A DNA stretch of 63,703 nucleotides, filler included, from an uncultured bacterium (GCA_964637655.1; 3 parts of 3 records of this genome joined end to end with filler, not necessarily neighbours in it); one strand, 5' to 3'; shown: positions 1 to 63,703, numbered from the whole stretch's first letter. Translations and numbers: made by a program. Notes: generated from the letters alone by a model not told the origin.

Positions 1-524
1 TTGAGAAACAGCAGTGTGTGGACGCCGGCGCCAAGGCCGAACAGCAGGGAGACGGCCGACATCACCAGCGCAATGATTGACACGAAATGCGTGGTGCCGG
101 TGTCCATGCGGAACGGTGACAGGGAGGTTGCCGGCACCGGTGGTGCCGCGTCAAACGCTGCCTGCACCTCCGGCCGCTGCAGATAGCGCAAGGTATAGAT
201 GCCCACGGCTGTGCCAAACGGAAGAGCCAGCAGGGAGACCCATGCCGTGCGCCGGCAGAAGCGCAGGTTCTGACGGGCAGCGAGCAACCGTCCAGTCCGT
301 AGCTGCAGATAGGCAAGCACCGCGCCCGCCAGCGCAGCAATGATCATCAGCGACATAATGCCGAACATCAGCGTTTTCACCTCAACACCACCGCTGAACA
401 CCGGTCGCACCACCGTCATGCCCACAGCGACGCCGCCGATAATCAGCATCGGCATGTGCAGGAAGGTCATGACCGCCAGCACGAAATAGACCCGTGAAAG
501 AACATTCAGTCCGCGCAATTCCAC
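1..524 (-). CDS. Hypothetical polytopic membrane protein, 3' partial (runs off window start); absent from supplied ORF track
   Basis: Read by hand: GTG at 524 preceded by GGAGG; open frame with several hydrophobic helices (VYFVLAVMTFLHMPMLIIGG...PFGTAVGIYTLRYLQRPEVQAAF...). Confidence 0.75.
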   Translation of the reverse strand, partial: MELRGLNVLSRVYFVLAVMTFLHMPMLIIGGVAVGMTVVRPVFSGGVEVKTLMFGIMSLMIIAALAGAVLAYLQLRTGRLLAARQNLRFCRRTAWVSLLALPFGTAVGIYTLRYLQRPEVQAAFDAAPPVPATSLSPFRMDTGTTHFVSIIALVMSAVSLLFGLGAGVHTLLFL

Positions 525-557
525 GTCATTACCTCCCTTGCCCCACACCCTTCAGAA

Positions 558-1460
558 TCACGAACTCCACATGCCGAACGAAACAATCCGCCATTGTCCG
601 CCATGCCGCTCCAGAGTGGCAGACTCCCCGCTGCCATTGAGAGGGCCGATAACTTCGCCCGTCATAACACGCATGGTATCCCCTCCCGGTCCAACCTCAA
701 CATGGACAATCCGTGTATCAGTAAGCCGTTCAGGAAACAGAATGCGATTATCATCGGATGGTGCCGGTTGCAGCATCTGCAGACATATTGCATATGCATC
801 CTGCGGTGACAGTCCTGCTTGAACGAATGCGCTGTCCTGTGCCATGGCTGCGGCAATACTTTCTATTCTCCCATCGATCGAATCGATCACTGCACGGATC
901 TGTCTCATCGATCTGTTGTTGATATTCAGAGGATACGCCTTCTGCAATGCCACACATGCCGTGCGGTATTCCTGCGCGAGTGCCGCACGGTCCGGCAGTG
1001 GGCGGAACGTTTGATAATGGAGTACGCGGTCAAGATGCCGCATGAACTTCACCCAGGCATTATCCGGTGTATTGCGGAGCGGATTGTCGTCACGATACGC
1101 CTGGATGTCACTGATCGAGTCAAGCACCAGGGTGAGGGTATCACCCTCGACATTCTCGCCCGCTTGATACCTGATGGCACCGCGGTTGTCCAGATAGCGC
1201 GGATGCAGTGCCGAAGCAGTGAAAGTGCGCTTAGCGGACGGCACCGTGACCGTCGGCACATATGCCAGGCCGGTCGAATCGGTTAGCGCACAGGTCTTGA
1301 CCGACGTTCCTTCCTCCACCTCGACCCAGACCTCAACCAGCGCGTCGGCAATCGGCCGTTGGTTCCGGTCCGTCACCACGATGGTGTAATTGCCCACCGG
1401 CTGCGCCTTGCCGCAGCCCAACAGCAGGCAAAGTATCAGGATACCGAGACAGTTCCGCAT
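558..1460 (-). CDS. Putative lipoprotein with N-terminal carboxypeptidase-regulatory/transthyretin-like beta domain
   Basis: ATG at 1460 with GGAGG RBS; MRNCLGILILCLLLG-C lipobox; VTDRNQRPIADALVEV...TDSTGLA motif. Confidence 0.7.
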   Translation of the reverse strand: MRNCLGILILCLLLGCGKAQPVGNYTIVVTDRNQRPIADALVEVWVEVEEGTSVKTCALTDSTGLAYVPTVTVPSAKRTFTASALHPRYLDNRGAIRYQAGENVEGDTLTLVLDSISDIQAYRDDNPLRNTPDNAWVKFMRHLDRVLHYQTFRPLPDRAALAQEYRTACVALQKAYPLNINNRSMRQIRAVIDSIDGRIESIAAAMAQDSAFVQAGLSPQDAYAICLQMLQPAPSDDNRILFPERLTDTRIVHVEVGPGGDTMRVMTGEVIGPLNGSGESATLERHGGQWRIVSFGMWSS

Positions 1461-1512
1461 GCGCCTCCCTCTGCCCCTGTTTCCCCAGCGCTGCCGCAGC
1501 GAATCCGCAGTA

Positions 1513-2295
1513 TCAGTTCCTCTGAGCATCTGCCTGCTCCCCGGCCGATACCAGGAGGCGGTCAATCCGCGCCGTCCGCTCGGCCAGCAGTCTGGCCCGT
1601 TCGGGCGCGGGATAGTGGCATAAGAACATGCCCCCGGGTACTGTCGACTCGATGATCCGGTGATTGTCCAGGTCGATTGCGGCGGTCTTGTGCTGGTTGC
1701 GCTGAATGACCAGCATGCGTTCGTCCCGGCTCAGGATAAGTGTGAACGACTCCTGCAGGCCGTCCGCCACATATTGAGGGTCGAGGCCGTCAGCATATTC
1801 CCGTTTCCAGACCGGCCACCACAGCCGCGGTGCCGAGATGATCTGATGCGGGTTATCCGGGTCCTGCAATTGGAAATTCGCGGCTGGCTGCGCAACCATG
1901 TAATGCCTGCTGTGGCGCGGAGAATACACCCCGGCCAGCGGGCTCAACGGCCAGTACTCCATAGTGGCCATTATGCTGACCACTCCAGCCAGTGCCAGCA
2001 GACCGGTAGCCGGTACGATCAGCACAGCATGAATTGTTGCCCGCCACCACTGTCGCCGATAGAGCCAGAGCAGGATACTGATGCCCCAACCGGCCAACAA
2101 CACAATAACTGCGATGAGCAGTAGTCGGAAAGCAGCGTCCGTCACGTAGGGATTGATGGACCACACAGCGCCGGTACGAGCGCTGATCACCGACATAATC
2201 CAGCCCAGCAGCGGCGGCAGCAGCAGATACGACAGAAAGGCAAGGACCATGCATCCCGGCGGCAGCCACCATCGCTCGAAGTAGCGGGCAACTCC
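1513..2295 (-). CDS. Hypothetical membrane protein (about 3 N-terminal TM helices plus soluble domain), probably 5' truncated by contig end
   Basis: ORF 1513-2250 stays open upstream to the N linker; hydrophobic N-terminal half. Confidence 0.65.
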   Translation of the reverse strand, partial: GVARYFERWWLPPGCMVLAFLSYLLLPPLLGWIMSVISARTGAVWSINPYVTDAAFRLLLIAVIVLLAGWGISILLWLYRRQWWRATIHAVLIVPATGLLALAGVVSIMATMEYWPLSPLAGVYSPRHSRHYMVAQPAANFQLQDPDNPHQIISAPRLWWPVWKREYADGLDPQYVADGLQESFTLILSRDERMLVIQRNQHKTAAIDLDNHRIIESTVPGGMFLCHYPAPERARLLAERTARIDRLLVSAGEQADAQRN

Positions 2296-2395
2296 NNNNN
2301 NNNNNNNNNNNNNNNNNNNNNNNNNNNNNNNNNNNNNNNTTAATTAATTAANNNNNNNNNNNNNNNNNNNNNNNNNNNNNNNNNNNNNNNNNNNN
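2296..2395. other. Artificial contig-joining linker (N-run, TTAATTAATTAA, N-run)
   Basis: 100-nt spacer whose core puts stops in all six frames; same design recurs at 33418-33517. Confidence 0.97.
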
Positions 2396-2840
2396 GCAGT
2401 CGAACCCGGCGCGACTCGCGGTGCAACTGTTCCCGGTCATCCAGTCGGTCGACAGCATCGACCTGGCGCGGCGCCTGTCGCGGCTTGCCGGAGAACTGAA
2501 AAAGACGCCCGAGGTGTTCGCGCAGGTCAATACCTCGGGCGAGGCGAGCAAGTCGGGCATGGCGCCGGAAGCGGTGGGTGAGTTTTTTGCCGCGGCGGGC
2601 GAACTGCCGCACCTGCGCTGGCGCGGGCTGATGACCATCGGGCCGCTGTGCGATGATGAGCGGACGGTGCGCGCGGCCTTTGCGCGGCTGCGCAGTTGCC
2701 GCGACGACGCGGCCCGGCAGTTCCCGGCGCTGGCGCTGACGGAACTGTCGATGGGGATGACGGACGATTATCACTGGGCGATCGCGGAAGGCGCGACGGT
2801 GGTGCGCATCGGGCGCGCGCTGTTCGGCGACCGGGGCTGA
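2396..2840 (+). CDS. yggS: Pyridoxal phosphate homeostasis protein YggS/PLPBP, 5' partial
   Basis: IQSVDS, QVNTSGEASKSG, GLMTIGP, LSMGMTDDY..AIAEGATVVRIGRALFG motifs; precedes proC. Confidence 0.95.
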
Positions 2841-2850
2841 GGAGGCGACG

Positions 2851-3651
2851 ATGCTGATATTCCATGGCGGCGGGGTGATGGCGGAGGCCATCCTGCGGCG
2901 GCTGCTGGCGGAGGGGTATGACCCCGACACGCTCGCGGTTATCGAGCGCCGCGCGGAACGCGTCGACGAACTTGCGGGAAAGTACGCGGTGCGCACGGCC
3001 GCCGCGGCGGCGGAACTCGACCTGGCAAAAGCGACGGTTATCCTCGCGGTCAAGCCGCAGGACGCGGCGGTGGCACTGACGGAACTGGCGGCAGCGCCCC
3101 CGGCCCTGCTCATCTCCATCTGTGCCGGGCTGACCACCGCCTACCTCGAAGCGCGCCTCGGGGGGGAGACGCCCGTGGTGCGGGCGATGCCCAATACCCC
3201 CGCGCTCATCGGCCATGCCATGACCGCGCTGGTCGCGGGGAAGCATGCCGGGGCGGAGCATCTGCGCGCGGCGGAGAAATTGTTCGCCTGTGTCGGACAG
3301 ACGGCGGTGCTCGCCGAGGAGCGGCTGATGGATGCGGTGACGGCGCTTTCCGGAAGCGGGCCTGCCTACCTCTTCGCGCTGGCGCGCGACCTCGTCGCGG
3401 CGGGAGTGGCGCAGGGATTGGCCGCCCCGGTCGCCGCGCAGCTGGCGCAGCAGACGCTGATTGGCGCCGCACAGTTGTGGCGCGAGACGGAACTGTCGCC
3501 CGAGCAGCTCATCGCGCAGGTGAAGAGCAAGCGCGGGACGACCGAGGCGGCGCTCAACGTGCTGGCGGAGAAGAACTGGTCGGGTATCATGCACGAGGCG
3601 GTGGCGGCCGCTGCGAAGCGCGCCAATGAACTCGCCACGGAGGCGCGCTGA
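2851..3651 (+). CDS. proC: Pyrroline-5-carboxylate reductase
   Basis: LAVKPQ, RAMPNTP, DAVTALSGSGPAY, GTT motifs; GGAGG RBS. Confidence 0.95.
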   Translation: MLIFHGGGVMAEAILRRLLAEGYDPDTLAVIERRAERVDELAGKYAVRTAAAAAELDLAKATVILAVKPQDAAVALTELAAAPPALLISICAGLTTAYLEARLGGETPVVRAMPNTPALIGHAMTALVAGKHAGAEHLRAAEKLFACVGQTAVLAEERLMDAVTALSGSGPAYLFALARDLVAAGVAQGLAAPVAAQLAQQTLIGAAQLWRETELSPEQLIAQVKSKRGTTEAALNVLAEKNWSGIMHEAVAAAAKRANELATEAR

Positions 3652-3737
3652 TGCGCCGCCTCCTGTACCCCCAAAGCGTGCAGCGCATCGCCGTGCCGGC
3701 TTCGCGCGGCACCGGCCGTCCGGCGGAGGCGCGCTGA

Positions 3738-4055
3738 GTGTTCATCATCGCGAATTTTCTTACGGCCTTCGCCACGGTGCTGGGCATGGTGCTGACGGTC
3801 TACACCTGGATGTTCATCATCAGTGCGCTGCTCTCGTGGGTCAATCCCGACCCGTATAACCCCATCGTGCGATTCCTGCGCCAGGCGACGGAACCGGTGC
3901 TCTTCCGCCTGCGCAATCGCCTCCCCTTCCTGTTCATGGGGGGGCTCGACCTGTCGCCGCTGGCGGCCATCCTCATCCTCGTCTTCCTCGAACAGTTCCT
4001 CGTCGGGTCGCTGCGCCAGGCGGCCATCATCATCGCACAGCAGGTGCCGCTGTGA
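3738..4055 (+). CDS. yggT: YggT family membrane protein
   Basis: LLSWVNPDPYNPIVRFL..ATEPVL, GLDLSPL motifs; yggS-proC-yggT synteny. Confidence 0.93.
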   Translation: MFIIANFLTAFATVLGMVLTVYTWMFIISALLSWVNPDPYNPIVRFLRQATEPVLFRLRNRLPFLFMGGLDLSPLAAILILVFLEQFLVGSLRQAAIIIAQQVPL

Positions 4056-4327
4056 GCGCCATCCTGGCCGTGCAGGTGCAGCCGGCGGCGAAGCAGACGC
4101 GCCTCGTCGGCCCGTATGGCGACGGCATCAAGGTGCAGGTGGCGGCGGCGCCCGAGAAGGGGCTGGCCAATCGCGCGCTCTGCCGTTTTCTCGCGGACCT
4201 GCTGGCAGTGCCGGCCGCGGCGGTGACGGTCACGGCGGGTGATACCGGGCGGCGCAAGCGGGTGCGCATCGACGGGCTCGATGCCGCCACGCTGCGGCAG
4301 CGGCTCGCGGCGGCGGGAGCGGCCTGA
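4052..4327 (+). CDS. yggU: DUF167 (YggU/UPF0235) protein
   Basis: VQVQP.AK, IKVQV.A.PEKG.AN..L..FLA, G.T.R.KRV motifs. Confidence 0.9.
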   Translation: MSAILAVQVQPAAKQTRLVGPYGDGIKVQVAAAPEKGLANRALCRFLADLLAVPAAAVTVTAGDTGRRKRVRIDGLDAATLRQRLAAAGAA

Positions 4328-5439
4328 TGCGTGCCGTTGTCGACCGCGACGCGGTGCTGCGCGATTTCCTCGACCTCGTGCGCATCGACAGCGAGAGCGG
4401 GCACGAGCGCGCGGTCGCCGACTGGCTCGCCCCGCGCCTCACGGAACTGGGCGGCAGCGTGCAATTCGACAACGCCGCGGCCGCGACCGGCGGCGACTGC
4501 GGCAACCTCATCGCGCAGTTTCCCGGTGATGCGCGTCCCGCGCTGCTCTTTGCGGCGCACATGGACACGGTCAAACCGGGGCGCGGCATCAACCCGGTGG
4601 TGGAAGGCAACCGCGTACGCAGCGACGGCACGACCATTCTCGGGGCGGATGACAAGGCGGGCATTGCCGCCATCCTCGCCGCGCTGCGCCACGCTCCCGC
4701 GGACCGCCGCCCGCCGCTCGATGTCGTCTTCACCGTTTCCGAGGAGACGGGACTGATGGGCGCCAAGGAACTGGCACCGTCGCTGCTGCGCGCGCGCGCC
4801 GGCTATATCCTCGACGCCGAGGGCCCGGTCGGCGCGGTGACGGTGGCCGCCCCCGCGCATGAACATTACCATGTCATCACGCGCGGCAAGGCGGCGCATG
4901 CGGGCATCGCCCCGGGCGACGGGCGCAATGCCATCCGCGCGCTGGCGCAGGCGGTGGCCCGCTTCCCGCAGGGGGCGCTGGCCGAGGACACGACGGCGAA
5001 TATCGGCAGCATCGGGGGCGGCACCGCGCGCAACATCGTCGCGGCGGAAGCATGGGTCGACGGCGAGGTGCGCTCGCACCGCCCGGACGAATTGCGCCGG
5101 CAGGTGGAGAGCATCCGCGCCATCACCGCCGAGGTCGCGGCGCAGACCGGGGTGACCATGACGGTGCGCACTGAGCGCCAGTACGCGGCTTTTGCCGTTC
5201 CGGCTGCGCACCCGCTGCTCGCGGCGGTACTCGACGCGCTCCCCCCGGAGCGCCCGCTGCGCATGCAGTCGAGCAATGGCGGCAGCGACGCCAACATCCT
5301 CAACGCGCTGGGCATCACCACGGTCGTGCTGGCCGCGGCTTTCGCCAACGTGCACACGACGGAGGAATATGTCGACCTCGACGAACTGACCGCTTCCGCA
5401 CAGCTGCTGACAGACATCATGGAGCACTGGTCACGATGA
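4327..5439 (+). CDS. M20/M25/M40 family metallopeptidase (peptidase T-like)
   Basis: AHMDTV, GADDKAG, SEETG, GGSDAN, HTTEE motifs. Confidence 0.9.
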   Translation: MRAVVDRDAVLRDFLDLVRIDSESGHERAVADWLAPRLTELGGSVQFDNAAAATGGDCGNLIAQFPGDARPALLFAAHMDTVKPGRGINPVVEGNRVRSDGTTILGADDKAGIAAILAALRHAPADRRPPLDVVFTVSEETGLMGAKELAPSLLRARAGYILDAEGPVGAVTVAAPAHEHYHVITRGKAAHAGIAPGDGRNAIRALAQAVARFPQGALAEDTTANIGSIGGGTARNIVAAEAWVDGEVRSHRPDELRRQVESIRAITAEVAAQTGVTMTVRTERQYAAFAVPAAHPLLAAVLDALPPERPLRMQSSNGGSDANILNALGITTVVLAAAFANVHTTEEYVDLDELTASAQLLTDIMEHWSR

Positions 5440-7277
5440 ATATGCGGTTGTACGTGCGCGCGGCGGCGGCGGCGGCGGTGCTCGTGGCGCTGGCCGTCCC
5501 GGCCGGCGCGGCAGAGAACGCGCGCGACTACTATACCGACGGCATGGCCGCGCTGGCCGACGGGCAGCTGCTGACCGCGGAGACGGCGCTGCGGCGCGCG
5601 GTGGCCATCAACCCCTACTACGCGGACGCGCATCTCGCGCTGGGGCGGCTGCTGCTTGATACCGGGCGCTGCACCGACGCGGTCGCTTCCTGCAGCACGG
5701 CGGTCGCCATCGCCCCGACCGACCCGGACGCCGCCTGCTGGCTGGGCCGCGCCTACCGCGTGCTGGGCGACGATACCGCGGCGGCGGCGCAGTTTGCCGC
5801 GGCGCTGGCGCTCGACCCGGGTCATCGCGAGGCGCGGCTGCACGAGGCACTGCGCCGGCAGGCGGCAGGTGATGCGCGGGGTGCGTTGCAGCTGCTCAGG
5901 CGGCTCGAGGAGATGGCACCCGACTATGCGCCGCTCTACCTCGTCCGGGCTGATATTCGCGCGGCGCGGGGCGAGGCGCGCGCTGCGCTCGCTGATTACC
6001 GTCGGGCCTGGACGCTGTCCCCCCTGACCGCGCATGGTGAGGCCTACCTGCGGCAGCTGCTGGCGCTGGCGCAGTATGCGCAGGCGGATACTGTGGCGCA
6101 GCAGGTGCTCGCGCGCGACCCGAATAACCGCAATGCGCATCTCGCGCGGGCGCAGGCGGCACTGGCGGCCGGGCAGCCGTTGCCGGCAGCGACGGCCGCG
6201 GCACTGGGCGAAGCGGGGCTCACGCATGCCTACCTGCTCGGACTCGCGGCACGACAGCGCGGGGATACGACCGCGCAACTCGAATACTTTGCCGCCGCGG
6301 TGGCGGCTGACGAATACGATCCGTTCGCCCGGCTGCTCTACGAACAGGTGGCGCAGGCCATTCTCCGTGCCGACCATCCGCAGCGTCGCGCGCTCGGTGA
6401 GTGGCGGCTGCGCCAGGCGCGACGGGCGGTGGAACGCGGCGACGAGGCGGTGACCCGCTGGCACTTTGATCGTGCCATTGCGCTCGATCCGCAGTCGGCG
6501 CCCGCGCGCTTCACCTATGGACGTTTCCTGCAGCGGCGCGGACTGCTGCAGGCGGCCCAGCGCCACCTTGATGCGGCGGTCGATCTGCAGTCGCGCAGTT
6601 CGCTCTACCGCGATATCGCCGACGAAAACCGGGCGCGGCGCGAACGCGGCTATGATGCGCGCGCGGGCGTGCGGCCGGTGCCGCCGCCGCCGCTGCGGGT
6701 CGCCATCTGCCTGTATGATGACGGGGCCGGCGACTGCCTGCACCCGCTGGCCGCTGACCTGCTCGGCGAAGAACTGGCGGCATTTTTCATCCAGCAGCCG
6801 CAGGTGACGGTCAGTGCGCGCCCGACGGGACTGCGCGAACTGACCCTCGCGGAGGCGGAGGCGCTGGCCGGCAATGCCGACCTGCTCATTTACGCGCGCC
6901 TGACGGAGGGCGAAGAGCAGGGTACGCTGACCGGGGTAGTCGTGTATCGCGCCGACAACCGCGTGCGGCCGCTCAACCTGCGCGAGCGCGGGCTGCGCTG
7001 GTATGACGAACTCTGCCGCCGGGCGCGGCGCGAGGCGGAAATGCTGCTGCCGCGCGCGGGCGAGATCCTGCAGCTCGACGGCGCGGAGATCATCATTAAC
7101 CTCGGCGCGGCGCACGGGCTGCAGACGGGCGACCGGCTGCAGGCGGGTGCGGCGCAGGTGGCGCTGCAGGTGCAGGAAACAGGGGAATATCTCGCACGCT
7201 GTGCGGCGGTGCACCGGCAGGATGTCGACCGGCTGCGCCGCCGCGACCGGGTGCACCAGGTACAGGACGGACCATGA
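5436..7277 (+). CDS. Secreted tetratricopeptide-repeat protein with C-terminal beta domain (FlgT-C-like)
   Basis: Signal peptide (VPAGA-A); multiple TPRs (AVAINPYYADAHLALG...); C-terminal GEIL..DG.EIIINLG..HGL..GD.L. Confidence 0.75.
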   Translation: MNMRLYVRAAAAAAVLVALAVPAGAAENARDYYTDGMAALADGQLLTAETALRRAVAINPYYADAHLALGRLLLDTGRCTDAVASCSTAVAIAPTDPDAACWLGRAYRVLGDDTAAAAQFAAALALDPGHREARLHEALRRQAAGDARGALQLLRRLEEMAPDYAPLYLVRADIRAARGEARAALADYRRAWTLSPLTAHGEAYLRQLLALAQYAQADTVAQQVLARDPNNRNAHLARAQAALAAGQPLPAATAAALGEAGLTHAYLLGLAARQRGDTTAQLEYFAAAVAADEYDPFARLLYEQVAQAILRADHPQRRALGEWRLRQARRAVERGDEAVTRWHFDRAIALDPQSAPARFTYGRFLQRRGLLQAAQRHLDAAVDLQSRSSLYRDIADENRARRERGYDARAGVRPVPPPPLRVAICLYDDGAGDCLHPLAADLLGEELAAFFIQQPQVTVSARPTGLRELTLAEAEALAGNADLLIYARLTEGEEQGTLTGVVVYRADNRVRPLNLRERGLRWYDELCRRARREAEMLLPRAGEILQLDGAEIIINLGAAHGLQTGDRLQAGAAQVALQVQETGEYLARCAAVHRQDVDRLRRRDRVHQVQDGP

Positions 7278-7648
7278 ACGGGAGCGCGGACATGAAAGTG
7301 GAATTCGGCACGGACAAGCAGGTCATCGACGGGATCACGGTGCTCGCGGTGCGCGGGCGGGTGGACGCCTTCGTCTATTCGCTCTTCCGCGACCGGCTCA
7401 CCGAGGCCATCGACGAGGGAGAACAGAAACTCGTCCTCGACCTGACGCAGACGGAGAATATCAACACCACCTGTGTCGGACTCATCGTCAGCCGCATGAA
7501 ACAGTGTCGCGATATGGGGGGCGATGTCAAACTCGCCGGACCGTCCGACTACCTGCGCCGCATCCTGCAGCTTATCGGCGTGGTCAAGGTGTTCGAAATC
7601 TTTCCCGACGCGCCGCAGGCGGCGCGCGCGTTCAACCCGCAGCCGTGA
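7274..7648 (+). CDS. STAS-domain anti-sigma-factor antagonist
   Basis: VLAVRGRVDA, LVLDL..., GGDVKLAGP...RILQL.G...VFEIF; phospho-site region reads INTTCVG rather than IDSSGLG. Confidence 0.88.
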   Translation: MNGSADMKVEFGTDKQVIDGITVLAVRGRVDAFVYSLFRDRLTEAIDEGEQKLVLDLTQTENINTTCVGLIVSRMKQCRDMGGDVKLAGPSDYLRRILQLIGVVKVFEIFPDAPQAARAFNPQP

Positions 7649-8529
7649 ATACGCCCGTGTGGCCGGGTGATGCGCAGGTGATTACCGGCCGTACCCGCCT
7701 GCTCGGTATCATCGGCTGGCCGCTCACCTACACGCTCTCGCCGGGCTTCCAGAATGCCGGGCTGCGCGCCGCCGGGCTCGACTACGCGTATCTGCCGTTT
7801 CCCGTCGCGGATGCCGAATTCGACCGCGCGCTGGCGGGACTGCGGGCGCTGCACGTGCGCGGATTCAATGTCACCATCCCCTACAAGGAGCGCATCCTGC
7901 CGCTGCTCGACGCGGTCGACCCGGTGGCGGCCGCCATCGGTGCGGTCAACACGGTGGTTGCTGACGCGGAGAACCGCTGGACCGGGTACAATACCGATGT
8001 CGACGGGTTTCGCGCCGGGCTGCCCGACCCGGAGGCGCTGCGCGGGGCGGCCTGTGTCATCGTCGGCGCCGGGGGCGCAGCGCGTGCGGTGGCAGCGGCG
8101 CTGACGGCAATTCCTGTCGGGGGCATCACGCTGTACGACCCAGTGACCGAACGGGCCCAGGCGCTGGCGGCACACTTCATGCAGCAGGCGCCCGCGGTGG
8201 TCACGATGGTGGCGCGCTCGCGCGAGGGACTGGCGGCGGCGGTCGCCGCGGCGGCGCTGACGGTCAATGCCTCGCCGCTCGGTCTGCACGCTGACGACCC
8301 GCTGCCGCTCGATGCGGTGTGGCTGGCGCGTGGCAGCATGTACTACGACCTGGTCTATCAGCCGGAACCGACGCCGATGATGCGTGCCGCGGCGGCGCGC
8401 GGCGCAGTGGCCGTGGGCGGGCGGGAAATGCTGCTGCAGCAGGGAGCGCGTGCCTTTGCGCTCTGGACGGGAGAACAGCCACCGCTCGATATCATGCGCG
8501 TCGCGCTGCAGGCCGCGCTGGAATCGTGA
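7645..8529 (+). CDS. aroE: Shikimate dehydrogenase
   Basis: GIIGWPL..TLSP, GFNVTIPYK, IGAVNT, GYNTD, GAGGAARA, DLVY, MLLQQGA; GTG start overlaps STAS stop. Confidence 0.95.
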   Translation: MNTPVWPGDAQVITGRTRLLGIIGWPLTYTLSPGFQNAGLRAAGLDYAYLPFPVADAEFDRALAGLRALHVRGFNVTIPYKERILPLLDAVDPVAAAIGAVNTVVADAENRWTGYNTDVDGFRAGLPDPEALRGAACVIVGAGGAARAVAAALTAIPVGGITLYDPVTERAQALAAHFMQQAPAVVTMVARSREGLAAAVAAAALTVNASPLGLHADDPLPLDAVWLARGSMYYDLVYQPEPTPMMRAAAARGAVAVGGREMLLQQGARAFALWTGEQPPLDIMRVALQAALES

Positions 8530-9455
8530 TGGGGCCGCTTTACGACCTTACGGTCGTCTTCATCCTCGGCGGCTGTGTCGGTTCGTTTGCCAATGTCGTT
8601 ATCTGGCGCCTGCCGCTGCTGCTCTTTGCGCGTGACTGGCGGAAACATACCGATGCTGCTTCCCGGCGCGAACTGCTCGAACTGATCGATGACGATGCCA
8701 CGCGGGCGAAGGAAAAACTCGATACCGCGCTGAATCGCGACCTCAACATTATCACCACGCTGTCGCACTGTCCGCATTGCCGCCGCACGCTCACCGCGCG
8801 CGACCTGGTACCGCTGCTCTCGTGGCTCTTCCTGCGCGGAAAATGCCGTACCTGCGGCGGACGCATCAGCGCGCGATACCCGCTGGTCGAGCTGCTGTGC
8901 GGGCTGACGGCGGCTGCCTGCTGGCTGCGTTTTGCGCATGATCCGCTCTCGTTCGGCATTTTCGCGGCGCTCGGGCTGCTGCTCATCATCGTGTTTTTCA
9001 TCGACCTCGATTATCGCCTGATTTTCGACGAACTGACCTATCCCGCGCTGGCGCTGGGGCTGCTCGCAGGGGCGTGGACACATTACCCGTGGCAGGAAGT
9101 GGTGCCGCACCTGTGGGGCGTCGTGCGCGCAGGGACGGGGGCGCTGGCCGTGGCCGGGACGGGATGGACGATTTACGCCGTGGGGCAGAAACTCTACGGG
9201 GCCGAGGTTTTCGGGCTGGGTGACGTGAAACTGCTCGCGGTGCTGGGTGCGCTGCTGGGCTGGCAGCACGGGCTGCTGCTGCTGTTTCTGGCCTTCTGCT
9301 ACGGATCGGTATTCGGGGTCGGAATGGTGGTGCTGCGCGTGGCGACGATGAAGTCGCTGGTGCCGTTCGGGCCGTACCTGGTCTTTGCCGCGTTCACGGT
9401 CATGCTTGCGGGCCCGGAACTGCTGGCGGCCTACCACGACCTGATGCGCCTGTGA
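8529..9455 (+). CDS. pilD: Type IV prepilin peptidase/N-methyltransferase (A24)
   Basis: GSFANVVIWRLP, SHCPHC, VPLLSW.FLRGKCR.C...ISARYPLVE, IDLD, GLGDVKL, PFGPYL. Confidence 0.93.
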   Translation: MGPLYDLTVVFILGGCVGSFANVVIWRLPLLLFARDWRKHTDAASRRELLELIDDDATRAKEKLDTALNRDLNIITTLSHCPHCRRTLTARDLVPLLSWLFLRGKCRTCGGRISARYPLVELLCGLTAAACWLRFAHDPLSFGIFAALGLLLIIVFFIDLDYRLIFDELTYPALALGLLAGAWTHYPWQEVVPHLWGVVRAGTGALAVAGTGWTIYAVGQKLYGAEVFGLGDVKLLAVLGALLGWQHGLLLLFLAFCYGSVFGVGMVVLRVATMKSLVPFGPYLVFAAFTVMLAGPELLAAYHDLMRL

Positions 9456-9462
9456 TGCTAAT

Positions 9463-9498
9463 TCCGGTGCCAGGCACTCAACTAATGGAATTACGGGA
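9463..9498 (+). repeat. Left copy of a 36-bp inverted repeat containing palindrome GTGCCAGGCAC (REP/TIR-like)
   Basis: TCCGGTGCCAGGCACTCAACTAATGGAATTACGGGA matches the reverse complement of 13771-13806 at 35/36 nt. Confidence 0.93.
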
Positions 9499-9540
9499 GC
9501 AGTTTGATACTTTCGGGGCGAATACAGAAGGATGGGGTGG

Positions 9541-10672
9541 ATGATGCGCTACCTTACAGCTGGTGAATCACACGGGCCCGCGCTGACGGGCATTATTGAG
9601 GGGCTCCCCGCAGGGATACCGCTCGAACTGAAACAGATCAATGCCGACCTTGCGCGGCGGCAGGGGGGCTATGGCCGCGGCGGGCGCATGCAGATCGAAA
9701 AGGACACCGCGGATATTCTCTCGGGGGTACGTTTCGGCAAGACGCTGGGGAGCCCGGTGACGGTATTGGTACGCAACCGCGACCATGCCAACTGGGAGAA
9801 GATCATGGGGGCGCACGCGCATCGCACGGACGAGCGCGCGGTCACCTGCCCGCGTCCCGGGCATGCCGATCTCCCCGGCGCGCTCAAATACGGGTTCGAC
9901 GATATCCGCAACGTGCTCGAACGCGCCAGCGCGCGGGAAACCGCGGTGCGGGTCGCGCTCGGCAGCATCGCGAAACAGTTCCTCGCGCGTTTCATGGTGC
10001 ATATCGCGTCACGCACTGTCGCCATCGGCACGGTGGCGACGTCGCGCACGATCACGGACACGGAACGTATCGAGTCCTGCCCGGTGCGCTGTGGTGACAG
10101 CGCTGCAGCGAAGAAGATGATGCGCGCTATCGACGCGGCAAAGAAAAAGGGTGATACGCTGGGCGGGATCATCGAGGTGACGGCGGTCAACCTGCCGGTG
10201 GGGCTCGGCTCGCATGTGCAGTGGGACCGCCGGCTCGACGCCCGCCTGGCCGCGGCGGTTATGGGCGTTCCTGCCATCAAGGGAGTTGAGTTCGGGCTCG
10301 GGTTTGGCGTGGCGGCGCTGCCCGGGTCGAAAGTGCACGACCCTATCATCCGCCAGGGACGGGCGCTGGCCTACGCGGGTAATAATGCCGGGGGCGTGCT
10401 GGGGGATCAGCAGCGGCGCGCCGCTGGTCATTCGTGCGGCGATGAAGCCGATTCCGACGCTGATGCGCCCGCTGCCGACGGTCGACCTGAAAACCGGGAA
10501 GAAGGCCGACGCGGCGCAGGAACGGTCGGACACCTGCGCGGTGCCCGCGGCGGGCGTGGTACTCGAGGCGGTGGTCGCTCTCGAACTGGCGGCACACTTC
10601 ATGGAAAAATTCGGCGGCGATTCGCTGCCGGAGACGCGGCGCAATTTCGAACAGTACCTGGCGACGCTGTGA
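9541..10672 (+). CDS. aroC: Chorismate synthase, split by a frameshift in the G-run at 10401-10405 (assembly error or pseudogene)
   Basis: [43 protein letters not shown] in one frame; [18 protein letters not shown]...ERSD.CAVP in another. Confidence 0.92.
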
Positions 10673-10872
10673 GCGGTTTGCCGGAGCAGCGCGTGCAGCC
10701 GCCCGACGCGGCGGCGAACCTGCGTGCCGCGCTGGAAGTGACGGAACTGGCTCTCGACCTGCGGCGGGCCTGGCTGCAGCAGCAGCATCCGGGACTTTCC
10801 GCTGACGAGGTGACCGGACTCCTCTACCGCGAAATCAGGCAGGCGAAGGAACAGGCATGGAAAACCTGCTGA
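10669..10872 (+). CDS. Small helical protein (67 aa), putative antitoxin partner of the downstream nucleotidyltransferase
   Basis: GTG overlaps aroC stop; [28 protein letters not shown]; 3' end overlaps next gene. Confidence 0.65.
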
Positions 10873-11372
10873 CTGAGACACTCTACGCTACGGTCGACCT
10901 GCTGGAACGCTACCAGTACCGCTACGCACTGGCCGGTGGTCTGGCGGTCAGCATGCTGGCGGCACCGCGGGCGACGGTGGATATTGACCTCTGCGTCATG
11001 CTGACCACGGAGGAATTCCCGCTGCTGTTCGACCGGCTGCGAACGATGCTGCCGGGGCTGTTTATCCATCCGCAGCCCATGCATTTTGCGCAGGTGGACA
11101 TCCACCGTGTCGTGCATCTTGCCACGCCGCGCGAACTGATCATCGATTTCATCGTGCCGCATGACCGGGCATTCACAGAGAGCGCCATGCAGCGGCGGCT
11201 GATGGTTACCTTCGCCGGGCGGACGCTCCCGGTGCTGACGCCTGAGGATTTGGTGGTGCTCAAAACCTGGGCCGGTCGGACGCAGGACCTGCTCGATATC
11301 GCCGCGCTCAGGCACAGCAGCGGCGACGGATTTGACGGCGGCTATCTGCGCCGGTGGGGAATTAACGGCTGA
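10857..11372 (+). CDS. Pol-beta-superfamily nucleotidyltransferase (AbiEii/DUF6036-like), putative toxin
   Basis: YALAGGLAV....PRAT.DIDL and PEDL..LK...GR.QD..DI motifs. Confidence 0.8.
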   Translation: MENLLTETLYATVDLLERYQYRYALAGGLAVSMLAAPRATVDIDLCVMLTTEEFPLLFDRLRTMLPGLFIHPQPMHFAQVDIHRVVHLATPRELIIDFIVPHDRAFTESAMQRRLMVTFAGRTLPVLTPEDLVVLKTWAGRTQDLLDIAALRHSSGDGFDGGYLRRWGING

Positions 11373-11385
11373 GCAACGCAGGCCG

Positions 11386-11414
11386 TTGACATGGTGACAA
11401 CGGTAAATTACTAT
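11386..11414 (+). promoter_or_regulatory. Sigma70-type promoter for the aldehyde dehydrogenase
   Basis: TTGACA-17 nt-TACTAT. Confidence 0.65.
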
Positions 11415-11441
11415 CAGTGTCCGGAAGATGGGGAGAAGAAC

Positions 11442-12869
11442 ATGATCAGCGAACGCGAAATCAAGAAGGTGGTCGAACAGGTGGTGGCGGAGGTGGCGCG
11501 CGGCAGCAAGCCGGGCGCGGCGCCGGCCGCCGGCGGCGGCGACGGGGTCTTTGCCGACATGGAGCAGGCCATCGCCGCGGCGAAAGAGGCGCAGCCGCGC
11601 CTGCTGGCGCTCGGCCTGGAGAAGCGCAAAACGCTGATCGCGGCCATCCGCCAGACGGCGCTCGACCATGCCGAACTGCTCGGGCGCGAGGCGGTGCAGG
11701 AGACCGGGCTGGGGAAGATGCCCGACAAGATGCTGAAGATCCGCCTCGCGGCGACCAAGACGCCGGGCGTCGAGGACATCGAACCCTACGCGTTTTCCGG
11801 AGATGACGGCATGACGCTCGTCGAACGCGCCCCGTTCGGCGTCGTCGGGGTTATCACCCCGTCAACCAACCCGGCGGAGACGGTGCTCAACAACGGCATC
11901 GGGCTTATCGCTGCGGGAAATACCGCGGTCTATAATTTCCATCCCGGGGCGAAACGCGTTTCGGCGAAAACGGTGCAGCTGATGAATCGCGCCATGGTCG
12001 CGGCCGGCGGCCCGCCCAACGTCGTCACCTGCATTCCTGAGCCGACGCAGGAGAGCGCTTCGGCGCTGATGCAGCACAAGGCCATCCGCATGATGCTCGT
12101 CACGGGCGGCGGCGACGTGGTCAAACTGGCGCTGCGCAGCGGCAAGCGCTGTATCTGCGGCGGTCCGGGTAATCCGCCGGTGGTGGTGGACGAGACGGCG
12201 GATATTCCCGTCGCGGCAAAACATATTGTCGACGGGGCGTCGTTCGACCACAACGTGCTCTGCATCGCGGAAAAAGAGGTCTTTGTCGTCGATGAAGTTG
12301 CCGACCAGCTGCTGCGCGAGATGCAGAACCACGGAGCGCAGCTGCTCACGGCGTCGCAGACGGCGAATGCGGTGCGCGCTATTGTCACGAAGGACCCGAC
12401 GGGGAGCGGGGTGCGCCATCCCGTGGTGAGCAAGCAGTTCGTTGGCAAGTCGGTCGAGGTCATCGGCGCCGGCATCGGGGTGAAGCCGAAGCCCGGCACG
12501 CGCCTGTTCATCTGCGATGTCAAGTGGGACCATGTCTTCGTTATGGCCGAGCAGCTGATGCCGCTGCTGCCGATCGTCCGCTGCCGCGACGTGGCCCAGG
12601 CGATGGACTACGCGCTCAAGGCGGAGCAGGGGAACGGGCACACCTTTATGATGCACTCGCGCAGCGTCGAGAACCTGAGCCGCATGGCGCAACTCTGCAA
12701 CGCCTCGATTTTCGTCAAGAACGGCCCGAGCTATGCCGGGCTTGGTTTCGGCGGCGAGGGGTTTACCACGCTGACCATCGCCTCGCCGACAGGCGACGGC
12801 CTGACGCGCGCCCGCACCTTCACCCGCGAGCGTCGTTGCGTGCTCAAAGATTATTTCCGGATTGTCTGA
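11442..12869 (+). CDS. CoA-acylating aldehyde dehydrogenase, EutE/PduP family, with N-terminal BMC encapsulation-like peptide
   Basis: PFGVVGVITPSTNP, VTGG, GPGNPPVVVDETAD, catalytic LCIAEKE, EQLMP, GEGFTT.TIA.PTG.GLT..RTFTR.RRC; N-terminal ISEREIKKVVEQVVAEV. Confidence 0.9.
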   Translation: MISEREIKKVVEQVVAEVARGSKPGAAPAAGGGDGVFADMEQAIAAAKEAQPRLLALGLEKRKTLIAAIRQTALDHAELLGREAVQETGLGKMPDKMLKIRLAATKTPGVEDIEPYAFSGDDGMTLVERAPFGVVGVITPSTNPAETVLNNGIGLIAAGNTAVYNFHPGAKRVSAKTVQLMNRAMVAAGGPPNVVTCIPEPTQESASALMQHKAIRMMLVTGGGDVVKLALRSGKRCICGGPGNPPVVVDETADIPVAAKHIVDGASFDHNVLCIAEKEVFVVDEVADQLLREMQNHGAQLLTASQTANAVRAIVTKDPTGSGVRHPVVSKQFVGKSVEVIGAGIGVKPKPGTRLFICDVKWDHVFVMAEQLMPLLPIVRCRDVAQAMDYALKAEQGNGHTFMMHSRSVENLSRMAQLCNASIFVKNGPSYAGLGFGGEGFTTLTIASPTGDGLTRARTFTRERRCVLKDYFRIV

Positions 12870-12911
12870 ACGTGTTGCACATGCACCTGATGACTTGCAC
12901 GGGGGATACGC

Positions 12912-13751
12912 ATGGGACGGCCGCCGCGGGTTGATGTCGAGGGGGAATGGTACCATGTCATCGCCCGTGGCAACGGGCGTCAGACGGTTTTTCACGAAGA
13001 GGCTGACTTCCGGCGGTATCTCGAAGAACTGAGCAAACGGGTGCAGCGCACGCAGGCGTCACTGGGTGCGTACACACTGATGCCTAACCATGTCCACCTG
13101 CTGCTGCAGCGCGGCAGCGATGAACTCGCGGTGCTGATGCACGACCTGCAGAATACCTACGGCCACTGGCATAACTGGAAATATGCGCGTACCGGGCATG
13201 TGTTTGAACAGCGCTACTGGGCAGCCCGCATGACCGACGACGAGTATCTCTGCAATGCGGTGCGTTATATTCATCAGAACGCGCTTCGGGCTAAACTGGT
13301 GGCAGAGGTGGAACGCTATCCCTGGCACAGCGACGGGTGGTATCGCCGGGGCGACAATAACGGCGTGCCGCTGGTTTCTGTTCCCGGCTTCGCGGGTCGC
13401 GCCGGGCGGAATCGCTACTGCGCGCTTATCGACGTGCCGGTGCCGCCGGAAACCATGCAGTTGCCGGAGCGCGATCCGGGTGGTATTGAGCGTCGCAAGC
13501 AGGGAAGAAAAGGAGACAATACCCGTGAGCGTCGCGGCCGTCCGCCCATACGGGAAGCGGCAGCGGCTTTTGCCGACAACAATCTCCCCCTGGTGAAGGT
13601 TGAAGATCTTCTGTCGCGGAAGCGCAAGTACGTCAGGTCCCGCCATGCGCTCATCAGGCAACTCTCGCAGGAAGGGTATCGGCCGGTACATATTGCCGGA
13701 CTGCTTGGCATCACCACGTCAGCCGTGTTCAAAGTGCTGAACCCTCCTTAG
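12912..13751 (+). mobile_element. REP-associated tyrosine transposase (RAYT; IS200/Y1 HUH family) with C-terminal HTH
   Basis: M.R.PR...YHV.ARGN.RQ.VF, YTLMPNHVHLL (HUH), GHVFEQRY, YIH.N, YPW.S; C-terminal IA.LLGIT.SAV. Confidence 0.9.
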
Positions 13752-13770
13752 CGTAAAACACCCAAAAGTA

Positions 13771-13806
13771 TCCCGTAATTCCGTTAGTTGAGTGCCTGGC
13801 ACCGGA
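13771..13806 (-). repeat. Right copy of the 36-bp inverted repeat (palindrome GTGCCTGGCAC), 20 nt after the transposase stop
   Basis: Reverse complement of 9463-9498 with one mismatch; TAAT lies immediately outside both copies. Confidence 0.93.
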
Positions 13807-13825
13807 TAATGTTACCTTTTTTACA

Positions 13826-13854
13826 TGGCCAGGGGGCTGTTTTTCCCCTATACT
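13826..13854 (+). promoter_or_regulatory. Candidate sigma70 promoter for giant protein A
   Basis: TGGCCA-17 nt-TATACT upstream of GGAGG RBS and ATG 13902. Confidence 0.5.
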
Positions 13855-13901
13855 AACTATATGGGCGTTGCCCAGGAACACGCTGGGGCGGGGGAGGGAT
13901 T

Positions 13902-16900
13902 ATGATGCGCATGGTGATAGCCGGGCTGGTGCTGCTGGCGCTGGCGGTGCCGGCATATGCCGGGGTGGATATCGCGGTACAGTCCTACAACATCTCGCTG
14001 ATGAGCAGCAATCCGCAGCGGATGTACAACGAGATTTTCGAGAACGAATACGGCGAGTTCAAGATCGACCTCGTCAACTACGGTTCGAGCCACGCGTACA
14101 ATGTCGCGGTCGGGTTCTATGTCGACGGGGCGCAGGTGGGTGATACGCAATACGGATTCGAGGTCCCTGCGTACGGGCGCAAACTTGCCGGCTCGCAGCT
14201 GGTCTGGAACACCGCCGGGCTGGGCGGGCAGAACAAGACGGTCACCGTCATCGCGTACTATAACGGCGACAGTAACGGCGGCAATAACAGCGATAACCGC
14301 TCGTTCTACGTGCAGCAGGGTGGCGCAACGGGGAATATCACCGGGCGCGTCTTCAACCGCATGGGGCAGCCGCTGACGGGCGTGCGGGTCATCGCGCGCA
14401 ACTACAATTACGGCTGGGACGCGATGAGCACCCCGAGCAGCGACACGGGGTTCTATCTCATCAGCGGCATGGAACCCGGCACACGCTTTCTCGTCGTCGA
14501 TGCGGCCCCCTACACCATCGCCTGGCGCACGGGGGTGGTGGTCAGCGGCAACCAGACCACGGCGAACATCGACTTCTACCTTGACAGCAGTCCGGCGACC
14601 AGCGGCGCGCTGCAAGTTTCGGTGCAGGGCCAGTACGGTGATCCGGTCGATCTGCATGACACTTACGGGCGGTCGTGGATCAACAACGGGGTGTCACTGC
14701 ACGCGACGTATGTCGACCCGGCCACCAACGAAGAGGAGTGGATGCAACTGGCTTTCGCGAACCCGGCTGACGGCATCTGCTACTTTCCCCGTCTCCCGGC
14801 CGGGAGCAAACTCATCGCCGGCCTGTGGCAGCCGAAACTGACGGCGTCCCTGCAGGACCATTCCTCGGAGCGCATCCCCGACATCGTCGTCCCGGCCAAC
14901 GACACGCTGGTACTGGCGCCCATCATCACCTACCCGGCGGGGAGTATCAGGGGTATCGTCACCGACGCGGTCACCGGCGCCCCGCTCGCCAATATCGGGG
15001 TCTATGCCACCCCGATGCAGGGGAGCAAAACGCTCGACGAACTCTCGACGGGCGGCACCACCGACAGCCGCGGCTACTACACGATGACCTACCTGCGCCC
15101 CGGTACCTACCGGGTGCAGTACGAATCGAAGGAGACCCCGGGGTACACCAAGTGCGCGCGCTACGGCATCATCGTCGAGAGCGGCGGCGGGCAGGCGACC
15201 TGCAACCTCGCGCTGCAGCCGGGCGCCGAGGTCTACGGCACGGTGCCCGACATCCAGAAACTGATGGCGCTGACCGGATTTTTCCCCGGCCCGAACCGCG
15301 GCCTGGGCATCGTCGCCGCCAACCGCCTGACCGCGGACAGTTTCCCGGTGCTGCTCAACAACCTCGGCAACTACGCGCTCGACGAACTGGTGGTCAAGGC
15401 GTTTGCCGAACAGTTCAACCTGCAGACCGGCGAGTTTTCCTTTGCCTATTCCTACCCGGCGACGGGCACCTACAACCTGGTGCCGGCGATGTGGTGGGAT
15501 GAGGCGAACGGTGCAATGACCATCTCCACGTTCGGCGGGCAGGCGCAGGTGAGCCCGGGGGCGGGCAACGAGACGGGGCCGGTGACGCTGGCGGTGAGCA
15601 CGTCGCTCGGACGGATTACCGGCAGCATCACCCCGACGACAGTGCCGGCGGGCGACGTGGTGATCTGGGCGATTCCGACCAACCGCAGCATCGCGCTGGC
15701 GGGTTTTGCCAATCCCGGGTACGATCCGGCGACGGGACGCATCACCTACACGCTCCCCTTTGTCGCGGTCGGCACCTACGACGTCTACGCGGTCTGCGCG
15801 GGCTACGACAGCATCGTCGCGCGCAATGTGCAGGTGTCGCAGGGGGCGACCCGCACGCTCGATTTCGCTTTTGCGGCTGACACGGTGAAGCCGGCAGGGC
15901 CCACTCCGGCCCCCGACGGGCCCGTCACGCTCAACCTCGAGGAAATGGGTCTGGAGATCAACCTTGTGGCGCCCGCGGATAATGACGTGCGCGAGTACCG
16001 CATTTACCGCACGCTTGGGGCGGATGTGCAGGGCAACTATGCGTATATCGGGTTCGCCCCGGCGGGGATGCTCACCTATGTCGATGACGACGTCGAGACG
16101 ACAGGCGTCACCTATCGCTATCGCATCACTTCGGTCGATTATGCCGGCAACGAAACGCTGTGGGGGAGCACGTCGCTCTGGAGTTTCTCCATACTTGGCG
16201 CTCCCCTGAACCTGACGGCGCCGGTGGGCGGAGCGCAGGTGACCGTCACCAGCCAGAACCAGATCACCTTCACGTGGAACAGCGTGGCGTTGGTGGACAC
16301 CTACGCGCTGCAGCTGTCGCGCTACCCGTCGGGTGAGGACGTCTGGGAATACGAAACGACGGCCCTGAGCGCGACCTATACCGGCTCCGACCTGACCGCG
16401 AACAACAGCTATGAATGGGTGGTCGAGGCCTACAACAGCGCCATGACGCAGGGGATTGTGTCGTCGACCGAGACCTTCACCTGGCGTCCCGCCTATCAGG
16501 GCGCCGTCACGGGAGTGGTTACTAACAGCATCGCCCAGACTGTATCCGGGGCGTCTGTGCGATTGGTTAAAAGCGACGGTTTTGAACTTATGACTTCTAC
16601 CGATTCAGCCGGACAGTACTACTTCGGGGCACTCCCGCCTTTCACCACAGGTCTTTTCCCAGGCGAGTATGTTGTCGTGGTGGACCCGCCGTTCTTCAAT
16701 GTCGGCACCGAGATTTCGCCGGTGTTTACTGTTGCTTCTGGAACAGCGACGCAGAACGTGCAGTTTTCCCCGCCTGGAATCGGCAAAATTACCGGCTATG
16801 TGAGTACGGTTGATGGCAGCCAACTGCAATACGTGAGTGTCAGAGCGATGCGCTACGTAAGTGATTTTGGTGATTTTGGGAGGTGGGTCGATGTGAAGTC

Positions 16901-19900
16901 CGGTATGACCAGCGAAACCGGCTACTTCGTCATCGAGCGTCTGCGCGCGGCTCAAACCTACGGCATTTCTGTTTTCAGTTACAACAACGGTGCCTACAGT
17001 GACAAGTGGGTGCCCGACGTGCCCACGGCCCTTTCCCCCACGCCCATCCAGATTGTGCTTGAATCGGGCATCCCGGTCAGCGGCCTCGTTACTGATGCGC
17101 TTACCGGCGACCCGGTTGCCAATGCTTCCGTGTCGTTCGAGGGTGATAATTTCGGGCGTAGCGTGGCGACCAGCCCCTGGGGCAGCTACCTCGTCAACCT
17201 CGTACCGGGCGAATATGACGTGGTCGTGCGCGGCAGCAGCATCACTGGCGACATCCAGTATGGCAACGCGCGGCTGACTGGCCAGAAAATCAGCAGCGGC
17301 AGCCAGATTGTCAATATCCGCCTGCCGCGCGGCGGCAGTGTCAGCGGCACGGTCGACACCTCCGCCGCAGGCACGCTGCACGGCTCGCTCATGGTGGTCG
17401 CCTTCCCTGCCGGCACGGTGCTCTCCCCGGATGACCTGTTCAACGATAACCTCGAACCGGCAGGCGAAGGCCAGGTGCAGGCGGGGGGCGCGTACAGCGT
17501 GACGAATCTCGCCAGCGGCAGTTATGACCTCTATCCCATTCTCTACAGCTCCACCCCGCACTATGACCAGGGGGAAGAGACCGAGACCATCGTCGGGCTG
17601 ATGCCGCCGCTGACCGCGGTTGCCGTCACCGCCGCGACGACAGTGACCGGCAAAAACTTCACGCTGCCCGCCAACGGACGCACCATCAGCGGCGGATTGC
17701 TCGCCGGCGGCCCGGCCATCGATCTCGGCGAAGGGGAAATGGCGGCAGTGGTTTTCACGCGCATGGACGGTTCTTTCCAGGCGTCGGCGTCGCTGGAGAA
17801 CCTCTACGCCTTCACGGAGCGGGCGTTCCGTTTCACCGGCATTCCCGAAGGCACCTATCGCGTGCTTGGCTATGCCGACGGCTACGATACGCTGTCATAC
17901 GCTATTACCGTCAGCGGCGATTCAGCGGGCTGCAATCTTGATTTCAGTGCGGACAATACGGCGCCAACGGCCCCGGCATGGAAAACGCCGGCCATCGTGC
18001 CCGCCTTCAGCGAGCAGCAGGAGATGACGCTGCATTGGACGGCGGATGGCGATGCCGACCGCTATGGCGTCTACCGCCGTCTCGGCGGCAGCGGTGCGTT
18101 CACGAAATTGACCGATAACGGGCGTCCGCAGGTGAGCGGCGACACCGCGACGTTCAGCGATGTCATCCCGACGGTGGACACCTACAGCTATTACCTCGTC
18201 GCGTACGACCTGGCGGGGAATGCGGAGACCGGCAGCGTGCAGTACCTGCGCCCGCTGGCCAAGGCCTTCTCCACGGCGGACACCACCATTCTCCCCGACA
18301 CGTCGATCCCGCTGACCACCTTCACCCCGACCTTCACCTGGAACACGGTGCCCGGGGCGACCTCCTATAATCTCTACCTGCGCACTGACAAGGGGGCGCT
18401 GCACACGTTCACGGGACTGACGGCGACGAGCAGGGCCTACCCGGCGGACACCTCGGTGCCGAAACTCTATCCCGGGCGCGTCTATTACTGGGCGGTTGAA
18501 GCGCAGGGCGGCAACGGGGCCCTGTCGCGCACCGGCTACCGCATGTTCTCCATTCTCAGCGGGCTGACCCCACCCAAGATCGAGCATCAGCGTATTCTCT
18601 CCGCGGTACCCGGGGTGAGTATCCCGGTCAACGCGTCGGTCTACGCGCCGGGCGGCGTGAATACTGTCACGTTGCAGTATGGCACCGCGTCGGGCTACGT
18701 GCTGACGACGATGACGGCAGACACCACCATGGTCGGCAGCTACCGCGCCACCATACCGGGCACCTACATCACGGCGGGGATGCAGGGGTTCTACTACCGC
18801 ATCGCCGCGGTGGCACCGGGCGGCGCAACGCTGCTCCCCGCGGGCAATCCCGCGACCTGGAGCACGGGCGAGGCCTACTACGTGCCGGTGAGCAACGCGG
18901 TGACGGTCGACGGCTACGTCTACCTTTCGGGCTCGCGCTACCCGGTGCCGCAGGCGCAGCTCTGGGTACGCTCGATGAACAACGGACCCATTCCCGTCTA
19001 CGTGACGAGCGACGCGAGCGGTCATTTCTCGGCCACGCTCCCCTATGGTGACACCTACTACCTGATGGCGCAGAAGCACGGCTATGCCCCGACCATGCCG
19101 ATGGTGCTCGACAACGGCGAACTGGCCATGCAGTACGGGGTGGAACTGCCGCTGCAGCCGGGGAGCGAACTCCCCGCCGCCGGCGCGCTTACCTGCTATC
19201 TCGACGATTCACCGGCGCTGCTGGCGTCCTGCGGCTGGGCGGCAGGGATGGTGCATGACGATTTCGGCAACCCGGTGGCCGGTGCGGTCATCGTTGCCGA
19301 CCGGCCCGACACCCCGTGGTACGTCATGGCTGATGTCGGGGTCGGGGTCAGTGACGCGGCGGGGCGCTATGTCATCCCCAACCTGAACGCGGCGGACAGT
19401 TTCTCGCTCTTCGCGGAACTGACCGATAACGGGCAGGCGATCATGCGCGGGCTGCTCTTCAGCCCGACGCAACCCGCCGCGCCCGACACCTTCATGGTGA
19501 TCGCGACGCAGCAGCTCAACGTGCGCGCGCTGCCGATGAGCGCGCGCTATGCTGATGACCAGTACCCGATAGTGATTGGCGCAGTGGACAGCGGCACGTA
19601 CGGCGTGACGGTGCGGGTCAGCGAGGAACTTGCCGGCTCGGTGTACGATATCCGCCGCTATGCGCTGTACGAGACGAACCCGGTGTCAGCGACCGATACC
19701 CCGGTGGCGCTGATGCGGGTCGATTACCGCCAGCAGGATGGCGCGTACCTGATTGCCGTGCAGGCGCAGCAGTCGCTGCGCACGGGCGCGCTGCACCGCC
19801 TGCGCCTGACCGGCCTGAGTGACTGGGCGGGGAACACCATGCCCGATACGGAAGTGTACTTCGCGTTTGACGGGTCGCTCGATGTGGTCGCACCGCGCCT

Positions 19901-22900
19901 TGACGGCGCGGTTGCCCCGCGCGGCACCGATGTCTGGGGCGAGGTGCTGGTCTATTTCAGCGAGCCGATGGGCGGCACCGCGCTCGAAGCGGGGCGCTAC
20001 AGCATTCCCGGCCTGACAGTCAACGGGGCGGAGCATCACGGGCCGGGGCAGGTGCTGCTGCACGTCTCGCCGATGGTTGAAGGGCAGGCCTACACCGTGT
20101 CATGCACCACCGCCCATGACCAGGCGGGCAACACCGTCGCGGTGAGCACCAGCGCGACCTTCTACGGGGCGAACGCGGGGAGTGATGAGGACTTCCAGCT
20201 CATTGCGGTCTCCGCGGACGAGGGGCAGCCGCTGCTCACTCCGGGGCAGCAGTTCCTCATCGCCTCCGCCATTGCCAGCGACCTGACAGCAACCGTCACC
20301 TCGGCGCATGACACCACCGGGATTTCCGTCACCCTCGTGCAATGCGACCCCGACGAACTGCCGGAGATCGTGCCGGACGGCAGCAGCGGCTTCTATGCCG
20401 CGCTGGCCGGCTGCGGCAGCGTGAGTGACGATGTCAATGACACCATCGCCGGGTTCAGCGGCGGCCTGCTGACCATCACCGTCGATAGCGTCAGCATCAC
20501 CCTGCCGCTGAGCGATACGCGCACGCTGGAAAGCGTTATTCATATCGCGCTGGCCGCTGATACGGTGCAGGCGGTGGCCACCTCGCTGCAGTACCCGGGG
20601 CGGGTCTGGCTGGCGGAGACCGCGGTCATTCCGCCGCAGGTCGTGCCGAACCGCGACTACAGCATCGTCGTCGACGAACTCGGACTGTACCAGGTGACGC
20701 TGACCCGGCTTTCCGACCTGCAGACGCAGACGCTCTACAACATCGTCGTCGACCAGTGGGGGAGCACGTACTCCGTCGCGCCGGCGCCGGTGACGTTCCC
20801 GGCGACCACCGACACCTTCGGGGTCATCTCGGGGATTCTCGACCGGCCTGACACCGGCACCGCGCTTGTCACCTACGACGAGGACGGCGAGATCGAGCGC
20901 TACCCGCACATCTTCGCGCATCGCCGCACGTCGAACGAGATCGCCGGCAAGCCGTGCAATCCCGAGAGCGACCTGCTGCTGCTGAGCAACGGCGACGTCA
21001 AGTACACCATCTGGGGGCTGCCCGTCAGCAGTGGCGAGACCGTCACCTACATCGTCGAGGTCAGTGCCGCGGGCTACCAGCCGGCGAGCCAGGGGGTTGA
21101 ACTGACGCAGCAGAAGAAGGACCGCACCGGGATCAACTTCCCGCTGCGCACCGCCGGCAGCGCCGTGCTGCGCGGGCGGGTGACGAGCAGCATCGACGTC
21201 GAGATCACCGATCTGACCGTCACCGCCATCAACGGGAGCAACGGCACGCTGCGCACCGCGCAGACCGACCGCGGCGGGTATTTTGCCATCGCCGACCTTG
21301 CTGCCGGCGACTACATTGTCACCGCTGACGCCACGTCGCGCGGCTACGTGGCCAAGACGCAGCGCCTGACCATTGATACGGGTGCCACGGCGATGGTCAG
21401 TTTCCGCCTCGAAGCGGCGCGCACCATCCGCGGGCAGCTGCTCAAGATTGCTGACAGCCAGCCGGTGACGAGCGCCGGGGCCATCATCGAGGCGGCCCCG
21501 CTGCTCGCTGGTATGGAGGGGCAGGTGCTGCTCACCACCCCGGCCGCCGACGGGACGTTCACCTTCCTCGGCATCCCCGACCTCGACGGGCTGACCTATC
21601 GTCTGACCGCGAATGCCAGCGGCTACAGCAAGGCGATCCGCAACGGTGTGGTGCCGGGCGAGACGCATGCCCTTCTTGCGGTGGCCCCGGTTTCCGCCGG
21701 CATTACCGGGCGGGTGGTGTCACCCGATACCGGCATTCCGGGCGCTTCGGTGAAGGTGGTGTCGCAGGCCGTCTCCTCCTACGTCAAGGTGACGCAGGCG
21801 AATGCCACGGGCACCTACACGGTCAGTGTGCCGGGCGGGTACTACACCGTCGAATTGTCGGCCCCCGGCTACCGTCGCGCGCTGCTGCAGAATGTGCCGG
21901 TGGTAGAGGGGCAGACGACCAATCTCGGGGCGGTGCTGCTCGAGGACGGGGCGACTATCAGCGGGCGTGTGAAGACCGCTGACGGGCTGGGCGTGGCGGG
22001 GGCGCTGGTGCGCGCGGTTTCGCCGGACAGCACCGCCTACCTCGGGAGCGCGCTGACCTCGGCCAACGGCTACTATGCCATCACCGGGCTGGTCAAGAAC
22101 GTCAATTACCGCGTTATGGCGCTGCAGAACGGCGGGGCTGATGTCTACCCGTACGACAAGCTCGTCTTCCTGACGGCGGATGCCACGGTCAACATCACCA
22201 CGACCAGCCAGCCGCCGCAGTTCTTTGTCGACTGCCAGCGCAGCTCGCTGGGGGACACGGTCTTCAACCTGACCATCACGACCAGCAAGCGTCTCATGTC
22301 GTCCCCGTACCTGACCGTACTCGCCGGGCATGGGCAGTTCTCGACGACGGACAGCAAGGCGGTACCGTACCTCGACCGCGTCTACAAGCTGAGCTACACG
22401 GAACCGGACACCACCGTCACGCTGGTCACGCTGCTGGTGACCGGAACCGACCTGAACAGCAGCGCGGGTTTCTGCACCTACTCGTTCAGCCCGCTCTACG
22501 AGAAGAATCAGGAGGTCGTGGTCAATGGCGGGCAGAGCAACCAGATTTCGCTGAGCAACGGGGCGAGTATCATCATCCCGGAGAACGCCTACCGCAATGC
22601 CAACGACACCGCGGCAAGTTCGCTGCAGAACTCGGTGCGCCTGCGCATTTCGCAGGTTGGGCTGCAGAGTTCGACGGGGGGCGAGACCTACGCACCGTCC
22701 TATTACGGGGCGCCGCGCTACCTCACGCAGTATGCGCCGCCGACCAGCGGGACGGGGCGCTGGGCGCGCTCGTCCAACGACTACGACATCCATCTGCAGG
22801 ACGGGACGGGTGAAACCGTCACCGTGGCGGAGGGCAAATTCCTCACCATCACCCTGCCGTACACCGACACGGCGGGCGCGGCGGCGGCGGGCAAACTGCA

Positions 22901-23178
22901 CCTCTACTACTACAACGAGACGCTCGGGCGCTGGGTGGGTGAGGTGACGGGGCAGATTGTCAATGTGGGGAACAATACCATCACCATCAGCGTCAACCAC
23001 CTGTCGAAGTTCGCGGTCTTCAAGGAACCGGCGGTGCCGGGGGATCTAAGCGACGACGGGGGCATTGTCAGTACCAACGATCTGGCGGCGATGAACGTCT
23101 ACTTCGTCACCAACAACGTGTCGGGCGATATTTCCGGGCCCAACGGGGTGCCGGACGGGGTGGTGGATTGTTACGACA
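13902..23178 (+). CDS. Giant secreted protein A (>=3,092 aa): CARDB-like N-terminus, many carboxypeptidase-regulatory-like/FN3/Ig domains, ZU5-like domain, C-terminal dockerin; true end lost in N gap
   Basis: Signal peptide (VPAYA-G); repeated G.I.G.V.D..G.P+.G..V...T...G.Y/F motifs; VNHLSKFAVF; PGDLSDDGGIVSTNDL...GDISGPNGVPDGVVDCYD paired Ca-loops. Confidence 0.88.
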
Positions 23179-23247
23179 NNNNNNNNNNTGGGGCAGGATT
23201 TCAACCAGTAGGAGGCGTGTGTGTAAGAAAAGATACAACGTATATGC

Positions 23248-23276
23248 TTGACAAGCGGCGGGAGTGTCTGTATACT
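23248..23276 (+). promoter_or_regulatory. Near-consensus sigma70 promoter for the adaptor/giant B/PorV-like genes
   Basis: TTGACA-17 nt-TATACT. Confidence 0.75.
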
Positions 23277-23397
23277 GTTTCATTGGGAGGGCAGCTATTG
23301 TGCCTGAATGCAGTCCGGCGGTACTTCGTATCCTCAATTCCGAAAAAAACATGCTTGGTGTACGCTGCGCCCGATGTTCGGGCGGGAGGGTAAACGG

Positions 23398-24204
23398 ATG
23401 AGATATTCGTCGCTTGCGATCTTCATAGCGTTGGTATTACAATTTCCTGCGTGGGCTGGAGGCACGTTGATATTATCTCCGACAAATCAAGGGTCGATCG
23501 CCGCGTTTTCGGCAACGCACAACTATGTCTACTACCTCGGAGATAGTAATCCATCGGGCCGTGCATATCCGACGATTCCGTTTAAGCTACTGGCGACCAT
23601 TGATACGCAACTGATGGCGTTTGTCGTTCACATCACATATCCAAAAACGAAAATCATTCCAGATACACTGAATATTCAACCGGGATCTTTTCTTTACAGC
23701 TGTACTTCGCCGACCGTTTCAGATAGTTATTTCTTTAACGTTGTTGTTGAACCGGGGTCGACAATTGATACGTTGACAATAACTGGCTCCCGCATGTCTG
23801 ATGACAGCAAAGCCCTGGGAGGGTGGACGACCTCTGACACGATTGAACTTGCAACCAATATCGTTTTCAATCGCTGTTCGACCGGATTAATTGATGGTCA
23901 AACCTTGGGCACGGTAACGGGACTCCTGAAATTTCGCGGACCGAACAATGCCAGTGCTGATTTTACTACAATTCAAGTATCAGCGAGCGGGTGGTCTCTA
24001 ATGAAAAAGGGCGGCGCCGGTTCGACTTGGGTCGGGTCGGCGGATTTGGATAATGACGGATGGATTACAACCGATGACTTAAAACCAATTCGCAGGTCTG
24101 GTATGATGGGAAGCCAAACTTTAGTTTATGATGCCGACATGGACGGCTGGATAACTACCGATGATTTGAAAATAATTCGTCGCTTAAATGGCAATTCATG
24201 GTGA
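23398..24204 (+). CDS. Secreted adaptor protein: cohesin-like beta domain plus C-terminal dockerin (268 aa), low GC
   Basis: GGAGG RBS; signal peptide (FPAWA-G); AF.VHITYP...GSFL...ELA...F cohesin-like pattern (tentative); ADLDNDGWITTDDLK.IRR and ADMDGWITTDDLK.IRR dockerin repeats. Confidence 0.8.
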   Translation: MRYSSLAIFIALVLQFPAWAGGTLILSPTNQGSIAAFSATHNYVYYLGDSNPSGRAYPTIPFKLLATIDTQLMAFVVHITYPKTKIIPDTLNIQPGSFLYSCTSPTVSDSYFFNVVVEPGSTIDTLTITGSRMSDDSKALGGWTTSDTIELATNIVFNRCSTGLIDGQTLGTVTGLLKFRGPNNASADFTTIQVSASGWSLMKKGGAGSTWVGSADLDNDGWITTDDLKPIRRSGMMGSQTLVYDADMDGWITTDDLKIIRRLNGNSW

Positions 24205-27200
24205 GGAGAATGACTTTGAAAACCACTGCCGGAGTTGGAACCGCAAATTATCCTCGCCAGATTTTTCAGATATTGTGCATCGCTTGTTTGGCGGGAATAT
24301 TGTCCATGGGATTGCCGGGTGTCGCATGGGCTTCGTATTGCGCGCTAAGTGATGGGGACACGACTACGTTCTTGCCGATCTCCCAAAAGCAGGTTGACCT
24401 TGGGGGGGCGTTTTCCGTATATTTATGGTTGAATTATGAGGACAATGCGTTGGCGGTCAATGACTTTGCTGCAGCAAGCAGAATCAAGTGGGATCCGAGC
24501 GCTCTCTCGTTAGTGGACACGGCGGTAGTTTCGCATGGGGCCACATCCGTTACGACCAGTGTTTTAAATCCGAATATCCCGTCTTCAGGTAGTCACCTGC
24601 TCATTATGGACTACAATCCGAATTATGTGTCGAATAAAGTTTCTGTTATACGATACGATTTTACTAAACTGACTGCTGCTGCAACGACAATTAATGTGGT
24701 GATTGATTCACGTTCGATCCCCGCAGAATTGGGATGTCTCTATAATGATTTTAACAATGGTAAACTTAAGGCGGATACGGCAATAAATTTGGTGGTCTAT
24801 TCGACTGATACGACTCCCCCGACGATTGATACTCCGACCATCGGAACCATGATTGCCGGAGAGACGAGGTCGGTTGCGGACATCATCTTGCGCGACGCAT
24901 CTGCTGCGGTTGACAATATGGCGTGTTCGATCTGGGTGCATCCGGGGACGGGCGGTAGCTGGATGCCGGTCAATCTGAGCTGCGATACGTATTACGGAGA
25001 TACTGCAGTGTTCTCGGGCTCGATTCCGGGCACTTACATTACGACACCGTATGTCTATTATTTCCTTTCTGGGAGGGACTCGGCGGGCAATTTCGCCAAG
25101 TGGCCGGCAGGAGCGAACCTCACCGATACAAATAATGCCGATTCCAAGGTGGTGTACAGCAATGTCCCGCTGACGGTCACCGGGGTCGGGCGCGGCAGTA
25201 CGTATTATTCCGATTCGCTGCCGGCGTCGGTCCATTACGCGACGACCACCGATTCCGTCTATATCTGGGTGAATACCGCGGCGGACTCGGTGTATGTGCT
25301 CAACCGCTCGCTGGGCGCCTTTGACGATACGGAAGTGACGACTTCCAATACGAACACCACAACGACGTCCCACTTCGGCTGCACGGTACCGCTGAAACCC
25401 GATGCTGCCAACTATATCGTGGTGGTGGGCCAGGACGGGGTCATGCCGTGGACAACGTCCGAGACCATTGTGGTGTACTGCGACACCGTGGGACCGCAGA
25501 CGCCGGTAGTGAGCGTCAATAACGGCGCCACGGCCATCAACTCGCTGACCGTCAACCTGATGATGACGGCGAACGACACCCTGAGCGGCACGCTCAAGTT
25601 CTACGTCGATGCCTGCACCATGCCCTACGCCCCGGATGCGTCGCTGATTGATGCGACGTACACCAAGGGACAGAACATGACAGGGGATACCGGGTCCCCG
25701 CTGACCGTAACCAGTTATTCGGACAGCAACTACCTGTACTTGTACGTGCAGGCCGAGGATTCTGCCGGCAACAAGTACATGGACGGCAGCAATATCGCGC
25801 TGAAGTCCGTGATCATCGACACCATGTCACCGCGCATCTACGATTACGCGAACGGCGCTGTCAGGACGTACACCAGCGTGGGCGATTCCGACGCACGGAC
25901 GGGCGAGACGCAGGCAATAACGCTCGCGATCGCTGACTCCACGGCGATTACCGGCACGCTGTATTTCCGGCACCAGAACATCGGCGTGTCGACCTGGGCC
26001 GCGGACACCCTGGTCCTGCTCGGTGCGCTGGGTGGCGACTTCAATCTGTACGGGTGTTCCATCCCGGCGCATGTGGTCGGGCAGGTGGGCACCAACGACT
26101 GCACGGGCGGCATCGAGGTGTTTGCCCAGATTACGGACGCGCTCGGCCAGAGCACCTGGATCGATTCTCGCGGGGTGACCCTGAACGACTCGTATTCGAC
26201 GGTGGTACAGCGTCAGGCGAGCGGCTTTGACACCTTTACGGCGGGCGATTCGGTGTACATTGCCCCGCAGGTACTGACCGATGCCATGTTCAACCGCGGC
26301 TATGCGCCGCAGGCGGTGGCCTGGAATGATACGGTCTATGTGACGGGCAACACCCTCTACATCGGGTTCGGCACGAACGCTGACACGGTGCGGGTCATTG
26401 GGGCCAACAGCACGGGCGGCACCATTGACACCGCGGTATGGCCGAACACGCGCAATTACTGGACCTCGACGGATACGTTCAGCATCGCGCTGCCGCTGGG
26501 CCCGGGCTACAACTGGTTCTCGCTGCAGGGGCACGACGACAGCGAACCGACGCGCATGGGCGACACGATTTATGTCTTCAACGACACCATGGTGCCGCTG
26601 GTGGTGGCCACGGTCATCGAGACCGGTGCGCTGGCGGTGGACACGCAGACGGCGCTGGTCGTGAGCGTGACGGCGTACGACACGCGCTCGGCCCTGGTCG
26701 GGTCGCAGCAGACGACGCCCGACACCATCGTCCTCTCCGACACCTTCTGGATGAATCCTTCCGTGCTGGCGGACACGACGACCGCCTACCTGGCAGCGTT
26801 CCGCACGTATCGTTATGCGTATGGCGCGGGGGTCTATACCTACAATGTGACGCGGACGGATACCACCATCTATTCGCTTTATGCGTATGCCATCGACCAG
26901 GTGGGGAACGTCAGCACGGCCGTGACGGCCATTGACACTATCTACCACGACACCGCCGGGGCGCAGATTGACTTCGCCGGTGTTGCCGACAACCGGGCGG
27001 CGACGCAGCCGGTGGCGTTGACTCTGACCGTGAATGAGCTGACGGGCGACAGTGCGGTGAGCGAAGTGAAGCTGTACTACTCGCATCCGTACGCGCAGGG
27101 CTACCCGAACGTCACCTGGTGGAGCGACACCACCGCGGCGGTGTACCTGACGGCCAATACCTGGCGCATCACCATCCCCGATTCGTTTGTCGGCGGGGTT

Positions 27201-30200
27201 GCGGACACCGTGACGGGGGTGCGCTACTTCGTGCGCACCAGGGATGCGTTGAACCATTACACGTATTGGGGTGTCACGGGCGGCTTACAAGCCAATCAGC
27301 GCGCCAATGTGTTCAGCTGCCACGATACGACGAGCAGTACGGGCGGCGACGCGCTCTATCAGAGTGACTATTATTACGACACCTTCAGCGTGGTGCTGGC
27401 GGTCAGCACGACCATCACCATCGGCGTCAGCGATGCGACGGATACGTGGTCCCTGGCCAGCGGGCTGTACTTCGCCTGCGATACGGCCTGGATCAACATC
27501 GTCAGCGAAGGCGATACCAAGTCCTACGCCAGCTATGGTGCGACGAACAACGTCATTACGGAAACGCAGACGCTGGCCGGTGTTGGCACTGTGCTGATGG
27601 ACAGCATCGCGCTGGCGATGGGCACGAACAACATCTTCGTGTACGTCGAGAGCGACACGCAGCCGGACTTCTGGATGAGCTACGCGGTCATCGCCGACAC
27701 GGCGGTGCCGATGCTCTACGGCGATTCGCTGACGGTGCGGGTGCATCGCGACGCGATCACGGGCCGGACCACCACGGACAGCCAGAACGGTGTGTACATC
27801 AACCTGCTGGCGGAGGACACCGGCGGCAGCAACCTTGCCCAGTACCGCGTCGGCGAGGCGCCCGGCGCGCTCGGGGCCTGGCAGAATTACGCGGCGCAGT
27901 TCCTATACACGTTCACGGCCCGCGATACGGTGCCGCTGTTCCTGCAGGTTAAGGATGCCGCCGGCAACCTGAGCGCGCTGCTGCAGGACACGATATATGT
28001 TGATACCCAGGGGCCGGCAATCGTCCACACTGCAATCGCCGACAGCCGGGCGAAGAACGCGGCGCTGGCGGTTACGGCGCAGGTTGACGATCTGAGCGGC
28101 ACGGCGGCGGTGACGAATGTCTTCGTCTGGTTCCGGAACCTGAACCAGTACGCCGGCACGGTCAACGGCTGGGATTCGGCCGCCATGGTGCGCACCGGCA
28201 CGTCGACGACGTTCACGGGCACCATCCCCGATTCGGCCATCGGCACGGCGGCGGATTCGGGAGTCGATTACTTCATCGAGGCGTGGGACACCTACGTCGC
28301 CATGGGCTCGGCGTTGAACCGCAGCTACTATTATGGCGCCGGTAGCGTGCAGACCGGCGTGACGCTGGCGCAGGCGCAGGCGAACCCGGACAGCTTCACC
28401 ACGGTTTCGGGCGTCAAGCTGGAAGTATGGCTGCGCGACGCGGCCGACGCACTGGGCAGCGACACGCGGGCGGCGAACGGGCTGTACTTCATGAGCGACA
28501 CCATTTTTGTCCGCCTGATTCACGACGCGGATTCGGTATTGGTCTATGCCAACGGCGTGCAGGTGGCTGCCTGCTCGCAGCCGGCGAACGCGACCAACGC
28601 CCTGGACACGCTGACGGTGAGCACGTTCAGCTGTACGGCCGGACTGAGCACGCTGATGATCGTCGGGATTGACGGCAGCCAGCCGTGGGACACGCAGGTT
28701 TACACGGTGTATGTCGACACCTGGGCGCCCGTCCTGAGTGCGGGCACGGACACGTTCACGATGGACAGCGACATGGTGGCGTCGCCGGATACGAGCGTTA
28801 CGATTTACCTCGCCCTGACCGACTCGGATGCCGGATTCAACGTGACGGGCGGCATCGCCTACTACGAACTGTCGGAGACCATCACGTTCAACGACACGGT
28901 GGCGACGGGCCGGCAGGCGTATACGCAGCTGCGCGACTGGAATTTCGCGAACACGGACGGCGATTCGGTGCTGACCCTGTACCTGCGCTACTGGGACGTC
29001 GCGGGCAATACCAGCCCGGTGTCGGCCCGCAGCATGTACTGGGACACGGTGGCGCCGAGCATCGTCTTTACGGCCATCACTGACAGCAAGCCAACCAGCC
29101 GGGCGGTGGCGGTGACGGCGACGTGCACTGACTTGTCAGGCACCGCGACGCTGAATGTGGTCACCTCAGTTTCACCGTACGCGACCTGGGAAACCTGGCC
29201 GCTGAGCGCGTCCGGGCCGAACACCTTCAGCGGCGCGATCCCTGACACGGTGGTCGGGAGCAGCGCCTCACTCACGGGGGTGCGTTATTACCTCGCGGCG
29301 ACTGACAGTTGGGGCAAGACGGCCTTCTGGGTGGGCGACGGAACGCTGTATGACAGCTTTACGGTCTCGCTGCCGGTGGCCACGACGGTGGCGGCGCGCG
29401 ACTTTGATACGCTTACCTACACGACGCTCGTCTCCTACGGATCGGGCTGGACGCCGACGTATTACCGCACTGACTCGTTCACCCTCAAGGTGACGACCAA
29501 TGCGGATACGCTGGCGGTGTACATCCTGAACAACGACCGCGCGGTGGTCTGGAACTCCGAGACCTTTGCGGTGGGTGTGGGTCAGGTCAACTTCGACACG
29601 TACCTGTTCCTTGACACGCATTTGCTGGATGACACCTGCTTCATTCAGGTCGTTGGCGCGGACAATGCCGAGCCGACGAATATCGACACCTACGCCATTT
29701 ACGTCGATACGCGGACGCCGTACTTCACCACGGCGGCGCTCATCGACGGCGGGCTCTACGCGACGGGCGACACGTCGGTGACCGTCACCTTTGCCGCTGC
29801 GGATACCTACAGCGTGGCGTATGTGATTGTCAGCGAGATGCACCCGCAGTTCATGACAGACACGGAAAGCCGCAAGGTGGCGTACACGACGAGCGTCACC
29901 TACACGCTGACGAAGGATACGCAGGTGGCGACCGTCTACGTGGCGGCGTTCGATATCGCAGGGAACATGGCGGTATCGCTCGACCAGATCTGGCTCGATA
30001 CCTTCGCGCCGTTCATCTACTACAACGGGGTGGATGACAGCCGCAGCATCAGCCAGCGCGTGGCGGTGCAGGCGACGATTGCCGATACCTCCGGCACGGT
30101 GCCGACGGTCGTGCTCTATTACCAGGACTCGACCTCGACGTGGGGTTCGACCGCGATGACGGCGCAGGTGGGCGGGACCTACCTTGGCTACATCCCGGCG

Positions 30201-32180
30201 AATATCGTCGGGAGCGACACGACGTTCCGTCCGCGCTACGTCATTGTGGCGACGGACACGTTCGGCCGCACGACGTACTGGGGCGCGAACGGGGATTCGT
30301 CGTTCACCTCGCTGGCAGCGGCGCAGGCGAAGCCGGACTCGTTCTCGCTGGTGGCCCCGGTACCGACGTCGGTGACGATCAAGGACGGCAACGACGCTGC
30401 GGCGCCGGCCATCGCCTACAGCGGACAGGTGTTCAACAGCAGCACGATCGGCCTGCGGATCACCACGGCGGCGGAGACGCTCGCCATCGCCATCCGCCAG
30501 CAGGGGGGGACGGATTCGTTCGTCTACTTCGGGGCGGTCTACACCTCGTACACCGGGGAAAGCGGGTTCACCTCGCCGGTAACCTGCACCTTCCCGGTCT
30601 ACCAGCAGACGAGCAGCATCTGCACCTACATCATCACGGTGAAAGCAGCCGATACCGACGTGCCGCCCACCGCGGCATTCAGCGACGAGTGGACCATCAT
30701 CGTCGACACGCAGGCGGCGCAGTACGGCGTGGCGCGCATCGGCAGCAATGCCGCCATCGACACCTACATCGGGACGGTGAGCCAGAACGTGGCATTCATC
30801 GCACAGGACAGTTATGCGGTGAGCACGGTCTGCTTCTACGGTGATGTGACGACCGGTACTTCGGCCTACACCGGCGCGGCGCAGGCGGTCACCTTCACCG
30901 CCGGCGAAGGGTGGAAGCAGCTGTTCCACTATTACGTCGACGGGGCGGGCAACTTTTCGCAGGTCTTCGGTGACACGTTCTACCTCGATGCGACGACCGG
31001 GACGGTGACGGTATCACCGCTGAACCTCACGACCGCCACGGCCACCTATACCTGCACCGGATCGGTGGTGGACAACCGCCTCGACACGCCGGCGACGGTG
31101 CGCGTCCGGGTCAACGGGGGAACGGACTCGACGCTGGCGGTGGTGCAGGCAACCGGCACCTTCGAAGGCCCGCTCACGCTGGTCAAGGGATTCAACACCA
31201 TTCGCGTGACCGCGACCGACAGCGCCGGCAACACGTCGTACGACGAGATTACCGTCACCTATGCCGACGCGGTGGCGACGGTTGCATCGTCGACCGTGCC
31301 GGTGACGGCAACCATCAGCGACACGGGGAGTTCGTTGCTGGCGGTCAACTTCGGCACCAGCGATTCAGCGACCATCACCATCACCAACGTCTCAGGGAGT
31401 GATACGCTGACCGCAGTCATCGACTTCAAACTGACGGGCTACACCGTGACGGTCGAGCGGCTCGATACCGGGACCATCACCACGTCGCTCGGGTCGAGCG
31501 GCAACCTGAACGGCATCACCAGCAGCAACTACGCTTCACTCGATTCGTTCATCGTCAAGTTTACCGCGACTGACAGCCAGGGCAATCTGGTGGCGGATAA
31601 CAGCAGCACGCCGTACGATGGCATCACGCTCACCTGGAACTACGGGCCGGGAATCAGCGCCGCGGACGAGGCCTCGCTGCACATCTTCTATTTCGACCCG
31701 TCCGATTCGCGCTGGAAACAGGCGACGACGGTGAGCGGCCTGACCACAACGTGGCCGGACGGCAGCACGGGCGAGAAGCAGTCGCTGGTCAACGACACCA
31801 TCGGTATCCGCGTCACGCACCTCTCCATCTGGGGCGTGTTCGTGGGCGGGGCGCCGCTGGCGGCGAATCTCGACAACGTGCAGATCTTCCCCAACCCGTT
31901 CAAGCCGTATGACGGCAACGCGGCGACGGGGGAACCGTATGACGGCAACCCGAACGGGATGACCGGTATCAGGTTCATCAACCTTGCGGCCAACACCGAG
32001 ATCAAGATCTACACGATCAACGGGGAACTGGTCGACGAGGTGAGCATGGTGGCCAACCAGGGCCTCGCGGTGTGGGACGCCCGCAACAAGGGTGGCGACG
32101 AACTGGCGAGCGGCATCTACCTCGCCGTGCTGCGCGCCAACGGGCAGACCGTGGTCAAGAAGGTCGCGATTATCAGGTAA
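24198..32180 (+). CDS. Giant secreted protein B (~2,660 aa): N-terminal cohesin-like domain, Ig-like repeats, ZU5-like domain, T9SS-type/FlgD-Ig C-terminal sorting domain
   Basis: Signal peptide (GVAWA-S); V.LG..FSV.LW.....A...IKWDPSAL cohesin-like pattern; D.AGN Ig motifs; VTHLSIWGVF; IFPNPF...IKIYTING.LV...WDARN..G..LASGIY...KKVAIIR. Confidence 0.9.
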   Translation: MVRRMTLKTTAGVGTANYPRQIFQILCIACLAGILSMGLPGVAWASYCALSDGDTTTFLPISQKQVDLGGAFSVYLWLNYEDNALAVNDFAAASRIKWDPSALSLVDTAVVSHGATSVTTSVLNPNIPSSGSHLLIMDYNPNYVSNKVSVIRYDFTKLTAAATTINVVIDSRSIPAELGCLYNDFNNGKLKADTAINLVVYSTDTTPPTIDTPTIGTMIAGETRSVADIILRDASAAVDNMACSIWVHPGTGGSWMPVNLSCDTYYGDTAVFSGSIPGTYITTPYVYYFLSGRDSAGNFAKWPAGANLTDTNNADSKVVYSNVPLTVTGVGRGSTYYSDSLPASVHYATTTDSVYIWVNTAADSVYVLNRSLGAFDDTEVTTSNTNTTTTSHFGCTVPLKPDAANYIVVVGQDGVMPWTTSETIVVYCDTVGPQTPVVSVNNGATAINSLTVNLMMTANDTLSGTLKFYVDACTMPYAPDASLIDATYTKGQNMTGDTGSPLTVTSYSDSNYLYLYVQAEDSAGNKYMDGSNIALKSVIIDTMSPRIYDYANGAVRTYTSVGDSDARTGETQAITLAIADSTAITGTLYFRHQNIGVSTWAADTLVLLGALGGDFNLYGCSIPAHVVGQVGTNDCTGGIEVFAQITDALGQSTWIDSRGVTLNDSYSTVVQRQASGFDTFTAGDSVYIAPQVLTDAMFNRGYAPQAVAWNDTVYVTGNTLYIGFGTNADTVRVIGANSTGGTIDTAVWPNTRNYWTSTDTFSIALPLGPGYNWFSLQGHDDSEPTRMGDTIYVFNDTMVPLVVATVIETGALAVDTQTALVVSVTAYDTRSALVGSQQTTPDTIVLSDTFWMNPSVLADTTTAYLAAFRTYRYAYGAGVYTYNVTRTDTTIYSLYAYAIDQVGNVSTAVTAIDTIYHDTAGAQIDFAGVADNRAATQPVALTLTVNELTGDSAVSEVKLYYSHPYAQGYPNVTWWSDTTAAVYLTANTWRITIPDSFVGGVADTVTGVRYFVRTRDALNHYTYWGVTGGLQANQRANVFSCHDTTSSTGGDALYQSDYYYDTFSVVLAVSTTITIGVSDATDTWSLASGLYFACDTAWINIVSEGDTKSYASYGATNNVITETQTLAGVGTVLMDSIALAMGTNNIFVYVESDTQPDFWMSYAVIADTAVPMLYGDSLTVRVHRDAITGRTTTDSQNGVYINLLAEDTGGSNLAQYRVGEAPGALGAWQNYAAQFLYTFTARDTVPLFLQVKDAAGNLSALLQDTIYVDTQGPAIVHTAIADSRAKNAALAVTAQVDDLSGTAAVTNVFVWFRNLNQYAGTVNGWDSAAMVRTGTSTTFTGTIPDSAIGTAADSGVDYFIEAWDTYVAMGSALNRSYYYGAGSVQTGVTLAQAQANPDSFTTVSGVKLEVWLRDAADALGSDTRAANGLYFMSDTIFVRLIHDADSVLVYANGVQVAACSQPANATNALDTLTVSTFSCTAGLSTLMIVGIDGSQPWDTQVYTVYVDTWAPVLSAGTDTFTMDSDMVASPDTSVTIYLALTDSDAGFNVTGGIAYYELSETITFNDTVATGRQAYTQLRDWNFANTDGDSVLTLYLRYWDVAGNTSPVSARSMYWDTVAPSIVFTAITDSKPTSRAVAVTATCTDLSGTATLNVVTSVSPYATWETWPLSASGPNTFSGAIPDTVVGSSASLTGVRYYLAATDSWGKTAFWVGDGTLYDSFTVSLPVATTVAARDFDTLTYTTLVSYGSGWTPTYYRTDSFTLKVTTNADTLAVYILNNDRAVVWNSETFAVGVGQVNFDTYLFLDTHLLDDTCFIQVVGADNAEPTNIDTYAIYVDTRTPYFTTAALIDGGLYATGDTSVTVTFAAADTYSVAYVIVSEMHPQFMTDTESRKVAYTTSVTYTLTKDTQVATVYVAAFDIAGNMAVSLDQIWLDTFAPFIYYNGVDDSRSISQRVAVQATIADTSGTVPTVVLYYQDSTSTWGSTAMTAQVGGTYLGYIPANIVGSDTTFRPRYVIVATDTFGRTTYWGANGDSSFTSLAAAQAKPDSFSLVAPVPTSVTIKDGNDAAAPAIAYSGQVFNSSTIGLRITTAAETLAIAIRQQGGTDSFVYFGAVYTSYTGESGFTSPVTCTFPVYQQTSSICTYIITVKAADTDVPPTAAFSDEWTIIVDTQAAQYGVARIGSNAAIDTYIGTVSQNVAFIAQDSYAVSTVCFYGDVTTGTSAYTGAAQAVTFTAGEGWKQLFHYYVDGAGNFSQVFGDTFYLDATTGTVTVSPLNLTTATATYTCTGSVVDNRLDTPATVRVRVNGGTDSTLAVVQATGTFEGPLTLVKGFNTIRVTATDSAGNTSYDEITVTYADAVATVASSTVPVTATISDTGSSLLAVNFGTSDSATITITNVSGSDTLTAVIDFKLTGYTVTVERLDTGTITTSLGSSGNLNGITSSNYASLDSFIVKFTATDSQGNLVADNSSTPYDGITLTWNYGPGISAADEASLHIFYFDPSDSRWKQATTVSGLTTTWPDGSTGEKQSLVNDTIGIRVTHLSIWGVFVGGAPLAANLDNVQIFPNPFKPYDGNAATGEPYDGNPNGMTGIRFINLAANTEIKIYTINGELVDEVSMVANQGLAVWDARNKGGDELASGIYLAVLRANGQTVVKKVAIIR

Positions 32181-32183
32181 GCG

Positions 32184-32212
32184 CGGCGGGGCGGGCAACC
32201 GCCCCGCCGTTT
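32184..32212 (+). terminator. GC-rich hairpin with GCAA tetraloop and short U-tract between giant B and the PorV-like gene
   Basis: CGGCGGGGCGG-GCAA-CCGCCCCGCCG-TTT (11-bp perfect stem). Confidence 0.6.
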
Positions 32213-32276
32213 CACCCGCCCACGGGCGGCAGAAGCGAAGAAGAGGGATGGCGCGAAGGCGCTGGTGGAGGCAACT

Positions 32277-33206
32277 ATGAAAACGATGACAATACTGGCA
32301 CTGCTCGGGGCGCTGCTGGCAATTCCCGCGTACGCGGATGATCCCGGGTCGGCCACCGCCCAGTTCCTGAAAACAGGACAGGGGGCGGGACCGATGGGGA
32401 TGGGCGGGGCGTATGCCGCGCTGGCGGGGAACGTCAACTCACTCTACTGGAACCCGGGCGGCCTGGGCGAGGTGGCGACGCCGGAAGTGCTCTTCATGCA
32501 CAACAACAACTACGTCGACATCAGCAACCAGTACCTCGGCTTTGTCTACCCGGTCGAGGAATGGGCGGGCACCATCGGCCTCGGGGTCACCTACCAGGAC
32601 TACGGGGACATCGATCGCACGCTGATCACCGGGGCGACCACCTACACCAGCAACGGCTCGTTCGGGGCCAACGACCTGTCCGTCGCGGTCGGCTACGGTA
32701 CGCGGCTTGACCCGTCGTACACCGTCGGCATGAACCTCAAGTACATCCGCAGCAAGATCGAAAACGAGGATGCCAGCGCGTTTGCAGTCGATCTTGGACT
32801 GCTCTGGCGCGAACCGGAATCGCCGTTCAGTGTCGGTATCGCGCTGCAGAACCTCGGCACGAAGATGAAGTTTATCAGCCGCCGTGACAAGCTGCCGCTC
32901 AATTTCAAACTGGGCATCGCCTACCGCCTGCTGCCGGAACTGACCTTCGCGGTCGACATGAACAAGCCCATCGACAATGACGTGCTGCTCAATGCCGGGG
33001 CTGAGTACTGGCTGGCGGACATGTTCGCGCTGCGCCTCGGCTACGACGGCATGAACGAGGCGGGGAACGGCATGACCGCGGGCGCGGGCTTCCGCTTCGA
33101 GGATATGTGTGTCGACTACGCGTGGGTGGACGGGGGCGACCTCGACGACGCCCACCGCGTGTCGCTCAATTTTGCCTTCGGTCCGATGACGGGACAGGCG
33201 TACTGA
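32277..33206 (+). CDS. PorV/PorQ (UPF0164, FadL-like) outer-membrane beta-barrel
   Basis: Signal peptide; A.FLK.G.GA...GMG.AY.A......SLYWNPGGL; alternating beta strands; C-terminal HRVSL.F.F. Confidence 0.88.
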   Translation: MKTMTILALLGALLAIPAYADDPGSATAQFLKTGQGAGPMGMGGAYAALAGNVNSLYWNPGGLGEVATPEVLFMHNNNYVDISNQYLGFVYPVEEWAGTIGLGVTYQDYGDIDRTLITGATTYTSNGSFGANDLSVAVGYGTRLDPSYTVGMNLKYIRSKIENEDASAFAVDLGLLWREPESPFSVGIALQNLGTKMKFISRRDKLPLNFKLGIAYRLLPELTFAVDMNKPIDNDVLLNAGAEYWLADMFALRLGYDGMNEAGNGMTAGAGFRFEDMCVDYAWVDGGDLDDAHRVSLNFAFGPMTGQAY

Positions 33207-33213
33207 CAGTGTG

Positions 33214-33417
33214 ACCCTCTCCCTCAGGGAGAGGCCGGAGTGACTGAGTACTGACGCGGCAGTTTACCTTTTTACCCTCTCCCTCAGGGAGAGGGCAGGG
33301 TGGCTGCCAGTCATCCCGGCGGGATGACGCTGCAGTCGCTGCCGCAGGCAGCGTGGGGCAAAGCGGCAGTTTACCTTTTTACCCTCTCCCTCAGGGAGAG
33401 GGCAGGGTGGCTGCCAG
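33214..33417. repeat. Cluster of three CCCTCTCCCTCAGGGAGAGG palindromes including an exact 55-bp direct repeat (33256-33310 = 33363-33417)
   Basis: Direct reading; extra small hairpins GTCATCCC-GGC-GGGATGAC and GCTGCC-GCA-GGCAGC lie between copies; contig breaks here. Confidence 0.9.
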
Positions 33418-33517
33418 NNNNNNNNNNNNNNNNNNNNNNNNNNNNNNNNNNNNNNNNNNNNTTAATTAATTAANNNNNNNNNNNNNNNNNNNNNNNNNNN
33501 NNNNNNNNNNNNNNNNN
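33418..33517. other. Artificial contig-joining linker
   Basis: N-run, TTAATTAATTAA, N-run. Confidence 0.97.
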
Positions 33518-36500
33518 TACTGGTTCATTTCGGGCTCGGCCAACCTCGTGGTTACGGTCGACGTCCCGGCCGGCGTGACGGACGGCACCTCCCTTATCGG
33601 GCGACTGCCGCTGGATGGTATCGTCAGCGCCATGCTCGGCGATTCCGCTCCGGACACCGCGGTCATCACCAATGCCTACGCGGTGACCATCGCCGCGGCA
33701 CCCAGCCCGCTGAGCACGGTCGACCACTTTGCACTGGTGGGCCCGGCGACGGCCACCGCGGGACAGGCCTACACGCTCAGTTCCATCACGGCGATGGACA
33801 GTACGGATCTGCGCGTCACCTCGTTCACCTCGGCGGTGGCGCTGACCTGTACCCCGGGGAGCGTGTCGCCGTCCGTTTCCGGTGCGTTCACCGCCGGCCT
33901 GCTGGCCGGTCAGAATCTGACCTTCAGCGAGCGCGGCAGCACGACACTGACCGCGCGCTATGGCGGCACCCCGACTGACCTGATTATCTCCGAGTATATC
34001 GAGGGGACGAGCAACAACAAGTACCTCGAGATCTACAACGGCACGGGCGACACGGTCGACCTGACGGCCTATACCCTTGCATTGTACGGCAACGGCAGCC
34101 CGGTCGCCACCGCCTCGCTGGCCTTGACCGGCACGCTGGCTGATGGTGCGACGAAGATCTACGCGAACAGTTCTGCGGTAATCCACACGCCGCTGACGGT
34201 GACGACCACCTCGGTCTGCAACTTCAATGGCGACGATGCCATCGCGTTGCTCAAGGGCGGCGCTTACGTCGATATCATCGGGTGCATCGACGAGGATCCG
34301 GGTACGGTCTGGACCTATGGAGCCAACACGACGGCGGAAATGTCGCTGGTACGCAAGGCGGCGGTGGTCATGGGGGTGAGCACCAACCCGGACAGCGGCT
34401 TCCCGACCATCGACGCGGAGTGGACCGGGCTGGCGCAGGATGACACGTCGAACCTCGGGGCGCATACGATGACCATCGGCACCCCCTGCACGGGCACGCT
34501 GACGCTCACCGTGCTGCCGGCCCCGACGGCCGCGGCCGCGGCGTTCACCAGCAGCGCACTGGTCGCGGTCGACACTTACGATGTCGGCGACACGCTCTAC
34601 CTGAAGGTGGTGGATGACGACCGCAACCGGTCGCGCACGGCGCACGAGACACTGACGGTCAATGTGCGCACCTCGGGCGGCGATTCCGAGACGGTGGTGC
34701 TGCACGAGGGACTGACCGGGGCGGCCATCGACAGTTCACTCTTTACCGGCAGCATCGGGTCGCGGCGCGCGGCGGCGGTGACCGGCAACGGCAGCATCGA
34801 GGCGGCGCTGGGTGAGACGGTCACCCTGCACTATCTCGACCCGGTGAACAGCGCTACGGCGGCAGTGACAGACACGTTCAACGCGTTCACGGCGGCGGTG
34901 CTGCGTGTCACCGATACGACCTTCGCGCTGAATGTGACCGGCTACCTGATTGGCGACACGCTGTTCTTTGAGGTGACCGACATCGATGAAGATACACAGG
35001 CGGGCGCCATCGACGCCATCACCATCACGGTCTACTCACTGCTGGCCAACGATACGGAGACGGTGATCCTGACCGCGTTGAGCAATGTGGCGGATACCTA
35101 TGTCGGGGCGCTGGCTTCACAAATCAGCACCGGGGCGGCCACCGCCAATGACGGGATCCTCTGGGCGCTGGCGGCGGGCGATGTGCTCTACGTCACCTAC
35201 ACCGACAACGACGACGCGACGGATACGGAAGCGCTGACGCGGCGCCTGGTCGCGGACGGCCCGGCCGTGATCCGCATGACCGATGCGGCGGGGGCGGAGA
35301 AGGACACCTACACGCTGGGTGACACCATCCACGTGGTCCTGTTCGACCGCGACGAGAACCTGTCGCTGACCGATGTCGAGACGGTGACGGTGCTCATCAC
35401 CGCGCAGAACGGCGAAAGCGTGACGGTCACCCTGACCGAGGTGGCGGCAAACGCCGACACCTTCACCGGCCAGGTGCTGACGCAGTACTACGGGACGGAC
35501 ACGCTCTACGCGCAGTTCCAGCCCGCGCATGGCGATTCGCTGAGCGCGTGGTATGCCGATAACGACAGTGCGGCTGATGCAACGTATGATACGGCGTCCA
35601 TCGCGGCGGCCTCCGTCTCGGCGGTGACCTTCCGTGATACGACCTACGCGACGGTGGCAACAGTGCTCACCGCGGGCGACACCATCTTCGTGCAGGTGCA
35701 GGATGCGGACGAGGCCGGCTGGTCAGCGACCCTGCAGGCGTACCTGTTCACGACCCGCAGCGACAGCGAACTGGTGACACTCACCGCGTCGCATACCGGG
35801 AGCGAAACCTTTGTTGCGGCACTCACTGCGGTGCGACTGATGTCCGGGACCCCGACTGCCGGTGACAATCTCGTGCAGGTGTATGCCGGCGATACGGTCT
35901 ACGTGGTCTACACCGACCCGACGCACAGCACCACGGATACCAGCGTGCTGAGCGTGCGCGTGACGCTGGCCTCGGAAACGTACGCCCTGCTGGACAGCAC
36001 AACCACCAGCGTCATCGCCGGCCTGCGCCTGGGCGACAGTGTTACCATAATGCTGACTGACCACGGCATGAATAACGACTCCACGGTGGCGGATGTGCTG
36101 ACGGTGCTCGTGTGGAATGCGTCGCTGACCGACACGGAAACCATCACCCTGACCGAAACCGACAGCAACAGCGGGACCTTCCGCGGCTGGCTGGCTACCG
36201 ATACGAACGGGGCGGCCGCCGGCAACAGCATCCTCAACGGGGTGGCGGCAGGCGACACGGTCTACGTGCGCTACCTTGATCCGTTTGACGGCGAACTGCG
36301 CACGCAGCAACTCTGGACCGTGGGGGATACCCCGTCCGTACTGTCGTTTACCACCAGCGCCGGGGCGCCGGTGACGCAGTACCTGATCGGCAACACCTTC
36401 TACCCGCGGGTGTACGACTGGGACCGCAACCTCAACCCGGTGAGCATGTCTGAGACGGTGACCGTGCGTCTCACCTCGCTGCTGACCGGCGATTCGGTGA

Positions 36501-39500
36501 CACTGACCCTGAATGAAACGGACAGCCACAGCGGCATCTTCACCGCCGGCGTGGCGTCGCAGTTTGCCGCGGCCGCACCAGACGCCGTGCTGCAGGTGGG
36601 TATTGACGACACGGTGACACTCTGGTACATGGATGTCCGGGCCGGTGACAGCCGCTCGTTCGACGTCGCGGTGCTGGCGCAGGGGGACAGCCGCAACATC
36701 AAACTCAACGAAATCGTCAGCCAGTCCGCCTACCGTGACGAGTGGGTGGAACTCTATAACAGCGACACCATGGCGGCGGTTGACCTGGGCGGCTGGGTGC
36801 TGACCAACTACTCGGGGAACCACTACACCTTCCCGGCGGTCAACGTGCCGCCGCTGAAGCTCGTTGTCGTGCATTTCAGCCCGGCGGGCGCCGGCGTGGA
36901 CGAGACCGATTTCAGCGACAGCGTGGCCCATCTCTATACCCGGGGCGCACCGCCGGAGGACTACCTCGACACCAACGACGGCGGACTGAACTACGGCGAC
37001 GTGCTCGGCCTGTACAACAGCACGACGTTGGACAGCACGACGATCATCGATTTTGTCGCGTGGGGCAATAATAACAACCGCGGCCGGGAACGTGACAGCG
37101 ACGCGGTGGCGGCAGGTATCTGGGAAAACGATTCGTGGGTGCAGGGTTTCTCGGCGATGCCCGATTGCCCGGTCTACCGGTTCGTTGACGGCGGCGACTC
37201 GAATCTTGCGGACGACTGGGGCATTCACGTGGCCGGGCGGTACACGGAAGGCGTAGCGAATGCCGGGTATGGCGTGATGCCGGGTGATGTGGTCGCCGCG
37301 TTCATGCAGAGCAACTTCACCGATACGCTGGCCGGCCATTACACGCCGGGCGATTCGCTCTACCTGCGCGCCTTGAGCGACAACGACGACCCGAACACGG
37401 TCGACGTGCTGGCCCTGAACCTGCGCGGCTATGGCGACACCGGGATCATTGTCACGCTGCGCGAAACCGGACTGCACACCCTTGACTATCGCGGCACGGT
37501 GGCGGCGAGTACGCTGGCCAGCATCAGCGCCATCGACCGGCTGAAGGTGATTACCGACACGGCGAACCGGATCCGCCTGTTCCGCTACAACACGCTGCTC
37601 GACTCGGTGATGGTAGCGGTGCCCAGTATGCTGCTGCAGCCGTCAATGACCGCAGCCGCGGTTGATACGCTGACCGGAGTGCTGCTTGGTGATACCTTCT
37701 GGCTGACCGTGATCGATTACGACGCCAACTGCGACAGCAACGCAGTCGATTATCTGACCGTGGTGGTCGGCGCAACCACTGGCGACAGCGAAATCATCCT
37801 GCTGGCGGAAATCGGGCCGGACAGCGGCATCTTCCGCGGTGCGGTGCCCACGGATACGGGTGCCGTGGCGGCATACAACGGCATACTCAACGGTGACACT
37901 GATGCCGATACCGTGCAGATTCACTATGTGGACGACGGGGATACCAGTGACTGGCGCTGGCTGGGTTTGTACGCGGTAGGACGCTGGCCGTCAACGATTG
38001 AGTTTACCGACAGCGATGGTGACCCGGTCACTGCCTACAGCGCCGGCGACACCGTCTACGTGCGCGTGGTCGACCACAATGCCAATCTCGACCGCGCGGC
38101 GGTGGAGACCATGCAGGTCTGGCTGAGCGGTGCCTATGGCGACAGTGAACTGGTGACCCTGACCGAGGTGAGCGCGTCTGGCGATACCTTCGTCGGCACC
38201 ATCCGCCTGGCCCTGAGCGCAGCCATAGTTGGCAACGGCATCGTCGAGAATGACCGGAGCAACTATCTCGTGGTACAGTATACGGACGCGCGCGACGCAA
38301 GCGACACCGCCACCGACACGGCAGTGATGACGGATGCTCCGGTGATCGCGGCGGCGGCCAACCTGACCGGCACGGATTCCGGCATTATCTACGGTGGCTA
38401 CCCGGAGACGCTGGTTGCGCAGTACAGCGATGCCGATACCATCACGGACATCGATACGCTCTACCTGCGCGTGGCGTGGGAGTACGCACCGTGGACCGTC
38501 ACACTCTCCTGCACGCGGGGCGGCACAACGGTGAGCAGTGACAGTGACGGCGCACTGCTGGGCGCGGCCACGGTCAGCCAGGGCGTGAGCGGCACGGTGC
38601 TGACCTGTACCTGGACTTTTGCGTTGGGCTGGCACTTCGACGACACGACCACCATCGCCTACGGGGTGGCGGCGGGCGGCGCGTATCAGCCGTTCAGCGG
38701 CTGGTCGTTCACCGACTCGTTCGCGCGCTATGAGAACGACCTGCAGTTTACGGACACGCTGGCGGCGGTATGGAAACAGGGCGGGCTGCCGGAAGACACC
38801 TGGGCGCGCGGTGGCGACACCATCGCCTTCAGCGGCCTGCGCGTGGTCTACGAAGGAAGCACGCTTTCGCCCACCGACCTGACCGCGTTCGACATCAGGG
38901 TGGCAAGCGCTGACGCGGCGACGGTGGACTACGACACCACGCACAGCACGCTGGCCATCACGGTGCTCGCGGACAGCGTGACGCGCGCGGATGACACCTA
39001 CACTTTCACCATCGTGCCGGCGTACGGCACGGTATCGGCACTCAACAACGACACCTTCCTGGTGCGGGTCGATGCTGATTCGCCCGGCGTATTCAGTTCC
39101 TTTGCCGCGGTGGGGCGCGGCTCGTCCAGCGTGCAGCTGCAGTGGAGCGCCACGGACGACCCGCAGAGCGGGTTCGGCGCCTACCGGATCTACTACAGCG
39201 CCGGCGCGCCGGCGACATTGGCCTCGGCGTCGTGGGGCCCGGCGAACGACGGCGCGCTGTCCACTCCGGCGACCACAGGTACTACCATCACCGGCCTGAG
39301 CGCGGGGACGACATACTACTTCCTGCTGACGGCAAGCGATACGGTCGGCAACATCCGCGTCCACGGTACGCAGGTGGATACGGTCACGGCGGGCAACCTC
39401 GACCACTTTACGCTGGCCGGTGCGGCGACAGCGACTGAAGGGGTGCCCTACACCATCACCACCATCACAGCGCAGGACACGGCCAATGCCACGGTGACCA

Positions 39501-42500
39501 GTTTCACCAGCAGCGTCACGCTGACCTGCACCCCGGGGAGCGTGACCCCGGCAACGAGCGGAGCGTTCACCGCCGGTGTGCTTGGCAACCAGGCCTGTAC
39601 CTTCAGCGAGCGCGGCGACGTGGTGCTGACCGCAAGTCGAAGCGCGGCGACAACCGACCTGATCATCTCTGAGTACGTCGAAGGCGGTTCGTTCAACAAG
39701 TACATCGAGATTTATAACGGCACGGGTGCGCCGGTCAACCTCGCAAATTATGTCCTGCGCATGTACAACGGCGGCGCCACCACCCCGACTGCCGACACGA
39801 CCATGTCCGGCATGCTCCCCAGCGGTTCGGTATTGATTGTCCGGCACGGGTCGGCCGTAATTTACGGCGGTGCGGCCTGTATTTCGAGTACGGTTGCCAA
39901 CTATAACGGCGATGATGCTGTCGCGTTGTTCACGGTCGGCGGGGATACGGTGGATATCTTCGGTTGTATCGGTGAGGATCCCGGGAGCGCCTGGACGGTC
40001 GGGGCGAATACAACCGTCAACAAGACCCTGGTGCGCAACGCGAATATTCTGACCGGCAATACCGCCAATACCCCCGGGTTCCCGACGCTGGGGACGGACT
40101 GGACGCAGTACAACCAGGACGAGGCCGGCTACCTCGGTTCCCACACGGTCAGCGGTAGTTCGGCGAGCGGCACCATGGCACTGACGGTGCGGCCGGTGGA
40201 AACGGCGTCGGCCATCACCTGCCTGACCGCGGCGTCGGTGAGCGGGGTGGTCATCGACACGCATCTGGCGGGCGACACGCTGTATGTGCGTTTGACCGAC
40301 GACGACGCCAACCGCTACCGCACGCGCATCGACACCGTCACGGTGACCCTGAATGTGCTCATGCGCGGCGACACGGAGACCATCGTGCTCACGGAAGGCA
40401 CGGCCGACACCATGTACTTCTACGGCAGCATTCTGTCGCGGGTCTGGCCGGCGGCGCTGGTCGGCAACGGCCTGCTGGATGTGCGTCCGGGTGACACGGT
40501 GACGCTGCGCTACGAGGATCCGGACACGGCGGCGGATGTCGCGCTGCAGACCGACACCTTCGACCTGCGCACGGCGGCGGTGCTGCTGGTGGCGGATGCG
40601 ACGTGGACGGCGGTGACGGGCTTCCTGGCCGGCGACAGCATCTTCATCGAGATCAGCGATGCCGATGAGGACACGCTCCCGGCCGCCGTCAACATCGTGT
40701 ATGTCGTGCTGCACACCGAGGTGGCGGATGATACCGAGGTGCTCGCGCTCTTTGGCACTGCCAACGCGGCGGACACCTTCCGCAACAGCATCCTGACGGA
40801 CACGCTGGCGGCGGGGGTAGGCAACGGCATCCTTTCGGCCGCGGCGGCGGGTGACACGCTGACCGTGACTTACGTGGACAGCAACGACGGGGCCGACACG
40901 GAGCGTGCCTACCCGGTGCGCCTGGTGGGTGACGGGCCGGCGCGCATCGTGCTGGCCAACAGCGCGGGCATGGAACAACCCACCTATACGCTGGGCGATA
41001 CGGTCTATATCACCCTGTTCGACCGTGACCAGAATATCCACCTCGACCGGGCGGAGACAGTGACGGTGCTGCTGGTGGCGGAGAACGGCGAGACGTTATG
41101 GGTGATGTTGACCGAAAACGGGCTGAACAGCGACACGTTCGTCGGGCAGGTGCTGACGGTGAGTGGCGGACCCGACACGGCAAACGCCACCTTCCAGCCG
41201 TCGCTGGGCGATTCGCTTTCGGTCTACTACACCGATGCGGACAGCGTCACTGACAGCGTACTCGATACGGCGGCCGTCGCCAATGTCACGCAGAGCTACA
41301 CCCTGCTGACCGGCAGCAGCATGGTGTCGGTGTCCGGCTACGTACTGGGCGACACCATCTACATTGTGGTGCGTGACGGCGACGAAAACAGCGACCCGGC
41401 GACCGTACAGCAGGTGATTGCCACGCTCGGCAACGGCGCGGACACGGAAACGGTCATCCTCACCGAGGCGGGCAATGACACTGAGACGTTCTCCGGGCAG
41501 ATCCTGTCGGCGGTGGCGGCGGCGAGTCCGGGAGACAGTGTCTTCCAGAGCAGTGCGCTGCAGGACACGGTCTGGGCGTATTACGTCGACAACGACACGG
41601 CTGCCGACAGCAGCAGTGCCAGCGCCCGGGTGGTTGCGCCGCAGGCGTCCACGTTGCGCTTCACCAACAGTACCTACACGGCGGCGGCAACGTCCTACCG
41701 CGCGGGCGACACGGTCTATGTCGAACTGGTCGACCCGGACCGCAATCTCAACCTGGCGGCGGTCGAATACGCCTACGTCATACTCGAGACAACGCGCGGC
41801 GACAGCGAATTCGTCACGCTGACCGAAATCTCGGTGAGCAGCGACACCTTCCGCGGCCAGTACCTGTCGTCGTCGCAACCGGCGGTGACAGCGGCCAACG
41901 GCAGCATCGAGGGTATCGGCGGCGACACGGTGCGCGTGACCTACACCGGCTACGGCAGCGACAGCGGCAGCGCGCAGGCATGGTTCGATTCGCCCGCGCA
42001 GATTGCGCTGCTCGGCGCCAACCAGGCGGCTACGTACGGCTATTATCCGGGTGACACGCTCTACGTGCGCGTGGTCGATTTTGATGCCAATCGCGACCCG
42101 CTGGCCGCGGAGACGGTGACGGTGACCTTGTGGACGACGGAGCGCGGCGACACGGAAACGGTCGTGCTCACCGAGGCGGGCACTGACACCATCATCTTCC
42201 ACGGCAACATCCGCGTCGATTCGGCGCTGACGGTGCCGACGCCGTACAACGGGATCATTGAGGATACGGTCGAGCTCGACACGTTCTACGCGCGCTACAC
42301 GGACGCCGACTACGCGGGAGACACGGCGCTGGCCAGCCACCTGTCGCTGACCTGGCTGCGCGAAATCCAGGCAATACCATTCCGCTACGGGCCGAACTTC
42401 ATCCCGCTGGTCAGCAACAAGTACGTGCGGGTCATCGGCACGGTGACGGTGGACACGCGCACGCTCAAGACGGCAGTCGATGGCGACTACGACACGCGCA

Positions 42501-45500
42501 TCGCCTGTATCACCGACTCGAGCGGCTACGGTGTCGCCATCTACTCGTCACCGAACCTGTCGCTGGCCGGGCCGCTGCAGCCGGGCGACGTCTTCCTGTT
42601 CACCGGCAAACCGACCGAGTACCGCGGCTGGACGGAACTGACCCTCTACGCGCCGCTGAGCAGCGCGGCGGTAAAACTCGGTTCGCTCCCGGCCCCGGCG
42701 CCGCGCACCTTCACCACCGGCGAGTACCCGTACGAGAATGGTGTCTGGTCGGATGGCGAAATGCTCGAAGGGTTGTACGTGCGCTACAGCAACATGCGGG
42801 TTTCCAGCTGGGACCTGGCCAACCGTGCCATCGGCATCAATGACGGCAGCGGCGAACTGCTCATCCGCGACGGGTTCACCTGGTTCTCCGATGCGGTGGC
42901 AGTCGGCGACACGGTGAGCGTCACCGGGTTCTTCTGGCAGGATGACGGAGCCGACCCGCGCGACCAGCACTACTACATCCGGCCGCAGCAGCCGCGTGAC
43001 GTCTACCGCCTCATGGTCGACCAGCCGATTCCTTCCGACACCTCGTATGCCGCCCCGGGTGACACGGGGACGGCGCTTGCCGTGCGCATCAAGGGCGCGG
43101 TGGTGCAGGATACCCTGACGGCATTCGCGGTGACGACGCTGGGCAACCTGACCAACGCGCAACTCACCCGGGTGTCGCTCTGGGTGGACAGCAACAGCCG
43201 CTACGACGCCGGCACGGAAGCCCCGGTGGGTGACCTGGTGTGGAACGCGGCGACCACGGCGTGGGAATGGACGGGCGCCTGGCCGCTGACGCTGCTGAAT
43301 GGCGACAGTTTCACCGTGGCGGTGCAGGTCAAGACCGCGGGGGTGGCGGACGGCGATTCGTTCCTCGCGCGGGTGCGCAGTGACAGCGTGACTACCGCGG
43401 TCAGCGGCAGCGGCATTGACAGTGCCGTGACGGCGCCACACGCTTTCTACGTGGACGGGCCACCGGTGCTCTACGGGCTGACCCTGGCCAGCGACAGTCC
43501 GGCCTACCGCTACCCGGCGGCGTTGAGCGTCGACACGAACACGGTGCAGGACACGGTCTGGTTCAACGGCGCGCAGGTGCAGAACTGCACCTTCACCGTG
43601 CTGTTCAGCGACGTGCGCACCGATTCGCCGACGCATGTGCAGGGCTCGCAGAACTTCGGCAGCGCGCCGTCCGACTGGGACATTACGGGGGGCTGGCTGC
43701 TGTCCTACCCGAACGTGACGGGCAACGCCGACACGCAGGTTGTCGTCCATGTCTACGACATGATCGGCAACCACGACTCGGTGACGGTCAACTTCATCAA
43801 CGATACGCACCCGCCCACCGCGCTGGCACTGCTCTACCCGGCCGACGCCTCGGGCACGACGGCAACCACGGTGCCGTTCGCGTGGAGCGCGGCGACAGAC
43901 ACGGGGAGCGGATTTGCCCGCTACCGCTTCGAACTTGACACCTCGGCGGTGACGGCCGGCTACGAGTACAGCACCGACACGACCGACACCTGCCTGACGG
44001 GCGTGCTGCTGACGGCTGATACCGTCTACGCGTGGCGGGTCGTCGCGTACGACAATGTCGGCAACACCGTGACGGTGGCGTCGCGGACGCTGACCGTCGA
44101 CCATACTGCACCCGCGGTGACGCTGGTCAAGCCCGATTCGGGCTCGCTGACGAATGATTCGTACGCGCAGGTCTACGCGCTCTACAGCGACGCGCTGGCG
44201 GGTATCGATACGCCGTTAGTGACGCTGACGGTGGATACCGGCACCGGCGCGCGTGCGGTGGCCGCTACGGTCAGCGAGACGGGCATCTGGTACACGCCGC
44301 CGGCCGGGCACAGCGACTCCGGCCACTTCGGTTGCACGGTCACGCTGGCGGTTTCCGACCGTTCCGGCAACACCACCACGCTGTCGTGGTGGTTCACCGT
44401 CGACCGCATCATGCCGTACCTGAACAGCGTGACGCTGGCCAGCGACAGTGCCAGCGGCTTCTTCAGCCCGGACGGCGCCATCGCGGCAGCAGGAGAAGAC
44501 ACCGTCTGGTTCAACGGACTGGGGGTGCAGACCTGCACCTTCACCGTGCTCTGGAGCGACCTGCACTTGGATTCTCCGGCGTATGTCGCCGGGAGCCAGG
44601 CGTTCGGCAGCGCTCCGCAGGACACCACGGACAGCTGGACGCTGTCCTACACGGTACGCGGCAGCAGCGACACGGTGGTGAGTATCACGCTGCATGACGC
44701 GGCGGGCAATACTGACACGGCGGCGCTGACGGTCAATTTCCGCAGCGATACGACGCCGCCGACGGTACCGCAGTTGCAGACGCCGGCGGAAGGATATGAC
44801 ACGTACGTGCGCACGCTGCTGCTCACCTGGGCGGCGAGCAGCGACACGCAGAGCGGGGTGGCGCGGTACCGGGTCGAAGTCGACACCAGCGCGGCGACCG
44901 CGGGCTACGAGTTCGCGGTCGATACGCCGGGGACGGCCATCTCGCTGTACGGGCTGGCGGACACGAACTATACGTGGCGGGTGACGGCGTACGACAGCGT
45001 CGGGCTGGCGGCAGTGAGTGCGGATTCGCACTTCACGGTCGACCATGACACACCAGTCATCTACAACCCGACGCCGGACAGCGGCAGCACCACCTCGGAC
45101 AGCCGTACGTCGTTCGGGTTCAATTTCACCGATGCCGGCATCCTGTCCGGCATCGACACGACGACGGCGCGCCTCTACCTCGACACCGGCGCGGGGATGG
45201 TTGCCATTGCGCCGGGTGCCTGCAGCATCAGTGCGGTCGGACTCGGCTACACTCCCTCGGCCGGGCTTGGCAACCCGGACACGTTTATCGTCACCTGCAC
45301 GGGCGTGGTGGCGGACAAGGCGGGGAACGTACAGACCTATGTCTGGTCGTTCCTTATCGACCAGACCATCCCCGATACCCCGGCAATCACTTTCCCGGCA
45401 CGGTACCATGACACCAACGTCGCGACCATCACGGTGACCGGCACGACCGCGGAAGGCGGGGACACCATCTTCATCTACCGCGACAACGTGCAGGCCTGTT

Positions 45501-48500
45501 CGCTGGCGCTGGGCGTGGCGACCACCTGGTCGGTGCAGGTCTACCTCGGGGCGGTAAGCGGCACGTACACGTTATCGGCGGTGGCGGTCAACAACATCGG
45601 GCGTTCTGACACCAGCGTCCTCTGGCCGGTGAATTTCGACCGCGATACCCCGGTGCTGACGGTCACCTACCCGGCGACCCCGTACGATACTTCGTGCAGC
45701 CCGGTGGTGATTGCCGGCACCGTCACCGACAACAGCGATACCCCGGTGGTGATCTACTGCGGCAATGGCACGGAGACCGTCACCTTCGCGGTTTCGGCAA
45801 CGGGAACGTGGGGTGGCACGCTCAATCTGACGGGTCCGGACACAACGAACTACACGCTCCGGGCGTCGGATAGCGCGACCAACGCGGTCAGCGCAGCGCG
45901 CGCGGTATTCTTCGACACCAAACTGCCAGATGTCACCATTGTCCCGCCGGCCCTGACTGATACCAACGCGCATACCGTCTGGCTGGCAGGCGCGGCATAC
46001 GATTCGCGCACAGTCATCCCGCAGGTGCGCTACAGCACCGATACAGGCGGCAGCGGCGTGCTGGCGGTGGCGGGCGGCTTGTGGAGCGGCGCGGTCGCGC
46101 ACAGCGCGGTGCTTTCGGGAACAGTGACGGTAAGTGTCGGGGCGCAGGACAGCGCGACCAACTGGGACACGGCAACCAGTGCCCTCTATTTCGACCAGGA
46201 TTCGCCGGTGCTGGGCATCACGCGCCCGGCGGCAGGCACGGATACGAGCGCTGCGCTGGTCTGGTGCGAGGGGACAGCAGTCGATACGCGCGTGGCGGTG
46301 GTCTACGTTGCCTTTACCACCTCGCAGGGACAGACCGGCACGCTGCCGGTGAGCGGCGGGGTGTTCAGCGGCGTGATACCGGCCCCGCTGGCGGGGAGTA
46401 TCACCTGCACCTTTACCGCGGTCGACAGCGCGACCAATACCGGCAGCGTGGTGCTGTCATTCAACCGCGACACGGGCGCACCGGACGTGGTCATTGCCCG
46501 CCCGGCCGTCAGCCCGTACGATACCAACGTCGCGGTGGTGGTGCTGGGCGGCACGGTGACGGATAACAGCGACACGCCGCTGGCGCTTTACTACACGTTC
46601 GGGACGGGGCTCGACAGCGGGTATGTCGCGGTCGGCGTGACGGGGGCATGGGAAAAGGTGGCGACGCTGTACGCCTCGGGGACGCTGACGGTGAACGTCA
46701 CGGGCTCGGACAGCGCGGGGAACGCGGACACTGCTACGACGGTGGTCTACTACGACACGCAGGCGCCGGTGCTGACGCTGGCACAGCCGGCGCATGCCTA
46801 CGACACGGCGACCGACACGGTGATTGTCGCCGGTGCGGCCTACGACAGTCGCGTGGCGATCGGCGCGGTGCGCTATGTCACCGAAGACGGCGCGAGCGGC
46901 TGGCTCTACCCGGCGGCGGGCATCTTCACCGGCGCGGTGCCGCTGAACGCAGCGGCGGGCGAGACGGTGGACATCACGCTGACCGCGGCGGACAGTGCGA
47001 CCAACAGTGGCACGGTGACGGTGTCGGTCTACCACGACACGGTGGCGCCGCGCGTGTCGCTGGCGCGGCCGGCGCAGGGCTACGACACGTCGAGCGCGGT
47101 GGTCTGGTGTGCGGGCGCGGCCTTTGATACGCGCGTGGTCATCACGCAACTCTGGTACGCGACGACGCAGAACGTTTCGGGCTCGCTGCCGGTGAGCAGC
47201 GGCCTGTGGAGCGGTGCGGTGGCGCTGCCCTTCGGCGGCACCATCACCTGCACCTTCACAGCATATGACAGTGCAGGGAATGCCGGCTCCTGCACGGTGA
47301 CGGTCAACCGCGACACGGGCGCGCCGGACGTGGTCATCGCGCGCCCGTCAGTCAGCCCGTACGATACCAATGTGGCGACGGTGGTGCTGGGCGGGACGGT
47401 GACTGACGATTTCGATACGCCGCTGGCGCTCTACTACTCATTCGGGACAGGACTCGACAGCGGCTACGTAGCGGTCGGCGTGACGGGTGCATGGGAAAAG
47501 GTCGCGACGCTGTACGCCTCGGGGACGCTGACGGTGAATGTCACGGGCTCGGACAGCGCGGGCAATATGGACACGGCAATGACGGTGGTCTACTACGACA
47601 CGCAGGCACCGGTGCTGGCGCTGGCGCGTCCGGTGCACGGTTACGATACGGGCGCGGGGAACGTGGTGGTGGTCGGGTCGGCGCAGGACAGCCGCGTGGC
47701 GATCGGTGCGGTGCGCTATGTCACCGAAGACGGCGCGAGCGGCTGGCTCTACCCGGCTGCGGGCATCTTCACGGGCGCAGTGCCGCTGAACGCGGCAGCG
47801 GGCGAGACGGTGGACATCACGCTGACCGCGGCAGACAGCGCGACCAACAGCGGCACGGTGACGGTGTCGGTCTACCACGACACGGTGGCACCGGCGGTGA
47901 CGCTGGCACAGCCGGCGCAGGGCTATGACACCTCCAGCGCGGTGGTCTGGTGCGCGGGCGCGGCCTTTGATACGCGCGTGGTCGTCACGCAACTCTGGTA
48001 TGCGACCTCGCAGAACGTGAGCGGGTCGCTGCCGGTGAGCGGGGGCCTGTGGAGCGGCGCGGTGGCACTGCCGTACGGCGGCACGATCACCTGCACCTTC
48101 ACCGCGTATGACAGCGTGGGGAATGCGGGATCCTGCACGGTGACAGTCAACCGCGACACGGGAGTGCCCGCGGTGACCATCCTGCAGCCGGCGGCTGACT
48201 ATGACACGAATGCGAATGTGCTGGTGGTGCGCGGCACGGTGACCGATGACTTCGATACGCCGCTGTACGTGACGGCGCAGGCGGGGAGCGCGACGGCGGT
48301 CATGCTCACGGTGAGCGCGGGCGCNNNNNNNNNNATGGAGCGGCACGGTGCCGCTGGTGCCGGGCGAGACACAGACGCTGACGGTGAGCGCGACGGACAG
48401 CGCCGGCAATACCGGGACGGATACGCGCTCATTCAACTACGACACGATGCCGCCGGTGCTCAACCTGGCCTACCCGGCAGACGGCTACGACACTGCGGTG

Positions 48501-51404
48501 CCCTACGTCATCATCGGCGGCACGGCAGCTGACTCGCTGGCGCGCATCGATACGGTCTACGTGCGCACGGCGACGGGGTGGACCGGCAGCGCGGCAGTGA
48601 CTGCCGGCGCGTGGTCCTGCTCGGTGCCGCTGAGCGCGGCGAGCACGGTCATCACGGCGTCATGCACCGATGCGGCGACCAACACGATGCTCGATACGGT
48701 GCAGGTCGATTACGACACGGCGGCACCGCTGGTCATCATCACGGCGCCGGCGAACAACAGCGGCACGAGCGTGCAGACGGTGACGGTGCGCGGCACGGCA
48801 GCGGACAGCGTGACGGCGGTCGGCGGCGCCATTGTCCGCATCAACAACGTGCTGACCGCGGTGACGGCGGTGAGCAACGGCACCTTCACGGTGAGCGTGG
48901 CGCTGCCGGCGGGCGCCTGCAGCATCAGCGTCTCGTGCAGTGACGCGTTCGGCGCCTACGGTCACGATACGATTACCGTGACGCTCGATACCGGCGTCCC
49001 GCTGGTGCAGATCACGAATTTCGCGTCAGGCGCGGATACCAGTGCCAGCGTGGCGGTGCCGCTGTCCGGTACGGCGGCGGACAGCTTCAGCGCGGTGAGC
49101 GCGGTGGCGGTGAGTGTCAACGGCAGCGGCACGTCGGTGGTGGCGCTGGCAGGCGGACGCTGGAGCACGGCGGCGAACCTCGCGGTCGGCGTCAACACTG
49201 TCATGGCGACGTGCAGCGACGCGCTGGGCAACGAGACGCGCGCGGTGGCGGTACTCTACTACGACACCGGCGCCCCGGTCATCACCGGGGTGGCGGCACT
49301 GTTCAGCAGCGACAGCGTGGTCGACTACGATACGCCGCTCAGCGCGGCCGCGGATACCATCTGGGTCAACCCGGTGGCGGGGTTCACCTGCACCTTCACG
49401 GTGGCGTTTGTCGAGCCGTCGCCGCTGGCGGTTACCGGAAGCACGAACTTCGGGCAGACGCCGGCGGACACGCAGGCGGCGGGCGGCTGGACGGTCGCGT
49501 ACATCGTTCCGGCCGGGCTGGCGGCTGATACCACAGTCATCATCACGGTGACCGACGTCTCCGGCAAGACCGACACGGTCGCGTACGTGTTCGCGGTCGA
49601 CAACTACTGCCCGGCAGTGACGCTGGTAACCCCCGCGGACCTCGCGGAGACCACGGTGGCAACCCCGCTGTTCGGCTGGACGGCGACCGCGGACACGGGC
49701 GCGGGGCTGGCCTACTTCCGCGTCGAACTCGACACCGACGCGGTCTGGACGGCGGTTACGGCGAATGAGACGACGACCCTGACGACCTGGACGCCGGCGA
49801 CGGCGCTGACCAGCGACACCTGGTACTGGCGTGTGACCGCGGTCGACAGCGCGGGGAACGTGAGCAGCGCGGTGCAGCGCTCGCTGCGCATCCCGTCGAC
49901 CAATTTCACGCCGCCGTTCGCGCTGACCCCGGCACTCGAGGCGGCGGGCGGCGGGCGCTACACGGTGCGCCTCGAATGGACCGCAACCCCGGACACGCGG
50001 GCGACGCGCTACCACCTCTACTACGAGGTTGATGCGGACGGCAGCGACACGCTGGTACACGGCGACACGACGGTAAGCGACACGTATATCAGCGTGCCCG
50101 ACACCACCTGGCGTTCGCCCTTCCTGCTCACCGCGGACACGCGCTACGTCTTCGCCCTGCGCGCGGCGGACACGACGACCGAGGAACAGAACCAGAACGT
50201 GCAGGCAAGCATCTACGTGCCGGCCGTGACTGCGGGCGCCAACGATACCGGCACCGCCTACATCATGACGCCGAACAGCGGCCAGTCGGTGCGCGGCACC
50301 GCGGTGACGGTGGCCGCCGACCTGGTCGATATCGACGCTGACGGGGTGGCGCATGTCACCTTCCAGTACCGGCGCACGGGCGACAGCATGTGGAGCGACA
50401 TCGTCAGCAGCAGCGAGATGCCGAATCCCGACCCGACCTGGCCCTACTACGTGCACTGGGACGTCAACGGTACGCTCGGGGTGCAGAGCGGCATCTACAT
50501 CCTGCGCACGCTCGTCACGTACCGCACCGGGAGCGTGGTCGAACAGCCGGTCTATAAGACGATTTCGTTCGGCGACACGATTGCGCCTGATATCCGCGAA
50601 GAGGACACGGGCGTGCTGCACTGCAAGCAGCAGCGCGTGTGGCAGAACGTGGCGACGGACGTCTACCTCGGCGACGAACGCGACGACCTGCTGCTGCAAC
50701 TGCGCGTGCCGGCCGGGGCAATCAGCGATTCGCAGACGTTCCTGCGCATCGAGCAGTACGACGACCCGAACCGTTACAGCGATTCGCTCGCGGCGGGCGA
50801 ATTCACGAATCTTGGCGAGTTCCGCACGTTCACCTTCACCAACGGTGACACGCAATTCGCCGCGGGACGCGAAGTCGAACTCTGGTTCCCGTATGCTGAC
50901 GCCAACAACGACGGTGTCGTCGACGGGCAGATCCTGTTCGAGACGGAACTCAAACTCTACTGGTACAACGACCGCACGCAGACCTGGGAAGTGGTGCCCG
51001 GCCAGACGATCAACACGGCGGAGAACTACATCCACGCGCGGCTGACACACTTCAGCACGTACGCGGTCTTCGGGCCGGCGGCGGCGGCGAACCTCGACCT
51101 GGTCACGGTGTTCCCCAACCCGTTCCGCCCGAACAACAACAGCGCGGATGACGGCATCCCGTACCAGCCGGGGAACCAGAACTCGGGGATCATCTTCGGC
51201 AACCTGAGCGCGCGCGTGGTGATCGAGATCTACGACCTCAGCGGGCGGCGCGTGGCGCGCCTGCAGCCGGACAACCTCAGCCGCAACGTGCAGTGGGACG
51301 CCTGCGATGAGGACGGCAGCGACGTGGCGAGCGGCATCTATCTTTACGTCATCACCGGCGCGGACGGGAAGAAGCGTGTCGGCAAACTGGGCATTATCAG
51401 GTAG
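33518..51404 (+). CDS. Giant protein C (>=~5,950 aa, 5' partial; ORFs 33548-48324 and 48335-51404 joined across the N gap): three lamin-tail domains, repeated Ig-like units, OB-fold-like region, FN3/Ig repeats, ZU5-like domain, T9SS-like CTD
   Basis: DLIISEY.EG...NKY.EIYNGTG (x2) and IKLNEI...DEWVELYN lamin-tail motifs; many D.E.V.L.E.....G.F.G units; LTHFSTYAVF; VFPNPFRP...WDACDEDG..VASGIY...GKLGIIR; deleting the 10 Ns gives in-frame VSAGA-WSGTVPL. Confidence 0.88.
46462..48147 (+). repeat. Intragenic tandem duplication, 843-bp (281-aa) period
   Basis: CAACCGCGACACGGG anchors at 46462, 47305 and 48148; near-identical protein repeats (GLDSGYVAVGVTGAWEKVATLYASGTLTVNVTGSDSAGN). Confidence 0.93.
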
Positions 51405-51413
51405 GAGCAGAGC

Positions 51414-51821
51414 ATGCGGAGGAAACTGATGCTGGCGGCAGCGGAGCTGCTGGTGCCGGCGACGGCGTGGGCGGCGTTCACGGTCTTCGGGCTGGCGCCG
51501 GCGGCTGACCTCGACAGCGTCACGGTCTATCCGAACCCGTTCCGTCCCGATGACGGGGCGGTGGAGAACGGCATCCCGTATGCCGCGGGGAACCCGAACT
51601 CGGGGGTGATTTTCGCCAACCTGAGCGCGCAGGTCACCATCGAGGTGTTCGCGGCGGACGGGCGGCGCGTGGCGCGGTTGCAGCCGGGCAATGCCAGTCG
51701 CAACCTGCAATGGGATGCGAGTGACGAGGACGGCAGCCCGCTGGCGGCGGGTCTCTATATCTGGGTTATCAGGGACGGCGGCAACCGTGTGCGTACGGGC
51801 CGCCTGCACATCATCCGGTAG
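51414..51821 (+). CDS. Stand-alone T9SS-like CTD/FlgD-Ig protein (signal peptide plus sorting domain only)
   Basis: Signal peptide ending ATAWA; the rest aligns without gaps to the last ~113 aa of giant C (VYPNPFRP...WDASDEDG..LAAGLY...GRLHIIR). Confidence 0.88.
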   Translation: MRRKLMLAAAELLVPATAWAAFTVFGLAPAADLDSVTVYPNPFRPDDGAVENGIPYAAGNPNSGVIFANLSAQVTIEVFAADGRRVARLQPGNASRNLQWDASDEDGSPLAAGLYIWVIRDGGNRVRTGRLHIIR

Positions 51822-51830
51822 GGAGTGGTC

Positions 51831-53852
51831 ATGATACGGTTCTGCTGCATAGTGCTGATTATCGGGATGGCGGTGACACCCGCGCTGGCGGCGCGGTCGA
51901 CGACCGCGTCATTCCTCAAAATCGGGGTCGGGGCGCGCGCGGCGGGGATGGGCGAAGCGTATACCGCCATCGCTGACGATGCCAGCGCCACCTACTGGAA
52001 TCCCGCGGGGATGGCGGCAGCGAACCGCCGGCAGTTTATCTTCCAGCACAACGAATGGTTCGGCAACATCAACTACGAGTACCTTGGCTACGCGCACCCG
52101 CTGGAGCGCGGCGGCACGGTGGGCGGCTCGCTCACCTACCTCGACAAGGGTGACATCCCGCGCACGACCTACAGCAACCCGTTCGGCGCCGGGCTGGGAA
52201 GTTACGAGGCGCAGGATTTCGCCGGGAGCGTCAGTTATGCGGCGTCATACCGCAGCGACATCGACTGGGGCGTCACGGCGAAGCTGATCCGTCAGGAGAT
52301 CGATGACGCGTCGGCGACGAGTTTTGCGGTCGATGGCGGCGTGCTCTACCGCACGCCGTATCAGGGACTGACGCTTGGCGCGGCGCTGCTCAACCTCGGG
52401 ACCGCGGCGAAATTCGACGAGCGCAAGGAGCAGTTGCCGCTGATGTTCAAGGCGGGGGCGGCGTACCGCCTGCAGGATGTGCCGCTGACCTTTGCGTCAG
52501 ACCTCGTGCTGCTGCGCGGCGACCAGTCGTCATTCCGCCTCGGGGCGGAGTACACCTTCAACCGCCTGATCGACATTCGCGCGGGGTACAATTCGGCGAA
52601 CGATGCGGACAACGGCTGGGGGTGCGGCTTCGGCATCAACCTCGACGACCTCGAAATAAATTACGCGTATGTGCCCTACGGTGACCTGGGTAACACGCAC
52701 CGCATCGACAGCGTCTTCACGTTCGGGGCACCCGTGCGCGAAGAGGCGCCGGCACCGGCACCGCTTCCGACGCCGACACCCGTGCCGACACCCGCCCCGA
52801 CCCCGCGTCCGACCCCGGCACCGGTGCCGCCGCTGAGCGACGCGGCGCAGCAGGCAGCGGCGCTGGTGGCGGAGGGCAACCGCTTGCAGGCGGCGGGCGA
52901 CCTGCGCGCCGCGGTGGCGTCATACCTGTCGGCGCTGCAGTATGACCCGCGCTCATTCGCGGCCTACTACAACACGGGCAACGCGGCCTTCGCGCTCAAG
53001 GATTACGTAGCGGCGCGCGATGCGTACACCTACGCGCTGCAGTTGCGCCCGGGGATGATCGAGGCGATGGTCAACCTCGGCAGCGCGCATTACCGGCTTG
53101 GCGACTTTGCCGCGGCGGCGCGCATGTGGGAGCAGGTGCTGCAGCAGGACGCGCAGAACGCGCAGGCGCAGCGCAACCTCGAGATCGTCTATCGCAAGCA
53201 TCCGGAAGTGAAGCCGATCGGTCCGGGTGACCGCCAGCCGCCGCCGGCCGGCACGACAGTGACACCGCCGCCGGTGACGGCACCCGCGCCGGCCGCAGCG
53301 GCGCCTGTGCCGGTAGCACCGGTTATCAGTGCGCCGGTGCCGCAGCCGCGCACGGCCCCCGCTCCACTGAGTGTTCCCGCGCCGGCGGTGCGCACGGGCG
53401 TGCCGGCCGCAACGCCGGCTCCGGCGGCGTCAGCGTCCACGACAGCACCGCCCGTGACGTTCTCTCCGGCACCGTCACCCGCTGACGTGTTCATCGCGCG
53501 CGGCAACGAATTGCAGCAGGCGGGCGACCAGCGCGGCGCCATCGCGCAGTACCAGCAGGCGCTGCAGGCCGAGCCGCGCTCGTTCGCGGCCTATTTCGGC
53601 CTGGGGACGGCAGCCTACAGCATCCATGAGTATGCGGCGGCCGCGGCGGCGCTGGGTATCGCGCGCCAGCTCGATCCGGAGAGTGTGGCGGCCATCAACA
53701 ACCACGGCAGTGCGCTCTACAAGGTGAAGGATTTTGCGGGGGCGGCGCGCGCGTGGGAAGAAGTGCTGCGGCGCGAACCGGGCAACAGCGCGGCGCAGGC
53801 CAATCTCGACATCGTCTACGAGCGTCACCCGGAGAGTCGTCCGCAACAGTAG
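51831..53852 (+). CDS. PorV/PorQ-family beta-barrel fused to two TPR blocks through Pro/Thr/Ala-rich linkers
   Basis: ASFLKIGVGARA.GMGEAY.A.ADDA.A.YWNPAG; barrel ends THRID..F.F; PTPTPVPTP linker; duplicated TPR block (GN.LQ.AGD.R.A...Y..ALQ..PRSFAAY). Confidence 0.88.
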   Translation: MIRFCCIVLIIGMAVTPALAARSTTASFLKIGVGARAAGMGEAYTAIADDASATYWNPAGMAAANRRQFIFQHNEWFGNINYEYLGYAHPLERGGTVGGSLTYLDKGDIPRTTYSNPFGAGLGSYEAQDFAGSVSYAASYRSDIDWGVTAKLIRQEIDDASATSFAVDGGVLYRTPYQGLTLGAALLNLGTAAKFDERKEQLPLMFKAGAAYRLQDVPLTFASDLVLLRGDQSSFRLGAEYTFNRLIDIRAGYNSANDADNGWGCGFGINLDDLEINYAYVPYGDLGNTHRIDSVFTFGAPVREEAPAPAPLPTPTPVPTPAPTPRPTPAPVPPLSDAAQQAAALVAEGNRLQAAGDLRAAVASYLSALQYDPRSFAAYYNTGNAAFALKDYVAARDAYTYALQLRPGMIEAMVNLGSAHYRLGDFAAAARMWEQVLQQDAQNAQAQRNLEIVYRKHPEVKPIGPGDRQPPPAGTTVTPPPVTAPAPAAAAPVPVAPVISAPVPQPRTAPAPLSVPAPAVRTGVPAATPAPAASASTTAPPVTFSPAPSPADVFIARGNELQQAGDQRGAIAQYQQALQAEPRSFAAYFGLGTAAYSIHEYAAAAAALGIARQLDPESVAAINNHGSALYKVKDFAGAARAWEEVLRREPGNSAAQANLDIVYERHPESRPQQ

Positions 53853-53873
53853 TCCGCTCCGCCGCAAGAACAG

Positions 53874-53906
53874 AAAACCCCGCCGGGCACTCCCGGCGGG
53901 GTTGTT
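53874..53906. terminator. Bidirectional intrinsic terminator between convergent PorV-TPR and cheX genes
   Basis: AACCCCGCCGGG-CACT-CCCGGCGGGGTT stem with A-run on the left and TTGTT on the right. Confidence 0.85.
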
Positions 53907-53929
53907 GTGTCAGTACAGGTTGCGGCGGA

Positions 53930-54400
53930 TCAGATGCGTGAGCGCTGGCGCATGGCGACGTTGACAATGACCTCGCCGCAGGTGGTCTTGAGCGGGATGA
54001 CCAGCGTCTCGAGCATCAAGTTGGAGATCTTCATGTTGTCGCCGGTGAAGAGCGACGGCGGGGTGATGTCGAAGTTGAACCCCTTGCTGTTGAGCGCGGA
54101 GACGGCGCGCCCGGTGATCATGTTGGCCAGTTCGCTGATGGTCGACTTGGCCAGTTCGTCGAATTCCTTGAGTTCCTCACCGTTCATCGCCGAGGCGATG
54201 CGGATCCCCGTCGCCTGGTCCATGTCGTAGACGACGCGCCCCTCGACTTCGCCGGCGATGCCGATGAGCGCGGCGATCCCCTTGGTGTTGATGGGCGTGG
54301 TGATGAGCGAGAGTTTACCGCGCTCGACGTCGCTGTTGAGCAGTTCCTTGAGCAGCGAGTAGGCGCCCTCGATGAACGGGTTGATGTATTCGACTTTCAT
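53930..54400 (-). CDS. cheX: Chemotaxis phosphatase CheX
   Basis: MKVEYINPF, IGIAGEVEG.V...M, ELANMI.G, FDITPP. Confidence 0.93.
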   Translation of the reverse strand: MKVEYINPFIEGAYSLLKELLNSDVERGKLSLITTPINTKGIAALIGIAGEVEGRVVYDMDQATGIRIASAMNGEELKEFDELAKSTISELANMITGRAVSALNSKGFNFDITPPSLFTGDNMKISNLMLETLVIPLKTTCGEVIVNVAMRQRSRI

Positions 54401-54409
54401 GACACGCTC

Positions 54410-54850
54410 CTATTTGGCGAGGACGCCCTTGAGGACTTTCAGCACCTGTTCCCGCTGGAACGGCTTGACAATGAAATGCTTGGCGCCGCGCAAAATCGCC
54501 TGTTTGACCAGCGCCTCATGCCCCAGCGCGGAAACCATGACGATCTTTGCTGCCGGGTTGAGCGCCATGATCGCTTCCACCGCTTCGATGCCGTTCATTT
54601 CCGGCATGGTGATGTCCATGGTGGTGATGTCGATCTCCGCGCCGCGCGCCTTGTGGAACTCCACCGCCTGCTTGCCGTTCAGCGCCTCGCCCAGCACCTC
54701 GTAGCCGGCGCTGGTGAGTACCCGCGCAAGCTGCTTGAGAATGAAGGCGGAGTCGTCGGTGATGAGCACCTTGTAGGGGGTCCCGTCCGGTTTGATCCCG
54801 GTATCCTTGAGTTCTTCGTCCGGTCCCTGTACCTGCACTTCGTCAGCCAT
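54410..54850 (-). CDS. cheY: Chemotaxis response regulator CheY with N-terminal extension
   Basis: VLITDDS, MDITMP.MNG, VSALG, FIVKP; adjacent to cheX. Confidence 0.88.
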   Translation of the reverse strand: MADEVQVQGPDEELKDTGIKPDGTPYKVLITDDSAFILKQLARVLTSAGYEVLGEALNGKQAVEFHKARGAEIDITTMDITMPEMNGIEAVEAIMALNPAAKIVMVSALGHEALVKQAILRGAKHFIVKPFQREQVLKVLKGVLAK

Positions 54851-54882
54851 ATCGGCACCTCACCATAATCAGGATGGTGGTA

Positions 54883-54911
54883 AGTTTGACACATTTCCGG
54901 GCGCCTGTCAA
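54883..54911 (-). promoter_or_regulatory. Candidate sigma70 promoter for cheY-cheX
   Basis: Minus-strand TTGACA-17 nt-CAAACT with upstream TG. Confidence 0.45.
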
Positions 54912-54950
54912 GTGAAAGGGAGCAGAAGGTGTTTTGCCGGTGCTATGGAC

Positions 54951-54979
54951 TTGCCAGAGGTTGCGAAATCTGCTATAGT
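54951..54979 (+). promoter_or_regulatory. Sigma70 promoter of the rpsB operon
   Basis: TTGCCA-17 nt-TATAGT with extended -10 TG. Confidence 0.7.
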
Positions 54980-54987
54980 GTAGCGTC

Positions 54988-55088
54988 GCACATTTCACAC
55001 GGCGCCGCCGGGCGTGGTGTTCCCGCGTGGCGGGAATTTCGCCCTGAAGGTAAAGGCGCCGGAGGGAAACCACGAAGGAGGCAGGTGT
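54988..55088 (+). promoter_or_regulatory. Structured 5' leader of rpsB (putative S2 autoregulatory RNA)
   Basis: CACAC followed by GGCGCC...GGCGCC, GGGCG...CGCCC and TTCCCGC-GTG-GCGGGAA nested stems before the RBS. Confidence 0.55.
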
Positions 55089-55889
55089 ATGAGTCGTATT
55101 CAGATGAAGGAGTTGCTGGAAGCAGGGGTGCACTTCGGGCACCAGACACGGCGCTGGAACCCGAAGATGAAGCCGTACATCTTCTCGACGCGCAAGAATA
55201 TCCACATTCTCGACCTGCAGAAGACGGTGGCGCTGGCCAACAAGGCGGCGGAGTTCATCACCACGTCGGTAACCGAGGGGAAGACGGTGCTCTTCGTCGG
55301 CACCAAGAAGCAGGCGAAGAAGGCGATTGCCGAGCAGGCGGCGCGTTGCGGCATGCCCTACGTCAACAACCGCTGGCTGGGCGGCATGCTCACCAACTAC
55401 GCGACGGTGCGCCGCTCGCTCAACCTGATGCTGGAAATCGAGGGACTGGAAACGTCGGGCGGGCTGGCACAGCGCCCGGTCAAAGAGCGCATGTCGCTGA
55501 CGCGGCGCAAGGAGAAACTGCAGGCGAACCTCGGCGGCATCCGCGATATGCAGGGGCTGCCGGACATCCTCTTCGTCGTTGACACGCGCAAGGACACGCT
55601 GGCGGTGGCGGAAGCCCGCCGGCTGAATATCCCGGTGGTGGCGCTGGTCGACACCAACTGCGACCCGGAAGAGATCACCTACCCGATTCCCGCCAACGAT
55701 GACGCTATCCGCGCCATCGCGCTTTTCTGCGCGATTATCGCGGACGCGGTGCTCGAGGGGCAGGAGTACCGGGCGCGGCAGCAGGAGGAACTCGAGGCGC
55801 AGGCGGAACGCGCGGCGGTCGAGGGAGCACAGGCGGACGCGCTGGCGGAAAAGGTCGCGGAGACCGGCGACGGCGCGACGGCCCAGTAA
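55089..55889 (+). CDS. rpsB: 30S ribosomal protein S2
   Basis: MKELLEAGVHFGHQTRRWNPKM, FVGTKKQA, RWLGGMLTN, DTNCDP, PANDDAIR. Confidence 0.98.
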   Translation: MSRIQMKELLEAGVHFGHQTRRWNPKMKPYIFSTRKNIHILDLQKTVALANKAAEFITTSVTEGKTVLFVGTKKQAKKAIAEQAARCGMPYVNNRWLGGMLTNYATVRRSLNLMLEIEGLETSGGLAQRPVKERMSLTRRKEKLQANLGGIRDMQGLPDILFVVDTRKDTLAVAEARRLNIPVVALVDTNCDPEEITYPIPANDDAIRAIALFCAIIADAVLEGQEYRARQQEELEAQAERAAVEGAQADALAEKVAETGDGATAQ

Positions 55890-55901
55890 GGAGAGGACGA
55901 C

Positions 55902-56792
55902 ATGGAGATCAAGGCAAGCGATGTGAAGACCCTGCGCGAGGCAACGGGCGCGGGGATGATGGCGTGCAAGGCGGCGCTGCAGGAGTCCAACGGCGACATG
56001 GCGGCGGCGACGAAGCTGCTGCGCGAAAAGGGACTGGCGGATGCGGCCAAGAAGCAGGCGCGCATCGCCGCGGAAGGCAAGGTGGTCATCGCGGTGAACG
56101 CCGACCGGACGCAGGGGCTGCTGCTTGAACTGAACTGCGAAACCGACTTTGCGGCCAACAACGAAAACTTCACCGGCGCGGCGGACGCCTTTGCGGCGAA
56201 ACTGCTGGCGGGAAGTTTTGCCACGGTGGCGGACGCGGAGGCGTCGCCGCTGGGCGAAGAGGTCAAGCAGCTGTCGGCGAAGATCGGCGAGAAGGTTACG
56301 CTGCGGCGCTTCGAGAAGGTGACGGCGCCGGCGGGCGGGTTGCTCGTCGACTACCGGCACTTCAACGGCAAGATCGGCGTGCTGCTGGCCGCCAGCGGCC
56401 CGGCGGCGGCGGCGGAAACGCTGCGCCAGGTGGCGATGCACGTTGCCGCCTCGCAGCCGCAGTGTCTCGACCGCAGCGGGGTGAGCGCGGAGCAGGCGGC
56501 GGCGGAGAAGGACGTCTACCGCGCGCAGCTCGCGCAGGACGAGAAGATGGCGGGCAAGCCCGACGCGGTCAAAGAGAAAATCGTCGAGGGGAAACTCAAC
56601 AAGTACTACGAGCAGGTCTGCCTGCTCGAACAGCCGTTTATCCACGACGACAAGCAGAAAGTGGGCGACGTGCTGAAGGGCGCGGGCGTGGCGGTCACGA
56701 CCATGGCGCTCTTCGTGCTCGGCGAGGGGATCGAGAAGAAGTCGCAGGACCTCGCCGCGGAGGTCGCCAAGGAGCTGGCCAAACATGCCTGA
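55902..56792 (+). CDS. tsf: Elongation factor Ts
   Basis: VK.LRE.TGAGMM.CK.AL, ELNCETDF, AMHVAA, GKP....EKIVEGKL. Confidence 0.97.
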   Translation: MEIKASDVKTLREATGAGMMACKAALQESNGDMAAATKLLREKGLADAAKKQARIAAEGKVVIAVNADRTQGLLLELNCETDFAANNENFTGAADAFAAKLLAGSFATVADAEASPLGEEVKQLSAKIGEKVTLRRFEKVTAPAGGLLVDYRHFNGKIGVLLAASGPAAAAETLRQVAMHVAASQPQCLDRSGVSAEQAAAEKDVYRAQLAQDEKMAGKPDAVKEKIVEGKLNKYYEQVCLLEQPFIHDDKQKVGDVLKGAGVAVTTMALFVLGEGIEKKSQDLAAEVAKELAKHA

Positions 56793-57504
56793 GGCGAAAC
56801 CGCGGTTCCAGCGTATTCTGCTCAAGATCAGCGGCGAGGCGCTCTCGGCGACGGGGCAGTCGCTCGACGGGGGCATCCTCGACGCGGTCTGCAGCGAGGT
56901 CAAGCGCATTGCCGACCTCGGCTGCCAGATCGGCATGGTGGTCGGGGGCGGCAACATCTTCCGCGGCCTGACCGGGGTCAAGGGGGGCTTCGAGCGCACC
57001 ACGGGCGACCACATGGGGATGCTGGCGACGGTAATCAACGCCCTGGCACTGCGCGCGACGTTCGAGAAACTCGGGCAGCGCGCGGAAGTGATGACCGCGT
57101 TCCCCATCCTCGGGGTCACCCGCATCTTCAACCGCCGCGAGGCGGTGCAGCTGCTCGACCAGGGGACGGTGGTCATTTTCGCCGCCGGTACGGGCAACCC
57201 GTTCTTCACCACCGATACCGGGGCGGCGCTGCGCGCCATCGAGATATCCGCGGACGTGATGATGAAAGCGACCAAGGTCGACGGGGTCTATTCCGCCGAC
57301 CCGAAGAAGGACCCGACCGCGACGAAGTACGACCGCATCACCTATGCCGAGGTCATCGCCAGACAACTTGGCGTCATGGACATCACCGCCATTACCCTCT
57401 GTCGCGAGAACAGGATGAAGGTGATGGTCTTCGCCATGACCGAACCGGGCTCGATCTTCGCCGCGGTGACGGGGCCCAACCTCGGCACCATCGTGGAGGA
57501 ATGA
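56785..57504 (+). CDS. pyrH: UMP kinase
   Basis: RILLKISGEAL, VGGGNIFRG, DHMGMLAT..N, GTGNPFFTTDT. Confidence 0.97.
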   Translation: MPEAKPRFQRILLKISGEALSATGQSLDGGILDAVCSEVKRIADLGCQIGMVVGGGNIFRGLTGVKGGFERTTGDHMGMLATVINALALRATFEKLGQRAEVMTAFPILGVTRIFNRREAVQLLDQGTVVIFAAGTGNPFFTTDTGAALRAIEISADVMMKATKVDGVYSADPKKDPTATKYDRITYAEVIARQLGVMDITAITLCRENRMKVMVFAMTEPGSIFAAVTGPNLGTIVEE

Positions 57505-57505
57505 C

Positions 57506-58060
57506 ATGGACGCGATCATCAAGGGGATGACCGGCCGCCTGGACAAGACGCTGCAGACGTGCCGCGAGGACGCGGCGACGATGCGCACCGGGCGCGCCTC
57601 GGCGGCGCTGCTGCAGGGGGTGACGGTCGACTACTACGGCACGCAGACGAAACTGACGGATATCGCCGCGGTGGCGGCACCCGAACCGCGGCTGCTGGTG
57701 GTCAAGCCCTACGACCAGTCGGCGAACCAGGCCATCGTCAAGGCCATCCAGGCGGCGAATCTCGGGTTCAACCCGTCGGCCGATGGCGCGGTCATCCGCA
57801 TCAGCGTGCCGCCCCTCTCCGAGGAACGGCGCCGCGACCTGGTCAAGGTGCTCAAGAAGAAGGGCGAAGAGAGCAAGGTGGCGCTGCGCAATATCCGGCG
57901 CGACGCCATCAACGAACTGCAGCAGGCGAAGAAGGACGGCACCCTCCCCGAGGATATGGCCAAGAAGGGGGAGAAGAAGGTGCAGGAGCAACTCGACAGC
58001 TACATACGCCAGGTGGACGACATCCTGGCGAAAAAAGAAAAGGAAATCATGGAGGTCTGA
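57506..58060 (+). CDS. frr: Ribosome recycling factor
   Basis: RTGRAS, VDYYG, PPLSEERR, RNIRRD, KKEKEIMEV. Confidence 0.97.
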   Translation: MDAIIKGMTGRLDKTLQTCREDAATMRTGRASAALLQGVTVDYYGTQTKLTDIAAVAAPEPRLLVVKPYDQSANQAIVKAIQAANLGFNPSADGAVIRISVPPLSEERRRDLVKVLKKKGEESKVALRNIRRDAINELQQAKKDGTLPEDMAKKGEKKVQEQLDSYIRQVDDILAKKEKEIMEV

Positions 58061-58063
58061 ACA

Positions 58064-58237
58064 ATGGCACACACGATCAATGAAGCATGCATCGCCTGCG
58101 GGAGCTGCGTCGACAGCTGCCCCGTACAGGCAATCGCGGAGAGCGGCGGCAAGTACGCCATCGCCGCGGACAAGTGCATCGACTGCGGCGCCTGCGTCGA
58201 GCAGTGCCCGGTGGAAGCGATCAAGCCGGGCGCGTAA
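58064..58237 (+). CDS. 2[4Fe-4S] clostridial-type ferredoxin (57 aa); below the ORF-track cutoff
   Basis: Hand translation MAHTINEACIACGSCVDSCPVQAIAESGGKYAIAADKCIDCGACVEQCPVEAIKPGA: two CxxCxxCxxxCP motifs; GGAGG RBS inside frr end. Confidence 0.95.
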   Translation: MAHTINEACIACGSCVDSCPVQAIAESGGKYAIAADKCIDCGACVEQCPVEAIKPGA

Positions 58238-58257
58238 GCGCGACAGCACATGCCATG

Positions 58258-58296
58258 CCGGGTGCGTTTCTTTGCGGGTGCGCACCCGGTTTTTTT
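58258..58296 (+). terminator. Intrinsic terminator after the ferredoxin gene
   Basis: CCGGGTGCG...CGCACCCGG stem followed by T7. Confidence 0.8.
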
Positions 58297-58346
58297 ATTC
58301 GCGCCGCCGGGGTCGCGCACGGGTACCGGCACGGACGGAGGTCGCA

Positions 58347-59126
58347 GTGCAGGCACCTGACAGCATAACCGACACGACTGAACGCGCGCTCTGGGAACAA
58401 CTGGAGGCGGCGCGCCTCCCGCGGCACGTGGCGGTCATCATGGACGGCAACGGGCGCTGGGCGAAACAGCGCGGCCTGCCGCGCCTGGCGGGCCATCAGC
58501 AGGGGGTCAGGACGGTGCGGCGCACGGTCGAACTGTGTGGCGACCTCAAGGGCATCAGGGCGCTGACGTTGTACGCTTTTTCGACGGAGAACTGGACGCG
58601 GCCCAAGGACGAAATCGGCGGACTGATGCAGCTGCTGAAGACCTACCTGCGCATCGAACTTGCCGAGATGCTGAAAAACGACATTCGCCTGACGACCATC
58701 GGGCATGTCGAAGAACTGCCGGCAGAGGCGCGCGACGAACTCGAGACGACGAAACAGCGCACCGCGAACAATACAAAATTCATCCTCAACCTCGCGCTCA
58801 ACTACGGGGCGCACCGCTCGCTGACCGATGCCGCGCGGACGCTCGCGCAGCAGGCGCGTGACGGGCACCTCGCCCCGGCGGCCATCACGCCGGAGCATGT
58901 CGCGCAGGCGCTGGAAACGTCGTTCCTGCCGCCGCTCGACCTGCTCATCCGCACCAGCGGCGAACTGCGCCTCTCGAATTTCCTGCTTTGGGAGATGGCC
59001 TACGCCGAGATGGTCGTCACCCCGGTGCTCTGGCCCGACTTCTCGCGGTGCGACTTTCTGCAGGCGCTGCTCGACTTCCAGCAGCGCGAGCGCCGCTTCG
59101 GCGCCGTCGCTGCGCCGACATCGTGA
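58347..59126 (+). CDS. uppS: Undecaprenyl diphosphate synthase (isoprenyl transferase)
   Basis: PRHVAVIMDGNGRWA, YAFSTENW.RP, LNYG, DLLIRTSGE.RLSNFLLW, RERRFG. Confidence 0.96.
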   Translation: MQAPDSITDTTERALWEQLEAARLPRHVAVIMDGNGRWAKQRGLPRLAGHQQGVRTVRRTVELCGDLKGIRALTLYAFSTENWTRPKDEIGGLMQLLKTYLRIELAEMLKNDIRLTTIGHVEELPAEARDELETTKQRTANNTKFILNLALNYGAHRSLTDAARTLAQQARDGHLAPAAITPEHVAQALETSFLPPLDLLIRTSGELRLSNFLLWEMAYAEMVVTPVLWPDFSRCDFLQALLDFQQRERRFGAVAAPTS

Positions 59127-59134
59127 TGCACGAA

Positions 59135-59415
59135 ACCATGACGGCGTTCACCACGGAGCACACGGAACGCCTGCGGTCTGCCGGCGGTCATGCTGCTGTG
59201 TCCTCAGGACAGACCACAACGGCTTTCACCGCAGAGCACACAGAGCACGCGGAGCGCCTGCGGTCTGCCGGTGTCAGTTCTGTGTCGGCTCCTGCCGGTT
59301 CATGCCCGCAGGGCCAACTCCCGTTGAGCAGTCGTGCATTTCTCCGTGAACTCCGTGTGCTCCGTGGTAAAATTCATTCCGCTCTCTGTGTGCTCTGCGT
59401 GCTCTGCGGTGAAAA
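59135..59415. repeat. Palindromic repeat element (REP/REPIN-like) with 9-nt GAGCACAC[GA] periodic arms between uppS and cdsA
   Basis: TTCACCACGGAGCACACGGA (59147) and TTCACCGCAGAGCACACAGAGCACGCGGAG (59225) versus inverted CTCCGTGTGCTCCGTGGTAAA (~59350) and CTCTGTGTGCTCTGCGTGCTCTGCGGTGAA (~59384). Confidence 0.88.
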
Positions 59416-59460
59416 AGTATCTGCTTTCCGTATGGGACCGATGCCGGCGGGAGGAGCAGC

Positions 59461-60330
59461 ATGAGCAACCTTATGGTGCGGGTGCTGACCGCACTTATCG
59501 GGGTGCCGCTGGTCCTGTTCGCCATGTTCCACCGCGACCCGCTCCCGGGCGGCGGCTTCCTGTTTTTTCTGCTGCCGCTGCTGATTACTGTCGCGGGGGC
59601 GAGTGAACTGAACTCGCTGCTGGCCGGCGGCAGCGCCAGCCGGCCGCGGCGGCTGCTTTACCTGCTGCTCGCGCTGGCGGCGGTCTGCGGTAGTTTCGGC
59701 AGTATCGATACGGCATTGCCGCATCGCGGCAACTGGACGGGTCTCATCACGCCGGCGGAATGGCTGGTGCTGATGCTGTTGACCGCGCTGCTGGCGGTCG
59801 GTGCGCTGCGCGTCGGGTCGGGGACGATCCCCGGCAGCGTCGGTGATGCCGGGCAGGCGCTGCTCGCGGTGGCAGGACTGGCGCTCCCCGCGTCGTTTCT
59901 CGCCCTGCTCTGGCGCCTGCGACAGGGTGCGTGGTGCGTGCTCCTGCTCTTTCTGTGCACGTGGATGGCCGATACCGGCGGCTATTTCGCCGGGAGGTTC
60001 CTCGGCCGCACGAAACTCGCCCCGGCCATCAGCCCGAAAAAGACCATTGCGGGCTTCTGGGGCGGGATGTGTGCCTCCGTGCTGGCCGCGGTGCTGCTTG
60101 CGCAGTTCGCCGGCGGGCGCGTGCCGGTCACCGTCGGACAGGCGCTGCTCTTCGGCGTGCTCATGGCGCTGGGCGGGACGCTGGGCGACCTCATCGAGTC
60201 GCTGGTCAAGCGCGAGATGCAGTGCAAGGATTCGGGCGGCCTTATTCCCGGGCACGGGGGCGTGCTCGACCGCTTCGACGCCATTCTCTTCAATGCCCCG
60301 CTGGCCTACCTGTACCTGCTGACACTGTAG
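59461..60330 (+). CDS. cdsA: Phosphatidate cytidylyltransferase
   Basis: W.ADTGGYF.GR..G..KLAP.ISPKKT, GDL.ES.VKR....KDSG.LIPGHGG.LDRFD. Confidence 0.95.
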   Translation: MSNLMVRVLTALIGVPLVLFAMFHRDPLPGGGFLFFLLPLLITVAGASELNSLLAGGSASRPRRLLYLLLALAAVCGSFGSIDTALPHRGNWTGLITPAEWLVLMLLTALLAVGALRVGSGTIPGSVGDAGQALLAVAGLALPASFLALLWRLRQGAWCVLLLFLCTWMADTGGYFAGRFLGRTKLAPAISPKKTIAGFWGGMCASVLAAVLLAQFAGGRVPVTVGQALLFGVLMALGGTLGDLIESLVKREMQCKDSGGLIPGHGGVLDRFDAILFNAPLAYLYLLTL

Positions 60331-60348
60331 CGTGTTTTGTGCTATACT
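60319..60348 (+). promoter_or_regulatory. Candidate internal promoter upstream of dxr
   Basis: CTGACA-18 nt-TATACT with extended -10 TG. Confidence 0.45.
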
Positions 60349-60393
60349 CACCTGTCGGCGTGCAGGGTGTGTGCCGGCGCAGGCGAGGCAGAG

Positions 60394-61557
60394 ATGACAG
60401 CAAGAAACATTGTGCTTCTGGGCAGCACGGGATCCATCGGCGAGAGCACCTGCGACGTGGTGCGGGCGGCGCCTGACCGGCTGCGCCTGACCGGGCTGGC
60501 AGCGGGCAAACGCTGGGAAAAACTCGAACAGCAGGCGCTGGCGCACGGCGTCACGCGCGTGGTGGTCGACGACCCGGCGGGCGCGGAACAACTGCAACGG
60601 CGGCACCCCGACTGGCAGGTGGGGTGCGGCATAGACGACGTCATCGCGCTGGCGACGGCGCCCGGCACGGATTTCGTCGTCGGGGCGATGGTCGGGGCAG
60701 CGGGGGCGCGCCCCGTGCTCGCGGCACTGCAGGCGGGCATCAGCGTCGGACTGGCCAACAAGGAGACGCTGGTGATGGCGGGGGAGACGGTGATGCGCGC
60801 GGCCCGCGCCTCGGGCGCCCGCATCCTCCCCATCGACAGCGAGCACAGCGCGCTCTTCCAGTGCCTCGAAGGTGAACGCGCCGCGGAAGTCGCGCGGCTG
60901 ATTCTCACCGCCTCGGGCGGCCCCTTTCTGAACTTCGCCGGCGACCTGCGCGACATCACGCTCGCTGACGCGCTGGCGCACCCCAAATGGAGCATGGGGG
61001 CCAAGGTGACCATCGACTCCTCAACGCTGATGAACAAGGGCCTCGAAGTGATTGAGGCGCATCACCTGTTCGGGTTCGCCCCGGCGCAACTCTCGGTGGT
61101 GGTCCACCCGCAGAGTATCGTCCACTCGCTGGTCGAATTCGTCGACGGCAACCTCAAGGCGCAACTCGGGGTGACGGACATGCGGCTACCCATCGCTTAC
61201 GCGCTGCACTATCCGGAGCGGGTGGCCAACCCCTTCCCGAAACTGAAACTTGTCGACCTCGAACAGCTGACCTTCCGGCGCGCTGATGCGGAGCGGTTTC
61301 CCTGCCTGCGCCTGGCCTTTGACGCAGTCAAGGCAGGGGGGACGGCGCCCGCCATCCTCAACGCGGCCAACGAAGTGGCGGTGCAGGCGTTCATGGACGG
61401 GACACTCACCTTCCCGGGGATTCCGCGGCTGGTCGAGCAGGCGCTGGGCATGGTGACGGCGCAGGCGGCGGCGGACTGGGACGCGGTGGCGGCGGCGGAT
61501 GCGGCGGGCCGCGCAGCGGCGCGCGAGTGGCTGGCGCGTGAGCGTGCGTCATGCTGA
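60394..61557 (+). CDS. dxr: 1-deoxy-D-xylulose 5-phosphate reductoisomerase
   Basis: LGSTGSIG, LANKE, PIDSEHSA, LTASGGPF, HP.WSMG.KVTIDS.TLMNKGLE.IEA. Confidence 0.97.
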   Translation: MTARNIVLLGSTGSIGESTCDVVRAAPDRLRLTGLAAGKRWEKLEQQALAHGVTRVVVDDPAGAEQLQRRHPDWQVGCGIDDVIALATAPGTDFVVGAMVGAAGARPVLAALQAGISVGLANKETLVMAGETVMRAARASGARILPIDSEHSALFQCLEGERAAEVARLILTASGGPFLNFAGDLRDITLADALAHPKWSMGAKVTIDSSTLMNKGLEVIEAHHLFGFAPAQLSVVVHPQSIVHSLVEFVDGNLKAQLGVTDMRLPIAYALHYPERVANPFPKLKLVDLEQLTFRRADAERFPCLRLAFDAVKAGGTAPAILNAANEVAVQAFMDGTLTFPGIPRLVEQALGMVTAQAAADWDAVAAADAAGRAAAREWLARERASC

Positions 61558-62876
61558 GCGTGCTGGCGGCACTCTTCGTCCTCGGCGTGGCGGTTTTCGT
61601 GCACGAACTGGGGCACTTTATTGTCGCGCGCCTCTGCGGGGTGCGGGTTGACGTTTTTTCCATCGGGTTCGGCAACCGGCTCTTCGGCTTCCGGCGCGGC
61701 AACACCGACTACCGGGTTTCCCTGCTGCCGCTGGGCGGCTACGTCAAACTGGCGGGCGAATTCCCGGAAGAGGGGGCGGTGCCGAAAACGGACGACCTCT
61801 TCGGGCGTCCCGCGTGGCAGCGCATCCTGGTTTTTGCCGCGGGCGGCGGCGGCAATTTCCTGTTTGCGTGGCTCTGTTTCGCCGGGCTGCTCTGGTACGG
61901 CTATCCCGAGGCGGTCTGGCCGACGACGGTCGGGGTGGTAAGCGACAGTTCGGCGGCGGCGGTGGCGGGTCTGCGCGTCGGTGACGACATCCGCGCCATC
62001 GACGGGCAGCCGGTGCGCGAATGGGCGGATATCCCGCTGCTGCTGACCAGCACGGCGGCCCCCGCGGCGCTGCTGACGGTGCAGCGTGACACGCAGACGC
62101 TGACGCTGCCCGTGGCGCTGCCGGAGAACATCGAGGAGCACCCGGGGATCATCGGCATCTGGCCGCGGTTTACCACGGTGGTCGGGGCGGTGAGCGACAG
62201 CTACCCGGCGGCGCTGGCGGGACTGCGCGCGGGGGACCGCATCCTCGCGGTGGGCGATACTCCGGTGGCGGCGTGGACGGAACTGCAGCAGGCGATCCGT
62301 TCGACGGGGCGCCAGCCGGTGCGCATCGTCTACGAGCGCGACCGCGTGACCTGCACCACGGTGCTCACCCCGCGCTACAGCCCGCAGCAGCGTGCGACAA
62401 TGATCGGCATCGCGCTTTACACCGACACGACCATCCGACGGTTCGCCTTCCCCGCCTGCCTCTGGCAGGGGGCACGCAAGGTGGGTGAGGTGAGCGTGCA
62501 GATGGTCGCCTCGCTGTACAAACTGGTGACCGGGCAGCTGAGCATCAAGGCGATGGGCGGTCCGGTGATGATTTTTGCCGGGGCGGCGGCGGTGGCGGAG
62601 GTCGGGTGGATCGAGCTGCTGCTCTTTACCTGTTTCATCAGCATCTCGCTGGGGATTATGAACCTCGCTCCGCTCCCCATCACTGACGGTGGGCATATCA
62701 TGTTTACCATGCTCGAAAAACTGCGCGGGCGGCGGCTGTCGGGCACAGTCAACGAGTGGATACAGATCGCGGGCGTGACCTTCCTGCTCGCGCTGTTCGC
62801 GGTGGTGCTCTATAACGATGCGGAGCGGTTCGGACTATGGTACTGGCTGACGGAAACGGTCGTCCGGAATTTCTGA
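61551..62876 (+). CDS. rseP: RIP metalloprotease RseP (two PDZ domains)
   Basis: HELGH, FSIGFG, PLGGYVK, NLAPLP.TDGGHI. Confidence 0.95.
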   Translation: MLSVLAALFVLGVAVFVHELGHFIVARLCGVRVDVFSIGFGNRLFGFRRGNTDYRVSLLPLGGYVKLAGEFPEEGAVPKTDDLFGRPAWQRILVFAAGGGGNFLFAWLCFAGLLWYGYPEAVWPTTVGVVSDSSAAAVAGLRVGDDIRAIDGQPVREWADIPLLLTSTAAPAALLTVQRDTQTLTLPVALPENIEEHPGIIGIWPRFTTVVGAVSDSYPAALAGLRAGDRILAVGDTPVAAWTELQQAIRSTGRQPVRIVYERDRVTCTTVLTPRYSPQQRATMIGIALYTDTTIRRFAFPACLWQGARKVGEVSVQMVASLYKLVTGQLSIKAMGGPVMIFAGAAAVAEVGWIELLLFTCFISISLGIMNLAPLPITDGGHIMFTMLEKLRGRRLSGTVNEWIQIAGVTFLLALFAVVLYNDAERFGLWYWLTETVVRNF

Positions 62877-63703
62877 GCCCGCGGCGCGTGACGCGGACGC
62901 TGCACATCGGTGGTGTCGCCATTGGCGGCGGTGCCCCGGTAAGCGTGCAGTCGATGACCAACACGCCGACCGCGGATAGTGCGGCGACGCGCGCGCAGAT
63001 CGCGCTGCTGGCGGCGGGCGGCTGCGACCTGGTGCGGCTGGCGGGGCCCGACGCGGACGCGGCGGCGGCGCTCCCTGCCATCCTGCGCGACAGCCCCGTC
63101 CCGCTCATCGCCGACATCCATTTCGACTACCGGCTGGCCCTGGCGTCAATCGACGCGGGCATCCATGCCCTGCGGCTCAATCCCGGCAATATCGGCGGGG
63201 AGGAGAAGGTGCGCGTGGTGGCGCAGGCGGCAAAAGCAGCGGGCGTACCCATCCGCATCGGGGTGAATGCCGGCTCGCTGGAAAAAGCGCGCCAGCAGGC
63301 CATCGACGTCGCGCCGCGCGGGGCGCATGACGCGCTGCTGGCGCAGGCGCTGGTGGAAAGCGCGCTGGCACAGGCCGCCCTGCTCGAGGCCGAAGGCCTG
63401 ACGCAGATCAAAATCTCGCTCAAGGCGTCGTCAGTGCCCGTCACGGTCATGGCCTACCGCCTGCTGGCATCGCGCAGTGACTACCCGCTGCATATCGGCA
63501 TCACCGAGGCGGGGACGCGGCTGGCGGGGAGCGTCAAGTCGGCGCTCGGACTGGGCATCCTGCTGGCGGAAGGACTGGGTGACACGCTGCGCGTGTCGCT
63601 CGCGGGCCCGCCTGACGACGAGCCGCTGGTGGCGCGGCAGATCCTCAATTTCCTCGGGCTGCGTCGCGACCTGCCCGAGGTGATCGCCTGCCCGACCTGC
63701 GCG
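62837..63703 (+). CDS. ispG: (E)-4-hydroxy-3-methylbut-2-enyl diphosphate synthase, 3' partial; absent from ORF track
   Basis: Hand translation: IGG.APVSVQSMTNT, PLIADIHFDY, LRLNPGNIG, IRIGVNAGSL, SLKAS, YPLHIGITEAG, GDTLRVSL, IACPTC. Confidence 0.96.
   Translation, partial: MVLADGNGRPEFLSPRRVTRTLHIGGVAIGGGAPVSVQSMTNTPTADSAATRAQIALLAAGGCDLVRLAGPDADAAAALPAILRDSPVPLIADIHFDYRLALASIDAGIHALRLNPGNIGGEEKVRVVAQAAKAAGVPIRIGVNAGSLEKARQQAIDVAPRGAHDALLAQALVESALAQAALLEAEGLTQIKISLKASSVPVTVMAYRLLASRSDYPLHIGITEAGTRLAGSVKSALGLGILLAEGLGDTLRVSLAGPPDDEPLVARQILNFLGLRRDLPEVIACPTCA

Follow-up and report, generated by a model that had tools for sequence, protein, structure and literature searches.

Bacterial surface proteins with ZU5 domains were predicted in 2012, when Zhang, de Souza, Anantharaman, Iyer and Aravind united ZU5, GPS and Nup98, found ZU5 alongside adhesion modules in large surface proteins of bacteria and proposed autoprocessing as general for such proteins (PMC3482391). 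For the polymorphic toxins among the bacterial ZU5-superfamily autopeptidases, the same work describes a usually N-terminal domain near SpvB/RHS, whereas the domain treated here is the last one before the anchor. More recently, Brogan and Rudner (bioRxiv 10.64898/2026.05.12.724683, 13 May 2026) described the Microbial Autoproteolysis INducing (MAIN) domain, a GAIN_B-like sandwich with HX(S/T) in the turn before its last strand. YfkN of Bacillus subtilis and other Bacillota MAIN domains are cut between HF and S according to Edman degradation, the S-to-A exchange abolishes the cut, the fragments co-purify, and release by force is proposed (10.64898/2026.05.12.724683). Hence, the self-cleaving device itself is not new, given the prediction for bacteria of 2012 and the Bacillus experiments of 2026, and the three giant proteins analysed here would be a further example of it.

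By fold and architecture our proteins can be likened to the MAIN proteins, which are also very large and lead from a signal peptide over adhesion or enzyme domains and MAIN to a surface anchor. However, the anchors named in the preprint are sortase signals, cell-wall-binding domains and SLH (10.64898/2026.05.12.724683), whereas here they are T9SS-type tails with private PorV/PorQ-family barrels. Furthermore, the preprint considers MAIN a possible Gram-positive counterpart of autotransporters, whereas the present bacterium encodes outer-membrane barrels. The main text of the preprint mentions no T9SS, type IX, dockerin or ZU5, and its supplementary 350 Pfam partners may already include such tails.

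Two further groups of known domains are close as well. In the adhesion-GPCR GAIN domains the chain is cut between H-L and S/T before the last strand, immediately ahead of the membrane anchor, and CD97 (9mqr), BAI3 (4dlo) and GPR56 (5kvm) are the best structural matches of giant C (Z 10-12). Unlike them, C lacks the helical GAIN_A subdomain and the 7TM region, the place of which is taken by a T9SS-type tail, has a single Cys in the modelled domain, and there is no known signalling role for its retained strand. The ZU5-UPA FIIND of NLRP1/CARD8 and the ZU5 domains of PIDD/UNC5 share the sandwich and the HFS site, cut before S, but these are cytosolic death-fold signalling proteins, whereas the proteins described here are extracellular and adhesin-like, without UPA or CARD.

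Motif and domain in three giant proteins

The window, i.e. the whole stretch of 63,703 nucleotides from an uncultured bacterium (GCA_964637655.1), consists of three scaffolds joined end to end (end of C1, 1-2295; C11, 2396-33417; C13, 33518-63703). Giants A and B lie on C11, giant C on C13. Searches in the own genome refer to an assembly with 90.55% completeness.

13902..23178, + strand: giant A, open frame, Sec-type signal peptide, 8 or more CarboxypepD_reg repeats
24198..32180, + strand: giant B, 2660 aa, signal peptide, C-terminal T9SS-type CTD
33518..51404, + strand: giant C, with LTD, fn3, Glucodextran_B and Big domains and a T9SS-type CTD at the end
22509..23033, + strand: MAIN/GAIN_B-like domain of A, assigned by a family HMM, HLS at 22998-23006
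31269..31856, + strand: divergent MAIN-like domain of B, assigned by profile comparison, HLS at 31818-31826
50589..51083, + strand: MAIN/GAIN_B/ZU5-fold domain of C, from AlphaFold2 (AF2) model, Foldseek and VIA-align, HFS at 51048-51056

Giant A has the N-terminus MMRMVIAGLVLLALAVPAYA, matches CarboxypepD_reg (Pfam PF13620, E 9.2e-86) in 8 stretches and has its tail cut by a 10-N scaffold gap (23179-23188). Giant C begins at the scaffold start, so that its 5' end and N-terminus are missing, and it contains an internal 10-N gap (48325-48334). The three proteins are probably exported, multi-domain, adhesin-like passengers, each of which closes, ahead of its C-terminal anchoring module, with a globular domain of the microbial GAIN_B/ZU5 fold (MAIN).

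The initial annotation had reported an H-[L/F]-S motif at the end of a homologous domain in all three giants, directly before the anchoring module, and these observations hold. The translated motif regions read ...ISVNHLSKFAVF in A, ...IRVTHLSIWGVF in B and ...ARLTHFSTYAVF in C, and in each giant the motif-bearing beta-sandwich closes approximately 10-25 residues ahead of the C-terminal module. The three domains are homologous; their flanks align, with invariant columns that include L, W, H, S, V and F.

Structure prediction related the domain of C, but much less clearly that of B, to ZU5/GAIN, hence the fold is firmly demonstrated for C only. The AlphaFold2 model of C (171 residues, pLDDT 93.6, pTM 0.88) consists according to DSSP of strands and only two short helical turns, contains one Cys and places H154-F155-S156 in the turn between the last two strands (147-152 and 157-163). 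Foldseek found the BAI3 GAIN domain as best match (E 9.7e-6), and all 7 matches with E<=1e-3 were GAIN or ZU5. The BAI2 structure 8oek, also among the Foldseek matches, is titled 'in the uncleaved state'. With VIA-align, the model matched the CD97 GAIN domain (Z 12.2, rmsd 3.0, 143 aligned), ankyrin ZU5 and BAI3 (both Z 11.7), GPR126 (Z 10.9) and the NLRP1/CARD8 FIIND (Z 8.6-9.6). Seventeen chains reached Z>=8, all of them, among the matches listed, GAIN, ZU5, FIIND or axonemal entries, and unrelated folds (glycosidase domains) followed from Z 6.7 down. In 8 of the 20 top VIA-align rows the aligned part of the model stops at F155. One of these is NLRP1 (6x6c_E), which stops at residue 1212, where its N-terminal fragment ends; the autoproteolysis-deficient form of hNLRP1 is mutated at F1212 and S1213 (PMC7483925). 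Upstream of the domain, the profile region matches titin-like Ig/FN3 repeats.

The other two giants join the family by sequence comparison. The family HMM built here matches residues 2885-3059 of the open frame of A (HMM positions 11-163 of 169, E 3.8e-11), which assigns this domain to the MAIN/GAIN_B-like family, and the alignment places its HLS at the homologous motif column. For B the same HMM gave no match at E<=0.01, and an hhalign comparison of the B domain alone with the family returned Prob 97.9 and E 5.8e-13 over 62 columns with HxS aligned. The AF2 model of B (pLDDT 69.1) places H184-L185-S186 in the loop between the last two strands (177-182 and 188-192), and its ten best VIA-align rows are all entries that also head the list of C (GAIN, ZU5, CARD8, axonemal), but at Z of only 5.0-6.1 compared to 8-12 for C. 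Foldseek with this model (pLDDT 69) returned Ig-like rows only and no GAIN/ZU5 row. Hence, B belongs to the family by profile comparison, and the evidence from its own fold is weak.

Conservation of the motif is demonstrated in the homologues. The domain of C matched 910 library proteins at E<=1e-3, and the best 150 of these 910 yielded 189 domain copies, 185 of which span the motif columns. Among these 185, His is found in 77%, F/L in 73/18% (91% together) and S/T in 74/17% (91%). A triplet of H, a hydrophobic residue and S/T/C is kept in 116 of 132 pre-anchor copies (domain <=150 aa from the C-terminus) versus 27 of 53 internal copies, and several multi-copy proteins carry the canonical triplet in the last copy only. 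The own genome has 15 domain rows from 13 open frames, with H[FL]S in 12 of the 15; in C88, TDFRQYAI replaces the motif. Neither of the Pfam models ZU5 (PF00791) and GPS gave a row for any of the three C-terminal pieces at E<=1, which for ZU5 is a difference from the bacterial ZU5-superfamily autopeptidases, and ZU5 touches only one of 50 aligned family members (E 4.2e-4). At the two points where computation can speak to the earlier claim of self-cleavage, namely the ZU5/GAIN-related fold (in C) and the conserved His and Ser, it agrees with the claim.

Anchors and their barrels

The C-terminal modules differ between the giants and are accompanied by further genes.

23034..23178, + strand: tail of A, dockerin-like Ca-loop segment (GDLSDDGGIVSTNDL...), cut by the gap
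31947-32171 (C11:29552-29776), + strand: T9SS-type CTD of B, TIGR04183 in the own-genome scan
51174-51386 (C13:17657-17869), + strand: T9SS-type CTD of C, TIGR04183 in the own-genome scan
32265..33206, + strand: PorV/PorQ-family outer-membrane barrel gene directly after B (NF033709, 210.9 bits, cut-off 90)
51414..51821, + strand: small gene for a 135-aa product that joins a signal peptide to a copy of the last MAIN strand, a linker and a CTD
51825..53852, + strand: PorV/PorQ-family barrel with a C-terminal TPR region after C and the small gene (NF033709, 195.3 bits, cut-off 90; TPR-family matches)

The CTDs proposed for B and C were borne out as T9SS type A sorting domains (TIGR04183, 28.4 and 29.1 bits, respectively, cut-off 23). 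The dockerin proposed for A was not confirmed, because the NF041540 (dockerin_GC) match of E 0.003 and 17.9 bits stays below the cut-off of 29; Pfam Dockerin_1 matches four other places in the genome and not the gap-cut tail of A, and cohesin (PF00963) was not found in the 90.55%-complete genome. The genome contains 14 TIGR04183 tails; H[FL]Sx[YW] stands before 8 of them, among these the tails of all open frames >850 aa. The domain with its triplet also stands ahead of other tails, which are CFI-box-like, Asp-rich, hydrophobic-plus-basic or very short.

As for B and C, a PorV/PorQ-family gene follows most of the other tailed giants. As in Bacteroidota T9SS type A cargo, TIGR04183 tails above cut-off occur together with PorV/PorQ-family barrels and a SprA-like open frame (1891 aa), whose two best pieces reach 82.1 and 51.7 bits, each below the family cut-off of 200. 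Unlike in the Bacteroidota system, there are at least 12 PorV-like paralogues (at least 13 PorV-like open frames in the genome), most of them directly downstream of a tailed giant, and the PorU catalytic region was not found in the 90.55%-complete genome, which gave tail-like matches only. GldM was also not found, but this miss says little, since the control search matched none of 14 control genomes.

A complex model of B residues 275-392 with the downstream barrel scored 0.94 (best control 0.03), a value reached by 51 of 78 solved complexes and 2 of 108 mismatched pairs, although the model may pass through likeness to solved PorV-tail complexes. The partner pLDDT was >=89, at least 98% of the contacts were common to the runs, and the contacts fall within B residues 283-392, outside the MAIN strand. 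The tails of B and C most likely dock on the PorV/PorQ-family barrels encoded just downstream.

Proposed self-cleavage and rival explanations

Taking the evidence together, we consider it likely that giants A, B and C cut themselves at H-[L/F]-S in the pre-anchor MAIN domain and that the fragments stay bound. We infer cleavage, fragment retention and force-dependent release as follows. The His would activate the hydroxyl of the Ser, a chemistry established for GAIN, ZU5/FIIND and MAIN domains; the Ser would attack the preceding Leu/Phe carbonyl in an N-to-O acyl shift, and hydrolysis of the resulting ester would separate L/F from S. The final strand (S-x-[FYW]-[AG]-V-F) would remain hydrogen-bonded within the sandwich, so that a passenger of thousands of residues would be held non-covalently on a fragment of approximately 120 residues made up of the strand, a linker of about 10 residues and the CTD. 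In A, the retained fragment would end in the dockerin-like segment instead of a T9SS-type CTD. Mechanical load or unfolding could then extract the strand and shed the passenger.

The strongest rival, which we regard as possible but rather unlikely, takes the domain as a non-cleaving ZU5-like stalk or spacer ahead of the anchor, with an uncut chain and a His-x-Ser turn preserved for the sake of folding. Ankyrin ZU5 is not known to cleave, nor are some GAIN domains with HxS/T, and C has the same fold as the former (Z 11.7). Moreover, the triplet is missing in 16 of the 132 pre-anchor and 26 of the 53 internal copies, which presumably still fold, as well as in C88. However, the triplet is far better kept before anchors than internally, which makes folding alone a hard explanation, and nearly all triplet-bearing Bacillota MAIN domains tested in the preprint came as associated cleavage products (10.64898/2026.05.12.724683).

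It is considerably less probable that the motif is recognised or cut by a trans-acting envelope protease, for instance a T9SS sortase of the PorU type, which removes the tail. T9SS tails are normally removed by PorU, and the motif lies approximately 20-30 residues ahead of the PNP[FY] start of the T9SS-type tails. But in the confidently folded sandwich of the C model the triplet lies buried within a turn, the same domain and triplet precede the tails of other types, and no PorU catalytic region was detected in the 90.55%-complete genome. A chance coincidence of the three motifs is ruled out by the alignments: the bare H[FL][ST] occurs 8 times across the giants (A 2, B 1, first part of C 4, second part of C 1, versus 0.50, 0.43, 1.17 and 0.15 expected from composition), but each giant has exactly one copy of the extended pattern H[FL][ST]x[FYW][AG][VIL], which falls on the homologous column of a domain family that numbers 910 proteins in the library.

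The small gene after giant C

To the known device the present analysis adds that B and C have T9SS-type tails as anchors and a PorV/PorQ-family barrel gene of their own downstream of each, that the dockerin of A is unconfirmed, and that a conserved small gene after C comprises only a signal peptide, the last MAIN strand and the tail. Its product, the ATG of which is preceded by AGGAG, shares 58% identity with the tail of C over 119 gap-free residues, in which TAWAAFTVFG aligns to THFSTYAVFG of C. The signal peptide stands in for everything up to the HFS turn, and its AxA site is one residue from the predicted cut, which hints at cleavage of the giant in this place. The gene is kept in synteny at the same place in a same-family genome of a second genus. 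Judged from its sequence, it reproduces the anchor fragment without a passenger.

More speculatively, and with clearly lower probability than self-cleavage itself, the MAIN-tail giant, the anchor-only protein and the private PorV/PorQ-TPR barrel might form a three-gene cassette of a deep-branching lineage, in which the tail would be permanent and the MAIN cut the sole breakable link. If so, the tail would escape a PorU-type sortase and stay docked on its own barrel, and the small protein, once its signal peptide is removed, would present the last MAIN strand as a free copy at the cell surface. Such a protein could then compete for the barrel or, alternatively, accept a strand-less passenger by strand complementation, which would represent a re-dockable attachment.

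The motif and its domain in the three giant proteins

According to the initial annotation, the three giant surface proteins A, B and C each carry an H-[L/F]-S autoproteolysis-like motif in front of the anchoring module, at the end of a domain that is homologous in all three. The translations bear out the claimed motif positions (...ISVNHLSKFAVF in A, ...IRVTHLSIWGVF in B and ...ARLTHFSTYAVF in C), and the extended pattern H[FL][ST]x[FYW][AG][VIL] occurs once in each protein. The flanks of the motif can be aligned, with L, W, H, S, V and F columns common to all three. The codons, computed from residue numbers, and the scaffold borders are:

22998-23006 (+), His-x-Ser codons of A
31818-31826 (+), His-x-Ser codons of B
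51048-51056 (+), His-x-Ser codons of C
2296-2395, N spacer between scaffolds
33418-33517, N spacer between scaffolds
23179-23188, 10-N scaffold gap in A
48325-48334, 10-N scaffold gap in C

The window is made up of three scaffolds (the end of C1, then C11 and C13), and gene adjacency across either N spacer is not real. A and B are neighbours, and C is found on a different scaffold, at the start of which its 5' end is missing. A single gene cluster of A, B and C was rejected, since the scaffolds that make up the window are separate ones. A REP-associated tyrosine transposase-like gene is located just upstream of A at 12912-13751 (+) (NF047646, 69.9 bits, cut-off 80).

A library of 1.84 billion representatives contains 910 proteins that match, at E<=1e-3, the 171 residues of C leading up to the motif, and the family HMM built from the best 150 of these 910 matches yielded 189 domain copies. 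The AlphaFold2 model of the C domain, based on 50 aligned sequences, reached a pLDDT of 93.6 and a pTM of 0.88. When this model was compared with the PDB by Foldseek, all seven matches at E<=1e-3 were GAIN or ZU5 domains, among them BAI3 (E 9.7e-6), CD97, BAI2, ankyrin ZU5, UNC5b and GPR97. The independent VIA-align search returned 17 chains at Z>=8, all those listed being GAIN, ZU5, FIIND or axonemal entries (CD97 12.2, ankyrin ZU5 11.7, BAI3 11.7, CARD8 9.6, NLRP1 8.6-8.8), with unrelated glycosidase domains appearing from Z 6.7 down and Nup98 at Z 5.2. In the model, H154, F155 and S156 form part of the turn joining strands 147-152 and 157-163. The aligned stretch of the model ends at residue 155 in 8 of the top 20 VIA-align rows. 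Among these is NLRP1 (chain 6x6c_E), aligned up to its residue 1212, and autoproteolysis-deficient hNLRP1 carries its mutations at F1212 and S1213 (PMC7483925). The motif is therefore in register with the known cut site.

When the C-terminal pieces of A, B and C were searched against Pfam and NCBIfam, no family covered the domain itself. The closest row was a weak one, TIGR04213 PGF_pre_PGF (E 0.054), at residues 248-291 of protein P0003 (window ~50943-51074, in giant C). In archaea, the TIGR04213 domain is located in front of PGF-CTERM sorting signals, and it may share both the fold and the pre-anchor position with the C domain. Among the 50 aligned family members, Pfam recognised FlgD_ig (14 members), CHU_C (12), Por_Secre_tail (7) and ZU5 (one member, E 4.2e-4), and had no match for the domain of C itself. 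A PDB sequence search with a mixed alignment produced mostly titin-like and tail matches, with BAI2 (8oek) only at E 0.23. A query of genome contigs for related loci with a single protein gave no relative. Most family members contain inside the domain a Ca-binding-like loop, Y-x-D-x-[DN]-x-D-G-[IV]-V-D-G-T (Y 94%, D 97%, G 93% and D 98% conserved), which is present in C (window 50889-50930, ...PYADANNDGVVDGQ...) and absent in A and B.

The claimed homology holds for A through the family HMM (E 3.8e-11, positions 11-163 of 169) and for B through profile comparison. B was not matched by the family HMM at E<=0.01; when a domain-only profile of the B type (6 sequences) was compared with the family, 62 columns could be aligned, H-x-S among them (Prob 97.9, E 5.8e-13), and Prob was 99.8 with the tails included. 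The alignment of B has just six rows, because the homologue search with its domain gave only one protein (76% identity). The B model is mediocre (pLDDT 69.1); its first ten VIA-align rows are the same GAIN, ZU5, CARD8 and axonemal entries at Z 5.0-6.1, which is in the tool's stated noise range, and Foldseek returned only Ig-like rows at E>2e-3. Judged by sequence, B is a divergent member of the family, its fold match being weak.

Conservation and position of the motif

His and Ser, which should be conserved in homologues if the motif is functional, are indeed kept at the motif columns of the family (H 77%, F/L 73/18%, S/T 74/17%, followed by x-[FY]-[AG]-[LIV]), and a Trp upstream of the motif is conserved in 98% of the copies. 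The motif columns are covered by 185 domain copies, 132 of them within 150 residues of the protein C-terminus and 53 internal. H-hydrophobic-S/T/C is kept in 116 of the 132 C-terminal-proximal copies, whereas only 27 of the 53 internal copies have it, and several multi-copy proteins carry the canonical motif in the last copy only. In the library proteins P0006 and P0038, the domain occurs in 3-7 internal copies, each with beta-helix-like repeats behind it, and has N-F-S, S-F-S or N-Q-T where the canonical motif has H-F-S. These non-canonical copies probably do not cleave, and their N-x-S/T could represent glycosylation sequons.

In the genome of the organism itself (3.99 Mb, 485 contigs, 90.55% complete), the family HMM detected 13 open frames with 15 domain rows, 12 of which have H[FL]S. 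Furthermore, H[FL]Sx[YW] precedes 8 of the 14 TIGR04183 tails, and at least 8 of these tailed proteins have the domain. All tailed open frames longer than 850 aa are among the eight, and the other six measure 138-753 aa.

Tails, barrels and an anchor-only gene

The anchoring modules proposed to follow the motif were found for B and C, which end in a T9SS type A sorting domain (TIGR04183, 28.4 and 29.1 bits, cut-off 23), and the dockerin proposed for A was not substantiated. The tail of A is visible as approximately 46 residues of dockerin-like Ca-loop sequence, truncated by the scaffold gap; its sole dockerin match, NF041540, reached 17.9 bits (cut-off 29), Pfam Dockerin_1 gave no match, and a search of the 90.55% complete genome yielded no cohesin. 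Among the library hits, very different C-terminal ends stand behind the domain, such as PNPF-type tails, Cys boxes of the GGGGCFIATAAYG... type, TSP3-like repeats rich in Asp, a Cys with a hydrophobic helix and an RRK end, and 8-13-residue tails closing in W-x-x-Y.

Tail types behind 133 C-terminal-proximal domain copies, by a rough regex classification; the type names (e.g. CFI-box-like) are tentative labels.
PxP[FYW]-type tail: 82
CFI-box-like Cys motif: 15
At most 20 residues: 13
Asp-rich repeats: 5
Hydrophobic helix with basic end: 4
Other tails: 14

Both T9SS-tailed giants of the window are followed by a gene for a PorV/PorQ-family barrel, and a small gene lies between C and its barrel gene:

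32265-33206 (+), PorV/PorQ-family barrel directly after B (NF033709, 210.9 bits, cut-off 90)
51414-51821 (+), anchor-only gene of 135 codons directly after the stop codon of C, with AGGAG upstream
51825-53852 (+), PorV/PorQ-family barrel with TPR tail, second gene after C (NF033709, 195.3 bits, cut-off 90)

PorV-like open frames number at least 13 in the genome, and the majority stand immediately downstream of a T9SS-tailed giant. Most T9SS-tailed proteins have such a barrel gene right behind them, with further pairs on contigs C1, C14, C18, C24, C25, C30 and C345, some of the barrels again with a TPR tail. Modelled as a complex, the barrel and B residues 275-392 scored 0.94 (best control 0.03), a value attained by 51 of 78 solved complexes and by 2 of 108 mismatched pairs, with a partner pLDDT of at least 89 and at least 98% of the contacts common to the runs. 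The modelled contacts are at B residues 283-392, i.e. in the tail and not in the strand of the domain, and the high score may reflect likeness to solved PorV-tail complexes. Regarding the secretion machinery, the best pieces of a SprA-like open frame gave 82.1 and 51.7 bits (family cut-off 200). Neither the PorU catalytic region nor GldM was found in the 90.55% complete genome, but the control search for GldM matched none of 14 control genomes.

The product of the anchor-only gene contains nothing else than a signal peptide with an AxA site (ending ...TAWA), a copy of the last strand of the domain (AFTVFGLAPAADLD), a linker and a full T9SS-type tail. It is 58% identical to the C tail over 119 gap-free residues, and TAWAAFTVFG of the small protein aligns with THFSTYAVFG of C, so that the junction falls exactly at the HFS turn and the AxA signal-peptidase site is therefore one residue from the predicted self-cleavage point. 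A homologue search in a public collection gave one protein (93% identity) among 77 candidates. In a same-family genome of another genus, the only one searched, giant, small gene (G001:C105, L090 1462-1890) and PorV-like-TPR gene stand in the same order; the giant ends ...THFSTYALFGPAAAPNLD plus tail, and the small protein, 56% identical, reads ...PLAAYA followed by AYTVLGGVALANLD plus tail. Thus, just the predicted post-autoproteolysis fragment, free of any passenger, has been kept as a separate gene in evolution, which is circumstantial support for the predicted cut point.

A proposed self-cleaving tether and its published relatives

ZU5, GPS and Nup98 domains were united by Zhang et al. 2012 (PMC3482391), who also described large bacterial surface proteins with ZU5 and proposed autoprocessing as a general feature. 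Recently, Brogan and Rudner (bioRxiv 10.64898/2026.05.12.724683, 13 May 2026) reported GAIN_B-like MAIN (Microbial Autoproteolysis INducing) domains across bacteria and archaea, in proteins that start with a signal peptide, continue with adhesion or enzyme domains and place MAIN in front of the anchor. In B. subtilis YfkN, Edman degradation placed the cut between F and S of HFS, cleavage was lost in the S1346A variant, MAIN fragments co-purified, and shear-driven release was proposed (10.64898/2026.05.12.724683). The initial annotation had arrived at the same model, and the giants are a further instance of a domain kind already predicted and, for other members, experimentally demonstrated. The anchors in that work are sortase, wall-binding and SLH types, whereas B and C have T9SS-type tails. 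Its main text does not contain the terms T9SS, type IX, dockerin or ZU5, and its supplementary tables may list such tails. The titles or abstracts listed for T9SS and autoproteolysis revealed no GAIN/ZU5 domain in front of the tail, and none of the matches listed for type IX secretion and ZU5 combined the two. The pairing of a T9SS-type tail with its own PorV-like barrel, as well as the anchor-only gene, goes beyond what was found in print.

The best reading of the motif, fold, homology, conservation and architecture is that the giants probably cleave themselves and would hold the passenger non-covalently; the computational tests support this interpretation, firmly for C, well for A and more weakly for B. 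The analysis establishes the motif, the homology, the conservation and the architecture as well as, firmly for C, the fold, and from the precedent of GAIN, ZU5 and MAIN domains we infer cleavage, retention of the fragment and force-dependence. The His would activate the Ser hydroxyl for an attack on the Leu/Phe carbonyl, the resulting ester would be hydrolysed, and the last strand would remain in the sandwich. The passenger would then be held on a fragment of ~120 residues comprising strand, linker and tail, of which the tail would dock on its own barrel in B and C and on a putative other partner in A, and it would be released when the strand is pulled out. The role of the retained strand is left open in the Discussion of Brogan and Rudner (10.64898/2026.05.12.724683), and the anchor-only gene offers a simple handle on it. 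With these giants, the GAIN-like self-cleaving tether of microbes, recently demonstrated for Gram-positive proteins anchored in the wall, would also be present in giant adhesins that have T9SS-type tails and come from an uncultured lineage with genes for outer-membrane barrels. Should cleavage be confirmed, this organism would hold its biggest surface proteins by a single beta-strand, which would bear on adhesion, shedding and dispersal.
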